A stretch of 38,698 nucleotides of DNA, from contig JACRGN010000234.1 of NCBI GenBank assembly GCA_016234205.1, positions 1 to 38,698 on the forward strand. Direction: 5' to 3'. The position numbers were made by a program, and so were the translations under genes. Shown here piece after piece: positions 1 through 38,698 of the stretch. The notes beneath the pieces were generated by a model. It was not told where the DNA came from, made no database searches, and saw only the letters and a program-made list of their open reading frames with translations. Source of the stretch: Nitrospinota bacterium (GTDB taxonomy: Bacteria > Nitrospinota > Nitrospinia > UBA9942). Positions within the stretch are counted from its first letter, which is position 1. The number at the start of each line of letters is the position of its first letter.

Positions 1-1146
1 AAATGCCTGCTTAGCCGAATTGCAGTCATTAATTATTGACTGGACATGGGTGACCCTCTGCTTTGCCTTTAACTTCATGATTAAGAGCTCACCTACCTCT
101 TCCATAAGCCTGTCAAGCTTTTCAGAACTGACCCTGACAGTACTTTTTGCCTGAGTGACAGAAGTCTCCTCACCCGGCTTATGCCCTTTTTTAAGTTCAG
201 GTGTTTTTGTTGAAATTTTAGCCGGGGTTGGATTAAATAAATTGATAGAATCAACAAGTTTTTTAAATGCCTTTTGGTCTATATCTTTAGGCAGAACTTC
301 ATCAGAATTCTGCCAATTGTATGGAGGATTCATCTCGCTGCCGATTTGATGGATAAATATTTTTATAAAATCCGCACCTGATAGGAGGGTGCTTATCAAT
401 GGAGCTGTTATAATTATATTCTTGTCCATAACCCCTGATAATATCTGCTCCATGGCGAGAGAGAGTGAGTCCATCTCATTATGCTTAATCATGCGGGCAC
501 TCCCCTTCAGGGCATGTATCTGGTTATAGGCAGCCTCTATCTCCTTCGGCAGGTTCAGGACGCTGTCCTTTTTATTTTGGGGAGATTTTTCAATCTTAAT
601 GAGGCTATTTACAAGGCTCTGATATGAATCGGTTGTCTCTTCCATGAAGAGGTTCATATCCACTGTAACATCTTCCTTCGGCAGGCTCAGGACGCTGTCC
701 TTTTCCTCAACTGCCTTCTGCTTTTTTGTAGCAGGCTTTGAGATTAGCTCACCCTTTGATACCTGCTTTAGCTGTTCAATCAGTGACGAGACATCAACCT
801 CATCTTCTCTGCCCCCCTGTGATATGATTTTTACAATTTCAGCAATGTTTTCCAGACTATTAAAGATTAGATTGGTGATTTCAGTTGAAAGGGTGATTTC
901 ACCCTTTTTAATCTTTCCGAGAATCGTCTCAAGGTTGTGGGAAATTTCCTCTATTGATTTAAAATCAATCATCCGGGCTGCACCTTTAAGGCTGTGTGCA
1001 TCCCGGAGGATTTCCGATAGGAGTGCTGGATTATCAGGATTCTCCTCAAGTGTCAGTATTCCGCTGTTGAGCTTCTGGATATGCTCATCACATTCTATTT
1101 TAAAAATCTCAAACAGCTTTTCAAATTCCTCTTTACTAAAGGTCAT
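1..1146 (-). CDS. cheA: CheA-type chemosensory histidine kinase, N-terminal part (two Hpt domains and start of dimerization domain); runs off the window edge
   Basis: Not in the ORF track; translated by hand from ATG at 1146: MTFSKEEFEKLFEIFKIECDEHIQKL...RDAHSLKGAARM (Hpt1) ...QIHALKGSARM (Hpt2) ...STVRVSSEKLDRLMEEVGEL (dimerization motif). Frame is open to base 1. Confidence 0.92.
   Translation of the reverse strand, partial: MTFSKEEFEKLFEIFKIECDEHIQKLNSGILTLEENPDNPALLSEILRDAHSLKGAARMIDFKSIEEISHNLETILGKIKKGEITLSTEITNLIFNSLENIAEIVKIISQGGREDEVDVSSLIEQLKQVSKGELISKPATKKQKAVEEKDSVLSLPKEDVTVDMNLFMEETTDSYQSLVNSLIKIEKSPQNKKDSVLNLPKEIEAAYNQIHALKGSARMIKHNEMDSLSLAMEQILSGVMDKNIIITAPLISTLLSGADFIKIFIHQIGSEMNPPYNWQNSDEVLPKDIDQKAFKKLVDSINLFNPTPAKISTKTPELKKGHKPGEETSVTQAKSTVRVSSEKLDRLMEEVGELLIMKLKAKQRVTHVQSIINDCNSAKQAF
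542..704. repeat. 31-bp direct repeat (542-572 and 674-704) inside cheA, translated as KDSVL(N/S)LPKE
   Basis: tccttcggcagg(t/c)tcaggacgctgtcctttt occurs twice, 132 nt apart, with one mismatch. Confidence 0.85.
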
Positions 1147-1159
1147 AGAGTGATAAAAC

Positions 1160-1218
1160 ACAGTTCAAACCGTTCCAGCGGTTTAATCGGCTTAAACGGT
1201 TTGAACGGTTGAAACTGC
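1160..1218. repeat. Degenerate 9-mer tandem/inverted repeat overlapping the MCP stop codon
   Basis: gttcaaacc.gttccagcg.gtttaatcg.gcttaaacg.gtttgaacg.gttgaaact; encodes the MCP tail AVSTVQTV. Confidence 0.7.
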
Positions 1219-2721
1219 TTGTTCGGCCCTCTTAAGACTTCGTCTATCAACCAGCTCTTGTAAATTCTGTGCAATCAAGTGCAGGTCTTTTATGGCATTG
1301 CTTGTTTCCTTCATGCCGTTATTGATATGAGTCATAGCCTCGGCTACCTGGTCATTTGCAAGGGATTCCTGCCTTGATGCAATGCTGATTTCATTGGCTG
1401 AATCTGCAGTTGTCTGGATTATAGTAATAGAATTATTAATGGTTAAACCCACCTCTAAAATATGGCTGACCCCGGCATCTACCTTTTTTGCCCCCTCTTC
1501 AGTTGCAAGGACTGTGGAATTGACAGAGGACTGTATCTCCTGAATAAGGGTGGAAATCTTCTCTGTAGCCTTCTTGCTCTGGTCTGCAAGGGATCTCACC
1601 TCAGATGCGACTACTGCAAAACCCTTTCCATGCTCCCCTGCCTTTGCAGCCTCTATTGAGGCATTTAATGCAAGCATATCGGTCTTATTAGCTATATCCT
1701 CTACAACATTTATAATCATCCCTATCTGATTTGTCTTTTCACTTAATGACAGAACCTCTTCAGCAATTGTCCCGACCTTATCTTTTATCAGATTCATTTC
1801 TGAGATACTTTTTTCCACTGCCTTCTGCCCTTCCTGTGCGATAGAGAGGGATTCTTTAGACTGCTGTGCAAGGAATTCTGATTTTGAGAATACCTGCTTT
1901 GATGATGCATTCAGCTCTTCTACGGTCGTAGTTACCTGGTTGACAGATGATGCCTGCTGTGAAGTAACCTGCTCCTGCTGGGTTACTGCTGATGTGATTT
2001 TAAAGATAACCTCTGTTATAGGTTTTATGACTATCTTTTGAATAAGATAACTCATAGTAATGCTGATTGCTATAATTATGATGACAGTACCTATAATCCC
2101 GTTAATAGCATCACTTTTTATATCACGCAAAAGTTCAGCCCTTGATGCCGAAATCTGGAGGACTCCCCGTACAGGGTTGTTTTCATATCCATGGCAGGTA
2201 AGACAGCGGTCATCCCTGACAATCGGTATTAAACTGGTATAAACAGGTTCTCCATCAATCGTTTCATTATAGGTAACTTCACCGACAGTCTGCACAGCCT
2301 TGTTGAACTTATCTGCATTTATGTTAATCGGCCTGTCCTGTGGTTTGGAGATTAGTTTCTGCGGAAATGCCTTTGAATTGAGATAGCTGTTGACCTTATC
2401 TATTGTAGAGTTGTCGGAAAACGCCTCAGCTTTATTGGTGCGGAGCAGACGGACCTGCTTAAAACTCCCGGAGTTCTGGATGTTTGTAAGCCAGTTCGAG
2501 ACATTTTCTGCATTACCGGTAACCATTTCCTCCCTGATGACATTGGTGACTGTGGAGGTGAAGAGGTCTATCTTTGCCCGCTCGGCACTCTCCATATCTT
2601 TCATATCGTGTTTGATGTTTAAATAAGTTGTTATGCTGAAACCAATAATGAGTGTAAGTGTTACAGTCAAAACGAGCTGCCTTTGTAGTCTGCTAAAATT
2701 TAAAAAAGATAAAATTTTCAT
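1192..2721 (-). CDS. Methyl-accepting chemotaxis protein with periplasmic c-heme (CLTCH) sensor domain
   Basis: Two TM helices flank a periplasmic domain containing CLTCHG; MCP hairpin tip IANKTDMLALNASIEAAKAGEHGKGFAVVASEVRSLA; SD aggag upstream. Confidence 0.93.
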   Translation of the reverse strand: MKILSFLNFSRLQRQLVLTVTLTLIIGFSITTYLNIKHDMKDMESAERAKIDLFTSTVTNVIREEMVTGNAENVSNWLTNIQNSGSFKQVRLLRTNKAEAFSDNSTIDKVNSYLNSKAFPQKLISKPQDRPININADKFNKAVQTVGEVTYNETIDGEPVYTSLIPIVRDDRCLTCHGYENNPVRGVLQISASRAELLRDIKSDAINGIIGTVIIIIAISITMSYLIQKIVIKPITEVIFKITSAVTQQEQVTSQQASSVNQVTTTVEELNASSKQVFSKSEFLAQQSKESLSIAQEGQKAVEKSISEMNLIKDKVGTIAEEVLSLSEKTNQIGMIINVVEDIANKTDMLALNASIEAAKAGEHGKGFAVVASEVRSLADQSKKATEKISTLIQEIQSSVNSTVLATEEGAKKVDAGVSHILEVGLTINNSITIIQTTADSANEISIASRQESLANDQVAEAMTHINNGMKETSNAIKDLHLIAQNLQELVDRRSLKRAEQAVSTVQTV

Positions 2722-2798
2722 CCTGTTTCTCCTCCTATTAAATAATTGAATATTATTAGAAACCGATTATAACATAAGCCACAGAACAAAAACATAAA

Positions 2799-2866
2799 AG
2801 TGTGAATGTCAGTGTGAGTGTCAGTAAAAAATAATTCCTTTAACTGACACTGACACTATCACTGAT
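2799..2866. repeat. Hexamer (gtcagt)n / (actgac)n inverted tandem-repeat hairpin
   Basis: gtgtgaatgtcagtgtgagtgtcagtaaaa...actgacactgacactatcactga; the same family recurs six more times in the window. Confidence 0.8.
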
Positions 2867-2881
2867 TTTTGTCCTTACTGT

Positions 2882-3583
2882 TTATACATCTTCATTAACA
2901 ATTAATCTCTCATCATTTAATAGCTCCTCTACATCAATAATCCAGAGGGATGCATTATTTATAGGAAACTCATGCTTGATAATCTTATTTCTTTCAAGGA
3001 AGATTGATGATACCGGCTGGATACTATCTTTGGAGAGTTCATATAAAGTGCCAAAACTATCAATCCAAATACCTGCCCTTATTCCGCCATTGCCGAATAT
3101 AAGGATTTTATGCACCCCCTTCTCCATTCCCCCCTTAGAGAGGCGGGGCAGGTCATTATTTTTTTTCTCAGGCAATTCTTTTTGGATTTTCCCGGCTGAA
3201 GGATTAAGCAATGAGCTCAGATTTAGAACGGTTAAGATGCCCCCCCTCAAGTTTATCAGTCCTGATATTACTTGAGGTGTGCAGGGGATATGGGTGATTT
3301 TATCAACTTCATAGACCTCGTTGAGATACTTTATATCAATTCCATACAATTCATTTCCGATATTAAAAGAGATGATTTTTATTAAATCTTTGCCATCATC
3401 AGATTTCTTTTCAATCCGGCTAAGTTTGTCAGCCCTTTCCTTGAAAATCTTTTCCTTTTCACTGTCAGATATCTTTCCCAGTAGCTCTGACTTCTTCTGA
3501 ATCTCCTTAGCCCTTTTCTTGATCTTTTCCCAGATATCTGTTTCTGCTTTTACAATAATTTCTTTTCTTTTATTTTTATGCAT
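2882..3583 (-). CDS. cheW: CheW adaptor with N-terminal charged extension
   Basis: IISFNIGNELYGIDI...ITHIPCTPQVISGLINLRGGILTVLNL; N-terminal IFKERADKLS segment. Confidence 0.9.
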   Translation of the reverse strand: MHKNKRKEIIVKAETDIWEKIKKRAKEIQKKSELLGKISDSEKEKIFKERADKLSRIEKKSDDGKDLIKIISFNIGNELYGIDIKYLNEVYEVDKITHIPCTPQVISGLINLRGGILTVLNLSSLLNPSAGKIQKELPEKKNNDLPRLSKGGMEKGVHKILIFGNGGIRAGIWIDSFGTLYELSKDSIQPVSSIFLERNKIIKHEFPINNASLWIIDVEELLNDERLIVNEDV

Positions 3584-3603
3584 AGGAAATTATAAAAACA
3601 TAT

Positions 3604-3685
3604 ATCCGCAGATTACGCAGATTAACGCAGATTAAAACAAAATATTTTTTAAAAAATCTGCGAAAATCTGCGTAATCTGCGGATT
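3604..3685. repeat. Inverted tandem repeat (cgcagatta)n / (aatctgcg)n
   Basis: atccgcagattacgcagattaacgcagatt ... aatctgcgaaaatctgcgtaatctgcggat. Confidence 0.85.
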
Positions 3686-3703
3686 ATTCAGTTTTTTGTT
3701 CCA

Positions 3704-4150
3704 TTATACCTCAAGTTTTACAAATTCCTCTTTTTCTCTAAGACTAAGTATGTTATCCGGATTCAGAGAGATTATCAAATCCTTGCCAATCTGGGCAGTT
3801 GCAAATATGTATCTTATATCAATTCCGTTGATTATATCAGGAGGGGGGGTAAAGAGGTTGTCAGGTATATCCGTTATAGAGAGGGTATCATCAACAATAA
3901 AGCCCGCCACTTTATTGTGTGCATTGACGATGATAATATCATTGTTGAGTTCATAAGGGCTTGCACCAATCCCGAGCCTCTCTTTCAGGTCAATAACAGG
4001 AATTGCATTTCCCCTTAAATTGATGATTCCACGGATAAATGACGGAAGCCTTGCAATTGAGGTAATTGCAGGGAGGGGGATAACCTCTTCAACTACCGAT
4101 ATATTAATTGCGTAACGGACATCGTTTAAGAGGAATATGACAAAGTTCAT
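3704..4150 (-). CDS. cheW: CheW adaptor
   Basis: FLLNDVRYAINISVVEEVI...LPSFIRGIINLRGNAIPVIDLKERLG...GFIVD. Confidence 0.93.
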   Translation of the reverse strand: MNFVIFLLNDVRYAINISVVEEVIPLPAITSIARLPSFIRGIINLRGNAIPVIDLKERLGIGASPYELNNDIIIVNAHNKVAGFIVDDTLSITDIPDNLFTPPPDIINGIDIRYIFATAQIGKDLIISLNPDNILSLREKEEFVKLEV

Positions 4151-4161
4151 GCAATAACTTC

Positions 4162-4238
4162 AGTCTAAAAGTCTAAGAGTCTAAGAGTCTAAGAGTTGTT
4201 TCACTTTTAGACTTTTAGACTTTTAGGCTCTTAGACTT
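4162..4238. repeat. Octamer (agtctaag)n / (ttttagac)n inverted tandem repeat
   Basis: agtctaaaagtctaagagtctaagagtctaagagt ... acttttagacttttagacttttaggctcttagact. Confidence 0.85.
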
Positions 4239-4251
4239 CTTTTTCTTTTGT

Positions 4252-5778
4252 TCATGCAGTCCGGAACTTTAATTCAACAAGGTTTAAGAGTTCTCTAACC
4301 GTCAGGTGTTCAGCCTGGAAGACGATTTCATCAGACGGCTTTGACGATAATAGGTCACTTGCTATCTTAAAGCAGTCTTTTGCCTGTGAATGCAGATACA
4401 TCAGGGTATAAATATTTCCAAGCGTAAAATAACCGAGTGTGAAATTTGTGTCAATATAGATTACCTTTTTCAGCTTCTCCACAGCCTCATTATATTCCTT
4501 CCTCTCAAGGTGAATCAGTGCGAGTGAATAATATGCCTCTTTGAAGAGGGGGTCTATCTCAATACAGCGGTTTCCCCATTTAACAGCCTCTTCAAAGTGC
4601 CCCCTGTTGGCTGACATATGGCAAAGCATCCAAGATGCTCTCACATTTTTCGGATTGGTGTCAAGGATTTTGAAGAACCTGTCAATAGCGAAGTCATAAT
4701 TACTGTTGTTGTAATACTTTATAGCCTCATTAAATATGATTGTCTCCTCCTTTAAGTTATTCCTATGCTCAGATAAATTGAGATTATCAGATGTTTTCGG
4801 TATTGCCGAACTGCTCTTTTTGATAATATTCAGCAGATTGTCCGTTTCCTTGAAAGGCTCTATTTTTAAAGATTTTATTTGTGCTGGAACATTTTTTTTG
4901 TTTTTATTTCCATTAACTGATTTTTGATAGACAATACCGTTCGGAAATACCCGGCTTATAAATTTGCTGTAGTTATCAGCAGAGTATTCGGCATGGCCTA
5001 CAACGAGGTATCCGCCATCCTTAAGGGAGTTATAGAAGTTTAAGGCAAGCCCCATCGTTGTTTCTTTTTTAAAATAGATGGTGACATTTCTGCAGATAAT
5101 AATATCAAATTTCTCATCATCTCCGTTCCCATTTGAAGGCGAGTTATCTGAAATAAGGTTATGGTGGATAAACTGAACAAGTGACCTGTAATCTTCCTTT
5201 ATTTTATATTTATCGCCCTTTTTATAAAAATATTTATTGACAATATCTATGTCAACACCCCTGAAAGACCATTGACTGTATTCCCCTTTCCTTGCAGTGC
5301 TGATTGCCGTCTCATCAATATCTGAAGCAATGATGTTAATCTTCCATGTTTCTATTTTTGGAATAAGTTCTTTCAGCATAATTGCCATAGAGTATGGCTC
5401 TTCGCCTGTTGAACAAGCCGCACTCCAGATAGAGATAGCTCTGGAATTGGATGACTCTCTTTTAATTAACTCGGGAAAGATATGATTCTTCAATATATCA
5501 AAGTCCATCTTTCCCCTGAAGAAGTAGGTCTCATTTGTTGTCAGGCAGGAAATCAATTTTTTAAAGTAACTGTCCTCGCTCTTTGAGGTGAGGTGTAGAA
5601 TATATTCACTGAAGGAATTTGACATGGAATCAAGAAAATTTTCATATATGGGTTTTTCTAAGGTGAGGATTTTTGATTCAGGAAAGAATATGCCTGTCCT
5701 CTTCTGTATTAAATCCCTTATGATAAGCAGGTTTTCTTTATTGATAATATCTCTATTTTCTTTTACAATCATAACCAT
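4252..5778 (-). CDS. cheR: CheR methyltransferase fused to C-terminal TPR repeats
   Basis: LTTNETYFFR, IWSAACSTGEEPYSMA, FDIIICRNVTIYF, GGYLVVGHAE, then TPRs. Start moved from TTG 5799 to ATG 5778 (5772 also possible). Confidence 0.92.
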   Translation of the reverse strand: MVMIVKENRDIINKENLLIIRDLIQKRTGIFFPESKILTLEKPIYENFLDSMSNSFSEYILHLTSKSEDSYFKKLISCLTTNETYFFRGKMDFDILKNHIFPELIKRESSNSRAISIWSAACSTGEEPYSMAIMLKELIPKIETWKINIIASDIDETAISTARKGEYSQWSFRGVDIDIVNKYFYKKGDKYKIKEDYRSLVQFIHHNLISDNSPSNGNGDDEKFDIIICRNVTIYFKKETTMGLALNFYNSLKDGGYLVVGHAEYSADNYSKFISRVFPNGIVYQKSVNGNKNKKNVPAQIKSLKIEPFKETDNLLNIIKKSSSAIPKTSDNLNLSEHRNNLKEETIIFNEAIKYYNNSNYDFAIDRFFKILDTNPKNVRASWMLCHMSANRGHFEEAVKWGNRCIEIDPLFKEAYYSLALIHLERKEYNEAVEKLKKVIYIDTNFTLGYFTLGNIYTLMYLHSQAKDCFKIASDLLSSKPSDEIVFQAEHLTVRELLNLVELKFRTA

Positions 5779-5809
5779 CTCGTAAAAAGTCAAGAACAAA
5801 GACTTGATT

Positions 5810-5868
5810 TTAGACAGGATATACAGGATAAAAAATATTCAAAAATTAATCCTGTTAATCCTGTCAAA
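5810..5868. repeat. Inverted tandem repeat (acaggat)n / (atcctgt)n
   Basis: gacaggatatacaggata ... aatcctgttaatcctgtc. Confidence 0.75.
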
Positions 5869-5882
5869 TTTTTATAATTTCC

Positions 5883-8294
5883 TTAAGTAAACAGGTTAAT
5901 TTGTGAATTATCAGTATCATCAACTATATAATCAGCTGTTATCATCTCTTTGCTCTCAGAGTAATTCTCTTTAATACTTATACTTTCTACAATTGGAAAT
6001 GTTAAGACAAAAGATGTCCCTTTCCCCTCATCCGAAATCACATCTATATGCCCGTTATATTTTGTGACAATCTTATAAACTACATATAGCCCTAAGCCGG
6101 TTCCTTTGCCCACAGGTTTTGTGGTGAAGAATGGAGTGTATATCTGTGTTAAGTTATTTTTTTTGATTCCTATTCCAGTATCTGTAACAACTGCCTTAAT
6201 AGAATCGCCATTTTTATAGCAGCTCAATATTAACTTCCCCCCTTTTTCTTCCATTGCATGTATTGAATTTATTATAAGATTTATAAAAACTTGCTGCATC
6301 TCTCCGGCATTGGCACTCGTCCAGCACCCCTTTTTCAAGTCAGAGATAATAGTTATTGAAGAAAAATCAATAGTATGTTTTGCCATCTTGATAGAGTTTT
6401 CAAGTATGACTGCCATATCAATTGTTGATATGGATTCATTTTGTGTTTGTCGGGAATAGGTTAGTAATTCTTTTACGATAGCTGTGGTTTCAATTGTATA
6501 ACGGACTATATCTTTTGCATAGGAATTCACCTTTATTAGATCATTTTCATCAAGAATAGCCTCTGCCATACCCAGGATACCTGCAAGCGGATTGTTTATC
6601 TCATGGGCAATTCCAGAGGCAAGTGTTCCAATGCCAGCCATCTTTTCAGATTGGATCAATTTAAATTGAAGCATCCTCTCCTCTGAAATGTCTTTAGATA
6701 TTCCGACAGTCCCGACAATCTCTCCTGCATCGTTCTTTAGTTGTGAGATAGTTAGACTTACATGATGGACATTGCCATTTCTTGACAGTAAACATATCTC
6801 CCTGTTTCTGACTACACCAAATTTATTTACAAGTTCCATTATAGCTTTTCGCTCATCAGAATTTTGATAGAGGAGGGTGGCAGGTTTATTTATGATTGCA
6901 TCTTTTTTATAGCCAAGCCTTTCCTCTGCCTCGGGATTAAATTCCACAATGTTGCCGTTAATATCTGTTGTTATAATTATATCCTTTGAATGTTCAACAA
7001 TTTTTTCAAGATGGTTTTTTGTCTTATAAAGCTCCTGGTATGTCTTTTCAAGATTAAGATTTTTTTCGGATATTTCAATCAGTTTTGATTCCAGTTCCTG
7101 TTTATAGTTTTCTACCTCTAATTGTTTTTTATTCAGGCTTATGGACATCTCCCTGATTGAACGGGCAAGGTCTCCAATCTCATCGGTCCTCTTGAGTTCA
7201 TAATCATTACCCTTTTGATAGTTGCCGTGTGAAATCTCTCTGGCAATTGACTTCATTTCAATCAGAGGTGCTGCCACCCGTCTTGATACCTGTGAAACTA
7301 AAAATAAAATAATGCCGATACCTGCAATTGTGAATATGATAATTATACTAAGGAGTCTGTAAATTGGTGCGTAAGCCTCATCAATGTCCATCTTGACTAC
7401 CAATCCCCAATTGAGGTCGGGTATATGTCTATATGCGGCAAGGACATGTCTTTTCCTGTAGTCTATTCCTTCGGTAATACCATTCTTTCCTGCAATGGCC
7501 AGCGTTGATGGTGTTTCTTCCGGCAGTTTATATTTCAATGCACTCTCTTTTAAAAACTTAAGATTCAATAATGTTATATTATCCTTGTTGACCAGTATCT
7601 CTTCTCCTGTCTCGCCCATTCCTGATGTCTCTTCAACCAATGGCTCTAATATTTCATTTACCTTTATTTTTGCAACTACGACACCGGCAACAACACCATG
7701 TTCCGCCCCGCGGTAATCGTATATGACATCTGAAAATGTAATAATAGGCTGTTTAAATCTATCGGAATAATAGACATCCTTTATATAAACTTCCCCTTGT
7801 GAAATCGGTATCTTAAAGTAATCATTATTTGATTCATCTATATCAAGCCTGTCAGCATTAGTAGAGAGGACTACATGTCCTGTGGTATCTAAAATAAATA
7901 TCTCAGAAAATACGCCAAATTGACTGATTGTCATATTCAAGAAAGAGGTGATGGTGCTGTATTCCTCACTCCCTGTATATTTAGCCGGTGGAAACCCTCT
8001 ATGCTCATAATCTTTTTTAATCAATAGAAGTTTTGATAAATTTATTTCCATAAATCTATTATGGGCAATCATCTCTGTATCGTTAAACCTCTCTATGAAC
8101 CAGTTCCTGATTTTTTTTTCCTTGCCATCAGCGATATTGCTCAATTGATTGAATATTTTTCCCCTCAGGATGGACTCCCCCTCTTTATAGATTGTGTAAC
8201 CTAATATAATAAATGGCAGGATTGAAATAAGAAGGAAGATAATGATAAGTTTATTTCGGATGGTGAAAATGCGGTTTGTTTCTTCCTGTTTCAT
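5883..8294 (-). CDS. Sensor histidine kinase (Cache-like periplasmic domain, HAMP, PAS, HisKA, HATPase)
   Basis: Two TMs; DEIGDLARS (HAMP); DIIITTDINGNIVEFNPEAE (PAS); GIAHEINNPL H-box; QQVFINLIINS, DTGIGI, PFFTTK, GTGLGL. Confidence 0.93.
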   Translation of the reverse strand: MKQEETNRIFTIRNKLIIIFLLISILPFIILGYTIYKEGESILRGKIFNQLSNIADGKEKKIRNWFIERFNDTEMIAHNRFMEINLSKLLLIKKDYEHRGFPPAKYTGSEEYSTITSFLNMTISQFGVFSEIFILDTTGHVVLSTNADRLDIDESNNDYFKIPISQGEVYIKDVYYSDRFKQPIITFSDVIYDYRGAEHGVVAGVVVAKIKVNEILEPLVEETSGMGETGEEILVNKDNITLLNLKFLKESALKYKLPEETPSTLAIAGKNGITEGIDYRKRHVLAAYRHIPDLNWGLVVKMDIDEAYAPIYRLLSIIIIFTIAGIGIILFLVSQVSRRVAAPLIEMKSIAREISHGNYQKGNDYELKRTDEIGDLARSIREMSISLNKKQLEVENYKQELESKLIEISEKNLNLEKTYQELYKTKNHLEKIVEHSKDIIITTDINGNIVEFNPEAEERLGYKKDAIINKPATLLYQNSDERKAIMELVNKFGVVRNREICLLSRNGNVHHVSLTISQLKNDAGEIVGTVGISKDISEERMLQFKLIQSEKMAGIGTLASGIAHEINNPLAGILGMAEAILDENDLIKVNSYAKDIVRYTIETTAIVKELLTYSRQTQNESISTIDMAVILENSIKMAKHTIDFSSITIISDLKKGCWTSANAGEMQQVFINLIINSIHAMEEKGGKLILSCYKNGDSIKAVVTDTGIGIKKNNLTQIYTPFFTTKPVGKGTGLGLYVVYKIVTKYNGHIDVISDEGKGTSFVLTFPIVESISIKENYSESKEMITADYIVDDTDNSQINLFT

Positions 8295-8308
8295 TTAAAA
8301 ATACCTTC

Positions 8309-8412
8309 TTGCCACAGAGAACACAGAGTTCACAGAGGAAAAAATAAAAGACTAAAAATCTGTGTCCTATTTGATTTAATTTCTCTGCTTTTCTCTGTGC
8401 CCTCTGTGGCTA
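8309..8412. repeat. Inverted tandem repeat (cacagag)n / (ctctgtg)n
   Basis: gccacagagaacacagagttcacagagg ... ttctctgcttttctctgtgccctctgtggc. Confidence 0.82.
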
Positions 8413-8424
8413 ATTAAGTTTTTG

Positions 8425-9504
8425 TTATGTATCTGAGTTTTTATGAAAATGTCCCCTGTTATTGATTAAATGCTGAACAATTGTCGGGTCTAATTTTGTC
8501 CCTGATATATTTTTAATCTCAGTAATCGCATTCTCTGTGGAAAGGGATTTACGATATGGCCGGTTGCTTGTCAACGCATCAAATACATCAGCTACTGCAA
8601 TAATCCGTGAGAGGAGGGGAATCTGGCCATCTTTCAATCCGTCCGGGTAACCTGTTCCGTCATAATTTTCATGGTGATGCTTTATAATCTTGCTTACATT
8701 TTTAAATGAGCTTATCTCAGAGATAATCTTTTCACCAATTAAAGAGTGTTCTTTTATCATATTAAACTCTTTTTCACTAAGGGCATCTATCTTGTTCAGG
8801 ATAGAATCGGCAATTCCTATCTTGCCAAGGTCGTGCAGGAGAGCGGCGAATTCAAGGTCGGTCTTTTCCTCTTCTGAAATACTAAGTAATTCACCAATCT
8901 TAAGGCAGGTGAAACGCATCCTGTCACAATGCCCCCTTGTATATTTATCCTTCGCCTCAATTGCCTCGGCAAGCACCTTTACCATCTGGAAATTCATTTT
9001 CTGCAGTGTTTCATAAGCATTCTCAAGTTCAATCGTTTTATTATTAAGCTCATCTGTCCTCATCTCTACCTTCTTTTCTAAGAGGGTGCGATATTCCATA
9101 TTCTCTCTTTCTAATTTTTTATTTTGAATCAGGAGGTCTCTGTTGTGCAGGGCGTTCTGGACAGTATTTAAGAGGTGTTCTTTTGTAATCGGCTTTATAA
9201 GGAAATCAAAGGCACCCATCTTCATGGCGTCAATGGTAATATTTAAGTCCATCAAGCCTGTAAGGATTAGGACAGGAATATCATCATAATTCTTTTTAAC
9301 ATATTCCAGTATCTGAAGCCCATTTACCTCCGGCATTCTAATGTCACTGATGACAAGCTCGTAATTGTTATTTTTAAGCTCATCAAATATCCCGGAGCCA
9401 CCGGCTGACTGGATGACTGAATAGTTTCCCTTGGTTAAATGGATAGAGAGGGTCTTTCTTATAATCTCTTCATCGTCTATAACGAGGATTGGTCTTTTTT
9501 GCAT
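8425..9504 (-). CDS. Response regulator with HD-GYP domain (probable c-di-GMP phosphodiesterase)
   Basis: REC (ILVIDDE...SDIRMP...KP); YTRGHCDR, LLHDLGKIG, HHHENYDGTGYPDGL, DVFDALTSNRPYR. Confidence 0.93.
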   Translation of the reverse strand: MQKRPILVIDDEEIIRKTLSIHLTKGNYSVIQSAGGSGIFDELKNNNYELVISDIRMPEVNGLQILEYVKKNYDDIPVLILTGLMDLNITIDAMKMGAFDFLIKPITKEHLLNTVQNALHNRDLLIQNKKLERENMEYRTLLEKKVEMRTDELNNKTIELENAYETLQKMNFQMVKVLAEAIEAKDKYTRGHCDRMRFTCLKIGELLSISEEEKTDLEFAALLHDLGKIGIADSILNKIDALSEKEFNMIKEHSLIGEKIISEISSFKNVSKIIKHHHENYDGTGYPDGLKDGQIPLLSRIIAVADVFDALTSNRPYRKSLSTENAITEIKNISGTKLDPTIVQHLINNRGHFHKNSDT

Positions 9505-9516
9505 ATTAAAATTATA

Positions 9517-9578
9517 AGTGTCAGTGTCAGTGTCAGTTAAAGGAATTGTTTTTTTCTCACACTGACACTTACACTTAC
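9517..9578. repeat. Hexamer (gtcagt)n / (actgac)n hairpin
   Basis: agtgtcagtgtcagtgtcagt ... ctcacactgacacttacacttac. Confidence 0.8.
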
Positions 9579-9718
9579 GCTTTAAGTTTTTGTGCTATAT
9601 ACAACACTACTTGTATCAAAAGACACAAGAACTAATAATAGATATAACAAATAAGGTTATTTTTCGGTATTGTTTTTTGAATAGATGTTAATTATAATAA
9701 CCTATCATATTTAATGTA

Positions 9719-9734
9719 TCCAATTATCATGCCA
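9719..9734 (-). promoter_or_regulatory. Possible variant sigma54 promoter facing the minus-strand signalling operon
   Basis: Minus strand reads TGGCATGATAATTGGA, 14/16 identical to the site at 14786, but with GG instead of GC at -12. Confidence 0.35.
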
Positions 9735-9750
9735 AAGTAAAGAAATTGCA

Positions 9751-11301
9751 ATGAATTTTTTAAATAGGCTTCAAGTAAAAATAATATTACCTATCATTCT
9801 CTCTATCGTCATAATTTTCTCCATAATGATATATATTGTGGATAGGATGGAGAGGGGACTGTTTCATGAGGACTGGCTTGTCAAGACTAAGATATATACA
9901 AATTCTATTTCTGCAATGATAGAAAAAGAAATGGAAGGGAAAAGACCTTTTATTGCCCGGGACCTAATCCATAAGTTGAAAAAAATTCCTGGTATGAAAA
10001 ATTTACAGGTTATCAGAACAAATGGAAAAGAGGCATTTGAGGATTTTGAAACATTTTATAAGGTAAAGGAGATTTATCTGTTTTCCCCTGAGGTTATAGG
10101 GGAGTATTTGAATTTAAAAGAGGGAAAAGCAAATGTAGTCAGTGATGAGAGGGTAGAAGCTGTTATGAAGGAGGGGAAGGAGAAAGAGTATTATGGTTAT
10201 GACGAAAACGGAAAGGTGTTCTATGATTATTATCTGCCAATTTTAAATAAATCTGAATGTCATAAATGCCATGGTGACAAAGAAAAGATTCGTGGTATTT
10301 TAAAAATCTCTCTATCCGATGAAAAATTTGCCGAGCATCTGAACAACCACCTCTCTATCATGTTATGGATATCTGCAGCTACTGTAATCATTCTGATAAT
10401 TGTGATTAGCTGGATTGTTTATAAACTGGTTTCCAAGCCGCTGAATACTGTTATTAAGACAATAAAGGAGATTGAGCATGGCGATAAAAATCAGAGGATT
10501 GGTTTGGAATCAAATGATGAGATTGGATATATGGCAACGCATTTTAATATAATGCTTGACAGACTGAAACAGGAGGGACACCTCGCATCTCTCGGCAAAA
10601 TCTCGGCTGTTTTGGCACATGAGATAAAAAATCCGATTGCCGGAATCAGCGGTGCAGTGCAGTTGATTGATGAGGGGCTCCCTGCATCTGACCCGAAGAG
10701 GGAGATTATAAATAAGATAATCAAGGAGGTTCAGAGGTTAGATTCAATGCTCAAAGACCTTCTCAAGTTCTCAAAGCCTATTACTGTAAATCCAAAAGTG
10801 CATGATTTGAATAAAGTGATAACAGATACAATTCATCTGCTGGAATTTAAATGCAGAAAGGGTAAAATATCCATTGACACAAATCTTGACAGCAATATTC
10901 CCAATATCTTTATTGACAGGGAGAAGATTCAACAGGTGTTACTTAATATCTGCATCAATGCTATTGAGTCAATGAAGGAAGATGGAAAACTTACAATTGC
11001 TACATCAATGGATAAACCGAGTGGCAGCGAATACATCCAGATAGATATTTCTGATACCGGATGCGGCATATCTCCTGATGTCATGAAAAATATCTTTACC
11101 CCTTTTTTCACAACCAAGAAAGAGGGTAGCGGGCTGGGACTGCCGATTAGCTTGAGAATAGTTGAAAAACATATGGGGACGATAAAAACAGAAAGTGTTG
11201 TTGACAAGGGGAGTAAGTTTTTAATAATATTACCTATTGATAATTCATTAAATATTCTTAAAGGAGATGCCGAATATAATGACAGCGAGGTATTATTATG
11301 A
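9751..11301 (+). CDS. Sensor histidine kinase with periplasmic c-heme (CHKCH) domain and HAMP
   Basis: Two TMs; YLPILNKSECHKCHG; DEIGYMATHFN; LAHEIKNPI; QQVLLNICINA, DTGCGI, PFFTTK, GSGLGL. Confidence 0.93.
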   Translation: MNFLNRLQVKIILPIILSIVIIFSIMIYIVDRMERGLFHEDWLVKTKIYTNSISAMIEKEMEGKRPFIARDLIHKLKKIPGMKNLQVIRTNGKEAFEDFETFYKVKEIYLFSPEVIGEYLNLKEGKANVVSDERVEAVMKEGKEKEYYGYDENGKVFYDYYLPILNKSECHKCHGDKEKIRGILKISLSDEKFAEHLNNHLSIMLWISAATVIILIIVISWIVYKLVSKPLNTVIKTIKEIEHGDKNQRIGLESNDEIGYMATHFNIMLDRLKQEGHLASLGKISAVLAHEIKNPIAGISGAVQLIDEGLPASDPKREIINKIIKEVQRLDSMLKDLLKFSKPITVNPKVHDLNKVITDTIHLLEFKCRKGKISIDTNLDSNIPNIFIDREKIQQVLLNICINAIESMKEDGKLTIATSMDKPSGSEYIQIDISDTGCGISPDVMKNIFTPFFTTKKEGSGLGLPISLRIVEKHMGTIKTESVVDKGSKFLIILPIDNSLNILKGDAEYNDSEVLL

Positions 11302-12716
11302 AAAAGGCAAGGGTATTGGTAGTTGATGATGAAAATATTATTGCATGGACACTTCAGGAAAAACTGATCAAAGAGGGTTTTGAGGTCAGGACGGTGGAGA
11401 ATGGGGAATCCGCAATTAATTCCATCAAGGAAGATATGCCTGATTTAGCCTTTGTAGATGTCTTCTTGCCTGATATAGGTGGAATTCAGGTATTGAAGGA
11501 GATTATCAGTTTGAATGAGGAAATCCCTGTAATCATGGTTACAGGCTCAGGTTCAGTTGATACAGCAGTTACTGCCATGAAGCTCGGGGCTTATGATTAT
11601 ATCAATAAGCCTTTTAACCTTGCCGAGGTTGCCATTATTGCAAAAAAGGCAATTGAGTCTAAGAGGGTAAGCCGGGAGGTTTCATGGAGATTAGAAAAAG
11701 AGAAGAAGACACACAGTATTGGCAATATAATCGGTGAGAGTAAAGAGATAAAAGGTGTCCTTGATATGATTCAGAAGATAGTCCAGAGTGATGCTACTAC
11801 TGTCCTGATAGAAGGGGAGAGCGGGACAGGGAAGGACCTTGTGGGAAGGGCTATACATTATACGAGCAGAAGGTCAGCAAGGCCTTTCATGGATATAAAT
11901 TGTACTGCGCTGCCGGATACCCTTGTCGAGAGCGAACTTTTTGGATACGAAAAAGGGGCATTTACAGACGCCAAAGCAAAAAAAGTTGGTCTCTTTGAGC
12001 TTGCAGACGGGGGGAGTGTCCTCCTTGATGAGATAGGTGATATGCCCATAGCTACACAGACAAAACTTCTTAAATTTATTGAGAATAAACGTTTCAAAAG
12101 GGTTGGAGGGGCTTCAGATATTGAAGTGGATGTGAGGATTATAGCGGCAACTAACAAGAACCTTAAAGAGGAGATTAAGAGTGGAAAGTTCAGGGAGGAT
12201 TTGTATTATCGCTTAAAGGTGATACCAATTTTTATACCGCCTCTCAGGGTAAGGACGGGCGATATACTTATTCTTGCCAATTATTTTATAAATAAATTCA
12301 ATCAGGAGTTTAGGAAAGATGTAAAAGGACTGTCATCAAAGGCTGAAAAGGCTATTTTATCATATCAATGGCCTGGAAATGTCAGAGAATTAAAAAATGT
12401 TATTGAGAGGGCGATTATCCTTGAGAGTAAAGATAAGATATTAATTGAGCATCTCCCGATTGAAGTTGTAGAGGGTGCTCCTTTTAAAGAGGAGGAACGG
12501 CAGCAGCAATCAAATTTTACCCTTCCAGAAAATGGAGTTCCCCTTGAAGAAGTAGAAAAAAATCTATTGATACAGGCATTAAAAAAGGCAAATGGAAACC
12601 AATCAAAGGCAGCAAAACTTCTAAGTTTGAGCAGATATGCACTGCGGTATAGATTGAAAAAGATTGGATATTTAAAAATAGATTCGACAGATTCAGAAAT
12701 CACACAATCTGTTTAG
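11298..12716 (+). CDS. NtrC/AtoC-family sigma54-dependent response regulator
   Basis: REC domain; GESGTGKD Walker A; ESELFGYEKGAFTDA; LLDEIGD; FREDLYYRL; WPGNVREL; Fis-type HTH. ATGA overlap with the kinase. Confidence 0.96.
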   Translation: MKKARVLVVDDENIIAWTLQEKLIKEGFEVRTVENGESAINSIKEDMPDLAFVDVFLPDIGGIQVLKEIISLNEEIPVIMVTGSGSVDTAVTAMKLGAYDYINKPFNLAEVAIIAKKAIESKRVSREVSWRLEKEKKTHSIGNIIGESKEIKGVLDMIQKIVQSDATTVLIEGESGTGKDLVGRAIHYTSRRSARPFMDINCTALPDTLVESELFGYEKGAFTDAKAKKVGLFELADGGSVLLDEIGDMPIATQTKLLKFIENKRFKRVGGASDIEVDVRIIAATNKNLKEEIKSGKFREDLYYRLKVIPIFIPPLRVRTGDILILANYFINKFNQEFRKDVKGLSSKAEKAILSYQWPGNVRELKNVIERAIILESKDKILIEHLPIEVVEGAPFKEEERQQQSNFTLPENGVPLEEVEKNLLIQALKKANGNQSKAAKLLSLSRYALRYRLKKIGYLKIDSTDSEITQSV

Positions 12717-12721
12717 TCTAA

Positions 12722-12737
12722 TGGCATATTAATTGCT
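12722..12737 (+). promoter_or_regulatory. sigma54 (-24/-12) promoter for the triheme cytochrome genes
   Basis: TGGCATATTAATTGCT, exact GG-N10-GC spacing, 5 nt after the activator stop codon. Confidence 0.85.
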
Positions 12738-12915
12738 GTTTATATATCCGCTTATTTATTTTATAAAACATTAGGAGGTGAACTGCCTATGTAATTTGTT
12801 GAAATATCTGTTTTATTTTTAGGGTTACATAAAAATTTAAAAAGATAGAATGGGCAATATAACACTTAAAGAGTGCGAAAATACACAGAAAACTAAAAAA
12901 AAGGGGGGGGATGAA

Positions 12916-13296
12916 ATGAAATTCAAATTTTTGATTGTTTTGTTTTTAGGTTTATTTACTCTTCTTTCTATGCCAGAATTTTCACGTGCAGAATATGGCG
13001 ATATCATACTAAATAGAAAGGCTGAAAGTATGAGGAAGGCAGGGGTTAATGATGTCATGTTTCCCCACTGGTTTCATCGTATAAGATTCAAGTGTAAAGT
13101 ATGTCATGAAGATATTTTTATTTTAAAGGCAGGCGCTAATGATATTAACATGAGTCTGATCATGAATGGAGAGAAATGCGGGAAGTGTCATAATGGGATT
13201 ATTGCATGGGAACCGCTTTATTGTGATAGATGTCATTCTTGGGAACCAGGATGGCTCCCCGGACCGGTTCAGCATTCAAAGAAGGTATCTAAATAG
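12916..13296 (+). CDS. Periplasmic c7-type triheme cytochrome c
   Basis: Signal peptide MKFKF...FSRA; FPHWFH..CKVCH..INM..CGKCH..CDRCH. Start reset to ATG 12916 behind a G-rich SD. Confidence 0.9.
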   Translation: MKFKFLIVLFLGLFTLLSMPEFSRAEYGDIILNRKAESMRKAGVNDVMFPHWFHRIRFKCKVCHEDIFILKAGANDINMSLIMNGEKCGKCHNGIIAWEPLYCDRCHSWEPGWLPGPVQHSKKVSK

Positions 13297-13348
13297 ATAA
13301 CAATAAATTTTATGGATTATTGAATTGACTGGGAGGGAATTTAATACG

Positions 13349-14131
13349 ATGAAAACTGATAAAAGACTTATAATGATATTAATGTTTTTGACAATTTTTG
13401 TTGTATCCTTTAATTATTCTGCCTTATCTGCTGAAAAAAAAATAGAAAAGAAGACGAAGGTTAAAGAGACGACCCCTAAACCGGTTGAGCAGTCTACTCC
13501 ATCTGCTGAAAAACCTGCTGAAACGATGCCACCTGTTAGTGGGGCAGAAGAATCATCAGGAAAAACTCTTGACCCAAAAGACCCAAGGAGCCTTATTTAC
13601 CTTGATACAAAAGGAAATAAGGCTGGAACAGGCGATGTTACTAAGTCAGGTGTTGCATCTACATTTGCCAAAGTTGGAGCGGGATGGCATCCCGCCGCAC
13701 TTGCAGAAACAAATCTTCCTATGGATAAATATAAATTAGTGGATTGGGCTAAAATTGTTAAGGAAAAGATAATAGCCCCTCAGTATAGCTTAGATATGAA
13801 CGCAAAGCCGGAAGATGAACAGATGATTGATTTAAATATACTGTTTGAGACTAAAAGTGATTTTATGGATAATGTTATATTTCCGCATAACATACATACA
13901 TGGTGGCTAAAGTGTGAGATATGTCATGAAACTGTCGGCGGGCCTATTTTTGAGCCTTCTGCAGGGGCAAACGATGTAAAAATGGTAGAAATGGCAGGAG
14001 GGAAATGGTGCGGCAGATGTCATAATAAAATAGCATTTCCGCTTGCAGATTGTAAGAGATGCCACATTTCGGCCAAGGGGGTAAAGCCCGATGAGAGCGT
14101 AACTTTAAGAACAATATCAAAATCTAAGTAA
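13349..14131 (+). CDS. c7-type triheme cytochrome c with N-terminal low-complexity linker and extra domain
   Basis: Signal peptide ...ALSA; P/E/K-rich linker; FPHNIH..CEICH..VKM..CGRCH..CKRCH. Start reset to ATG 13349 (SD gggagg). Confidence 0.88.
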   Translation: MKTDKRLIMILMFLTIFVVSFNYSALSAEKKIEKKTKVKETTPKPVEQSTPSAEKPAETMPPVSGAEESSGKTLDPKDPRSLIYLDTKGNKAGTGDVTKSGVASTFAKVGAGWHPAALAETNLPMDKYKLVDWAKIVKEKIIAPQYSLDMNAKPEDEQMIDLNILFETKSDFMDNVIFPHNIHTWWLKCEICHETVGGPIFEPSAGANDVKMVEMAGGKWCGRCHNKIAFPLADCKRCHISAKGVKPDESVTLRTISKSK

Positions 14132-14133
14132 AG

Positions 14134-14484
14134 ATGAATAAAAGGATACTTAGAGGAGGATTATTGTTGGTTTTGTGTTTTATTGCGGATATAGGGATTT
14201 CTATATTTCCAGTTCAAGCAGTTGAGAAGAAACCGCAAGATATTATTATTTTCAATAACCAAAAGGCAAGCAGGGGAAAAGCTGATATGCCCCCTGCCCG
14301 CTTTTCACATTCTATTCATAATAAAAAGCTAAAGTGTAAAGATTGCCATCCCTCTGTTTTTAAAGAGAAAAAAGGGGCGAATATAGTTACAATGAAGAAA
14401 AATATTAATGGCGAGTATTGTGGAAAATGCCACAATGGACAATTTGTATGGGATATGTCAGCTTGTCGCCGTTGTCATGTTTAG
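14134..14484 (+). CDS. Periplasmic c7-type triheme cytochrome c
   Basis: Signal peptide ...VQA; FSHSIH..CKDCH..VTM..CGKCH..CRRCH. Confidence 0.9.
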   Translation: MNKRILRGGLLLVLCFIADIGISIFPVQAVEKKPQDIIIFNNQKASRGKADMPPARFSHSIHNKKLKCKDCHPSVFKEKKGANIVTMKKNINGEYCGKCHNGQFVWDMSACRRCHV

Positions 14485-14785
14485 CAGTTTTGTTTTTTTT
14501 AAATTAATTATGTGTAAAATTAACTATAAGTATGCAATAAGACACACTTCGTATTAAAATTTAATCCTTCCATTATGATTTGTAAAATCCTAAATTATGC
14601 ATTAATCACAGGCTAACACAGTTAAGCACATGTAAAACAAATAATTAAATTCCTTTTTTTGAATTTAAAATATATTTTAACTCATTGAATAATCGTTATA
14701 AATTTGTGATTTTATGATGCATAAATATGGGCATCTTTAAAATATGTTTTACCATTTTTTCTAATAGTAATACTCTTTATAATAA

Positions 14786-14801
14786 TGGCATGATAAATGC
14801 T
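14786..14801 (+). promoter_or_regulatory. sigma54 promoter for the OmcS-like cytochrome
   Basis: TGGCATGATAAATGCT (GG-N10-GC), preceded by about 300 nt of AT-rich intergenic DNA. Confidence 0.8.
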
Positions 14802-14843
14802 TATTTATGATTATCAAGAAGTTTAATTTAAGTATTGAAATAT

Positions 14844-16055
14844 ATGAAAAAAAAGACTTGTATCACATATAGTATATCTTTTGTCCTATTTTTAGCCTTT
14901 TTATTATACAGTATCCCTGTTTCAGCAGTGCATAAAGGTGCGGGTAACCTAACTTGCGGCAATTGCCATACTATGCATAACAGTCAGGGTAACAGCGGTC
15001 TTGGTGGTGTGTCCGGTGGTTCCCTCATTTTGCTCAGGGCGGATGGTATAACAGGCAGAGAAAATATTCACAAACTTTGTCTGCAATGTCATGCGGATAC
15101 TGGAGGTCAGGCAGATACCCAACATGCACCACATGGTCAATATGCTCCAAAGGTTCACTCCGCAACTGCGACATGGAATCAGGATACTCATCTTACTGCT
15201 ATAGGGGCGGGCGGGAATTTCTATCCCGAGGTTGATGCTACAAATTTTGCATTAAGTTCAAGCGGACAAACTGCTGGTCTTGGAAAAGGACATTCTCTTG
15301 GCCTTACAAATGTAACACCTCCTGGTGGAGATACAGCAATAACAGGTTTCTCATGCACAGCCTGCCATGACCCTCATGGGACTGCAGATGCTAATGATCA
15401 AGGCATAAACAAATTTAGGAACTTAAGAAAATCAGCAACAAATGCCGGCAACAATGCCGGTGTTACACTTACTGCTGGAGATTTTACAAGTTGGGTGGGG
15501 GGGATTAACGGAACGAATTTTACAGGGGTATCCCTTCCCGGTGGAAGCGGGGCAGGGGCAGTAGCATGGCCGGTAATCAGCACCACACCTACAGGTAATT
15601 CTGCAGATGCTGCTAACAGTAACTCCTATGGTGGGGGTAGTACGGGTGGTATTTCAAGATGGTGTGCCCAGTGCCATGATAACTGGCATGAGGCTCTTAC
15701 AACGGGAAATCTTGATAACAATAGTATGGATTGGCACAGGCATCCGGTTGATAATCTTTTGAGTGATACAACAACTACTTCAGGTGCAGGAGTAACTATT
15801 ATAAATACTGCTAATTATTCAGTTACAACTGCGGGTCAGTATCTACCGGTTGCGAGTGGTTCAGGGGCTAATAGAGTATTTTATAAAACCAATGAATCAA
15901 CAGATAAGGTTATGTGTCTATCCTGCCATTTTGCTCATGGTGGTCCTTACAATGACAATCTACGATGGGATTATACCTCATCTGTTTCATCAGGTAGTCA
16001 GAACGGCAATGGTGTGCCTTCAACCAGAGGGTGTCAGTTGTGTCATAATAGGTGA
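14844..16055 (+). CDS. omcS: Extracellular hexaheme cytochrome c, OmcS-like (candidate nanowire subunit)
   Basis: Signal peptide ending VSA|VH; six CxxCH: CGNCHTMHNS, CLQCH, CTACHDPHG, SRWCAQCH, VMCLSCHFAH, CQLCH, plus GGNF, KGH, PPGG and RHP in the order I recall for G. sulfurreducens OmcS. Start ATG 14844 (TTG 14835 in the track). Confidence 0.8.
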   Translation: MKKKTCITYSISFVLFLAFLLYSIPVSAVHKGAGNLTCGNCHTMHNSQGNSGLGGVSGGSLILLRADGITGRENIHKLCLQCHADTGGQADTQHAPHGQYAPKVHSATATWNQDTHLTAIGAGGNFYPEVDATNFALSSSGQTAGLGKGHSLGLTNVTPPGGDTAITGFSCTACHDPHGTADANDQGINKFRNLRKSATNAGNNAGVTLTAGDFTSWVGGINGTNFTGVSLPGGSGAGAVAWPVISTTPTGNSADAANSNSYGGGSTGGISRWCAQCHDNWHEALTTGNLDNNSMDWHRHPVDNLLSDTTTTSGAGVTIINTANYSVTTAGQYLPVASGSGANRVFYKTNESTDKVMCLSCHFAHGGPYNDNLRWDYTSSVSSGSQNGNGVPSTRGCQLCHNR

Positions 16056-16110
16056 TGCGAAGCATCATTCCGAGCGAATGCAAGGAATCTTGAGACTAAA
16101 AGTTTAAAAT

Positions 16111-16143
16111 GGGAGGCTTGTAAAAAAGCTTCCCTTTTTTTTT
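16111..16143 (+). terminator. Rho-independent terminator after the OmcS-like gene
   Basis: GGGAGGCTT-gtaaaa-AAGCTTCCC stem-loop (one G-U pair) followed by T9. Confidence 0.85.
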
Positions 16144-16155
16144 GCCTTGATAAAT

Positions 16156-17169
16156 ATGAACCGTTTAAAATTAATTATAATTTTTATTGCTATTATATTA
16201 TTTGGACTTGTAAATACAGAATCAGTAATATGGGCATCACAAGGTATTGACATTAAATATATTACATCATATTCTGCAAAGTCAATGGGCGGGGTTATAC
16301 CTTTAAAAATATATTTTGACCGTCAGCAGAATGAACTTTATATTGGCAGTCAAAGTAAGGAAATTGCTGTTATTAATGAGGATGGTATGATAGTTCACAG
16401 GATTCCACTTGCAGATTCCCCAAAATTACTCTGTGTAAATAAAAATGGCAATATTTACATATCTGATAATAAAGGGGGGATAAGTATTCTTAACTATCGG
16501 GGGGAGTATATAAAAAATCTTGACCTCTCGGCTGTGCCAGATAACACACTTTTAGCAATTCAATCATTTCATGTGGATGAGAATGAACATCTTTATATTG
16601 GTGATGGAAGACTAAGCAGAATTATCGTCCTCGATAGTTCAGGTAATTTTTTATATCAATTTGGTAAAAAGGGTAGTGGCGAGGGGGAATTCTTGAATGC
16701 AAAGGCAATAACTACCGATGCTGAGAGGCTATATCTTATTGACCCGCCACTATTCAGGGTATCAGTTTATGATAAAAAGGATGGTAGATTTCTTTATATG
16801 TTCGGACAGATATCGAGCCTTTTTGGAGGCTTCAGTATGCCATCAAGTATTGATACAGATGGAAAGAGGCTATTTGTTGTAGATACTAATAGGGCAATGG
16901 TAATAGTTTTCGACAGGGAGGGAAAGCCAATCATTGAATTTGGCGGGGTTGGCAGAAATCCTGACAGCCTCTCATGGCCCTCGGATATTAAAGTAGATGG
17001 GAATGGCAAGATCTATGTTTGCGATACAGGAAACGGAAGGATTCAGATATATGAACTTATAGATGTCCAGCAAATTGATGAAGTTAAACCACCAGAGACT
17101 GTTGAATCTGGCAAGGCGGCCGAGCCAATAGAGGTTGAGCCTGTTATTGAAAAAATAATTGTGAAGTGA
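16156..17169 (+). CDS. Exported NHL-repeat beta-propeller protein
   Basis: Signal peptide; FGKKGSGEGEF, FSMPSSIDTD, LSWPSDIKVDGNGKIYVCDTGNGRIQIY. Confidence 0.9.
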   Translation: MNRLKLIIIFIAIILFGLVNTESVIWASQGIDIKYITSYSAKSMGGVIPLKIYFDRQQNELYIGSQSKEIAVINEDGMIVHRIPLADSPKLLCVNKNGNIYISDNKGGISILNYRGEYIKNLDLSAVPDNTLLAIQSFHVDENEHLYIGDGRLSRIIVLDSSGNFLYQFGKKGSGEGEFLNAKAITTDAERLYLIDPPLFRVSVYDKKDGRFLYMFGQISSLFGGFSMPSSIDTDGKRLFVVDTNRAMVIVFDREGKPIIEFGGVGRNPDSLSWPSDIKVDGNGKIYVCDTGNGRIQIYELIDVQQIDEVKPPETVESGKAAEPIEVEPVIEKIIVK

Positions 17170-17175
17170 TTGTTT

Positions 17176-17191
17176 TGGCATATTCTTTGCT
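17176..17191 (+). promoter_or_regulatory. Internal sigma54 promoter between the two NHL genes
   Basis: TGGCATATTCTTTGCT (GG-N10-GC) within a 34-nt intergenic gap. Confidence 0.72.
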
Positions 17192-17203
17192 ATTATATTA
17201 TGC

Positions 17204-18082
17204 ATGATGAAAATGTCTCTCTTAATATTTGGAATTCTCATTATCCTTACATCTAAGGTAGAATCCACACCTTCAAATTTCTATTTTATCAGTGCCATTG
17301 AGAAATTCTCTGATGAGTATAGGTTTGAGGGGTTATCATCAATTTTTATTAATGATGAGGAACTTTATGTTGTAGATAATGGAGGAAACCACATATATAT
17401 TTTTAATCTGGATGGGTCATCTGTTTTTCAATTTGGAAAAGAGAAAGGGATTGCACTTCCCATTGATGTTTTTGTATACAACAATTATATGTATGTGAGT
17501 GCGGAAGGAAAGGATTTTATAGAGATTTTAAATATGAGGGGTGAAAAGATTGGAAAGATAGAACCTCCATACGAAGGGTTTACACCTGGTAAGATGGCAG
17601 CAATTGAAAGGGAAGGGTTCTTTGTTGTAGATAGAAAATCTCTCAATATATGTGTATTTGACAGGGATGGTAAATATCAATATAATTTTGGTGGAAGAAA
17701 TCTATTTAAATCAATTGCTGGTATTGCGGCGAAAAACGGGAAGATTTATGTATCGGTAATGAGCGCTGACCCTGTCGTAAGGGTATTTGATACCAAGGGT
17801 GAATACCTGACAGGTTTTGGACATATTGGTGAAAGCGATCAAAATTTCTCTATGCCATCAGGAATAAAAGTAGATGACAATGGAAATATATGGGTGGTGG
17901 ATGCCTTCAAGCACAGGGTTATTGGCTTTAATATAGAAGGTAAGAAGCAGAATGAATTTGGCATATCAGGAAATCCCAAAGAAGATCTTTATTATCCGCT
18001 AAGTATTGATTCAAAGGGGGACATATTTTATGTAATAGAAAAAGGACGGGGTAGAATAAGTATGTTCAGGAGGGTGGATTAA
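17204..18082 (+). CDS. Exported NHL-repeat beta-propeller protein
   Basis: Signal-like N-terminus; LYVVDNGGNHIYIF, FSMPSGIKVDDNGNIWVVDAFKHRV, LYYPLSID. Confidence 0.9.
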   Translation: MMKMSLLIFGILIILTSKVESTPSNFYFISAIEKFSDEYRFEGLSSIFINDEELYVVDNGGNHIYIFNLDGSSVFQFGKEKGIALPIDVFVYNNYMYVSAEGKDFIEILNMRGEKIGKIEPPYEGFTPGKMAAIEREGFFVVDRKSLNICVFDRDGKYQYNFGGRNLFKSIAGIAAKNGKIYVSVMSADPVVRVFDTKGEYLTGFGHIGESDQNFSMPSGIKVDDNGNIWVVDAFKHRVIGFNIEGKKQNEFGISGNPKEDLYYPLSIDSKGDIFYVIEKGRGRISMFRRVD

Positions 18083-18083
18083 A

Positions 18084-19250
18084 ATGAAGAAGACAGAAAC
18101 TTGCCCTGAGAGAAGCCGAAGGGACAGAAGACAGAAGACAGAAGTAAACGGTTTGAACGGTTTAATCTGTTTGCTTCTTGCTTCTTGCTTCTGTCTTCTG
18201 TCTTCTGTCTTCTCCTTTGCTGGAGATTATCACAAATCAGGTGTTCCCGCACAAACCACCCTTGCCTGTGCCCAGTGTCATGTTATACATGGAACACAGG
18301 GGAGCATATCTTTGATTTATACAGGAGCAACAAATACTTATGCAAAATTACTTAGGTCTGATTCAGTGGTTAATCTCTGCAAGTACTGTCATGACGGAGA
18401 CCCCTTTAATCTTGGAGCGCCAGATCTGTTTAGTCCTATTTATAATGCTGCTGCAGGTGATTTTAATACAGGTGGAACACCTGACGAAGATAAGCGGCAC
18501 AGTATCGGAGTTGATTTAGCAGGAGTAAGTCCGCCAGGTTATGCAGGGAGTGATTGGACAACAGCACAGACAAAATATGGCTCTGTTTTCAGTTGTATAT
18601 ATTGCCATGACCAGCATGGAAATAGTAATTATAGAAATTTTAGGCCCGAGCCGCTGAATCCCTCCTTCAGGGAACCTGGAGGTGACACATCAACGGATTC
18701 ATATAAGATAGTTACATATAATAACGGAGTTTGGGACAATTCATCTTCAATTGCACAGGCAATTAAAGATGGAAATGGTGATGGCAGTAATCCTGCCAAT
18801 CAGTTTTCCACCTCTAATATGACATTCAGAAGCAACACCAAACAGATAGCAGGTTTTTGTGGCAAATGTCATGTAAAGTTTTATAATTCTCTCGGATATG
18901 GCGGTGATGACAGTAGTTATGGTAATGGTAAGCTGGGTGGCAGTGCTGGTGGTGACAACGGAACAGGTACTCAGTGGGTGCGCCACCCGGTAGGCGGTAT
19001 TTCTGTTGGGGTTGGAAATGGTCATACTGACCCCGCAAATTTTGCATCAAATTTTACCGGCGCAAGCCGTGTTCGTGTCATAAATCCAGATGGACTTGAT
19101 AGTGGGAATGATGAACAGCCATTCTGTCTAACCTGTCACAGGTCGCATGGTTCTTCAAATCATTCTAATTTAATATTTGGGGCACCGACAACATTAGGGG
19201 GGGCTGGCACCATGATGAGAGATACATGCCAGCAGTGTCATAATCAGTAG
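18084..19250 (+). CDS. Second hexaheme cytochrome c, divergent OmcS-family paralogue
   Basis: SFA|GDYH; CAQCHVIH, CKYCH, CIYCHDQHG, FCGKCH, FCLTCHRSH, CQQCH; AGDF, KRH, PPG and RHP are colinear with 14844-16055. Confidence 0.82.
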   Translation: MKKTETCPERSRRDRRQKTEVNGLNGLICLLLASCFCLLSSVFSFAGDYHKSGVPAQTTLACAQCHVIHGTQGSISLIYTGATNTYAKLLRSDSVVNLCKYCHDGDPFNLGAPDLFSPIYNAAAGDFNTGGTPDEDKRHSIGVDLAGVSPPGYAGSDWTTAQTKYGSVFSCIYCHDQHGNSNYRNFRPEPLNPSFREPGGDTSTDSYKIVTYNNGVWDNSSSIAQAIKDGNGDGSNPANQFSTSNMTFRSNTKQIAGFCGKCHVKFYNSLGYGGDDSSYGNGKLGGSAGGDNGTGTQWVRHPVGGISVGVGNGHTDPANFASNFTGASRVRVINPDGLDSGNDEQPFCLTCHRSHGSSNHSNLIFGAPTTLGGAGTMMRDTCQQCHNQ

Positions 19251-19260
19251 GAGAAACAAT

Positions 19261-20853
<1,593 letters not shown>

Positions 20854-20879
20854 ATGTATAGGAAATTATAAAAAGCATA

Positions 20880-21050
20880 TAAGGAGAAAGGGAAAAGAAG
20901 ATGGAGAGATGGGGATAAAAAAACAAAAAAAGAATCAGGATACAGATGGACACGGATAACATAGGCTGAAAGCTGAAAGACTTTAACCTTTGAGCCTTGA
21001 GCTTTGAGTTATTATTTATTTCTGTTTCTCCCTTTCCTCCATTCTCCTTA
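20880..21050. repeat. Nested intergenic repeat cluster
   Basis: Outer arms aaggagaaagggaaa...gatggagagatgggga and ttctccctttcctccattctcctt enclose cagatggacacggat and ggctgaaagctgaaag / tttgagccttgagctttgag units. Confidence 0.7.
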
Positions 21051-21067
21051 ATCTTTTTCTTTTGTTC

Positions 21068-21916
21068 ATGACAGCGGTTCTAAAATTACTTCTTTTCGTT
21101 CATCTTGCCTTCTGCTTCTTGCCTCTTACCACTATTGTTTATGGGGAAGAAAAACTTGTAGTGAGCGAAGCAAATCTAAATGGGAAGGAATGCATACCTA
21201 TTGAATCAGATGAGATGCAGAGACGCTATGAAAATAAGCCCCTTCTATTTGATAATATGTTTATATTTGATATTCGTCCTCTTGCAGCGGCTGTGAAAGG
21301 AAAATCTATCCCATTTGTAAAGCAGACCAATATTGATATGTTTAGGGTGAAATACATACATAATATAGAGATGTGGAAAGGAAAGGATGTGTATCTTGTT
21401 GGCGAAGACACAGAATCAACTAAGAGTTTTTGTGAGGAGATGATTAAAAAAGACTACGGTGTGAATGATATTTATTATTTAAAAGGTGGGATTGATGCAT
21501 GGAATGGACCTATCAGGATGTCTTTCAAAGATGTGCGGTGTGAAGGTCTTGATTCGCGTGAAATAAAAAAACGGTTGGAAGCAGGGCAGGAGGTCCATAT
21601 TATAGACTGGCGGTATCCGGAGGATTTCTATAATGGCGGACATATCCCAGGCTCAATAAATGGATATGGAAAAGAAGGGGTTTTTGGAGGGATTGAAGAT
21701 ATGCTGCGGGGATATTTTAGATTCAGACCCATTTATATAAAATTAATCACTGATAATGCCGTTGCTGTATTTATAGATGATACGGAGTGGAAGGGTTTAC
21801 ATAGATGTCGGATTGAAAAGAGGGCGAGCGGTATAATGGATAAAATGTACTATTTAAAAGGCGGTATAGAGAAGTGGGAAGGACCACTGGAAAAGGAACC
21901 ATGGAAACAAGAATAA
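21068..21916 (+). CDS. Exported tandem rhodanese-like protein without the catalytic Cys
   Basis: Signal peptide; IFDIRP...YYLKGGIDAW; IIDWRYPEDFYNGGHIPGSIN...YYLKGGIEKW; active-loop positions read VGED and IDDT. Confidence 0.8.
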   Translation: MTAVLKLLLFVHLAFCFLPLTTIVYGEEKLVVSEANLNGKECIPIESDEMQRRYENKPLLFDNMFIFDIRPLAAAVKGKSIPFVKQTNIDMFRVKYIHNIEMWKGKDVYLVGEDTESTKSFCEEMIKKDYGVNDIYYLKGGIDAWNGPIRMSFKDVRCEGLDSREIKKRLEAGQEVHIIDWRYPEDFYNGGHIPGSINGYGKEGVFGGIEDMLRGYFRFRPIYIKLITDNAVAVFIDDTEWKGLHRCRIEKRASGIMDKMYYLKGGIEKWEGPLEKEPWKQE

Positions 21917-22653
21917 TAGAAGTTAGAAGTCCGAAGTCTGTCTTCTGTCTTCTGTCCTCTGTCCTCTGGTGTCTGATATTGGCCCCTATGTTAGTCAGTG
22001 CCGAGAGTGTGAGGAAGGAGGGATATCGCAATGATTATCTGCCAAACGGGATTGTTCCTAAGCACGAGATGGATACAGCTGAAAATTGGATTGCAATATT
22101 TGAACATCCTAAACGGGGAGAATGGCAGGAGCCGGATAAGGTAATTGAAAAGATGAACCTGAAAGAGGGTGATGTCGTTGCAGATATTGGAGCAGGGTCG
22201 GGTTATTTTACAAGACTGTTTGCCAGGGTTGTTGGGACAACAGGAAAGGCTTATGGGGTAGATATTGAGCCAGAGTTGGTTAAATACATGGAAGAAGATG
22301 CCCAAAGATTGAATTTGAGCAATTATATACCGAAGTTAGCCACAATGGCTGATTCCGGTCTTGAAACTAATAGTGTTGATGTGATCTTTATATGTCTCAC
22401 CTATCACCATCTTGAAGATAGAATCAATTATATGAATAAACTTAAAAAGGTTTTGAAAAAAGGTGGAAGGGTTATAATTGTCGCATTTTATAAAAAGAAG
22501 ATGGACTTTGGTCCCCCCCCTGATAATAAGATTTCGGAGGAAGTGACGATAGAAGAGATGAAAGAGGCTGGTTACCATCTTACCAGACGACTTGATTTTT
22601 TGCGATATCAATATTTTCTTGAATTTGAACCGAATGTAATTAACCACAGATGA
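21901..22653 (+). CDS. Class I SAM-dependent methyltransferase with signal-peptide-like N-terminus
   Basis: WQEPDKVI...VVADIGAGSGYFT...GVDIEP...SVDVIF...YHHL...LKKGGRVIIV. Start reset to ATG 21901 (SD aagga). Confidence 0.88.
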   Translation: METRIIEVRSPKSVFCLLSSVLWCLILAPMLVSAESVRKEGYRNDYLPNGIVPKHEMDTAENWIAIFEHPKRGEWQEPDKVIEKMNLKEGDVVADIGAGSGYFTRLFARVVGTTGKAYGVDIEPELVKYMEEDAQRLNLSNYIPKLATMADSGLETNSVDVIFICLTYHHLEDRINYMNKLKKVLKKGGRVIIVAFYKKKMDFGPPPDNKISEEVTIEEMKEAGYHLTRRLDFLRYQYFLEFEPNVINHR

Positions 22654-22671
22654 ACGCAGACTAAACAATAC

Positions 22672-24336
22672 ATGAAACCACAGATTAACACAGATTCACA
22701 CAGATTATTTAACAGGAAGGAGGAAGCAAGAATAAAGAGACAAGATGCAAGATACAAGAAGCAAGATTCTTTTCTTACTTCTGTCCCTTCGGCTTTGCTC
22801 AGGGCAGGCTTCTGTCTTCTGTCTTCTGTCTTCTTGCTTCTTACCTCTGAGTCTTATGCATCTGTGTGGCAGAAGCCTGAGCTTATAGATGCAGAGACAG
22901 GTGATGCATTCAGAACGAGCATTGCCTTTGACCCTTATGGGAATGCCATCGCCGTATTTGAACAATATACAGATGGAGTCTACAGGATATACGCAAATAG
23001 GTTTTTACCCGATAAAGGTGGGTGGCAGGGACCTGTCATTATTGATGCAGGACCAAGAAATGCCTATGAAGCAAGAGTTGCCTTCAGCTACAGTGGTGAT
23101 GCCATTACAATCTTCAAGCAGAGTGATGGAAATACTTATCGTATATATGCAAATCATTTTATCAGGAGTAAGGGATGGCAGGGACCTGTTGCAATAGATT
23201 CAGGGACAGGGGATGCAGATGGACATCAGATAACATTTGATGCTGATGGTAATGCTGCCGTTGTTTTTGAGCAGAAGTTAAAGGGTGTCTACAGAATCTT
23301 TGCTAATCAATACAGGAATAGAGAAGGTTGGCATGGTGCGGTGGCAGTTGATAAGGGTGAAAGCAATGGATATTTTCCCTATCCTGTCTTTGATTATCAG
23401 GGGAATATTTATGTGATTTATTATAAGGAGGAGGGGGGAGGGCTTGAGGTATACATAAGTAAGTATGAGGGGGGAAAAAAGATATGGAATGAACCCTTTC
23501 GTTTAACCGATAGTCATACTGTTGTTAAGCAGGAAGATTGGAATAAGAAGAGGAGTGATGTAAACAGAGGTATTAAAGGGATATATAATCCACTCTTTCT
23601 TTCTGAGATTAAAAAAAGGATTTATGCCGGGAGTTATACTTATAATTTAAAACGGTTTGAGACCCCTTCTAAGGTAGATTCAAGATTCAGGGATGCCTAC
23701 ACCCCTTCTCTGATAGTTAATAAAGGTGGAGAGATAATGGCATTTTTTGTAAGATGGGATGGAGAGTGTCAAAGGGGATATATGGCTGTATACAGGGATA
23801 ACGATGGGTGGAGTAAGCCGGAGATTATTGATGTAAAAGGAGGGGATGTTGAGCATATAAGGGCTGCAGTAAATTCCAAAGGTGAAATGGCAGTCGTATT
23901 TACACAGTGGGTGGATAACAAACAAGAGGCAAGAGGCAAGAGGCAAGAGGCAAGAAATAATGAAAATTTAAGGATACATGCAAGGCTATATTCCCCCTTA
24001 ATAAAAGGGGATGGTGGGTTGTTTGGCTGGGGGGAGGCTAAAATCATTGATGCAGGTAAGAAGGATGCTTACGGTCCCAATGTGATATATAATGGAGATG
24101 ATGAAATTATAGTAATCTGGTGTCAATGGGAAGTTGAGACCGTTAAAACTTATAGAAATGATTACAGAAAAGGAAGGGGTTGGGGTGAAGCTGTTAGAGT
24201 TGAAAAGGAGGCAGAGACCTGTGGTGGCTGTGGACTACGGATTGCAGCATCTCCCAATGGAATGCCCATAGCCATATTTGAGTTGAAAGCCTATGTTAAA
24301 GAAAGAACAAAAATATATGCCATAGGTGGGAAATAA
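22672..24336 (+). CDS. Exported repeat protein, probable beta-propeller
   Basis: About seven repeats of WxxPxxID.G.G.A....hAF...G.A.AVF.Q....YRIYAN.F; hydrophobic signal ending SYA. Confidence 0.72.
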   Translation: MKPQINTDSHRLFNRKEEARIKRQDARYKKQDSFLTSVPSALLRAGFCLLSSVFLLLTSESYASVWQKPELIDAETGDAFRTSIAFDPYGNAIAVFEQYTDGVYRIYANRFLPDKGGWQGPVIIDAGPRNAYEARVAFSYSGDAITIFKQSDGNTYRIYANHFIRSKGWQGPVAIDSGTGDADGHQITFDADGNAAVVFEQKLKGVYRIFANQYRNREGWHGAVAVDKGESNGYFPYPVFDYQGNIYVIYYKEEGGGLEVYISKYEGGKKIWNEPFRLTDSHTVVKQEDWNKKRSDVNRGIKGIYNPLFLSEIKKRIYAGSYTYNLKRFETPSKVDSRFRDAYTPSLIVNKGGEIMAFFVRWDGECQRGYMAVYRDNDGWSKPEIIDVKGGDVEHIRAAVNSKGEMAVVFTQWVDNKQEARGKRQEARNNENLRIHARLYSPLIKGDGGLFGWGEAKIIDAGKKDAYGPNVIYNGDDEIIVIWCQWEVETVKTYRNDYRKGRGWGEAVRVEKEAETCGGCGLRIAASPNGMPIAIFELKAYVKERTKIYAIGGK

Positions 24337-24400
24337 TAGTTTTAGAGTTGTAGTTTTAGAGTTGTTGATTTGGCTGAGGAGATTAAGTATAATTAAAAAC

Positions 24401-25258
24401 ATGATTAAACTGAAACAACCTATAAAAAATATTATGAGGCGAAAAGGGTTCATCTACGGTGGAGGGGGAGCATTATTTTTACTTCTCCTGATATTTATAT
24501 ATTACTTCTTTTTTGCTAAGGATGTTTTAAAAGACATGGTATTCATACCAGGTGGGGAGTTTATAATGGGGGTTGATATCCCAAAAAAGGAGCAGGGGAA
24601 AAGGGAGGAGGAATTAACAATAGATATTGATGAGACACCTGCACACAAGGTTTATGCAGATGGTTTCTATATAGATAAATACGAGGTTACAAACGTTCAA
24701 TATAAGAAATTCTTAAAGGCAACGGGCAGGAAAACCATCCTTATTGATCCGGTTGATAAGGAGGCTTCATACAACTGGAATGAGGATAACTACCCGGATG
24801 GACAGGGAAATAACCCTGTTGTTCTGGTGGATTTTGAAGATGCAAAGGCATATTGTGAATGGAAAGGGAAGAGACTCCCAACCGAAGAAGAATGGGAAAA
24901 GACATGTCGGGGAGATGCTGGAAAAAAGTGGAGCTTTGGGAATGAAGAGGTTTCCGGATATGCTAATACACGGGAGCTTAATTTGAAGTGGTCGGGCTCG
25001 GTCGGTTCTTTTCCGAAGGACCTCTCGCCCTATAAGGTATTTGATATGACGGGGAATGTTATGGAATGGACAGACTCACGATATTTGCCATATCCGGGCT
25101 CAGAAATGAAGGTAGGTTTTGGAGGGCTTGAAAAGGTAATTCGTGGAGGAGGATGGCTGGTAGATATTCAATCCTCTCGTTGCTCAAATCGCAATATTGC
25201 TCCCCCTACAAAAAGGCACAGGATGCTGGGTTTCAGATGTGCAAAGGATATACGGTGA
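24401..25258 (+). CDS. Membrane-anchored FGE-sulfatase (SUMF1)-domain protein
   Basis: MVFIPGGEFIMG, FYIDKYEVTN, RLPTEEEWEK, DMTGNVMEW, VIRGGGW, GFRCAK. Start uncertain (24401 or 24434). Confidence 0.88.
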   Translation: MIKLKQPIKNIMRRKGFIYGGGGALFLLLLIFIYYFFFAKDVLKDMVFIPGGEFIMGVDIPKKEQGKREEELTIDIDETPAHKVYADGFYIDKYEVTNVQYKKFLKATGRKTILIDPVDKEASYNWNEDNYPDGQGNNPVVLVDFEDAKAYCEWKGKRLPTEEEWEKTCRGDAGKKWSFGNEEVSGYANTRELNLKWSGSVGSFPKDLSPYKVFDMTGNVMEWTDSRYLPYPGSEMKVGFGGLEKVIRGGGWLVDIQSSRCSNRNIAPPTKRHRMLGFRCAKDIR

Positions 25259-25277
25259 GGAGCAAAAAACTGATTTT

Positions 25278-25479
25278 AACCACTGAGACACTGAGGCACA
25301 GAGGAAATTAAATCCGAAATTCGAAGCACGAAATTCGAAACAAATTGGAAACTCAAATGACAAAAATTCAAAACTCTATACTGTCCACCTGTTTTGGATA
25401 TTTGTATTTCAGTCATTTGATATTGTTTCGGATTTCGGATTTCGAATTTTATAATTAATCTCTGTGTCTCCGTGACTGG
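25278..25479. repeat. Nested inverted repeat element (9-mer cactgagg arms around a heptamer cgaaatt / tttcgga hairpin)
   Basis: ccactgagacactgaggcacagagg [aaatccgaaattcgaagcacgaaattcgaaacaa ... ttgtttcggatttcggatttcgaattt] ctctgtgtctccgtg. Confidence 0.85.
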
Positions 25480-25497
25480 CAAATTTTTATAATTTCA

Positions 25498-26334
25498 TTG
25501 AACATTAAGAGACTTTTTACCTTTGTTATCATTATTGCAGGAATAGGTCTTATATTATATGGCAGTGATGCCCTCCATATCAGGAACATACATCCAGAAA
25601 TAGATGGAATGATATATATACCTGAGGGTGAATTCACCATGGGGAGCAAGGGAAGGTTGGAGCATGGATATGACGGTGGCGATGGAAGAGTAGGTCTGGA
25701 GGTTGGAGTTGATGAGATCCCCTTACATAGTATTCAGGTAAATGGATTCTATATGGATAAATATGAGGTCACCAATGCCCAGTATAAGAGATTCATAGAT
25801 GCAACAGGACATGAGGCGCCAGTAGATAGTGTGGCATCAGATGCCCCATATAACTGGAGAAATGGTAATTATCCTGAAGGTGAGGATAACAATCCTGTAA
25901 TTAATGTTACATGGTATGATGCAGATGCCTACTGCCGATGGGCAGGAAAAAGGCTTCCTGTAGAGATGGAATGGGAGAAGTCCTGTCGGGGTTCTGATGG
26001 AAGGAGATGGAGTTTTGGAAATAATTTTATCTCTTCATTTGTTAATACCCATGAACTTGATCTTAAATGGTCGCAGGCGGTTGGCTCATTCCCTGAAGAC
26101 CGATCCCCTTACGGTATCTATGACATGTCAGGGAATGTGAGCGAATGGTCAGGCTCATGGTATAACCCCTATCCCGGCTCTTCACTCAAAAGAGATGCCT
26201 TTGGAGAGAAGAACAGAGTAATACGAGGGGGTTCGTGGTTGGCAGATAATCTTACCGCAAGATGTACAAAGAGGAATTTCGCTATACCTGAAAAAAAGCA
26301 CAGGACGATAGGATTCAGATGCGCAAAGGATTAA
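25498..26334 (+). CDS. FGE-sulfatase (SUMF1)-domain protein
   Basis: N-terminal TM/signal; MIYIPEGEFTMG, YEVTN, RLPVEMEWEK, DMSGNVSEW, VIRGGSW, GFRCAKD; clear paralogue of the preceding gene; TTG start. Confidence 0.88.
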   Translation: MNIKRLFTFVIIIAGIGLILYGSDALHIRNIHPEIDGMIYIPEGEFTMGSKGRLEHGYDGGDGRVGLEVGVDEIPLHSIQVNGFYMDKYEVTNAQYKRFIDATGHEAPVDSVASDAPYNWRNGNYPEGEDNNPVINVTWYDADAYCRWAGKRLPVEMEWEKSCRGSDGRRWSFGNNFISSFVNTHELDLKWSQAVGSFPEDRSPYGIYDMSGNVSEWSGSWYNPYPGSSLKRDAFGEKNRVIRGGSWLADNLTARCTKRNFAIPEKKHRTIGFRCAKD

Positions 26335-26352
26335 GATAAAAAATTTTGAATT

Positions 26353-27987
26353 ATGAATTATGAATTAAGGAAATTGGTTTATATTTTATTTTTTGTAATT
26401 CTCCTTATGGGTTGTCAATCTGAAAATAAGACAGTAGAAGGTAATAGGGAGAAAGAACAGGAAAAAGAGATAGAGCGTTTAAAGGGATTGCTCAGGAATG
26501 ACCCCACAAGGTGGGAGGATCGCCATAAATTGGGTATCGAATATATGACCGCGGGAAAAAATGAAGAGGCAGTTCAAGAATTTTTAGGAGTGATGTCCAT
26601 AAAGCCTGATAATATTGATAATCTACAATCTCTGGGCATGGTATATTATAAAATGGGGAAAAAGCATATGGCACACTTTTACTGGCGCACTGCCCTTGAG
26701 ATAGAGCCGGAAAACAAATTTATATGGGACCTGATAAGAAAGATTGTAAAGGAAAAGGGTGTGGGGGATGACTCCATGGATATAGAAAAATGGGCACAAC
26801 ATTACAAAAATGCTCAGAAGTTATATAAAGAAAGGGATTATGAAAAAGCAGCTTCAGAGTTTGAGCTTGCGGCAAAATCTAATCCATCCGATTCCAGAAC
26901 CTATTTTTCCATAGGTGCAGCATATAAGGCAATGGATAAGATAGATGAGGCAATATCAGCATGGCAGAATGCACTTAAGTTTAAACCGGATGACCTCATG
27001 ATTATGAAATTAATATCACTCGCAAAGGAGAAGAAGGAGAGAGATACTGCAATGGTTAAAGCACAGGAGGCAGTAAAAAAAGATTCCAAGGATTGGAAGG
27101 CACATTCCCGTCTTGCCTCTTTGTATCTGCATGATAAACATGGGAGATTTATAGACGAGGCAGAGGCAGAATATAAAGAGACGGTTCGTCTCAATCCACA
27201 GGATCCAGGTGCGTATAAACAGCTCGCAGAGATAAATTTTTACAAAGGACGTTATGGAGAGGGTATCGGGTATCTTGAGAGGGCATCAAAATATTTATCA
27301 AAGGACGATGTAATACGCAAAAGGATTAAAGACATGAAACTATACCAGAAGCTCTATCAAAAAGGACAGGAGACGTGGAATAAGGGGGGGATTGAAAAAT
27401 ATGATGAAATGGTCTTTGTGCCTGATAGGTTCTTTATAGATAAATACGAGGTAACTAACGTTCAGTATAAGAGATTTCTTGATAAAAACCCTAACCTTAC
27501 TCTGCCGCCCCATTGGAAGAAAGGGGTATATGAGGAGAGGAAGGATAACTATCCAGTCGTAAATGTCGATTGGTATATGGCAGCTCTTTATTGTAAATCT
27601 ATGGATAAACGGCTTCCGACCGAAGAGGAATGGGAGAAGGGAGCCCGTGGGGATAAGGGATTTGATTACCCATGGGGAAATATATTCAGGAATGAAATTG
27701 TAAACAGTGAGGAGGCAGGTTTTGGGAGATTGACCCCGGTTGGTAGTTTTGAAGATGGTAAAAGCCCTTACGGAATTTATGATATGGCTGGGAATGTAAA
27801 GGAGTGGACAGATAGTGAATATAAAGATGGAAATAAGCAATCCCCATTCCACGGAGAGGGGTATAAAATAATACGGGGTGGATCTTTCAAGTCAGGAATG
27901 GAAGAAGTTAAAGCAACAAAGAGGGGATATGCCCCCCCTGTATATACAGACATTGATGTTGGTTTCAGATGTGTAAAGATAAAATAA
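26353..27987 (+). CDS. Lipoprotein with TPR repeats and C-terminal FGE-sulfatase domain
   Basis: Lipobox LLMG|C; multiple TPRs; FIDKYEVTN, RLPTEEEWEKGARG, DMAGNVKEW, IIRGGSF, GFRC. Confidence 0.88.
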   Translation: MNYELRKLVYILFFVILLMGCQSENKTVEGNREKEQEKEIERLKGLLRNDPTRWEDRHKLGIEYMTAGKNEEAVQEFLGVMSIKPDNIDNLQSLGMVYYKMGKKHMAHFYWRTALEIEPENKFIWDLIRKIVKEKGVGDDSMDIEKWAQHYKNAQKLYKERDYEKAASEFELAAKSNPSDSRTYFSIGAAYKAMDKIDEAISAWQNALKFKPDDLMIMKLISLAKEKKERDTAMVKAQEAVKKDSKDWKAHSRLASLYLHDKHGRFIDEAEAEYKETVRLNPQDPGAYKQLAEINFYKGRYGEGIGYLERASKYLSKDDVIRKRIKDMKLYQKLYQKGQETWNKGGIEKYDEMVFVPDRFFIDKYEVTNVQYKRFLDKNPNLTLPPHWKKGVYEERKDNYPVVNVDWYMAALYCKSMDKRLPTEEEWEKGARGDKGFDYPWGNIFRNEIVNSEEAGFGRLTPVGSFEDGKSPYGIYDMAGNVKEWTDSEYKDGNKQSPFHGEGYKIIRGGSFKSGMEEVKATKRGYAPPVYTDIDVGFRCVKIK

Positions 27988-27993
27988 TAAAGA

Positions 27994-28063
27994 AGTGTCA
28001 GTGAATAGTGTCAGTGTCAGTAAAAAAATCATTGCACTGACACTAACACTCACACTGACACTG
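27994..28063. repeat. Hexamer (gtcagt)n / (actgac)n hairpin
   Basis: agtgtcagtgaatagtgtcagtgtcagtaaaa ... actgacactaacactcacactgacact. Confidence 0.8.
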
Positions 28064-28089
28064 TGGTTTAAGAAAGGAGGTATTCTTAA

Positions 28090-28572
28090 ATGAAGGCAAT
28101 AATATTTTTAATCTCATTCATATCTCTCCTCGGGATTAAGAATGGAGAACTTGCTGCGGCAGGGGGGGAGGTTAAATGTGAAGAGATAGCTCAAAATAAA
28201 CTCCTTCAAATGATGGAGAAAGAAAAGGGGAAAGTCGTTATTGTCGATTATAGAACACCTGAGGATTATTATAATAAAGGGCATATCTCTGATGCCATCC
28301 TCTTTTCACCAAAGGATAAGGATTTCTTACAGCAGAGGCTGGATTACCTTGCGCTGCAATGGAAAAGAAATAGTAAGGCCGCTGTTATCGTGGATAATGA
28401 CGGGAGAGAGGCTAACATCTTTTGCAGGAATATGAAGATGTCAATGAAGTATGAACATATATATAGCCTTAAAGATGGTATGAAGCTCTGGACATTGCCG
28501 CTTGAAAAAGGGAAAATGCCAGTCCCTGGAACAAAAGAAAAAACTAAAGAGAAAGGAGGAAAAGGAAAATAA
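28090..28572 (+). CDS. Exported single-domain rhodanese-like protein without the catalytic Cys
   Basis: SD aaggagg; IVDYRTPEDYYNKGHISDAI...VIVDNDG...YSLKDGMKLW. Confidence 0.8.
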   Translation: MKAIIFLISFISLLGIKNGELAAAGGEVKCEEIAQNKLLQMMEKEKGKVVIVDYRTPEDYYNKGHISDAILFSPKDKDFLQQRLDYLALQWKRNSKAAVIVDNDGREANIFCRNMKMSMKYEHIYSLKDGMKLWTLPLEKGKMPVPGTKEKTKEKGGKGK

Positions 28573-28578
28573 ATAATT

Positions 28579-29067
28579 ATGAAAACAAAGTGGGTTTATA
28601 TTTTACTGTCTATTATCCTCCTTTCAGTTTTAGCTCTACCCCTCCTAACCTCCTCTTACAGAGTGGAGGTATCAGCAGGGGAAGATGTTCCCAAGAACCC
28701 TGACTATGTCTTTGCAGTCTGTCAGGATGTAGCGGATGGGAATACCATAGAAGTTGATATCCTCGGCATGAAGAGAAAACTCAGATTAATTGGTGTAGAT
28801 GTTGGCAGAAAGGGGTTCTTTGAGGGGATAAAAAAAATGTTTGGCATGGGGGCTGCGTCATACTTAGAAAAAACCGTAAAAGGGAAGAAGCTCTACCTTG
28901 AATTTGAAGATAACTGGGCTGATCCATCGGGTATTTTACGCGGCTATGTGCATCTTAAAGAAGGTGATACTTTTATAAATCTTGAGATGATAAAGCTGGG
29001 ATATGCATCAGTTGATAGGAAGAGTAACTATAAATATAAAAAGGAATTTGAGAAGGTAGGGAGATGA
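28579..29067 (+). CDS. Membrane-anchored thermonuclease (SNase)-like protein, probably inactive
   Basis: VADGNTIEV, KLRLIGVD, DPSGILRGYV, FINLEMIKLGYA. Confidence 0.75.
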   Translation: MKTKWVYILLSIILLSVLALPLLTSSYRVEVSAGEDVPKNPDYVFAVCQDVADGNTIEVDILGMKRKLRLIGVDVGRKGFFEGIKKMFGMGAASYLEKTVKGKKLYLEFEDNWADPSGILRGYVHLKEGDTFINLEMIKLGYASVDRKSNYKYKKEFEKVGR

Positions 29068-31268
29068 GGTTTCTTGCTTCTTGCTTCTTGCTTCTTGTCT
29101 CAGGTACCTGTGCCGCTGAATCCTTCTCTGAGCCGATTATACAGGATGGGCATAAAAAGGTTATTCGTTCCTTATCCTTTTCCCCTGATGGTAATATTAT
29201 TGCCTCCGGAGGGCTTGATAGAACTATTAAATTATGGGATGCCCATGACGTGTCCCTTTTAAAGACCTTTTCTGGTCATACGGGTTCTGTTAATTCAATT
29301 GCCATCTCCCCGGATGGCAGATTACTTGCGTCATGTAGCGATGATAGCACCATAAGGCTCTGGGACATTAAGAAGAGAAGCAGTGTCGCTTCACTATCGG
29401 GTCACAAAGGATCTGTCTTTTCTGTTGCCTTTTCTCCTGACGGCAGATTGCTTGCTTCAGGGGGTGATGATAAAACTGTAAGGCTCTGGGACATTGAGAA
29501 GAGAAGTAGTGTCGCTGCACTATCGGGTCACAATGGATCCGTCTTTTCTGTTGCCTTCTCGCCGGGAGGGGATATTCTTATCTCTGCAAGTGGCGACGCT
29601 ACTATCGGGATATGGGATGTTCACCCCGTTAGAAGTCTGCATGCAAAGGATAGCGAAATAACCATACAGTTAAATGACTCTGATAATGGGACTTCTAACG
29701 AGGTGAAAAAGAGAACCCCACAATTTCTTACAGGGCACAGTGGTGCAGTCCATACGGTTACATTTTCTCCAGATGGAAGACTCCTTGCATCAGGAGGTGA
29801 TGACGAAACCATAAAATTATGGGACATTAAGAATATGAAAATAGTTGAAACCCTCTTTGAGCATCATGAGAGCGGCTTTCACCCCATCTATAACCTCCGA
29901 TTTTCATCGGATGGTGAGATTCTGGCAACGGCTGGTGCCTATCCCAATGTCCATTTATGGGACATAAAGAAAAAGATGGTCATAAAGATGCTTTACGATA
30001 ATTCCCACGCAGTTTATTCTGTGGACTTTTCGCCAAAAGAGAGGATTGCGGTCTCGGGGGGATGGGATACAACTATCAAGCTCTGGGATATCACCACAGG
30101 AACAAAGACTCATACTTTTGAAAACCGCATCAGACAGCTATATCTGCAATCTTTTACCAGGGATGGAAGAGTATTGACTATCGGGAGTTGGGATAAGGCA
30201 ATTAAAATCTGGGATGTTTCAAGAAGCCAGAAGCCAGAAGCCAGAAGCCAGAAAATAGAAAATAGTTTATTACAAAATTTCTTTGAAAAACAGGATGGGC
30301 TTATTGAATCTGTAGCACTATCTGAGGATAACCGGATGCTCGCAGCGGGATACAGGGATAACACAGTAAAGATATGGGATTTTGAAAACTTGTCCCTGCA
30401 AGGTTTAAGCAGGGAGAGAACCCCTCTTGCAGTCTTTAAGGGGCATGAGAATTGGCCTATATGTATAGAGTTTTCACCAGGAGGAAGTGTAGTGGCATCG
30501 GGTGGGCTGGATAGGACAGTGAGGCTCTGGGATATTCGCCAGAAAGCCCCTATTGCAACCCTTAGAGGGCATAATGAGCCGATTAAGTCACTTAACTTTT
30601 CTCTTGACGGGAACATTCTTATCTCAACAGGATGGGGTGGAGAAATGCTCGCATGGGATATAAATCTGCAATCCCCTGTTGATACTTTTAAAGGGTATAA
30701 TGGCATGACACATCTCGCCAGATTTTCCCCTGATGGTAATCATGTGGCAATCGTAACAAAGGAGAATACGGTTTTACTTCTCAGTATAGATGGAAAATCA
30801 ATAATCCCCCTCACCCCCCCTTTAGAAAAGGGGGGTATGGGGGGATTTTCAAGCGGAAAGGCGACTATAAATACTATTGCCTTCTCTCCTGACGGGCATC
30901 TCCTTGCTATCGGCGATGGAGCAAATATGGTGAGTCTATGGAGGTTTTCAGCATTCCGCCTTGAGCTTTCAGCTTCATTTGAAGGGCATACTGATTCTGT
31001 TTATGAGGTAGCCTTTTCTACCGATGGAAAGAGGTTGGTATCAGGCAGTGAAGACCATAGTATAAAGGTGTGGGATATAGAAAAGGGAATACCACTCATG
31101 ACCCTTCTGGCTATAGAGAGGGATGATTTTTTAGTCTGTCAGCAGGATAATAATTATATAGCATCTGAAGGCGCAAAAAAGTATGTAAAAAACAGTGAAA
31201 GTGTAAGTGACAGTGTCAGTAAAAACAAAAATGCTTATACTTACACTGACACTGACACTAATCACTGA
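29064..31268 (+). CDS. Exported WD40-repeat protein (roughly two 7-bladed propellers)
   Basis: Repeated GH...V.SVAFSPDG..LASG..D.T.RLWD; signal-like N-terminus; ATGA overlap with the SNase-like gene. Confidence 0.92.
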   Translation: MRFLASCFLLLVSGTCAAESFSEPIIQDGHKKVIRSLSFSPDGNIIASGGLDRTIKLWDAHDVSLLKTFSGHTGSVNSIAISPDGRLLASCSDDSTIRLWDIKKRSSVASLSGHKGSVFSVAFSPDGRLLASGGDDKTVRLWDIEKRSSVAALSGHNGSVFSVAFSPGGDILISASGDATIGIWDVHPVRSLHAKDSEITIQLNDSDNGTSNEVKKRTPQFLTGHSGAVHTVTFSPDGRLLASGGDDETIKLWDIKNMKIVETLFEHHESGFHPIYNLRFSSDGEILATAGAYPNVHLWDIKKKMVIKMLYDNSHAVYSVDFSPKERIAVSGGWDTTIKLWDITTGTKTHTFENRIRQLYLQSFTRDGRVLTIGSWDKAIKIWDVSRSQKPEARSQKIENSLLQNFFEKQDGLIESVALSEDNRMLAAGYRDNTVKIWDFENLSLQGLSRERTPLAVFKGHENWPICIEFSPGGSVVASGGLDRTVRLWDIRQKAPIATLRGHNEPIKSLNFSLDGNILISTGWGGEMLAWDINLQSPVDTFKGYNGMTHLARFSPDGNHVAIVTKENTVLLLSIDGKSIIPLTPPLEKGGMGGFSSGKATINTIAFSPDGHLLAIGDGANMVSLWRFSAFRLELSASFEGHTDSVYEVAFSTDGKRLVSGSEDHSIKVWDIEKGIPLMTLLAIERDDFLVCQQDNNYIASEGAKKYVKNSESVSDSVSKNKNAYTYTDTDTNH
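29620..29707. mobile_element. MITE-like element with 18-bp terminal inverted repeats inserted in frame in the WD40 gene
   Basis: ttcaccccgttagaagtc ... gacttctaacgaggtgaa (one mismatch); adds 28 aa between WDV and KKR, whereas sister repeats read WDIKKR. Confidence 0.75.
30803..30848. repeat. GC-rich REP-like palindrome in frame in the WD40 gene (IPLTPPLEKGGMGGF)
   Basis: aatccccc-tca-ccccccc-tttagaaaa-gggggg-tat-ggggggatt; relatives at 3113-3153, 23991-24022 and 37513-37545. Confidence 0.75.
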
Positions 31269-31273
31269 CACTA
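31192..31273. repeat. Hexamer hairpin forming the 3' end of the WD40 gene
   Basis: agtgaaagtgtaagtgacagtgtcagtaaaaacaaaaat...acttacactgacactgacact translates as SESVSDSVSKNKNAYTYTDTDTNH; near-identical left arm at 32498. Confidence 0.8.
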
Positions 31274-31276
31274 ATT

Positions 31277-32494
31277 ATGCCATCTTTTAAATATAAGGCT
31301 ACAGATATTACTGGAATGGTTATTGAAGGGGTTATGGAAGCAAAGGAGGAAAGGTCTGTCATAACCATACTTCAAAATCGCGGGTATATCCCTATAAATG
31401 TTGCCCCCCCCGATGTTAAAAAAAAGGGTAGAGAAAACCCCTGGCGGCTTCTCTTACAACGTGTTCCACAGCAACAGGTCATAAATTTTACCAGGGAGCT
31501 GGCAGGTTTGTTAAAGGCAGGTATTCCTATTGATAGAAGTATTAAGACGCTTATTGGTATTGTAGAAAAGAAGAGATTTAAAAAGGTGCTTGAAAATATC
31601 TTAAGTTCCATTGAGAAGGGGAGTTCTGTTGCCGAGGCACTGGAAGATTTTCCAACAGTGTTTCCACCCTTTTATGTCAACTTAGTACGGGCTGGAGAGG
31701 CAAGCGCTACCCTTGATGCGACCCTCAGGAGGTTAAGTGATTTTCTTTCAAGGTCTAAGGAGCTCAGAAACTATATCATATCTGCTATGATATATCCTGC
31801 TATTCTTACAATCTTCAGTGGATTCTCTATAATCATCCTGTTAACCTTCGTTATACCAAAATTTGCGGAGACATTCTCAGAGATAGGACAGGCAATCCCC
31901 CTATCAACAACAATTCTAATGAGGGTAAGCGGGACTGTTAGAAATTACTGGTGGGTATTTATCCTCTCCCTGCTTGGTCCCTACCTGCTCTTTTACAGTT
32001 ATAAGAGAACAGATGACGGAAGGCTTGTCTGGGATCAACTCAAGCTTAAGATGCCTGTTGTTGGGACAATTATCAGAAATACAGAGGTTGTAAGATTCTC
32101 CAGGGCAATGGGGACCCTTCTTAAAGGCGGGGTTCCAGTTTTAAAATGTATTGATATTGTCAGTAATACCATTACCAACCGTTCTATTGCAAAGGCTATC
32201 ACGAGACTCTATGAGAGTGTGAGACATGGTGAGGGGCTTGGGCTGCCATTAAAGAAGGAGGCAATATTTCCACTTATGGCAGTTGAGATGATTATCGTGG
32301 GTGAAGAGACAGGGCGATTGGATGAGATGCTTCTTGAGGTGGCAGATACATTTGAAAGCCATCTGAGGGAAAATGCAAAGAGATTTCTATCTATCATGGA
32401 GCCGGCATTAATAATCTTCATGGGGGTGGTTGTAGGTTTTATCGTTGTATCCATGCTGCTTGCTATCTTCAGTATAAACGAGATACCATTTTAA
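31277..32494 (+). CDS. gspF: Type II secretion inner-membrane platform protein F
   Basis: FTRELAGLLKAGIP, AGEAS, SAMIYPAIL, FVIPKF, VGEETGRLDEML, MEPALI. Confidence 0.93.
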   Translation: MPSFKYKATDITGMVIEGVMEAKEERSVITILQNRGYIPINVAPPDVKKKGRENPWRLLLQRVPQQQVINFTRELAGLLKAGIPIDRSIKTLIGIVEKKRFKKVLENILSSIEKGSSVAEALEDFPTVFPPFYVNLVRAGEASATLDATLRRLSDFLSRSKELRNYIISAMIYPAILTIFSGFSIIILLTFVIPKFAETFSEIGQAIPLSTTILMRVSGTVRNYWWVFILSLLGPYLLFYSYKRTDDGRLVWDQLKLKMPVVGTIIRNTEVVRFSRAMGTLLKGGVPVLKCIDIVSNTITNRSIAKAITRLYESVRHGEGLGLPLKKEAIFPLMAVEMIIVGEETGRLDEMLLEVADTFESHLRENAKRFLSIMEPALIIFMGVVVGFIVVSMLLAIFSINEIPF

Positions 32495-32568
32495 AAAAGT
32501 GTAAGTGTAAGTGACAGTGTCAGTAAAAACAAAAATACTTACACTTACACTTACACTTTTTTGGGGAG

Positions 32569-33021
32569 ATGTTTATGAAATGGGGGCTTTTTAAAATCAA
32601 AAATAATGAGAGGGGTTTTACCCTTATAGAGCTGTTGATAGTGCTTATAATCCTTGGACTACTCGCTGCACTGGTCGCGCCGAGGTTCTTTGGTCATGTG
32701 GGGAGATCTAAGCTTAAGGCGGCAAAGATGCAGATAGAACTCTTTGGCACCGCTCTGGATGCGATGCGTCTGGATATAGGACGATACCCTACAACCGATG
32801 AGGGTCTGGCATTGACACGGTCAAGTCCGGGGTCTGTGGAGGGGTGGAGGGGTCCATATATACCCAAGAATATACCACTTGACCCATGGAGAAGACCCTA
32901 TGTATATCTCTCTCCAGGCGAACATGGAGAATATGAAATTATATCCTATGGTGCTGATGGTGCGGCTGGTGGCACAGGAGAGGATCAAGATATCGTCAAC
33001 TGGAAAGACATTGAGGAGTAG
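32569..33021 (+). CDS. gspG: Type II secretion major pseudopilin G
   Basis: NERG|FTLIELL; ALDAMRLDIGRYPTTDEGL; WRGPY; DPWRRPYVY; ISYGADG. Confidence 0.95.
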   Translation: MFMKWGLFKIKNNERGFTLIELLIVLIILGLLAALVAPRFFGHVGRSKLKAAKMQIELFGTALDAMRLDIGRYPTTDEGLALTRSSPGSVEGWRGPYIPKNIPLDPWRRPYVYLSPGEHGEYEIISYGADGAAGGTGEDQDIVNWKDIEE

Positions 33022-33544
33022 AAATCTTCAATCTTCAATCTTCAATCTTCAATCTATTGACGGGTTCACTATGGTGGAACTCCTGGTGGTTCTGTTCCTC
33101 ATCGGACTGATGCTTTCTATTGCTGTTCCCTCCTTTATACATACCGTAGAAACTCTTAAATTCAAGGCAACTGCCCGTAAGATAGTCTCAACACTTAGAT
33201 ATGCCAGAAATACCGCAGTATTTAAGCAGATGTCCCAGGCTGTTGGTTTTGATATAGATAATAATCTCTACTACCTGGAGGGGCATGGGATTGAGGGGGA
33301 TGAAGACCCTCTCTCAAGGAGTATAAAAACCTTTACGCTCCCTTCAGATGTCTCTATTAAGTCTCTGGAGATGGTTAAAGAGAGGATTGAATCAGGAAAA
33401 GGTAATATCCTGTTTTATCCTGACGGGAGTTCCAGCAGCGGCACAATCATAGTGAGAAATAAGAGGACAGATGAGGGATTCAGAATTGAGGTAGATATTT
33501 TTACCGGTCTCACACAGGTAACATTTTATAGTTTCAGTGAATAG
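33011..33544 (+). CDS. gspH: Minor pseudopilin H (GspH/FimT-like)
   Basis: DG|FTMVELL; LRYARNTAV; ILFYPDGSSSSGTI. Most plausible start is in-frame TTG 33011 overlapping the end of gspG. Confidence 0.85.
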   Translation: MRSRNLQSSIFNLQSIDGFTMVELLVVLFLIGLMLSIAVPSFIHTVETLKFKATARKIVSTLRYARNTAVFKQMSQAVGFDIDNNLYYLEGHGIEGDEDPLSRSIKTFTLPSDVSIKSLEMVKERIESGKGNILFYPDGSSSSGTIIVRNKRTDEGFRIEVDIFTGLTQVTFYSFSE

Positions 33545-33601
33545 TGACAGTGTCAGTAGAGAAAATACTGCCACTGTCACTGTCACTGTCACTGTCACTG
33601 T

Positions 33602-34003
33602 ATGAACAATGAAAAGGGTTTTAGTCTTCTGGAGGCGCTGGTTGCTATTACTATACTGGGAATCACCCTCGGAATCATCATGGCACTCTTTTCCGGTGCA
33701 ATGAGATCGGTAGGTGCCTCAGAGGAGTATTCTAAAGCACTTCTCCTTGCGAGGAAGGAAATGGAGGATACAATGCTCATGGAGGATATCCACTTAGGAG
33801 CAGAGGATGGGAGTTTTGGCAATGGCTACACATGGAAGAGAACTATAAGCTCTCTTAAGATATCAGAAGAAGATGAATATTTAAATGAGAACCTCCCTTT
33901 TAACCTATACGAGATTGAAATAAAAGTAAAATGGTGGAGTTGGAAAGTAGAGAAGATGATGAGTCTCAGGAGTATAATTCTCAGGGAGACTCTTGAGGAG
34001 TAG
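33602..34003 (+). CDS. gspI: Minor pseudopilin I
   Basis: EKG|FSLLEALVAITIL; LYEIEIKVKW; position in operon. Confidence 0.87.
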   Translation: MNNEKGFSLLEALVAITILGITLGIIMALFSGAMRSVGASEEYSKALLLARKEMEDTMLMEDIHLGAEDGSFGNGYTWKRTISSLKISEEDEYLNENLPFNLYEIEIKVKWWSWKVEKMMSLRSIILRETLEE

Positions 34004-34087
34004 GAACAAAAAATCAAAGTGTCAGTGTCAGTTTTTAGTGTCAGTGCTTTTTTACTGACACTGACACTATTCACTAACACTTATTAT

Positions 34088-34771
34088 ATGTCTAAAAGAT
34101 TTCACCGAATATTTACCAATGTTGAAGGATTCACATTGATGGAGATACTTGTCTCCATGCTCATATTAAGTATGGTTGCCATTTTGATATTGCAGGGATT
34201 AAGGGTTGGTTATAAAGTGTGGGAGAAGGGGGAATCAAAGGTTGCCCACCAGCAAAGGATGAGGATTGCCTTAGATACAATTTCTAAACAACTGAGTTCT
34301 GCATATCCATTTCTTGTAAAGGATGAAAATGGAAGCCCCTCCCCTGTGTTCAAGGTGGAGTCTAAAATGATACAGTTTGTAACAAGTAGGCCTATAGGAA
34401 TGAGCAATCGCGGAGGATTGTTTTTTGTAATCTATAGCTTGAAAAATATCCCTTATTCAGAAAATAGGATACTGGTTGCTTATCAGAAACCTATTTACAT
34501 GGTTGAGGATTTTAAAAATCTTGATATAAATAATGAGGAGGCTATTAATCTAATACCTGATATTATGAACATAGAATGGAGCTATTCATCATGGGAAGGG
34601 GATGGGTTGGAGGATTCTTTAAAGATACAGAAAGAGAAAGAAAAATCTCTGCCCAAAGAGGTTACGCTGACACTGAGGCACAGTGAAGGAGAGCATAGCT
34701 ATCTTACACAGGTTACAATCCCCATCATGATGTCAAGCAAGAAGCCATTAAAAGAGAAAACAAAGACCTAA
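34088..34771 (+). CDS. gspJ: Minor pseudopilin J
   Basis: EG|FTLMEILVSM; C-terminal LPKEV. Start reset to ATG 34088 because the upstream extension is a hexamer repeat. Confidence 0.85.
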   Translation: MSKRFHRIFTNVEGFTLMEILVSMLILSMVAILILQGLRVGYKVWEKGESKVAHQQRMRIALDTISKQLSSAYPFLVKDENGSPSPVFKVESKMIQFVTSRPIGMSNRGGLFFVIYSLKNIPYSENRILVAYQKPIYMVEDFKNLDINNEEAINLIPDIMNIEWSYSSWEGDGLEDSLKIQKEKEKSLPKEVTLTLRHSEGEHSYLTQVTIPIMMSSKKPLKEKTKT

Positions 34772-34774
34772 TTT

Positions 34775-34951
34775 TAGCCACAGAGGCACGGAGGCACAGA
34801 GAGAGACAAAGGCAAAAAAGATTAAGGAGAAAGGGAGAAGATGGAGAGATGGAGAAAAGGTAAAATTAAATATTTTTCCCATTCCCCCCTTTCTCAAATT
34901 TCCCCATTTCTCCTTATTGTTTTCCTCTGTGTCTCAGTGCCTCTGTGGCAA
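34775..34951. repeat. Nested inverted repeat element between gspJ and gspK
   Basis: gccacagaggcacggaggcacagag [aaggagaaagggagaagatggagagatggagaaa ... ttcccattccccctttctc...ttccccatttctcctt] ctctgtgtctcagtgcctctgtggc. Confidence 0.85.
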
Positions 34952-34970
34952 ATTTTATAATTTCATATAC

Positions 34971-35987
34971 ATGAACAAAAATCTTATAAACGAAAAAGGA
35001 ATCGCACTCATCATGGTCTTGTGGGTTGTCATCCTTCTGGGCGTCATTGTGAATACCTTTGCATGGATGGTCCGTACTGAGGCACAGGCGGTTGGTAATT
35101 TCAAGGAAGAGACGAGGGCATATTACCTTGCAAGGGGCGGTTTTCAGCAGACTATCCTGAAACTGCTAAAGAGTCAAGAAAGCACTGTCCATGAACCTCT
35201 AAAAGAAGGGCTGAAGTTAGACGGCAGGGTTAACATGATCCATTTTATAGATGGGTATGCAGAGGTGAGAGTGATGGATGAAGGGGGGAAGATAGATATA
35301 AATGTGGCAAGTAGAGATGACATTATCAGGGTTATTACTGCCCTGGGTTTTGATGTGGAAGATAAAGATGTAATAGCAGATTCTATACTTGACTGGATTG
35401 ATGAGAATAACTTTCATAGACTTAACGGGGCTGAGGATGATTATTACAGGTCACTCCCTGAACCATACAGGGCTAAAAATGAACCACTTAACACAGTAGA
35501 TGAGCTCCTGTGGGTCAGGGGTATCACCCCGAAAATATTCTATAACCAGGTGGTAAGCCGAAGTCCTGAATGGGGCGAAATGGAAACCGAAGCCTTGAGT
35601 GAATCGAATGGGAATATATCAATAGAAGATAGAAAATTCAGAACAGGGCTGGAGAGTGTCTTTACAGTGTTTACCGGTTCTAATAAGATAAATATTAATA
35701 CTGCACCTATCTCACTACTTTTATCCCTCCCTGGTGTTGGTGAGGCGCAAATTGAAAGAATAATCGCTGTAAGGGAAGAGAGACCCTTTCGTGATATGAG
35801 TGATCTGATAGGGACAGTTGCATTCCCTCCTGAAAACGGAAAATTTATCAGCTTTTCTCCTTCAGAGATATATACTATAGAGGTTACAGGAAAGTTAAAT
35901 GGAAGCCATGTCCGACGCTCCTTTAAATCGGTAGTCAAGGTCAAGGGGAAGACTGATTATGATATTCTTTATTGGAAGGAAGGATAA
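34971..35987 (+). CDS. gspK: Minor pseudopilin K
   Basis: EKG|IALIMVLWV; DEGGKIDIN; IADSILDWID; GAEDDYY; ELLWVRGIT; ININTAP. Start reset to ATG 34971. Confidence 0.92.
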   Translation: MNKNLINEKGIALIMVLWVVILLGVIVNTFAWMVRTEAQAVGNFKEETRAYYLARGGFQQTILKLLKSQESTVHEPLKEGLKLDGRVNMIHFIDGYAEVRVMDEGGKIDINVASRDDIIRVITALGFDVEDKDVIADSILDWIDENNFHRLNGAEDDYYRSLPEPYRAKNEPLNTVDELLWVRGITPKIFYNQVVSRSPEWGEMETEALSESNGNISIEDRKFRTGLESVFTVFTGSNKININTAPISLLLSLPGVGEAQIERIIAVREERPFRDMSDLIGTVAFPPENGKFISFSPSEIYTIEVTGKLNGSHVRRSFKSVVKVKGKTDYDILYWKEG

Positions 35988-36038
35988 TGACAAATATATA
36001 GCAAAATCAAATTGTTTGGATTATAATATGCCAATTTT

Positions 36039-37514
36039 ATGTTACTATCAAAATCATCATTAGGGATAAGCTTTTGGGATGATAGGGTTGATCTTCTCCA
36101 TTTAAATCGCTTCTTTGGTAAGACTACTGTGGTAAATCGTCTATCTATGCCTTTTGTATACGGGATGAAGAGGGAAGAATTTGAAAGGGATGTATCAGCC
36201 TTTATGAAGGCAAATCGACTTCAAAGGATAATGACCTATGTTGCCCTTCCACGAAGGGATGTTGTGCTTCTCAACCTTGAATTACCCGGTAATGTTGAAG
36301 AGAATTTGAGGGAGGTAGTAGGTTATGAGCTGGATAATTATACGCCTTTTTCCGTGGATACAGCCTATTTCGATTTTCAAAATCTGGGGCATACCGTGGA
36401 TGGAAGTAAGGTCAGAATACTTCTAACAGCTATAGAGAAAGAGCGTCTCAACTACTACCTCGAACTCCTTAAAGGGGTGGGACTCAAGCCTATTTCTATG
36501 GAGATAAGCTCCACTGCCATTGCCAGAACAATTCCATTTGATAGCCTCAGCGGTGGCAAAAATGCCGTCCTTTACATAGGGGCTAATACATGCGAGATCT
36601 CCTTTCATAACGAAAAGAATCTGGAGTACTCAAGGGCGTTTGATATAACCTCTCCTGAACTTAATTTAGGAAAAAGTCAGGTTATAGATACAATTCTGAA
36701 GGAATATAAAAGGGTATTTCCTTCTGGTTTTGGTGAACAAGAAATAAAGAAAGTGGTTGTATTAGGGGATGGGATATCCGACGAGGAGTTTCTAAAGGAA
36801 ATCTCTAATGCTATAGGTAAAGAGGTAGTGAGGGTTAAAACTTTTAAAGGTATAGATAGTGATGGCTCAGATATTCAACTTCAGAGGGCTGCCCTTGGCT
36901 GTGCTCTGCGAGGACTTTATGGTGATACCGCTGCGATGAATTTCCTTGCTGTGAAGGTAGATAGAGATAAGACACCGAGGGTTCTGAGATTTGCAGCAAT
37001 AATATTATTCATCATTTTAGTATCCCTGTGGGTGGGAGAGTTTGTCTTACGGGTAAAGAAGGAAATTAAAACCTTAACCCAGATTAAAGAGAAGGTAATG
37101 CTGCTGGAAAGGGCAGCTATCTCTGTTGAAGGACTTAAAAAAGAGATTATTGTTATGGAAGAGCGTCTCCCGCAACTTAATAATTTCAGTAAAAGGAGAG
37201 TGATCTTTCTTTCCTTTTTTAAGGAGCTTACTGATGTCATTCCATCGAATACTTACCTGACTATGCTTAAATATCATGATAATGAGATAGAGATTGTTGG
37301 ACGTTCAGCATCAGCAGTTAGCCTTCTTTCTCTCCTTGAGGCATCCCCTGTTTTTAAGGATGTGGAATTCTCTGCTACAGTGAAAAGGAGAGAGGCTGTT
37401 AGAGAAAGGTCTGGAGGAAGGGCTGTCATTGCAGGAGGTGAAACTCTGCCTTCTATTAGTGAGGATATATATTTAGAAAACTTTAGTATTAAAGCAAAAT
37501 TAGAGGGCATGTAA
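36039..37514 (+). CDS. gspL: Type II secretion protein L (PilM-like cytoplasmic domain, TM, PilN-like domain)
   Basis: LNLELP...YELDNYTPF...AYFDF; ALGCALRG; TM; ELTDVIPSNTYL...LEASPVFKDVEF; position after gspK. Confidence 0.8.
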   Translation: MLLSKSSLGISFWDDRVDLLHLNRFFGKTTVVNRLSMPFVYGMKREEFERDVSAFMKANRLQRIMTYVALPRRDVVLLNLELPGNVEENLREVVGYELDNYTPFSVDTAYFDFQNLGHTVDGSKVRILLTAIEKERLNYYLELLKGVGLKPISMEISSTAIARTIPFDSLSGGKNAVLYIGANTCEISFHNEKNLEYSRAFDITSPELNLGKSQVIDTILKEYKRVFPSGFGEQEIKKVVVLGDGISDEEFLKEISNAIGKEVVRVKTFKGIDSDGSDIQLQRAALGCALRGLYGDTAAMNFLAVKVDRDKTPRVLRFAAIILFIILVSLWVGEFVLRVKKEIKTLTQIKEKVMLLERAAISVEGLKKEIIVMEERLPQLNNFSKRRVIFLSFFKELTDVIPSNTYLTMLKYHDNEIEIVGRSASAVSLLSLLEASPVFKDVEFSATVKRREAVRERSGGRAVIAGGETLPSISEDIYLENFSIKAKLEGM

Positions 37515-37547
37515 TCCCCCTTAATAAAGGGGGTTAGGGGGTTGTTT

Positions 37548-38129
37548 ATGAATATTACAAAGAAAAGCAAAAAGATTTTAATGTTCGGCGGGATTTTGTT
37601 AGGTATCACCGCCTTCTATACCTTGCTTTTTGAACCCCTTATGAAATATGAGAAAATAATGGAGGAGGATATCGCACTCAAGGAAGGACTCTTAACTCGT
37701 TATAAGGCCACCCTTGAGGGCAGATCTGACATAGAGGCGAAACATAGAAAGGGAAAGACCCTCTTAGAGAGGGCAAAGAACCGTATCTTTATTGCAAAGA
37801 CTCAGGCACTCGCTGCAGCACAGCTCCAGTCCATCATACAGAGCAGCGCCGGAATACATAATGTAACGATTAAGAGTATTAACATAAAGAAGGTAGAAAA
37901 GCCTGTCCCGTTAGCTGTTAAAATGGGAGTTGAGGGTTACAATACGATATCCCTTCAGCTTGCCACCTATAGCAATATGAGGGGGCTCATTGATCTCCTA
38001 TATGACCTTGAAACAGCCAGCAGGTTTATTAATATTACCTCAGTTACCATAAAAGGTGAGATTGTAAAGGAGGCATCAAGGCTTGATGCAACCCTCATTG
38101 TTGAGGGGCTTGCTGAGATAGAGGGCTAA
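37548..38129 (+). CDS. gspM: Type II secretion protein M (GspM/PilO-like)
   Basis: N-terminal TM, coiled coil, ALAAAQLQS, LIDLLYDLE; position after gspL. Confidence 0.8.
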   Translation: MNITKKSKKILMFGGILLGITAFYTLLFEPLMKYEKIMEEDIALKEGLLTRYKATLEGRSDIEAKHRKGKTLLERAKNRIFIAKTQALAAAQLQSIIQSSAGIHNVTIKSINIKKVEKPVPLAVKMGVEGYNTISLQLATYSNMRGLIDLLYDLETASRFINITSVTIKGEIVKEASRLDATLIVEGLAEIEG

Positions 38130-38139
38130 AAAATAATGG

Positions 38140-38229
38140 AACCACAAGATTTCACAGATTTACACCAGATGACATGCTAAGAGTTCAGAATAACATTCTT
38201 GTGATAATCTTGTGTTAATCTCGTGGTTT
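38140..38229. repeat. Inverted tandem repeat (cacagatt)n / (aatcttgtg)n
   Basis: aaccacaagatttcacagatttacaccagat ... ttcttgtgataatcttgtgttaatctcgtggtt; related left-arm units at 22642-22706. Confidence 0.72.
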
Positions 38230-38234
38230 TAAAT

Positions 38235-38698
38235 ATGAAAAAGGTTTTTATTATAATAAACATCATTTTATCATCCCTGATTCTTTTTGAGGGATGGCAG
38301 TTTTTTAGAGTATGGTCAGCTGAATCAGCCCTCTCTTTTATAAAGATGGGGACTACCGGCTTAAATAAGCCATCCACTGTTACACCTGTTACAAGGAGGG
38401 CAATAGGCAAGATTGAAAAAAAAGAGAATATTCCACGGGAGGGGATGGTATTATCGGGGGTGACCTTTGAAGGAGAAGGGGATAAATTATTGCCCTTAAG
38501 GGAATCCTTTGCAGGGGCTATTGAAAAAAACCTTTTTCACCCACAGAGGAGAGAGGGGGCTGAGGAGATAAAGATTGAATCCCCATCATCTTCTCTATCA
38601 AAACCGAAACCAAAACCGATTATTATGGAGGGGCTCGTTATCATCGGAAATTATAAAGCTGCTGTTATTAAAGATACTGCACCCCAGGTCAAGGGTGG
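38235..38698 (+). CDS. GspC-like T2SS protein, partial at the window edge
   Basis: Not in the ORF track; hand translation MKKVFIIINIILSSLILFEGWQFF...IEKNLFHPQRRE...KPKPKPIIMEGLVIIGNYKAAVIKD; open to the end; follows gspM. Confidence 0.65.
   Translation, partial: MKKVFIIINIILSSLILFEGWQFFRVWSAESALSFIKMGTTGLNKPSTVTPVTRRAIGKIEKKENIPREGMVLSGVTFEGEGDKLLPLRESFAGAIEKNLFHPQRREGAEEIKIESPSSSLSKPKPKPIIMEGLVIIGNYKAAVIKDTAPQVKG

Follow-up and report, generated by a model that had tools for sequence, protein, structure and literature searches.

The 29 kb of DNA that begins at position 9751 of the window, an entire contig of 38,698 nt from a groundwater Nitrospinota MAG (genome G000), is probably best explained as two separable modules within a larger cytochrome island rather than as one system. 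Module A (9751–20853) is a reduced or compact form of a widespread, published type of OmcS-companion cluster. By Pfam content and homology it contains a histidine kinase that is a candidate heme sensor, a sigma-54 activator, three Cytochrome_C7 trihemes, two OmcS-family hexahemes (hexA and hexB), two NHL propellers and a lipoprotein. Module B, from 21062 on, holds two rhodanese proteins, a methyltransferase, three FGE-sulfatase proteins (one with TPR), SNase and WD40 proteins and a complete type II secretion system (T2SS), of which GspF, G, H, I, J, K, a PilM/PilN-type GspL and GspM lie in the window. With the same fair degree of confidence, we think that the island was assembled from modules that move independently, and that the T2SS, an extra one in this genome, is tied to module A by genome co-occurrence and neighbourhood and not by a common operon.

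A first-pass annotation of this DNA had reported 22 CxxCH motifs and export signals on nearly all accessory genes. Exactly 22 motifs are present (1+3+3+3+6+6), and every one of the 17 proteins encoded from the first triheme gene through the WD40 gene has an N-terminal hydrophobic segment, as judged by a heuristic and not by SignalP (12-residue Kyte-Doolittle mean of at least 2.27, against at most 1.57 for cytoplasmic proteins). The window forms the middle of an island that spans at least 68 kb and in which 14 proteins together carry 76 CxxCH motifs. Its contigs were joined by unique exact 141-nt overlaps, and the joins were confirmed by contiguous contigs of a genome of the same species, G002. 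Beyond the exported proteins of module B, the island continues with the T2SS (F to M, a C/N-like gene, D and E), a 9-heme cytochrome and additional giant cytochromes.

The kinase (9751–11301; HAMP, HisKA, HATPase_c; this and all features below are on the + strand unless stated otherwise) remains a candidate heme-c sensor, as it had been annotated. Its periplasmic loop carries one CxxCH (CHKCH, residue 170) and matches the Geobacter heme-sensor domain family Mcp40H-20_sensor with E = 1.8e-5 and 25.4 bits, which is under the Pfam cut-off of 27. A comparison with the sequence of PDB 3b47 gave no significant match (E = 0.27). The adjoining chemoreceptor has a single periplasmic-loop CxxCH at residue 173 and scores 33.4 bits against Mcp40H-20_sensor. 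The loop resembles the periplasmic PAS-like c-heme sensor domain of the Geobacter chemoreceptors GSU0582 and GSU0935 (Mcp40H-20_sensor; PDB 3b47), whereas the output here is a HisKA domain feeding a sigma-54 activator and not a chemotaxis signal. Divergent from the kinase gene, on the − strand, lies a response regulator gene with an HD-GYP-like HD_5 output (8425–9504; HD_5 139 bits, Response_reg 87 bits). It adjoins the cluster also in G002 and in two sister species of the same genus (G001 and G003), and a similar gene is found within the OmcS-like cluster of locus L076.

The second regulatory gene encodes an NtrC-type sigma-54 enhancer-binding response regulator (11298–12716; Response_reg, Sigma54_activat 229 bits, HTH_8), and rpoN is found in the genome. 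The three sigma-54 promoters proposed to accompany it are present as conserved motifs and would be its targets. With a loose sigma-54 consensus, 19 matches turned up where 13.9 were expected; the motif TGGCAT-N5-WTGCT, narrowed post hoc, gave 3 where 0.02 were expected, all intergenic and on the + strand, at 12722, 14786 and 17176, and all three sites recur at orthologous places in the two sister species. P1 (TGGCATATTAATTGCT, 12722–12737) precedes the triheme operon and recurs unchanged at the corresponding site in G001, G002 and G003. P2 (14786–14801) precedes hexA, where an AT-rich spacer of 350 nt ends; it is kept in G002 and, with one base different, in G001 and G003, and a related motif is found in G006. 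P3 (17176–17191), identical in G001, G002 and G003, precedes the unit of the second NHL gene, hexB and the lipoprotein gene. It lies just 13 nt upstream of the first ATG of that NHL gene, so translation may in fact begin further downstream. Among RNA runs, none holding this locus was found.

The trihemes had been described as c7/PpcA-type, and each matches Cytochrome_C7 and has 3 CxxCH motifs. The first (12850–13296; 49.4 bits) also matches TIGR04257 with 63 bits (cut-off 40) and is likely to start at a later ATG, at MKFKF. The second (13325–14131; 39.8 bits) has a long low-complexity linker, and the third (14134–14484; 51.1 bits) follows closely. Portela et al. (2024; PMC10954620) report that the PpcA-E triheme c7 cytochromes charge OmcS nanowires and that the PpcA-type and OmcS families co-occur at the genome level in diverse bacteria. 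Here, three Cytochrome_C7 trihemes with export signals likewise co-occur with OmcS homologues. Unlike PpcA-E, they lie directly upstream of an OmcS homologue in the same regulon-like cluster, and one of them bears a linker of 150 residues.

Both hexahemes, annotated earlier as OmcS-like, are homologues of OmcS. The candidate major filament subunit hexA (14844–16055) matches the solved OmcS 6ef8 with E = 3.7e-7 (phmmer), and the profile of its family (88 sequences) matches OmcS with E = 4.9e-19. In a structure comparison (VIA) with 48,161 chains, OmcS was the sole chain with a Z of at least 5 (Z = 8.8 over 260 residues), the next best reaching 2.4. The CHTMHNS motif and the heme-5 motif CLSCH are common to hexA and OmcS, and H45, the counterpart of the histidine by which OmcS subunits are bridged, is present without exception in all 88 sequences of the family. 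Directly 3' of hexA is an intrinsic-terminator-like hairpin with a T-run (16111–16134; 9-pair stem with 5 GC pairs, T9 tail). A promoter of its own and a strong terminator are what an abundant structural subunit would be expected to have. The second hexaheme, hexB (18084–19250; 6 CxxCH), belongs to a distinct conserved subfamily. It is 24% identical to hexA (E = 1e-12), and the profile of its subfamily (16 sequences) matches OmcS over residues 9–404 with E = 2.9e-15 and the hexA family with a probability of 100 in hhalign.

The remaining genes of module A encode exported NHL beta-propellers 1 (16147–17169; NHL 56.5 bits, DUF5128 62 bits) and 2 (17204–18082; NHL 43 bits, DUF5128 47.6 bits) and the exported protein 'Lpo' (19261–20853), which has an LpoB/GNA1162-like N-domain and Ig-like repeats by weak Pfam matches only. 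The AF2 model of 'Lpo' (pLDDT 83.5) consists of an alpha/beta domain and beta-sandwiches and matches only Ig/FnIII in Foldseek. In G001, G003 and G006, module A ends with its gene. An NHL gene comes after hexA-type genes in many other loci, and the order hexA-NHL-NHL-hexB-TPR recurs in many MAGs.

The belief that OmcS loci with accessory genes had gone undescribed is not supported, as the OmcS-companion (osc) cluster of Geobacter sulfurreducens was published in 2025 (Shen et al. 2025, Cell Chem Biol, as cited in PMC13194489). By the description given there, the two share paralogous OmcS-family hexahemes (omcS, omcT and oscC there; hexA and hexB here), beta-propeller proteins and lipoproteins within one cluster, and a conserved core seen in different phyla. 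Against the same description, the window has no OscH-like prolyl-isomerase chaperone (the related L076 cluster has a SurA-like one) and no recognisable channel trio, but it does have a dedicated candidate heme-sensor kinase, a sigma-54 activator, three putative sigma-54 promoters and three c7 trihemes inside the cluster. Its host belongs to the Nitrospinota, a phylum in which few genomes (8 of 120) have the family.

Module B opens with an exported double rhodanese-domain protein (21062–21916; 60 bits, 2 stretches), a protein of SAM-methyltransferase fold that carries a hydrophobic segment at its N-terminus (21874–22653; Methyltransf_31 70 bits) and a 554-residue exported repeat protein (22672–24336) with internal DNA repeats (D5), no Pfam family and only a faint lectin match. 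Three FGE-sulfatase-fold proteins follow: protein 1, membrane-anchored or exported (24326–25258; PF03781 183 bits); exported protein 2 (25498–26334; PF03781 203 bits), whose nearest solved relatives are CalU17, FGE, ToxD, PvdO and PorK; and a TPR and FGE-fold protein with a lipobox-like LMGC (26353–27987; TPR families and PF03781 147 bits). An exported single rhodanese-domain protein (28090–28572; 47.6 bits), an exported SNase-fold protein (28579–29067; 37.9 bits) and an exported WD40 protein of 734 residues (29064–31268; 425 bits, 10 stretches) come next. These nine exported non-heme proteins, with their rhodanese, FGE, SNase and WD40 folds, are probably binding or scaffold proteins without catalytic activity, or else substrates of the T2SS. 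A Nitrospinota/Nitrospirota-like lineage had been guessed from the repeat style and an FGE expansion; the host is indeed a Nitrospinota MAG with an expanded FGE family, which has 23–24 further paralogous places in G000. Since this expansion is genome-wide, the FGE genes here need no special link to cytochromes.

The reported 8-nt gap between the WD40 and gspF genes is real (stop at 31268, start at 31277). The tight spacing arises partly because the WD40 reading frame reads through a palindromic repeat element of (AGTGTC)n/(GACACT)n units (31191–31261; repeat families D9–D11), which lies directly before gspF, encodes the C-terminal tail of the protein and folds at −29.6 kcal/mol (z = −6.2). In G003 and G006, the orthologous gap measures about 75–90 nt. 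Similar elements are found at 9508–9583, 27998–28058, 32495–32559 and 34009–34087.

The position of such elements at module junctions would fit an alternative in which module B is unrelated to electron transfer, secretes the expanded FGE/rhodanese/WD40 exoproteins and landed here by repeat-mediated rearrangement, the hexahemes being non-polymerising periplasmic or surface cytochromes. Substrates of a T2SS are often encoded beside gsp operons. Furthermore, it is a paralogous FGE/rhodanese/WD40 set and not cytochromes that precedes module B in G001 and G003, and in G006 the B-type genes lie upstream of A in scrambled order, although the contigs of this genome may be misassembled. We nevertheless consider this alternative unlikely. 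Directly after gspE, G000, G002 and G003 all have the 9-heme cytochrome gene, which in G000 and G003 is preceded by a fourth, conserved sigma-54 motif; the T2SS is found only in hexA-bearing genomes (see below), and the inter-subunit histidine and heme-5 motif of OmcS are invariant in hexA.

The T2SS starts with the platform protein GspF (31277–32494; T2SSF 196 bits; TIGR02120 402 bits, just below the cut-off of 424) and the major pseudopilin GspG (32569–33021; T2SSG 124.6 bits, N_methyl). The minor pseudopilins are GspH (listed ORF 32879–33544; GspH 27.6 bits, N_methyl), which probably starts a little before its prepilin motif, GFTMVE, around 33030–33060; the GspI- and GspJ-position proteins, placed by gene order (33602–34003, N_methyl 32.6 bits; 34019–34771, N_methyl 21.9 bits); and GspK (34917–35987; T2SSK_1st 64.5 bits, T2SSK 25 bits). 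A GspL-position protein of the PilM+PilN type (36039–37514; PilM_2 49 bits, PilN 48.7 bits, weak T2SSL) and GspM of subtype b (37542–38129; T2SSM_b 31 bits) are followed by a membrane-anchored protein in the GspC/GspN position (38223–38698; no Pfam family), whose orthologue in G003 sits between GspM and GspD. This last gene runs past the window end, which overlaps contig C212 by exactly 141 nt, and that contig continues with the rest of the gene, GspD and GspE.

The genome has at least two other T2SS/T4P-like sets, and the T2SS of G004, G005 and G007 is orthologous to the set on contig C132 (GspK 71–74%, GspD 73%, GspL 62%) but only 24–45% identical to that of the window, which by sequence comparison is an extra paralogue and not the family's common T2SS. 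Window-type GspL (at least 69% identity) occurs in 5 of 120 Nitrospinota genomes, the other 115 reaching at most 27% or giving no match. All five carry hexA, and none of the 112 hexA-negative genomes carries a window-type T2SS. Among these 120 genomes it is confined to two genera, both also with module A. As the co-occurrence comes from one clade, it may represent a single inheritance event.

The first-pass annotation had proposed one integrated, self-contained nanowire system. In its full form, this reading would have sensing, periplasmic relay, filament subunits, assembly helpers (propellers, FGE, rhodanese and similar proteins) and a dedicated T2SS evolve jointly and act together, with the pseudopilus of the T2SS extruding the OmcS-like polymer. 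The restriction of the extra T2SS to hexA genomes speaks for it, as do the co-directional and contiguous genes of G000 and G002, the cytochrome genes that flank the T2SS on both sides, a sigma-54 motif of matching type ahead of the 9-heme gene, and an independent gspD-E-F-hexA adjacency in one 'Deltaproteobacteria' MAG (L079). Module A has neither a PPIase nor an obvious outer-membrane channel, so some other exporter would be needed. In Shewanella, MtrC and OmcA are placed on the outer surface via a T2SS. Export of OmcS and OmcZ in Geobacter is reported to need the T2SS-like PilA-N/C pseudopilus (Gu et al. 2021, as related in PMC12307469 and PMC13712944). Common to these cases, as far as those accounts describe them, is a pseudopilus machine encoded beside multiheme cytochromes bound for the cell surface; the window differs in its complete canonical gsp set (D, E, F, G–K, L, M), an extra paralogue that physically adjoins cytochrome genes.

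Comparison with other genomes makes a single system distinctly unlikely. In G001 and G003, modules A and B are on different contigs: contig C152 of G003 extends 15 kb beyond the lipoprotein gene without reaching B, and on its contig C149, 20 kb of other genes precede B. The cytochromes thus appear unlinked from the T2SS and accessory block in these sister species and are adjacent to it in G002. We also surveyed 72 OmcS-like loci outside the genus (±10 kb flanks, tblastn E ≤ 1e-4; the T2SS here, 15 kb away, would lie beyond such flanks). NHL genes were found at 33, a sigma-54 activator at 20, lipoprotein-like genes at 15, TPR at 14 and c7 at 11, whereas gspDEF and a pseudopilin were each found at one, and FGE, rhodanese, WD40 and SNase genes at none of the 72 within these flanks. 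Furthermore, three of the eight hexA-positive Nitrospinota genomes have no window-type T2SS, and a motif search of the window and sister genomes revealed no sigma-54 motif before the rhodanese/FGE block or gspF. What still speaks for the original proposal is that this T2SS differs from the family's common one, is confined among the 120 Nitrospinota genomes to those with hexA, and has multiheme cytochrome genes as neighbours at either end.

Also of note are several observations that lean toward a tighter integration of A and B: their adjacency in the G000 species, G002 included, their nearness in G006, the one-way phyletic co-occurrence, the cytochrome genes flanking the T2SS at either end, and the promoter type shared with the 9-heme gene.

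In the two-module reading that we prefer, the membrane kinase would sense the periplasmic redox state via a c-type heme in its loop and phosphorylate the NtrC-type activator, which would fire the three sigma-54 promoters. These would drive three units, namely the periplasmic trihemes, hexA, and NHL2-hexB-lipoprotein. By analogy with PpcA-E and OmcS, the trihemes may carry electrons through the periplasm and pass them to the OmcS-like proteins. hexA, and perhaps hexB, would polymerise head-to-tail via the conserved histidine, which in OmcS ligates heme 5 of the next subunit, and the NHL propellers and the LpoB-like/Ig lipoprotein may assist assembly or anchoring. For the T2SS of module B, the most likely cargo is outer-surface cytochromes, the exoproteins encoded nearby, or both. 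Its substrates may or may not include the OmcS-like cytochromes, and dedicated cytochrome export is a possible role.

The two hexaheme cytochromes of the window, hexA (6 CxxCH motifs in 403 residues) and hexB (6 in 388), both carry an N-terminal hydrophobic segment by a hydropathy rule and are, judging by their sequences, homologues of OmcS. As a single sequence, hexA matched the solved OmcS chain 6ef8 over residues 4-361 with an E-value of 3.7e-7 (phmmer), and a hexA-family profile of 88 relatives reached OmcS at E 4.9e-19. A single-sequence search of the PDB with hexB gave no significant match, so that a profile was needed to reach OmcS: the hexB-subfamily profile, built from 16 orthologues at other loci, did so at E 2.9e-15 over residues 9-404 of 407. 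The two families also align with each other (hhalign probability 100, E 2e-48). The AlphaFold model of hexA (mean pLDDT 73.7, built without hemes) superimposed on OmcS with a VIA-align Z-score of 8.8 and an rmsd of 4.6 over 260 residues, the second-best chain scoring 2.4. Foldseek placed 6ef8_A at rank 1, yet weakly (E 1.5e-3, TM 0.34). On the predicted model, OmcS is the sole clear structural match of hexA. Hence, the two OmcS-like hexahemes of the first-pass annotation are borne out by family profiles and, for hexA, by the fold.

Like OmcS, hexA has the string CHTMHNS at its first heme and CLSCH at its fifth. The second histidine of CHTMHNS, H45, lies 3 residues past the first CxxCH and is invariant in 88 of 88 relatives; its hexB counterpart, H69 in CHVIH, is invariant in 16 of 16. 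We take H45 to be the counterpart of OmcS His16, which ligates heme 5 of the next subunit. A complex prediction for two mature hexA copies scored 0.00 and carries no weight for or against pairing. PMC12307469 describes an inter-subunit His-heme bond in general terms.

The three trihemes of the same cluster (module A, 9751-20853) are, by their domain matches, cytochromes c7 of the PpcA type. Each has three CxxCH motifs, they scored 49.4, 39.8 and 51.1 bits with Cytochrome_C7 against a cut-off of 24.8, and the first, c7a, also matched TIGR04257 with 63 bits (cut-off 40). Two NHL propellers are placed between hexA and hexB. The lipoprotein that closes the module gave weak Pfam matches to LpoB/GNA1162 and Ig-like families; Foldseek returned mostly Ig/FnIII repeats for its model, leaving the N-domain without a match, and its atlas similarity of 0.75-0.81 to GNA1162 and CsgG clusters is a lead only.

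The Geobacter OmcS-companion cluster, osc, encodes a prolyl-isomerase chaperone, OscH, according to PMC13194489. Among the proteins of the window, Pfam found no Rotamase/PPIase family, a result that applies to the cluster, and no porin or channel fold was recognised there, the sole candidate being the LpoB/GNA1162-like and Ig lipoprotein. Likened by description only, the two NHL propellers are candidates for the place of the OscD-like beta-propeller that osc has beside its OmcS genes, and the lipoprotein is the only candidate for the place of the channel-like secretion proteins OscE, OscF and OscG. The cluster departs from the published OmcS-companion kind in having no prolyl isomerase, no recognisable channel and an extra type II secretion system (T2SS) adjoining it. 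The hexA-family locus L076, from another genome, has a SurA-like prolyl isomerase and is nearer to the picture of Geobacter osc in the citing papers; its other genes include one for an RR-HD protein and two for large multiheme cytochromes. No Geobacter records were among the 75 hexA-family loci kept from the contig scan. The core is a new phylum's case, with its own regulatory circuit, of the published kind in which OmcS is accompanied by companion proteins and charged by c7. Our literature search found no published Nitrospinota OmcS locus and no OmcS cluster joined to gsp genes; Shen et al. 2025 may list such variants.

The module begins with a HAMP/HisKA/HATPase kinase whose single CxxCH, at residue 170, lies in the periplasmic loop. 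Its score with the Pfam Geobacter heme-sensor family was 25.4 bits, under the cut-off of 27, and its sensor loop gave only non-significant matches in the PDB (3b47 at E 0.27). This layout is shared by the neighbouring chemoreceptor, which has one CxxCH and matched the heme-sensor family above threshold, at 33.4 bits. With the REC-AAA+-HTH activator, the -24/-12 motifs and an rpoN gene in the genome, the HisKA/HATPase kinase completes an NtrB/NtrC-type set.

A loose sigma-54 consensus with 2 mismatches allowed was not enriched (19 matches vs 13.9 expected). The narrower motif TGGCAT-N5-WTGCT occurs three times in the window (12722, 14786 and 17176) against 0.02 expected, always intergenic and correctly oriented, but this statistic flatters because the motif was narrowed after the loose-consensus result. 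The stronger evidence, as far as sequence comparison goes, is that all three sites recur at orthologous positions in G001 and G003, two genomes of the same genus whose proteins here are only ~65-90% identical. The three sigma-54 promoters claimed at first pass therefore stand as predicted promoters. Both the window's genome and G003 have a fourth site, located between gspE and the gene for the 9-heme cytochrome, and a related site precedes hexA in G006, from the sister genus. No site of the TGGCAT-N5-WTGCT type was found before the first rhodanese gene or gspF. The distance from the third site to the first NHL2 ATG is 13 nt here and ~130 nt in G003. Directly 3' of hexA, at 16111-16134, there is a strong hairpin that resembles a terminator and ends in a T9 tail, which gives hexA the look of a structural gene expressed on its own and at a high level. 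No RNA runs containing the locus were among the 20 runs listed, which are all groundwater or soil DNA.

The window corresponds to the entire contig C125 of a fragmented genome of 387 contigs (2.79 Mb, 39% G+C, 83% complete). From 9751 to its end every long ORF is on the plus strand; the first-pass count of 22 CxxCH motifs in the window is exact, as are the 8 nt said to separate gspF from the WD40 stop. The last 141 nt recur exactly at the beginning of reverse-complemented contig C212, which overlaps C92 likewise, and the first 141 nt match C270, each contig end having one partner only. The joins are supported by two contiguous contigs of a genome of the same species (G002:C13 and G002:C69), which keep the same order over all three with 89-100% protein identity. 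The joined scaffold is 68,287 nt long and encodes 76 CxxCH motifs in 14 proteins. Therefore, the span 9751-38698 singled out at first pass cuts through a larger island. On its minus strand are a c7 triheme, an NHL propeller, a 15-heme cytochrome, an RR-GGDEF protein, a chemotaxis set and then an HD-type response regulator. The plus strand carries module A, module B with GspD/GspE, the 9-heme cytochrome MHC9 (no match in the PDB), a monoheme, a c7 triheme and a diheme/EB_dh protein, and ends on C212/C92 with a 1264-residue NHL protein with 6 PKD domains, a 20-heme cytochrome of 1749 residues and a pair of FGE-fold genes.

The chemotaxis set (window 1-9504, minus strand, and C270) comprises CheA, CheB, an MCP with a heme-sensor domain and one CxxCH, CheW and CheR-TPR, along with a Cache/PAS kinase and RR-HD. 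Placed between two groups of cytochromes, it also stays beside module A in the relatives G001, G002 and G003, suggesting that redox or energy taxis is linked with this island.

Module B starts at 21062. Ahead of its T2SS it encodes a double rhodanese, a SAM-methyltransferase, a 554-residue protein without a Pfam family, three FGE-fold proteins (FGE1, FGE2 and a TPR+FGE protein), a further rhodanese, an SNase and a 734-residue WD40 protein. By a simple hydropathy rule, each of the 17 proteins encoded from the first triheme gene through the WD40 gene has an N-terminal hydrophobic segment, which is absent from the cytoplasmic proteins of the region; on that rule, the export signals ascribed to the accessory genes at first pass hold for 17 of 17. 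The SAM-methyltransferase-fold protein (21874-22653) has an apparent signal peptide, an oddity given that one would expect SAM in the cytoplasm only. A PDB search with the single rhodanese gave no match.

FGE1, FGE2 and the TPR-FGE protein match the FGE-sulfatase fold with 183, 203 and 147 bits. In the C-terminal GGSW...RC region, which we take to be the place of the FGE catalytic cysteine pair, inspection by eye found one Cys in FGE1 and in FGE2 and none in TPR-FGE. Among solved structures, CalU17 rather than FGE comes closest, and PvdO and the T9SS ring protein PorK are also among the nearest. A structural or binding role is plausible for these proteins. The fold is greatly expanded genome-wide: beyond the window's own genes (24326-27987), the genome has 23-24 further paralogous FGE-fold places, and five relatives gave 19-27 matches each to the TPR+FGE query, with FGE-fold and TPR paralogues counted together. 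Several of these paralogues sit in repeated sets of FGE, rhodanese and WD40 genes, on contig C20 of the window's genome and, in G001 and G003, ahead of module B.

Gene boundaries throughout the window carry palindromic hairpin elements made of tandem 6-7-nt units, such as (AGAAGAC)n facing (GTCTTCT)n and (AGTGTC)n facing (GACACT)n. They lie at 2790-2865, 9508-9583, 18123-18209, 19262-19370, 20880-21060, 21918-21990, 22817-22864, 27998-28058, 29071-29118, 31191-31261, 32495-32559 and 34009-34087, and their folding z-scores go down to -6 to -8, with one at -2.2. Several are inside the 5' ends of ORFs (hexB, lipoprotein, methyltransferase, 554-residue protein, GspD and MHC9), where one arm encodes a charged 'RRQKTEDRRQKTE' and the other the hydrophobic signal-peptide core 'CLLSSVF'. 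The WD40 protein owes its C-terminal tail to one such element.

The gsp genes of module B belong, by sequence, to a type II secretion system with D, E, F, G, H-K, L and M present. In the window, F, G, H, K, L (PilM/PilN type) and M were identified by Pfam, and I and J by an N_methyl motif and their position. GspD and GspE are on the overlapping contig, and the same order is unbroken in G003 and G002. Between M and D, in the GspC/GspN position, is a membrane-anchored protein of 229 residues without a Pfam family. The gsp cluster contains no gene for the prepilin peptidase GspO.

At least three T2SS/T4P-like sets are present in the genome: that of the window, GspD-E-F on C358 with GspG on C259, and GspI, K, L and D on C132. 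The sets other than the window's, at least two, are spread over C358, C259, C132, C6 and C237; the C358 set is followed by glycosyltransferase and ABC-2/Wzt polysaccharide-export genes. We considered whether the window's T2SS might be the housekeeping one, as its GspF is 45% identical in G004, G005 and G007, family members that lack hexA. A reciprocal search, however, paired their genes with another set: they are orthologous to the C132 set (GspK 71-74%, GspD 73%, GspL 62%), whereas against the window's T2SS they show 24-45% identity and are not orthologous. The hexA family is present in 8 of 120 Nitrospinota genomes and 4 of 30 genera. GspL of the window type (at least 69% identity) is found in 5 of the 120, all other matches being at most 27% identical, and all 5 carriers are hexA-positive; none was found in the other 3 hexA-positive genomes (81%, 92% and 58% complete). 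From the orthology with C132 and this co-occurrence it follows that the window's T2SS is an extra, lineage-restricted paralogue co-occurring with module A. The five genomes belong to two sister genera and may represent one evolutionary event. The most economical role for this T2SS, as predicted from its genes, would be export of surface cytochromes and/or the adjoining exoproteins.

The first-pass annotation had presented the locus as a candidate self-contained system, which the relatives do not uphold. In G001 and G003 the order of kinase, activator, three trihemes, hexA, NHL1, NHL2, hexB and lipoprotein is kept, with the chemotaxis set upstream, and no module B genes were found in the 15 kb beyond the lipoprotein gene of G003:C152. 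On other contigs (G003:C149 and G001:C66), the series rhodanese, methyltransferase, 554-residue protein, FGE1, FGE2, TPR-FGE, rhodanese, SNase, WD40, GspF-GspE and MHC9 is likewise kept, preceded by a paralogous FGE/rhodanese/WD40 set. In G006, which represents another genus of the family, B-type genes are upstream of module A and the kinase gene is a remnant. There, MHC9, c1 and c7 come before FGE1 (G006:C57 and G006:C19), and the T2SS is split: GspF-K occupy one contig, and a second carries GspL-M-N-D and then the diheme gene; no GspE was seen. This scrambled order is either a real rearrangement or a chimeric contig.

A wider comparison used 75 hexA-family loci in species-representative genomes, mostly MAGs titled Deltaproteobacteria or Thermodesulfobacteriota and often with several copies per genome. 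Around the 72 loci outside the window's genus, with flanks of 10 kb on each side where the contig allowed, NHL propellers are near hexA at 33 loci, gspD/E/F at 1 (L079), and FGE, rhodanese, WD40 and SNase genes at 0 each. The same flanks contain a sigma-54 activator at 20 of the 72 loci, a lipoprotein-like gene at 15, a TPR protein at 14, a c7 triheme at 11 and a pseudopilin at 1 (L143), and the order c7, hexA, NHL, NHL, hexB, TPR is recurrent. The flanks are wide enough for the rhodanese and first FGE genes, as these are 5-8 kb from hexA here, but the test is weak for the T2SS, which in the window is 15 kb away. A whole-genome search of five of the hexA-locus genomes placed GspF on the contig of hexA in 1 of 5. 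Module B is therefore most likely a unit separate from module A. The L079 locus is an independent case: on this 8.4-kb contig (JBBTGV010000100.1, a 'Deltaproteobacteria bacterium' MAG), a hexA-family gene comes next after gspD-gspE-gspF, at a distance of 1.2 kb.

Module A is most likely a compact OmcS-type electron-transfer cluster, for which homology, motifs and conservation were observed. In the working that we propose, a heme-based redox sensor and the sigma-54 activator would turn on the trihemes, hexA and an NHL2-hexB-lipoprotein unit. After Sec export and heme attachment, the trihemes may pass electrons to the OmcS-like proteins, and hexA, possibly also hexB, would polymerise via the conserved His. 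Module B would supply exported non-heme proteins and the extra T2SS, followed by the sigma-54-driven 9-heme cytochrome.

How OmcS-type filaments leave the cell is disputed between a T2SS-like pseudopilus and a porin-like Osc pathway, as stated in PMC13712944 and PMC12307469. We regard it as rather unlikely that the extra T2SS, wedged between cytochrome operons, is dedicated to OmcS-type filaments and giant multiheme cytochromes, as their exporter or as the motor of their assembly, the OmcS cluster having lost its PPIase and channel genes; the FGE-, rhodanese-, SNase- and WD40-fold proteins would then be periplasmic scaffold or cargo adaptors of the T2SS. If this were true, the locus would amount to genetic evidence from nature that a pseudopilus drives the export of nanowires. 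As the cluster has no recognisable OscH-type chaperone or Osc-type channel and an extra T2SS lies beside it, a clean genetic or heterologous test is conceivable. If the T2SS link is coincidental, the locus adds one ordinary new case to a type of cluster that has already been published. The locus offers a compact, apparently complete OmcS-type regulatory circuit of heme sensor, sigma-54 activator and four conserved predicted promoters. Nitrospinota are known mainly for nitrite oxidisers, and lateral acquisition is a possible explanation for the small number of their genomes that have hexA. With this locus, OmcS-type machinery extends to groundwater members of the phylum.

Follow-up and report, generated by a model that had tools for sequence, protein, structure and literature searches.

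The gene at positions 14844-16055 of the stretch of DNA analysed here (38,698 nt from a Nitrospinota bacterium, GCA_016234205.1 JACRGN010000234.1:1-38698; hereafter the window) codes for a six-heme c-type cytochrome, designated A, that almost certainly belongs to the OmcS family. It is preceded by a sigma54-type promoter element and followed by an intrinsic terminator, and it shares its surroundings with a second family member, paralog B. The explanation favoured as a whole, to which we assign a probability of roughly 0.5, is that A serves as the major exposed subunit of an extracellular cytochrome module and that it would polymerise.

The genes of the module are arranged on the + strand in the order histidine kinase/response regulator, three c7 cytochromes, A, NHL1, NHL2, B and LpoB-like lipoprotein. 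An identical gene order was found in a locus from a Nitrospinae bacterium (L012), and a near-identical locus was present in a Nitrospinota bacterium MAG (L002). The window's genome comprises 2.79 Mb in 387 contigs (39.4% G+C, 83% complete); the locus was covered by contigs of DNA runs X1-X4, with few differences within A. The features referred to below are as follows.

9751-11301, + strand: sensor histidine kinase (HAMP, HisKA and HATPase_c; Pfam)
11298-12716, + strand: NtrC-type response regulator, a sigma54 activator (Response_reg, Sigma54_activat and HTH_8; Pfam, Sigma54_activat E 3.3e-68)
12722-12737, + strand: sigma54-type site 5' of the c7 genes (pattern match; not kept in L012)
12850-13296, 13325-14131 and 14134-14484, + strand: three triheme c7-type cytochromes (Pfam Cytochrome_C7, three CxxCH each)
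14786-14801, + strand: sigma54-type -24/-12 element of A, TGGCATGATAAATGCT (pattern match, exact spacing)
14844-16055, + strand: OmcS-family hexaheme c-type cytochrome, paralog A (403 aa counted from the ATG)
14844-14927, + strand: predicted signal peptide of A (28 aa, ending in VSA; from reading of the sequence and alignment to the mature N-terminus of the OmcS chain)
14976-14978, + strand: codon of H45, the second His of CHTMH (aligned with residue 16 of the OmcS chain)
16111-16143, + strand: intrinsic terminator of A, with a 9-bp stem, a 6-nt loop and U9 (hairpin search and RNA fold)
16147-17169, + strand: NHL-repeat beta-propeller protein 1, NHL1 (Pfam NHL/DUF5128)
17176-17191, + strand: third sigma54-type site, 5' of NHL gene 2 (pattern match; one mismatch at the same place in L012)
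17204-18082, + strand: NHL-repeat beta-propeller protein 2, NHL2 (Pfam)
18084-19250, + strand: OmcS-family hexaheme cytochrome, paralog B (31% identical to A)
19261-20853, + strand: 530-aa lipoprotein with an N-terminal LpoB/GNA1162-like domain (Pfam)

An in-frame TTG at 14835 represents an alternative start codon for A. The signal region begins with MKKK, followed by a hydrophobic stretch up to VSA, and the mature protein starts with VHKGAGNLTCGNCHTMHNS; the residues around the cleavage-type site (A followed by VHKGAG) are almost invariant within the clade to which A belongs. The N-terminus bearing H45 is missing from the public gene call of this protein (P0001), showing that public calls can lose that end. 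Six CxxCH motifs are present (C38-H42, C79-H83, C171-H175, C274-H278, C358-H362 and C397-H401), the terminal one being CQLCH, and the motifs named in a preliminary description of this DNA (VH, CGNCHTMHNS, GGNF, KGH, PPGG, CHDPHG, SRWCAQCH, RHP and CLSCHFAH) were all found in the translation.

The relationship to OmcS (GSU2504; 6EF8, 6NEF) was established by sequence comparison. When all PDB chain sequences were searched with phmmer, OmcS (6ef8_A/6nef) was the single match of A at E <= 1, with residues 33-390 of the query aligned to residues 4-361 of the 6ef8_A chain (E 3.5e-7). The OmcS motifs quoted in the preliminary description were recovered from 6ef8_A in this HMMER alignment and are correct (CEGCHTMHNS, GGDF, KGH, PGG, CHDPHG, SEWCANCH, RHP and CLSCHRAH). 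Both proteins contain six CxxCH in the same order, have mature N-termini of the form X-H-x-G and share CHTMHNS, KGH, PGG, CHDPHG, RHP and CLSCHxAH. Identity to OmcS is about 22-28%, and to the Geomonas OmcS homologs 25-28%. Compared with OmcS, A is shorter by about 35 residues in the segment linking heme motifs 5 and 6, and one residue longer from the N-terminal His to the first Cys. The hosts differ as well, OmcS coming from Geobacter sulfurreducens and A from a Nitrospinota MAG. Searches of Pfam and NCBIfam yielded no OmcS-specific model, and A matched generic multiheme families only; since the genuine Geomonas OmcS ortholog, too, matches only such families, this reflects the lack of a curated OmcS model in these collections.

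For structure prediction, an alignment of 120 rows (A1) was assembled from A, 118 of 120 listed relatives and paralog B; the two relatives excluded were P0001, which is the truncated public call of A itself, and P0100, a fragment of 265 aa. The AlphaFold2 model of A obtained with this alignment, without hemes, had a mean pLDDT of 76.9 and a pTM of 0.78, with low confidence (52-61) for residues 21-60, the N-terminal arm that bears H45. In a Foldseek search with this model, 6ef8_A was the sole PDB match at E <= 0.001 (E 4e-4, probability 0.95, TM 0.37), and VIA-align superimposed residues 32-403 on residues 1-406 of 6ef8_A with a Z score of 10.6 and an rmsd of 4.5 Å over 263 residues. Failure to superpose on OmcS had been named as a refutation; the match to 6EF8 was moderate (Z 10.6), which is to be expected when a loop-rich heme protein is modelled in the absence of its hemes. 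The predicted fold of A thus points to OmcS and to nothing else. The proposal of an OmcS-like hexaheme is therefore borne out both by sequence (E 3.5e-7 vs 6EF8) and by the predicted fold. Homodimer prediction with two copies of mature A (residues 29-403, A1) and four hemes, run without controls, gave a score of 0.00 in both runs and is informative neither way.

Exactly 12 His residues are invariant across the 120 rows of A1, comprising those of the CxxCH motifs (H42, H83, H175, H278, H362 and H401) and six others (H30, H45, H150, H178, H300 and H365). Residue 16 of the OmcS chain, the counterpart of H45, is reportedly the trans heme ligand (Wang et al. 2019). PMC6584659 describes 12 His axial ligands in OmcS, of which 11 act in cis and one reaches heme 5 from the neighbouring subunit; donation of a His by the adjacent OmcS subunit is likewise stated in PMC12954529 and PMC12307469. 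Aligned counterparts of all 12, the residue-16 equivalent among them, are found in A, and since the 12 invariant His match the 12 axial ligands of OmcS, the full OmcS-type ligand set is kept. In a separate alignment of 93 rows, which were selected for carrying a His at +3 after the first CxxCH, each of the 12 was kept in 82 to 93 rows and no further His of A in more than 64.

The H45 position is not peculiar to A. All 12 invariant His, and hence the H45 equivalent, are retained in paralog B (A1), and the latter is also found in both Geomonas OmcS-like proteins. Across 80 loci from many phyla, a His at +3 after the first CxxCH was present in 101 of the 107 hexaheme-like ORFs, defined as + strand ORFs of 250-620 aa with 5-8 CxxCH. 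The preliminary description had emphasised that the inter-subunit His is retained: its presence stands (H45 vs residue 16), whereas its use as a pointer to a filament does not, because a residue that is invariant in 120 aligned relatives and found in 101/107 ORFs is a mark of the family rather than of filaments. Of the four paralogs in G. sulfurreducens, OmcS is the only one known to form a wire (PMC12977616). As the His is family-wide nonetheless, H45 is compatible with a filament but not indicative of one.

The sequence pattern TGGCAYN6TGCW was found three times in the window, compared with 0.25 expected matches, and none of 100 shuffles reached three; all three matches are intergenic and on the + strand. 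The site of the A promoter recurs without mismatch 5' of the A ortholog in L012 as TGGCATGATTAGTGCT, and rpoN was found in the same genome as A. Pattern enrichment, the adjacent activator genes, rpoN and conservation in L012 all agree with the earlier assignment of a sigma54 site at 14786. Among the loci of the A clade, a sigma54-type site 5' of the A-type gene was present in just 2 of 15, so this mode of control appears to be lineage-specific. A search for inverted repeats 5' of the promoter, as possible activator sites, returned a single, uninformative AT-rich palindrome.

Downstream of A, the hairpin at 16111-16134 consists of nine pairs, five of them G-C, and is followed by T9. It was the top-ranked terminator site within positions 9500-29000, with a folding energy of -16.2 kcal/mol (z -2.7) for the terminator RNA. 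Both the terminator and the entire 3' untranslated stretch are almost identical in L012; one G-U pair has become G-C there through a U-to-C change. The terminator had been called the only clear one in the window. The site itself is real, but its uniqueness was slightly overstated, because a second plausible terminator (37517-37541) lies 3 nt past the stop codon of the ORF at 36039-37514; another 9-pair hairpin site (887-908) falls within coding sequence. Within the A clade, a terminator-like hairpin (at least 10 pairs, at least 4 G-C pairs and a T-run, at most 220 nt from the stop codon) was detected downstream of 11 of 15 genes, compared with 15 of 647 non-overlapping 220-nt background windows of the same loci. 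Two of the 15 genes had less than 100 nt of downstream sequence, and one of these two still showed a terminator. An analogous arrangement was seen in Geomonas silvestris (L018), in which the OmcS ortholog (E 2.2e-130 to 6EF8) is likewise followed by a terminator-like 12-pair hairpin with a T-run, while a second paralog (E 1.5e-120) abuts the next gene and runs into accessory genes, as does B here. The view that A has a promoter and a terminator of its own is thus supported by a sigma54-type site and an intrinsic terminator, both kept in L012; judged by their sequences, the two are likely to be real features under conservation.

Searching 1.84 billion cluster representatives with A (HMMER) yielded 681 matches at E <= 1e-3, 158 at E <= 1e-10 and 59 at E <= 1e-30, and a word-index search recovered 354 relatives at E <= 1e-3 among 8000 candidates scored. 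Where given, their source names were 'hypothetical protein', 'cytochrome c553' or 'doubled CXXCH'. Family loci came from Thermodesulfobacteriota/'Deltaproteobacteria', Nitrospinota, Nitrospirota, Acidobacteriota, Krumholzibacteriota, Gemmatimonadota, Planctomycetota, Chloroflexota, Ignavibacteriota, Calditrichota and others. In a FastTree phylogeny of 93 proteins, with local support values only, A was placed in a clade of 15 rows (support 99). The Geobacteraceae OmcS clade lies in the opposite half of the tree, and neither A nor B groups there; by this phylogeny, A is not an ortholog of Geobacter OmcS. Paralog B belongs to a clade of four rows (support 98), each member of which adjoins an A-type gene (L002, L012, L015 and L017). 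The preliminary description had mentioned neither paralog B nor the conserved gene module nor the non-orthology of A to Geobacter OmcS.

Comparison of the window with L012 revealed an uneven pattern of divergence. Amino acid identity was 82% for the response regulator, 85%, 69% and 82% for c7a, c7b and c7c, 60% for NHL1, 74% for NHL2, 80% for B and 62% for the lipoprotein. At 45%, A shows the strongest divergence within the module (compared with 60-85% for its eight neighbours). Consistent with these values, blastn similarity was continuous over positions 11311-20816 except for 14484-15900 and resumed at 15901, spanning the final 150 nt of the A gene and, beyond it, the 3' untranslated stretch with the terminator. 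Either the coding region of A has been swapped while its flanks were conserved, or its rate of evolution far exceeds that of the adjoining genes. Divergence of this kind would be expected of an exposed major subunit.

The c7 trio was recognised by NCBIfam TIGR04257 with 63, 60.8 and 66.1 bits (cut-off 40); among the 80 loci, such a trio adjoins an OmcS-like gene in two Nitrospinota loci only. The other companions are more frequent. Of the 80 loci, 39 have an NHL gene on the same strand at a distance of up to 3 kb, and 27 have an LpoB-like gene no more than 8 kb away; for loci of at least 15 kb (n = 38), the counts were 24 and 21, respectively. The gene of the LpoB-like lipoprotein is separated from B by a gap of 10 nt. 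Site and hairpin searches revealed no promoter/terminator pair of B's own, and a single-sequence search of PDB sequences with B gave no OmcS match, only two chance-level matches (E about 0.9). No outer-membrane conduit was evident within the window.

The osc (omcS-companion) cluster was reportedly described by Shen et al. (2025, Cell Chem Biol), with OmcS homologs and companions being widespread according to the title of that work. Its products include beta-propeller-like OscD, the channel-like/secretion components OscEFG and the prolyl isomerase/folding factor OscH, as stated in PMC13194489 and PMC12977616. The window is similar in that beta-propeller and LpoB/GNA1162-like lipoprotein genes lie beside OmcS-like genes. 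The NHL-like gene that precedes omcS in Geomonas gave a match to NHL1 (E 1.9e-10), and the 530-aa lipoprotein matches the 388-aa lipoprotein encoded downstream of the Geomonas omcS genes (BLASTP E 5e-17). The idea that the 530-aa protein arose when the 199-aa and 388-aa lipoproteins of Geomonas were fused was rejected, because its N-terminal domain matches the N-terminal domains of both (E 2e-4 and 5e-17). The Geomonas block downstream of omcS includes a 762-aa protein and a PPIase, neither of which had a match at E <= 1e-3 in the genome of A (83% complete). The 467-aa YncE/lactonase-type propeller of Geomonas has a homolog on a different contig of that genome (C33, E 2.8e-31). The Geomonas ORFs may be equated with Osc letters by gene order.

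OmcT (GSU2503), OmcJ (GSU0701) and OscC (GSU2501) are hexahemes of the same family as A and are encoded beside or near the filament gene. In Geobacter, according to PMC12977616, the secretion block is always accompanied by a GSU2501-type paralog and not by omcS. The A/B pair resembles the pairing of omcS with a GSU2501-type gene described in the same source, in that the second gene is tied to an accessory block. B may have an OscC-like role, a suggestion made from gene position. A further point of comparison is offered by the 'insulated' OmcE nanowires, in which each of two subunits contributes a His to the interfacial heme (PMC12954529). OmcE is a tetraheme cytochrome related to A neither in sequence nor in fold, but the interfacial mechanism proposed is the same. 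In pili and fimbriae, major-subunit genes typically follow the arrangement promoter, subunit gene, terminator and accessory genes, and pilin genes can be controlled by sigma54 and NtrC-family activators. These loci resemble the A locus in layout, in control by a sigma54 activator and in the rapid divergence of the subunit between conserved flanks; they differ in protein family and export route, so that the likeness is one of analogy only.

The functioning of the module may be envisaged as follows. Transcription of A would start at the sigma54 promoter, probably driven by the adjacent NtrC-type two-component pair, and most of it would end at the 16111 terminator, so that A would be produced in larger amounts than the accessory proteins encoded further downstream. 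Judging by its signal peptide, A would be Sec-exported; it would also leave the cell, and all six hemes are most likely bis-His-ligated through the 12 invariant His. The three periplasmic triheme c7 cytochromes are likely electron donors. If A behaves like OmcS, its subunits would polymerise in a head-to-tail fashion, the H45 of each completing the ligation of heme 5 (C358-H362) in the next. The analysis shows family membership, the kept ligand set, the promoter and terminator sequences with their conservation, and the conserved module, whereas release from the cell, polymerisation with ligation in trans, the direction in which electrons flow and strong expression, and with it the 'abundant structural subunit' of the preliminary description, are inferred. 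That A is a major, exposed and probably polymerising subunit is plausible, at about even odds, given the layout that it has in common with a true OmcS ortholog, the clade-wide terminator, its fast divergence and its companion genes. Counting against this reading are the family-wide occurrence of the H45 equivalent, also in paralogs not known to polymerise, the position of A outside the Geobacteraceae OmcS clade, its low identity to the Geomonas homologs and its shorter segment between heme motifs 5 and 6, the Foldseek TM score of just 0.37, the unmatched 762-aa protein and PPIase, the sigma54 site being found in 2 of 15 A-clade loci and the lack of an evident outer-membrane conduit in the window.

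Other explanations were weighed against this one. Less likely, though quite conceivable, is that A is a non-polymerising hexaheme, located in the periplasm or at the surface, which would act as a monomeric or small oligomeric relay like OmcT, OmcJ or OscC and in which H45 ligates a heme of its own chain. Such a role would be in keeping with the fact that just OmcS of the four G. sulfurreducens paralogs is known as a wire (PMC12977616) even though the His is family-wide, with the position of A outside the Geobacter OmcS clade and with the partial lack of detectable counterparts of the Geomonas accessory block (762-aa protein and PPIase). Against it stand the layout kept in the A clade (terminator in 11/15, sigma54 site in 2/15), as with the Geomonas OmcS ortholog, the much faster divergence of A than of its neighbours and the co-occurrence of NHL and LpoB-like genes, as with omcS, although none of these points is decisive.

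The roles of the two paralogs could also be reversed, with B as the structural or core cytochrome and A as a variable cap, adaptor or terminal reductase, or A and B could co-assemble; we consider this unlikely. B has kept all 12 His and is 80% identical between two Nitrospinota loci, it is coupled to the LpoB-like lipoprotein gene (10-nt gap), B-type genes stand beside A-type genes in L002, L012, L015 and L017, and the Geobacter secretion block always occurs with a GSU2501-type paralog and not with omcS (PMC12977616). These properties contrast with the failure of B to retrieve OmcS in the single-sequence PDB search, with its lack of an own promoter/terminator pair in the searches conducted and with the presence of several A-clade loci that have A and no B in the available sequence, many such loci being short. 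Close to refuted, finally, is the notion that A resembles OmcS merely in the general way of multiheme proteins and that the promoter and terminator matches are due to chance. CxxCH motifs are common to multiheme cytochromes, Pfam returns generic families only and the Foldseek TM score is just 0.37, but the alignment is full-length, all non-motif His and several flanking motifs are common to A and OmcS, and OmcS is the sole structural match. Chance is further contradicted by the conservation of both regulatory elements in L012 while the coding region between them diverged, and by the terminator counts (11/15 A-clade genes vs 15/647 windows).

Nitrospinota are a phylum known mainly for nitrite oxidation. 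To our knowledge, OmcS-type filaments have been solved from Geobacter sulfurreducens only. According to a 2026 paper (PMC13712944), the first bacterial nanowire structure from outside G. sulfurreducens was of the OmcE type, and the question of which OmcS homologs polymerise is raised in PMC12977616. In the literature searched, no description of an OmcS-type locus in Nitrospinota was found, although Shen et al. 2025, Baquero 2023 and supplements may list one. A wide bacterial distribution of OmcS homologs and their companion genes has already been reported (PMC10954620 and PMC12954529), so that the A locus adds a member with a somewhat different gene module to the known OmcS-type systems. More speculatively, and with considerable doubt, the A-type genes may represent a second, non-Geobacter OmcS-family nanowire system, composed of a variable A, a conserved B, two NHL propellers and an LpoB-like lipoprotein, in which the subunit gene would act as a cassette that can be exchanged while the promoter and terminator on either side are conserved. 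Polymerisation would then be ancestral, since nearly the whole family has retained the His that aligns with the trans ligand, and filaments would occur in Nitrospinota and a dozen other phyla. For the family at large, the 'inter-subunit histidine' is unusable as a marker of filament formation. The A locus is a compact candidate with a clear regulatory frame, in which a two-component system is combined with a sigma54 promoter and a terminator, and the conserved A/B pairing could help in deciding which homologs to express and examine by cryo-EM.

Nucleotide similarity between the window and L012, a syntenic Nitrospinae locus with the same gene order, was lost between positions 14484 and 15900, a stretch covering the coding region and 5' leader of the OmcS-family hexaheme cytochrome A, whereas both flanks were 71-83% similar. 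At the protein level, A shared 45% of its residues with its counterpart in L012, compared with 60-85% identity for eight neighbouring genes. The two paralogs also differed in their tree placement: the nearest row to B was the B protein of L012, whereas the nearest rows to A were proteins other than the A of L012. Together, the loss of similarity, the 45% identity and a placement unlike that of B suggest that A has been subject to cassette-like exchange or diversifying selection.

As publicly annotated, A (P0001; window 14973-16055, 360 aa) starts at Met44, within the CHTMH motif, and lacks both H30 and the first heme motif as well as the signal peptide; all relatives of A possess the longer N-terminus. 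A subset of the A-clade relatives (P0028, P0031, P0035, P0042, P0055, P0089 and P0110) carries an extra CxxCH motif (e.g. C-A-T-G-C-H) after the RH(P/A)V motif; these proteins would be heptaheme variants of the OmcS family.

A third sigma54-type site was located at 17176-17191, inside the 34-nt gap separating the accessory genes NHL1 and NHL2, and is kept in L012 with one mismatch. Given its position and conservation, the accessory genes may have their own putative sigma54 promoter downstream of the terminator of A.

The heptamer AGACAGA was found in 20 matches, compared with 0.03 expected, arranged in runs at the 5' ends of four open reading frames and absent from A.

AGACAGA runs in the window
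18122-18210, 5' end of ORF B, followed by reverse-complement runs
19262-19360, 5' end of the 530-aa lipoprotein ORF, followed by reverse-complement runs
21935-21964, 5' end of the methyltransferase-like ORF
22809-22838, 5' end of the 554-aa ORF

In-frame translation of the repeats yields a stretch rich in Lys, Arg, Gln and Glu, followed by a hydrophobic stretch rich in Cys, Leu, Ser and Phe, and the predicted peptide looks like a signal peptide. Metagenome contigs were stacked at the runs (summed depth 2384 and 7034, versus ~20 elsewhere), and the genome to which the window belongs contains 29 clusters of the repeat.

Three further gene groups lie in the window, and the 554-aa protein encoded in the second of these was assigned to no Pfam family.

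Other genes in the window
1-9504, minus strand, chemotaxis-like signalling set: partial CheA (Hpt, H-kinase_dim), MCP, two CheW, CheR fused to TPR, Cache-PAS histidine kinase, HD-GYP-type response regulator
21062-31268, same strand as the cytochrome module, downstream: rhodanese-domain protein, SAM methyltransferase, 554-aa protein, three FGE-sulfatase (formylglycine-generating-enzyme-like) proteins (one fused to TPR repeats), second rhodanese, nuclease-like protein, 734-aa WD40 protein
31277-38129, same strand as the cytochrome module, ~11 kb downstream, type II secretion or pseudopilus set: GspF, GspG, GspH, two more N-methyl pseudopilins, GspK, PilM/PilN-like protein, GspM

Since Geobacter reportedly needs a pilin-based apparatus to export OmcS (PMC12307469), the type II secretion or pseudopilus set is, by analogy, a possible export route.

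Elsewhere in the genome, the observations on multiheme ORFs and companion-gene matches concern contigs C3, C92, C270, C203 and C33. On C3, LpoB-like matches adjoin multiheme ORFs, and C33 carries a homolog of the 467-aa propeller of Geomonas, an omcS-bearing comparison genome, beside a triheme ORF. In total, 25 ORFs of the assembly contain at least three CxxCH motifs (two with 20 motifs, others with 15, 11 and 9), and the organism is cytochrome-rich relative to its 2.8-Mb genome.

Follow-up and report, generated by a model that had tools for sequence, protein, structure and literature searches.

The window analysed here is the whole of a 38,698-nt stretch from a groundwater Nitrospinota bacterium (GCA_016234205.1 JACRGN010000234.1:1-38698). 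Its genes follow one another in the same orientation, and their stop and start codons overlap. Tandem heptanucleotide arrays are found in the genes at 18084, 19261, 21901, 22672 and 29064, where a preliminary description had placed them, and the translations quoted there are correct. The arrays and leaders are listed below, with genes named by their first position and an arrow at the predicted cleavage site.

18084..18221, + strand: leader of a multihaem c-type cytochrome gene (predicted signal peptide), MKKTETCPERSRRDRRQKTEVNGLNGLICLLLASCFCLLSSVFSFA↓GDYHKSG
18123..18144, + strand: purine arm (GACAGAA)3.1, putative n-region of gene 18084, encoding DRRQKTE
18171..18213, + strand: pyrimidine arrays (TTGCTTC)3.1 and (CTTCTGT)3.7, putative h-region of gene 18084, LLLASCFCLLSSVF
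19261..19404, + strand: leader of an LpoB/GNA1162-like gene (predicted signal peptide), MPEDRRQKTEDRRQKTEARSKKSVLCSLSSVLLFLVSCFFLLSTFAQA↓EERKD
19265-19326, + strand: purine arrays (CAGAAGA)6.9 and (AGAAGCA)2.7, gene 19261
19327-19379, + strand: pyrimidine arrays (TCTGTCC)4.4 and (TCTTGTT)3.6, gene 19261
21901..22002, + strand: leader of a gene for an exported-type SAM methyltransferase (predicted signal peptide), METRIIEVRSPKSVFCLLSSVLWCLILAPMLVSA↓ESV
21937-21968, + strand: pyrimidine array (TCTGTCC-like)4.6, gene 21901
22672..22860, + strand: long predicted signal-peptide region of a protein without a Pfam family, site SYA↓SVWQK
22679-22707, + strand: 10-mer array, leader of gene 22672
22726-22767, + strand: imperfect purine heptamers, leader of gene 22672
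about 22785-22806, + strand: small repeat element encoding VPSALLRAG, leader of gene 22672
22809-22834, + strand: pyrimidine array (CTTCTGT)3.7, gene 22672, encoding FCLLSSVF ahead of SYA↓SVWQK
23923..23955, + strand: purine array (CAAGAGG)4.7 in the interior of gene 22672, hydrophilic insert KQEARGKRQEARN
29064..29117, + strand: leader of a WD40 gene (predicted signal peptide), MRFLASCFLLLVSGTCAA↓ES
29071-29097, + strand: array (TTCTTGC)3.9, gene 29064 (WD40)
30222..30265, + strand: internal purine arrays (AGAAGCC)4.6 and (AGAAAAT)2.3 in the WD40 gene, encoding SQKPEARSQKIE
33023..33055, + strand: array (AATCTTC)4.7 in a prepilin-like protein's extended leader, encoding NLQSSIFNLQS upstream of G↓FTMVELLVV

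Two heptamers are more frequent in the window than chance predicts: CAGAAGA occurs 22 times (7.2 ± 2.4 expected) and GCAAGAA 16 times (7.3 ± 2.4 expected), counts that none of 100 shuffles reached in either case. The cytochrome gene at 18084 (Pfam matches Paired_CXXCH_1 and Cytochrome_C7) begins immediately after the preceding gene's stop codon, and GGAGG lies ahead of its start codon. We searched its product for a second hydrophobic stretch ahead of the first CXXCH and found none, in agreement with the original claim that this cytochrome has no other h-region. The gene at 21068, put forward earlier as a weak repeat case, drops out: it encodes an ordinary non-repeat signal peptide and holds a single GCAAGAA complement but no array.

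The observation is confirmed and extends across the genome. Among arrays of at least 18 nt, 323 have a period of 7, vs 165 with period 6 and 38 with period 8; the corresponding numbers of exact arrays with at least three copies are 193, 29 and 21. The period-7 arrays reach a density of about 116 per Mb, draw on 100 distinct (canonical) heptamer units and are mostly short (2.6–5 units). One array, (CTTCTGT)3, is present in 8/8 genomes of the family to which we refer as f1 vs 1/112 other genomes of the class. In a gene set of our own crude ORF calls, 251 of the 323 arrays fall inside ORFs and 72 are intergenic. The first 70 codons hold 124 of the 251 genic arrays vs 24.6% of all codons (p = 3e-17). 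This bias is stronger still for arrays encoding hydrophobic peptides, with 58/64 in the first 70 codons (p = 7e-29); past codon 70, six hydrophobic arrays stand against 64 hydrophilic ones, among them the array at 23923..23955. Where a gene has both kinds, the hydrophilic (purine-rich) array precedes in 19/19 cases.

Forty-six genes carry an N-terminal hydrophobic array, and in 39 of these it is accompanied by a basic n-region together with a cleavage-like site of the AXA or lipobox type. In the 39, the pyrimidine-rich array is the sole hydrophobic stretch between the start codon and that site. Each contains a nine-residue window that lacks charged residues, has a mean Kyte-Doolittle value of at least 1.7 and is encoded by the pyrimidine array, and each has an n-region net charge of at least +1 (median +4). 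The cleavage-like site follows the array by a median of eight residues, and was called in 39/39 by a lax heuristic that is not a trained predictor and labels 859/2847 ORFs signal-like. A lipobox expression matches 14/39 leaders, three or four of them within the repeat itself; in LptE and FlgH, known lipoproteins, the lipobox lies immediately after the repeat. These n-regions are unusually long (median 22 residues), and n-regions of 20–45 residues with acidic residues are unusual for signal peptides (median length 45 vs 32). Purine arrays have a net positive charge outside n-regions too (+1.17 vs +1.04 per heptad, p = 0.57), which counts against fine adaptation.

A Pfam family was found for 33 of the 39 proteins. 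By our own classification 26 of the 33 belong to envelope or periplasmic families, including cytochromes c, SurA (two), PBP4, CcmH, TolB, LptE, secretins (two), FlgA/H/T, DegP-like and TolC-like proteins and others. The other seven are ambiguous, and no classic cytoplasmic enzyme family occurs among the 33. Judged by sequence, the 39 leaders qualify as Sec (SPase I) or lipoprotein (SPase II) signal peptides; export is predicted, and the proteins are probably exported and cleaved in the cell.

Could such leaders be products of annotation, with arrays lying in 5′-UTRs or intergenic DNA, open frames running through them and the true starts downstream? The units do allow ORFs to extend, as the sense strand is stop-free in 234/251 genic arrays. 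Seven of the 46 N-terminal hydrophobic arrays (C106, C111, C130, C141, C2, C208 and C313:12601) do lie upstream of the true start, e.g., before ribosomal protein L14. The same holds for the purine arm of the cytochrome orthologue in G006, where a start codon between the arms means that this arm is not necessarily translated. However, the 39 genes offer neither a hydrophobic stretch nor a usable start downstream of the array. Their products include c-type cytochromes, lipoproteins and secretins, all of which require a signal peptide. Their probable start codons (34 ATG, 3 TTG and 2 GTG) are preceded by a Shine-Dalgarno-like motif in 27/39 cases vs 1238/2791 genes overall, and different species share starts of this kind ahead of the arrays. 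Moreover, N-terminal arrays keep the reading frame when their length changes, in contrast to intergenic ones (see below). An annotation artefact is thus largely refuted already and, for the 39 genes, extremely unlikely.

The evidence on reading frame comes from the closest genome, G002, in a comparison that covers 80/239 array clusters, from 1.15 Mb of about 3.1 Mb. Twelve N-terminal clusters are unchanged in length, 14 differ by a multiple of three and two otherwise; the intergenic clusters divide into eight, two and six. Length changes are therefore multiples of three in 14/16 N-terminal vs 2/8 intergenic cases (Fisher p = 0.005), a difference indicating that the N-terminal arrays are translated. 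Within the 39-gene set, 9/10 changes are multiples of three, and in the sole exception (−7) the start codon has moved too. Turnover is nevertheless extensive: the array stretch is <70% identical to G002 in 15/28 N-terminal clusters, with flanks about 96% identical. In gene 22672, for example, other units replace about 22719–22816 in G002, a net change of −39 nt that keeps the frame.

The nearest known parallel is the CTCTT repeat of Neisseria opa genes, described as a pentameric ‘coding repeat’ that is translated in the leader-peptide region (PMC3960869; bioRxiv 10.1101/2020.09.16.300947). Like it, the heptamers are pyrimidine-rich, stop-free units of a length not divisible by three within a signal-peptide coding region. 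Opa, however, involves one unit and one outer-membrane gene family; its arrays are long, and on/off switching has been documented for it at a rate near 1e-3 per generation, whereas here 100 heptamer units form short arrays in at least 39 unrelated, mostly housekeeping envelope genes. A paired purine arm forming the putative n-region is frequent here, and units are replaced wholesale between species. The opa-like architecture raises the alternative that the arrays are contingency loci at which slipped-strand mispairing turns envelope genes on or off, with h-region coding merely permitting their location. One heptamer gained or lost would shift the frame, and the arrays do change quickly between species. 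Yet they are short, and their targets (TolB, LptE, SurA, DegP-like proteins, CcmH and c-type cytochromes among them) are hardly dispensable and are not variable surface structures. We saw no frameshifted ‘off’ allele in the 46 N-terminal cases or at the 72 intergenic arrays; for copy-number variants within populations, coverage was limited to the assembled contigs of four runs, which break at the arrays. Finally, the 14 of 16 fixed differences from G002 that are in frame include only three of ±21. We consider phase switching a very unlikely explanation.

Orthologues clarify the origin of these leaders. The preliminary description held that the pyrimidine arm supplies the h-region, and the cleavage site and mature N-terminus are indeed conserved in 5/5 gene families (cytochrome, LpoB-like, TolB, methyltransferase and WD40). 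In the first four, repeat units vary by species within f1 while the cleavage site is kept, and relatives outside f1 bear ordinary signal peptides. The cytochrome mature N-terminus GDYHKS is unchanged in 6/6 orthologues, and more distant homologues have ordinary signals in 22/25 cases, the other three being uninformative. The LpoB-like AQA↓E site is kept in G000, G001 and G002, with VQA in G003 and G006. Methyltransferase homologues from three further families in the class have ordinary or lipoprotein signal peptides. For WD40, signals are ordinary outside the G000/G002 pair: in G001, G003 and G006 an ordinary signal peptide precedes a similar mature start, ELIIQDGHKKV (ELIIKDGHKKV in G006). 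The comparison with repeat-poor relatives suggested earlier thus finds ordinary signals outside the repeat-bearing genomes. The idea that repeat DNA had ‘replaced or created’ export signals stands in its first half only: in every family examined a signal peptide was already present outside the repeat-bearing lineage, so the evidence supports replacement of existing signals by the repeats and does not support creation of new ones. Assignment of the purine arm to the basic n-region likewise agrees with the comparative evidence, but does not apply to gene 29064, which has no purine arm inside its coding sequence. Together, these comparisons support the view that repeat DNA overwrote earlier signals, with the pyrimidine arm now the predicted h-region and the purine arm the predicted n-region.

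We therefore think it likely that heptamer arrays in the leaders of exported proteins overwrote older signals, and that the pyrimidine array now serves as the h-region in at least 39 genes. The lineage would generate tandem heptanucleotide arrays at a high rate, presumably by slippage or template switching. Because seven is not a multiple of three, an array of at least 21 nt is read in all three phases and yields one and the same seven-residue periodic peptide in any frame. Pyrimidine-rich units (TCTTCTG, TTCTTGC, TTACTGC, TCTTGCA and others) spell stop-free strings of Leu/Phe/Ser/Cys/Val, and their complements spell net-positive strings of Lys/Arg/Glu/Asp/Gln. For a signal peptide it is enough that a basic start is followed by a hydrophobic core and a cleavage site with small residues, needs so simple that arrays are tolerated at the 5′ ends of genes for exported proteins. 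Arrays that arise at or spread to such an end could overwrite the older signal, leaving the pyrimidine array as the Sec or lipoprotein h-region in at least 39 genes (five in the window) and the purine array often as a long n-region. Arrays turn over very quickly between species, with whole stretches swapped and only in-frame variants surviving; the arrays themselves are probably neutral. If so, export signals can be freely rewritten by repeat DNA, in dozens of genes of the source genome and its close relatives. Arms that are complementary by chance would let the mRNA, or single-stranded DNA, fold into a hairpin.

The repeats were originally proposed to fold the mRNA 5′ end into such a hairpin. 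This applies to two of the five window genes: in gene 18084, the arm at 18123–18144 pairs perfectly with 18188–18213 in a predicted 25-bp stem (z = −7.45), and in gene 19261 the predicted hairpin is also strong (z = −3.4). Predictions are weak for genes 21901 (z = −1.8), 22672 (z = −2.1) and 29064 (z = −1.7). The hairpin could nonetheless be what is selected, as an intercistronic mRNA stabiliser, a processing site or a translational brake in a long operon, with the peptide merely kept compatible with export. The head-to-tail gene order in the window would suit this, as would the two stable stems, and of the complementary array pairs 15/17 are purine-first and 12 are N-terminal. The 5′ regions of repeat-signal genes are also more stable than controls (median −50.1 vs −37.4 kcal/mol, p = 2e-5, and vs −38.1 kcal/mol), so the RNA may have a selected role. 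However, roughly one in three of the 39 genes folds no more stably than controls do, and the whole genome holds just 17 complementary pairs with both arms of at least 18 nt. In many genes the arms are unrelated units (e.g., GACAGAA with TTACTGC in C110), and among orthologues the pairing is lost although cleavage site and hydrophobicity persist. The hairpin is not a general feature of repeat-signal genes; we read it as a by-product of overwriting rather than a selected function, and regard selection for the stem as unlikely.

A bolder reading, which we judge decidedly unlikely, treats the purine-then-pyrimidine hairpin as a self-propagating ‘signal-peptide cassette’ that functions regardless of frame or orientation. 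Because a hairpin of this kind equals its own reverse complement and its arms are frame-independent, a copy landing at the 5′ end of any gene, on either strand, would encode a basic and then a hydrophobic segment. Wholesale unit swaps between near-identical genomes would then represent active exchange among the leaders of different genes, by gene conversion or template switching, and the RNA stem would be a shared regulatory or targeting handle for secretory mRNAs. Were this true, formerly cytoplasmic proteins could gain export.

Several other repeat systems share features with these arrays. PARCEL and the Rickettsia palindromic elements cited with them are dyad-symmetric DNA translated within proteins and acceptable on either strand (PMC2996958). 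The resemblance lies in translated DNA with dyad symmetry; those elements, however, form defined families of at least 75 nt spread by mobility or horizontal transfer, whereas our arrays consist of many short unit types and lack a conserved element. Insertion sites share no common element sequence: canonical units number 100, the arms are often non-complementary and complementary pairs are limited to 17. Heptanucleotide repeats are known from other bacteria, as cyanobacterial tandem repeats, GGGAATC-type repeats of Xanthomonas/Nostoc and TAACTGA of Beggiatoaceae (PMC4692102; PMC4679880). These share with our arrays a predominance of period 7 among the longer repeat classes, lineage specificity, fast change in length and sequence between close relatives and sometimes inverted pairs, and are described as mainly intergenic, with proposed regulatory or G-quadruplex roles; TAACTGA has stop codons in all frames. 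Unlike them, 251/323 of our arrays lie in ORFs and are sorted by encoded peptide. Borg tandem repeats are fast-evolving, create amino-acid repeats in proteins, lie in ORFs with enrichment for extracellular and signal-peptide proteins, and keep the frame (PMC9879509). Our arrays likewise lie within ORFs, evolve quickly and maintain the reading frame. Borg ORF units, however, are all divisible by three and yield disordered regions, whereas our arrays, with their 7-nt unit, hold the frame by net length only, and one orientation gives a hydrophobic segment predicted to act in targeting.

Tandem heptamers open all five main genes named in the preliminary description (18084, 19261, 21901, 22672 and 29064, after their start coordinates), which also quoted their translations correctly; a weak sixth case, gene 21068, has an ordinary signal peptide without an array. 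CAGAAGA occurs in 22 copies in the window against 7.2 ± 2.4 expected, and GCAAGAA in 16 against 7.3 ± 2.4, counts reached in 0 of 100 shuffles for either unit. Because 7 is not divisible by three, an array of at least 21 nt passes through all three phases and encodes one cyclic seven-residue peptide whatever the frame. For example, (TCTTCTG)n encodes SSVFCLL and its complement QKTEDRR in every frame, and both strands are free of stops in all frames. A hairpin with a purine arm followed by a pyrimidine arm is its own reverse complement. An Rfam search of the window returned no family at the gathering score. Purine-rich arrays also lie inside mature proteins, where they encode hydrophilic inserts.

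Purine-rich arrays inside mature proteins (window coordinates)
23923-23955, hydrophilic insert KQEARGK...
30222-30265, hydrophilic insert SQKPEARSQK...

The source genome is a 2.79-Mb draft of 387 contigs with 39% G+C, the window being contig C125. Exact arrays of at least three copies number 193 at period 7, 29 at period 6 and 21 at period 8; arrays of at least 18 nt number 323 at period 7 versus 165 and 38 at periods 6 and 8, and the period-7 arrays comprise 100 distinct units. By our own crude calls (2847 ORFs, 87% coding), 251 period-7 arrays lie within ORFs and 72 between them. The first 70 codons make up 24.6% of all codons, yet almost half of the genic arrays (124/251, p = 3 × 10−17) lie there. 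Arrays encoding a hydrophobic peptide are concentrated at ORF starts, with 58 of 64 in the first 70 codons (p = 7 × 10−29); past codon 70, six arrays are hydrophobic versus 64 hydrophilic. Where both kinds occur near the start, the hydrophilic one comes first in 19/19 genes (median codons 10 and 25). By an independent measure, lag-7 identity is at least 0.6 in 45 of 728 signal-like h-regions, versus 0–7 for each other lag and 0/489 for internal control segments. Arrays also stretch the leaders of prepilin/pseudopilin-like proteins (G|FT.[VLI]E motif) to 30–60 residues, which suggests that every cleaved-off leader is a permissive site for arrays.

Prepilin-like proteins with arrays
Window 32879-33544, array at 33023-33055
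Contig C132 of the source genome, 1641-2558
Contig C259 of the source genome, 2082-2516

An N-terminal array encoding a hydrophobic peptide is present in 46 genes by our ORF calls. In 39 of these, according to a lax heuristic that called 859 of 2847 ORFs signal-like and is not a trained predictor, a basic n-region is followed by the array as the sole hydrophobic stretch and then by an AXA-type site or lipobox, at a median of 8 residues past the array; the n-region net charge is at least +1 in 39/39. The possibility that true starts lie downstream of the repeats holds for the other seven genes and very probably not for these 39: the seven arrays, at codons −1 to 50, precede a conserved ribosome-binding site and start, and are 5′-UTR arrays through which the crude ORF calls ran (one is upstream of ribosomal protein L14). 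Special selection of n-region arrays for positive charge was rejected, since their charge is no different from that of internal arrays.

A Pfam family was found for 33 of the 39 proteins. By our own classification, 26 of the 33 are envelope or periplasmic proteins, including two multihaem cytochromes, two SurA-like chaperones, PBP4, CcmH, TolB, LptE, two secretins, FlgA, FlgH, two FlgT, a DegP-like protease, a TolC-like protein, a multicopper oxidase, FimV and others. The remaining seven belong to ambiguous families (TPR, FGE-sulfatase, NHL, WD40, methyltransferase), and no standard cytoplasmic enzyme occurs among the 33. LptE and FlgH, which are lipoproteins in other bacteria, carry a lipobox immediately after the repeat. 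The original observation, that heptamer repeats stand at the starts of exported-protein genes and read as signal peptides, is confirmed genome-wide, and the main interpretation, that the arrays would act as signal peptides, is supported by comparative evidence.

Comparison with orthologues, also suggested in the preliminary description, indicates what preceded the arrays. The mature start of cytochrome 18084, GDYHKS, is invariant in 6/6 orthologues, and each species of the family (f1) uses its own combination of units for the leader before it.

Cytochrome leader units, by genome
This genome: CAGAAGA with TTGCTTC/CTTCTGT
Relative G001: CAGAAGA with CTCATTG/TTACTGC
Relative G003: GCAGTAT with TTACTGC
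Relative G006: CTCATTA/CTCATTG, with the ribosome-binding site and ATG between the arms

The orthologue from another family (G018) has an ordinary leader, as do 22 of 25 more distant homologues, whose leaders were extracted by a frame walk; the remaining three are partial or masked. No period-7 array was found in 94 kb of loci from 24 distant cytochrome homologues (L018–L041). The LpoB-like gene 19261 follows the pattern of the cytochrome. TolB leaders all differ among seven family orthologues, with FA|DT[SP]D[VI]Y conserved after them, and 13 outgroup orthologues have ordinary leaders conserved inside their respective families. Outgroup homologues of methyltransferase 21901 have ordinary or lipoprotein leaders, and the G001, G003 and G006 orthologues of WD40 protein 29064 have ordinary ones. 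Relatives outside the family, or for the WD40 protein outside this genome and G002, carry ordinary signals in 5/5 families. Of the earlier proposal that repeats replaced or created Sec signals, replacement stands, an existing signal having been overwritten in 5/5 families; creation of export signals on cytoplasmic proteins is rejected for all five, including the odd-looking methyltransferase and WD40 families.

Two observations concern individual orthologues. The LpoB-like orthologue of G018 (locus L011, contig C7, about 13000-13250) has an ordinary h-region and an n-region of CCGCAGCA-like repeats; four period-7 arrays were counted in the 14.6 kb sampled from G018, so repeats also form outside family f1. 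The TolB and WD40 orthologues of G006 (L160 on contig C78 and L198 on contig C57) each have one in-frame TAA within the match.

The closest genome, G002 (mature proteins 92–100% identical; 1.15 Mb used), permits a view of array turnover. Of 239 array clusters, 80 could be located in the G002 sequence, and for these we measured how far apart the conserved 150-nt flanks lie in each genome. N-terminal clusters were unchanged in 12 cases, shifted by a multiple of three in 14 and otherwise in two; the corresponding counts are 8, 2 and 6 for intergenic clusters and 19, 13 and 3 for internal coding clusters. Frame-keeping differs between N-terminal and intergenic clusters (Fisher p = 0.005), and 14 in-frame changes of 16 exceed the one-third expectation (p = 1 × 10−5). 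Within the 39-gene set, the frame is kept in 9/10 changes, the exception (−7) accompanying a shifted start codon. Shifts of ±21 account for just 3 of the 14 in-frame changes; most are whole stretches swapped for other units, and in 15 of 28 N-terminal clusters identity over the array stretch falls below 70%, between flanks about 96% identical. Judged from these frame-keeping length changes, the arrays are translated.

Coding repeats in leaders have their closest precedent in the Neisseria opa genes, whose leader region contains a CTCTT repeat that turns expression on and off through frame shifts (PMC3960869; bioRxiv 10.1101/2020.09.16.300947). The heptamer leaders resemble this repeat type and are notable for their scale, housekeeping targets and speed of turnover. 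That they are likewise phase-variation switches is, in our analysis, very improbable, given short arrays, housekeeping target genes, frame-keeping changes between species and no off-frame allele among the 46 N-terminal cases and 72 intergenic arrays. A search for frameshifted exported genes beside intergenic arrays found none convincing. In a search of sequencing runs, no RNA run contained the window stretch; four groundwater DNA runs from one study contain it as assembled contigs, which stop at arrays, with depth spikes there; two of the four include G002-like alleles. Summed contig depth in one run rises from about 20 to 2000–4700 in array-holding bins, indicating that identical units are abundant over many loci or organisms of the community and that assemblies break there.

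High-depth bins (window coordinates)
19043-19423
23615-23995
25139-25519
28949-29300

The mRNA 5′ hairpin claimed for the window genes is borne out in part. Strong stems are predicted in 18084 (25 bp, z = −7.45) and 19261 (z = −3.4), and not in the other three genes (z −1.7 to −2.1). Across the 39 genes, the 5′ 180 nt fold with a median of −50.1 kcal/mol versus −37.4 and −38.1 for controls (p = 2 × 10−5 and 9 × 10−6; raw energies, not z-scores), and about a third fold within the control range. Array pairs whose arms are complementary, with 18 nt or more in each, number only 17 genome-wide (15 purine-first, none pyrimidine-first), and the two arms of many genes consist of units that bear no relation to each other. 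We therefore regard the hairpin as frequent, not essential.

The sequence (CTTCTGT)3 occurs in 8/8 family genomes, with 9–73 matches each, and in 1/112 other genomes of the class; the reversed-pattern control was uninformative, since reversal only rotates this repeat unit. Close relatives are found among public groundwater genomes labeled Nitrospinae/Nitrospinota bacterium. According to published work, heptamers are the commonest longer simple repeats in many bacteria, chiefly intergenic (PMC4692102, PMC4679880), and repeats within ORFs normally have units divisible by three (PMC9879509). Full-text literature outside subscription journals yielded no description of heptamer-encoded signal peptides.

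Most likely, repeats form and are then filtered by the peptide that each orientation encodes, signal peptides being the sole place where the hydrophobic orientation would be both tolerated and functional. Repeat-forming mutation pressure, filtered in this way, could reshape a whole class of protein segments, and non-triplet repeats could last in coding DNA without being switches. Microsatellite-written leaders, rewritten between sister species, apparently export dozens of essential envelope proteins, a natural genome-scale experiment in the minimal sequence requirements of bacterial signal peptides. The leaders supply ready-made minimal, periodic signal peptides with which to probe Sec and Lol recognition. 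They are easily mis-annotated, with the start placed too far into the gene or too far ahead of it, and the arrays break short-read assemblies precisely at the 5′ ends of secreted-protein genes.

The window holds other repeats. Ten-base tandem units, CGCAGATTAA and CACAGATTAA, lie at 3607-3681 and 22679-22707; the first forms an inverted pair, and the second encodes KPQINTDSHRLF where gene 22672 begins. A second small element, which reads as TCPERSRRD from one strand and as VPSALLRAG from its complement, occurs at 18100-18122 and about 22785-22806, as well as on contigs C33 and C123 of this genome, and sits within several leader regions, adjoining heptamers. Tandem-hexamer intergenic hairpins (AGTGTC/GACACT type) at 27994-28063, 9517-9582, 32497-32558 and 34018-34068 could represent terminators or REP-like elements; across the genome, 46 arrays belong to the ACACTG family, and of the 165 period-6 arrays 78 fall between genes. 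Finally, 16147-32494 is a long same-strand run of predicted exported-protein genes, including two NHL-repeat proteins, the cytochrome, the LpoB-like protein, the methyltransferase, the WD40 protein and three FGE-sulfatase-domain paralogues (24326, 25498, 26353), and its overlapping stops and starts indicate that it is probably a single operon.

Follow-up and report, generated by a model that had tools for sequence, protein, structure and literature searches.

How cytochrome nanowires start, how they are anchored and how they end is, in the available text of a recent preprint (10.1101/2025.10.22.684050), an open question. The locus analysed here poses it in a particular form. A stretch of 38,698 nucleotides from a Nitrospinota bacterium (GCA_016234205.1 JACRGN010000234.1:1-38698) – hereafter the window, with positions counted from its first letter – carries two genes for hexaheme cytochromes that resemble OmcS of Geobacter sulfurreducens. 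OmcS, with six hemes in each subunit, builds an extracellular cytochrome filament. The second of the two window proteins is paralogue B (388 aa; 18084..19250, + strand). What, then, is the role of a second such cytochrome in a locus that already encodes one, paralogue A (406 aa; 14835..16055, + strand)? A sequence-only reading of the same DNA had cast B as a lower-abundance subunit that initiates, caps or anchors the filament; a minor, anchor or nucleator role is, in our view, plausible.

Layout and regulation of the locus

The cluster lies on the + strand and opens with a sensor histidine kinase (9751..11301; Pfam HAMP, HisKA and HATPase_c), which also heads the cluster in the loci L058 and L112 (the latter a metagenome contig), and a sigma54-dependent response regulator (11298..12716; Pfam Response_reg, Sigma54_activat at E 3.3e-68, and HTH_8). 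Three c7-type triheme cytochrome genes follow (12850-13296, 13325-14131 and 14134-14484; Pfam Cytochrome_C7 and NCBIfam TIGR04257 nanowire_3heme, E 1e-16 to 2e-18). Then come A, with six CxxCH motifs and matches to OmcS; NHL1 (16147..17169), a 340-aa six-bladed beta-propeller of NHL repeats with a signal peptide (Pfam NHL 1.9e-15, DUF5128 6e-17); NHL2 (17204..18082), a 292-aa NHL-repeat beta-propeller (Pfam NHL 3.5e-11) that is 33% identical to NHL1; B itself, a hexaheme cytochrome assigned to the OmcS superfamily by its six CxxCH motifs and by profile and fold matches; and, beginning 10 nt past B, a gene for a 530-aa protein (19261..20853) with an N-terminal GNA1162/LpoB/CsgG-like lipoprotein domain (weak Pfam matches, PF05643 at 2.1e-5 and PF13036 at 1.1e-4) and Ig-like (FlgD_ig) domains. 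An NHL1-type gene comes after A in relatives as well, and the 530-aa lipoprotein gene also comes after B in G001, G002, G003, G006 and L112.

A scan of the 38.7-kb window for the sigma54 pattern TGGCA-N6-TTGCW returned two exact matches, both on the + strand and within the cytochrome cluster, at 12722 and 17176. One (12722..12737, TGGCATATTAATTGCT) lies 5′ of the triheme genes and the other (17176..17191, TGGCATATTCTTTGCT) 5′ of NHL2-B; a third sigma54-type site, with one mismatch to the pattern, is found 5′ of A (14786..14801, + strand). The 16-mer upstream of the triheme genes is identical in L058 and L112, that upstream of NHL2 is identical in G001, G002, G003 and L112, and the window 16-mers occupy equivalent places in these same four; a related sigma54-type site is retained 5′ of A in L012, L013 and L112. 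The 21 kb of L112 hold just three matches to the pattern, against 0.32 expected, and these are the sites in question. With -24/-12 matches, an activator gene nearby and conservation in relatives, the sites have the marks of sigma54-dependent promoters, and the response regulator at 11298..12716 is the likely activator of all three. The site 5′ of NHL2 ends 12 nt before the NHL2 ATG, as against 113 nt in L112, so that the window transcript would have almost no leader.

Directly after A there is an intrinsic-terminator-like hairpin (16111-16134; a 9-bp stem with 5 G-C pairs) and T-run, together spanning 16111..16144 on the + strand, and L112 carries a terminator with a 14-bp stem in the same place. 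At the other end of the interval, the NHL2 stop codon (18080-18082) and the ATG of B (18084) are separated by one nucleotide, a junction conserved in relatives; a GGAGG lies 5′ of the ATG, and B appears to be translationally coupled to the propeller gene. On these matters – a terminator between A and B, a separate sigma54 site for B that is kept in relatives, and tight coupling of B to an NHL gene – the sequence-only reading described the locus accurately. We infer that B is co-transcribed with NHL2 and the CsgG/LpoB-like lipoprotein gene from a sigma54-type promoter of its own.

Paralogue B and its conserved histidines

The relationship of B to OmcS becomes visible at the level of families. 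Used singly in a phmmer search of the PDB, A found OmcS (6ef8, E 3.7e-7) and B matched no solved structure. A profile built from 60 B-family proteins recovered OmcS across nearly its whole length (6ef8_A, E 1.1e-21, 80.6 bits, OmcS 8-405) and OmcE more weakly (7tfs, E 3.8e-6), while a profile of 60 A-family proteins matched OmcS at E 1.6e-19 and 73.7 bits. The two families align with one another by hhalign at probability 100 (E 9.4e-52), and BLASTP pairs A and B themselves over their whole length (24% identity, E 1e-12) and keeps the six CxxCH motifs in register. B is thus a genuine, diverged OmcS-type paralogue, as had been proposed; since OmcS is about equidistant from the B family (80.6 bits) and the A family (73.7 bits), the term OmcS paralogue fits either of them only in the superfamily sense.

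An AlphaFold2 model of B (mean pLDDT 66.4, pTM 0.70; poor at residues 267-299 and 356-374) superimposes on 6ef8_A by VIA-align with Z 11.8 and an rmsd of 3.9 Å over 255 residues, model 46-388 being paired with chain 1-406; the next-best chain scored Z 4.5. Foldseek gave a weak match of the same model to OmcS (E 0.033, TM 0.35). The model points to an OmcS fold for B. The signal peptide, read from the sequence, consists of a charged stretch followed by LICLLLASCFCLLSSVFSFA and extends to about A46; cleavage probably falls before G47, which would leave GDYH as the mature N-terminus. Six CxxCH motifs start at C62, C99, C171, C259, C348 and C382. These predicted features describe a c-type cytochrome of the OmcS superfamily that is secreted and carries six hemes.

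Several points of likeness to OmcS (G. sulfurreducens GSU2504; PDB 6EF8/6NEF) are specific. Both proteins have six CxxCH motifs in the same order, both have histidines at the same six non-motif positions, including the CHxxH after heme 1 (His16 in OmcS) and the RHP, and both have a mature N-terminus with a histidine no more than 4 residues from the cleavage site. In the printed alignment H69 of B corresponds to OmcS His16 and H352 to OmcS His332, two residues that reportedly make the inter-subunit bond at heme 5. There are also differences: OmcS and the A family have a histidine after heme 4 that B lacks, and B has two histidines specific to its clade, H314 and H360, that OmcS does not share.

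Outside the CxxCH motifs A has thirteen histidines and B has eight: H50 (DYH), H69 (CHVIH), H139 (KRH), H178 (CHDQH), H301 (RHP), H314, H355 (CHRSH) and H360. Which of these are held in common was examined in a MAFFT alignment (--auto) of 174 six-heme proteins, comprising 60 of the B family (59 of the 64 B matches, plus B) and 114 of the A family (113 of the 119 listed A matches, plus A); five B and six A matches whose motif count was other than six were excluded, as was P0065, a copy of the window A truncated by the gene caller. Exactly six non-motif histidine columns are invariant in 174 of 174 sequences among the matches listed, namely A33/B50, A48/B69, A153/B139, A181/B178, A303/B301 and A368/B355. 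Invariance of six columns across this many relatives is far beyond chance. The six histidines that had been picked out as colinear with A are these, and it is the comparison of A with B that singles them out. The accompanying count of six, for six hemes, stands for the colinear set and fails for B as a whole, which has eight non-motif histidines with H314 and H360 conserved in its clade.

The column four residues past heme 4 behaves differently. Here H285 of A (CHDNWH) aligns with Y267 of B (CHVKFY), so that the replacement of histidine by tyrosine seen earlier is real; the position is histidine in all 114 A-family members among the matches listed, and among the 60 B-family proteins it is H in 30, Y in 19 and F in 10. 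Because it varies within the B family, a histidine at this position cannot be an obligatory ligand there. H79 of A is present in 112 of the 114 A-family proteins (again among the matches listed) and absent from the B family.

Laid out along the chain, the motifs and invariant histidines suggest that B repeats a [His ... CxxCHxxH ... CxxCH] unit three times: H50 / C62-H66-H69 / C99-H103; H139 / C171-H175-H178 / C259-H263; and H301 / C348-H352-H355 / C382-H386. The same threefold pattern is legible in the aligned rows of OmcS. It fits the axial ligation published for OmcS, in which, according to the available text of PMC6584659 and PMC12307469, all 12 axial ligands are histidines, eleven of them supplied by the same subunit and one, at heme 5, by the neighbour. 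The six invariant non-motif histidines are thus most likely the distal ligands of the six hemes of B. Since we found no published list of the remaining OmcS ligands in the literature consulted, including PMC6584659 with its supplement, PMC9094664 and 10.1101/2022.08.01.502099, this assignment is a prediction.

Linkage, distribution and the assembly block

A FastTree phylogeny was built from 132 OmcS-like hexahemes; in it B groups with its relatives in a clade (51 tips) whose support is 0.997. Thirteen loci of this clade have a usable upstream flank (the window, G001, G002, G003, G006, G018, G302, G147, G429, G212, G242, L112 and L113; L022, in which B sits at the contig start, was left out). 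An NHL2-type gene lies directly 5′ of B in 13 of the 13, and in 11 the same strand carries, 2-5 kb upstream, an A-type gene that in most cases has an NHL1-type gene behind it. The two remaining loci, L100 (G212) and L113, lack an A-type gene in the roughly 9 kb upstream; for L100 (G212) the A-type gene sits on another short contig.

B-type genes are present in 6 of 41 genomes sampled from the window's own class and in 5 of 401 genomes of a second sample drawn from the phylum, where they score 345-407 bits. In the larger sample A-type genes occur in 7 genomes, including all five with a B-type gene, and a B-clade gene in a genome devoid of an A-type gene was found neither among those five (0/5) nor among the six B-bearing relatives (0/6). 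A-type genes number one to three per genome and B is single, and A-type genes are also found with neither an NHL nor a B gene in the roughly 7-8 kb examined on each side (as in L175, and for the extra copies in L177). These genomes are kin rather than independent cases, and the association of B with A may trace to a single ancestral event. No Geobacter OmcS was recognisable among the matches in the contig profile scan or in the 401-genome phylum sample. An apparent rarity of the B family relative to A (64 against >1311 matches) was set aside, since the A count takes in the whole superfamily. Relative to A, conservation of B is higher among close relatives and lower among distant ones, and gives no clear signal. 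The organism occurs in groundwater communities; the 19 datasets listed for 14000-20900 are all DNA metagenomes, with no RNA run among them.

Beyond the clade, distant B-like hexahemes are found in Acidobacteriota, Gemmatimonadota, Planctomycetota, Bacteroidota, Armatimonadota, Latescibacterota and others, often as tandem pairs. Their genes stand behind an NHL gene, in clusters that also encode an approximately 700-aa protein, PPIases and small CsgG/LpoB/GNA1162-like lipoproteins. In five genomes with distant B-like proteins in such osc-like clusters (two of them titled 'chromosome', the others multi-contig) a search for an A-type gene found none, the best cross-match being 28.7 bits.

The setting of B is seen in full in L112, whose B is 80% identical to that of the window. 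Here B is followed by a lipoprotein, a c7 cytochrome, a DUF4382/NHL propeller, a 687-aa protein with no Pfam match, two CsgG/GNA1162-like lipoproteins, a SurA-like PPIase and a multiheme cytochrome; B accordingly stands directly upstream of an entire osc-like assembly block. In the window B has just the genes for NHL2 and for the 530-aa lipoprotein as its neighbours; contig C33 of the same genome carries homologues of the c7, propeller and 688-aa genes and ends there. In Geobacter, the block downstream of GSU2501 (oscC) comprises, in the available text of PMC13194489 and PMC12977616, the propeller-like OscD, the channel-like OscEFG, the PPIase chaperone OscH and the cytochromes OscI/J, and the same sources describe GSU2501 as heading an eight-gene block for maturation and secretion. 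Because the osc-like block after B in L112 matches the Geobacter block after GSU2501, B holds the position of oscC. By this analogy, B can be taken as the machinery-linked one of the two paralogues in a nanowire locus, placed as oscC/GSU2501 is in Geobacter. The likeness is one of gene position and description.

Paired or multiple OmcS-like paralogues beside NHL genes are already known from Geobacter in the form of omcS, omcT and GSU2501; oscC/GSU2501 and OmcT (GSU2503), like B, are diverged OmcS-like hexahemes beside the main one, and their roles are given as unknown in the available text of PMC12977616. Compared with the Geobacter osc (omcS-companion) operon, the window is marked by its two NHL propellers, one per cytochrome, by sigma54 control, and by the displacement of the rest of its block to another contig, C33. 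The pattern of occurrence differs too: in the Geobacter genomes of one published survey, as far as the available text goes, GSU2501 is universal and OmcS optional, whereas the genomes sampled here have A without B and not the reverse. A narrow literature search found neither the A-NHL1/NHL2-B architecture nor the B clade described, nor the clade's extra histidines.

A further comparison is with curli (CsgB/CsgA) and with the minor or terminator subunits of chaperone-usher pili, an analogy that the available text of 10.1101/2025.10.22.684050 invokes for the initiation and termination of cytochrome wires. The parallel is one of gene neighbourhood: next to the gene for the major fibre subunit, and next to genes for CsgG-like lipoproteins, lies a gene for a diverged paralogue. 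The analogy is functional only: B has no sequence or fold relationship to these proteins, and the CsgG/GNA1162/LpoB-like matches are themselves weak (E 1e-4 to 1e-8). Nucleation by B is, on this footing, a conjecture.

The place of B in the filament

A critical issue is whether B serves the A filament or makes something of its own. The arrangement of A looks like that of a major-subunit gene, by analogy with other fibres: it is stand-alone, has its own sigma54-type promoter and is closed by a terminator. Type IV pilin genes, with their own promoter and terminator, are laid out in much the same way. A is moreover multi-copy in some genomes, while B is single-copy and lies inside an operon of helper genes, which in L112 extends to the whole osc-like block. 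These facts speak for an accessory role. Against it stands the fact that promoter and propeller are B's own, which is what one would expect of an independent module.

The reading that we tentatively prefer, at rather less than even odds, is that B is a low-copy subunit that anchors or nucleates the wire at the assembly complex and is linked to A through a His/heme-5 bond. B would be made in small, machinery-level amounts and would occupy the end of the A wire nearest the cell, where the outer-membrane assembly complex would hold it; there B would take electrons from the c7 trihemes and offer a His/heme-5 docking surface to which A subunits are added. H69, as the counterpart of the OmcS His16 that is donated to the heme 5 of a neighbour, would be the inter-subunit donor. 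Heme ligation, polymerisation, stoichiometry and the position of B in the wire are the parts of this account that we infer; sequence features, conservation, synteny and regulatory sites are its observations.

The same features can be put together otherwise. B keeps every feature of a chain-propagating subunit that can be read from its sequence, with the donor H69 and the six-histidine set retained, and a search for a loss-of-function signature of the kind a cap or end subunit might carry found none in B. Full ligand set, donor histidine, separate promoter and dedicated NHL2 would all suit a subunit of a second, independent OmcS-type homopolymer, served by NHL2 and the lipoprotein and co-regulated with A by the same sigma54 two-component system. 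That distant B-like proteins occur in five genomes in which no A-type gene was found, as the only OmcS-like cargo of their osc-like clusters, means that B could be a filament subunit in its own right. Yet within the B clade itself the gene has a partner A-type gene in every B-bearing genome of both samples, and its single copy, embedded among helper genes, is not the stand-alone, terminator-bounded layout seen for A; we consider a second homopolymer possible, if somewhat unlikely. It is also conceivable that B does not polymerise at all and acts as a monomeric relay, periplasmic or associated with the outer membrane, between the c7 trihemes and the A wire or the assembly complex. Its gene does lie with those of periplasmic and outer-membrane helper proteins, GSU2501/oscC is listed as predicted periplasmic in the available text of PMC13194489, and wire formation is known for none of the Geobacter paralogues but OmcS itself, according to that of PMC12977616. 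The invariance of H69 and of the N-terminal histidine in 174 of 174 sequences among the matches listed would, however, be hard to explain if most of these proteins were monomers, unless H69 closes heme 5 of its own subunit, and we judge a relay unlikely.

H314 and H360, neither of which was on the earlier list of histidines, are peculiar to the B clade. H314 is near-invariant there. H360 belongs to a motif, H-[STY]-[NSM]-[LM], that lies five residues past the CxxCHxxH of heme 5 (about 17 in an insert-bearing subgroup) and is present in 48 of 51 B-clade sequences and in 0 of the 81 other sequences of the tree. It adjoins heme 5, which is the heme of OmcS that needs a ligand from the neighbour.

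These residues bring to mind the hypothetical OmcE 'stopper' of 10.1101/2025.10.22.684050, defined there as a subunit-like protein with one histidine more than normal, and for which the available text of that preprint reports no candidate in OmcE operons. The match of H360 to this signature is suggestive. Taken literally, B would be a terminal cap, with H360 closing its own heme 5 and H69 plugging the heme 5 left open on the terminal A subunit, so that no further extension could occur. The near-exclusive occurrence of the H360 motif in the B clade, the near-invariance of H314 and the one-extra-histidine definition itself argue for such a cap, but extra conserved histidines are common in the superfamily (H79 and H285 are two such in the A family), the B model is poor at 356-374, the very region of H360, and H360 may not reach the distal face of heme 5. 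We hold the cap to be very improbable. The broader proposal is of an OmcS-type wire with a dedicated end subunit, B, whose H360 would close its own heme 5 and whose H69 would bond to A, B itself not being extended; this we regard as a long shot.

Whichever of these holds, and with a low-copy anchor or nucleator as our preferred reading, the locus offers a clean natural pair: a stand-alone subunit gene and a machinery-linked paralogue, each with one NHL propeller, conserved across distant lineages. It yields a residue-level prediction of six distal ligands, together with a clade-specific histidine beside heme 5, the heme that is ligated by the neighbour. The conserved pair and the residue predictions bear directly on how cytochrome wires start and stop. 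Should B prove to be a dedicated end subunit, it would be the first genetically identifiable nanowire 'stopper' or initiator, encoded together with the assembly machinery.

Start sites of paralogue A and NHL2

Paralogue A, the OmcS-like hexaheme cytochrome at 14835-16055 of the window, appears in a public gene call as P0065, a protein of 360 aa. The start of P0065 is an internal Met that lies past the first CxxCH motif, and the called protein is therefore without heme 1 and the signal peptide. The true gene is the long frame beginning either at 14835 (TTG) or at the ATG at codon 4.

The start codon of NHL2, the NHL-repeat gene directly upstream of the second OmcS-type paralogue (B), is found at 17204, just 12 nt past the end of a conserved sigma54-type site that starts at 17176. 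On L112, a metagenome contig of a close relative, the same site stands 113 nt upstream of the NHL2 start. Either the NHL2 transcript of the window would be nearly leaderless, or else its leader would have been deleted.

Short repeats within and between genes

In several genes of the window that encode secreted proteins (18123-18213, 19265-19379, 21937-21968 and 22727-22841), the 5′ end of the coding sequence consists of tandemly repeated heptamers set out in inverted pairs. One such pair belongs to B and comprises (GACAGAA)x3.1 together with the reverse complement (CTTCTGT)x3.7. Translation of the forward arm gives the charged n-region of the signal peptide (RRQKTE...), and that of the reverse arm its hydrophobic core (CLLSSVF...). 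At the same position in the B orthologues of two relatives (G001 and G003) the heptamers differ from those of B. Because 7 is not divisible by 3, a change in heptamer copy number would shift the reading frame.

Paired tandem-repeat arrays with units of 6-10 nt occupy many intergenic regions as well (3607-3681, 4162-4238, 9517-9582, 27994-28063, 31194-31275, 32497-32558, 33567-33601 and 34018-34068), and some of these pairs are visibly inverted, that is, they are hairpins built from short repeats. Across the 38.7 kb window TRF returned 73 rows of tandem repeats.

Gene sets in the window and at other loci

In the window's own genome, homologues of the c7 cytochrome, DUF4382/propeller and 688-aa proteins reside on a separate contig, C33 (L111 11249-15635), where they are preceded by ExbB/ExbD/TonB-like and TPR genes and where the contig ends right after the trio; on L112 the three homologues come directly after B. 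In some genomes a single locus has as many as seven OmcS-like hexaheme paralogues (L088, L045 and L037), with NHL genes scattered among them and with giant relatives of 15-28 heme motifs also present.

Three successive genes at 24326-27987 of the window encode FGE-sulfatase (SUMF1-like) domains, fused in the last to TPR repeats. Upstream of these lie genes for a rhodanese, a methyltransferase and a 554-aa secreted protein having no Pfam match and only weak NCBIfam beta-propeller-lectin matches. Further downstream (31277-38129) lies a set of genes for type II secretion or a pseudopilus, comprising GspF, GspG, GspH, more N-methyl pseudopilins, GspK, PilM/PilN-like proteins and GspM; this set may be linked to export of the cytochromes.
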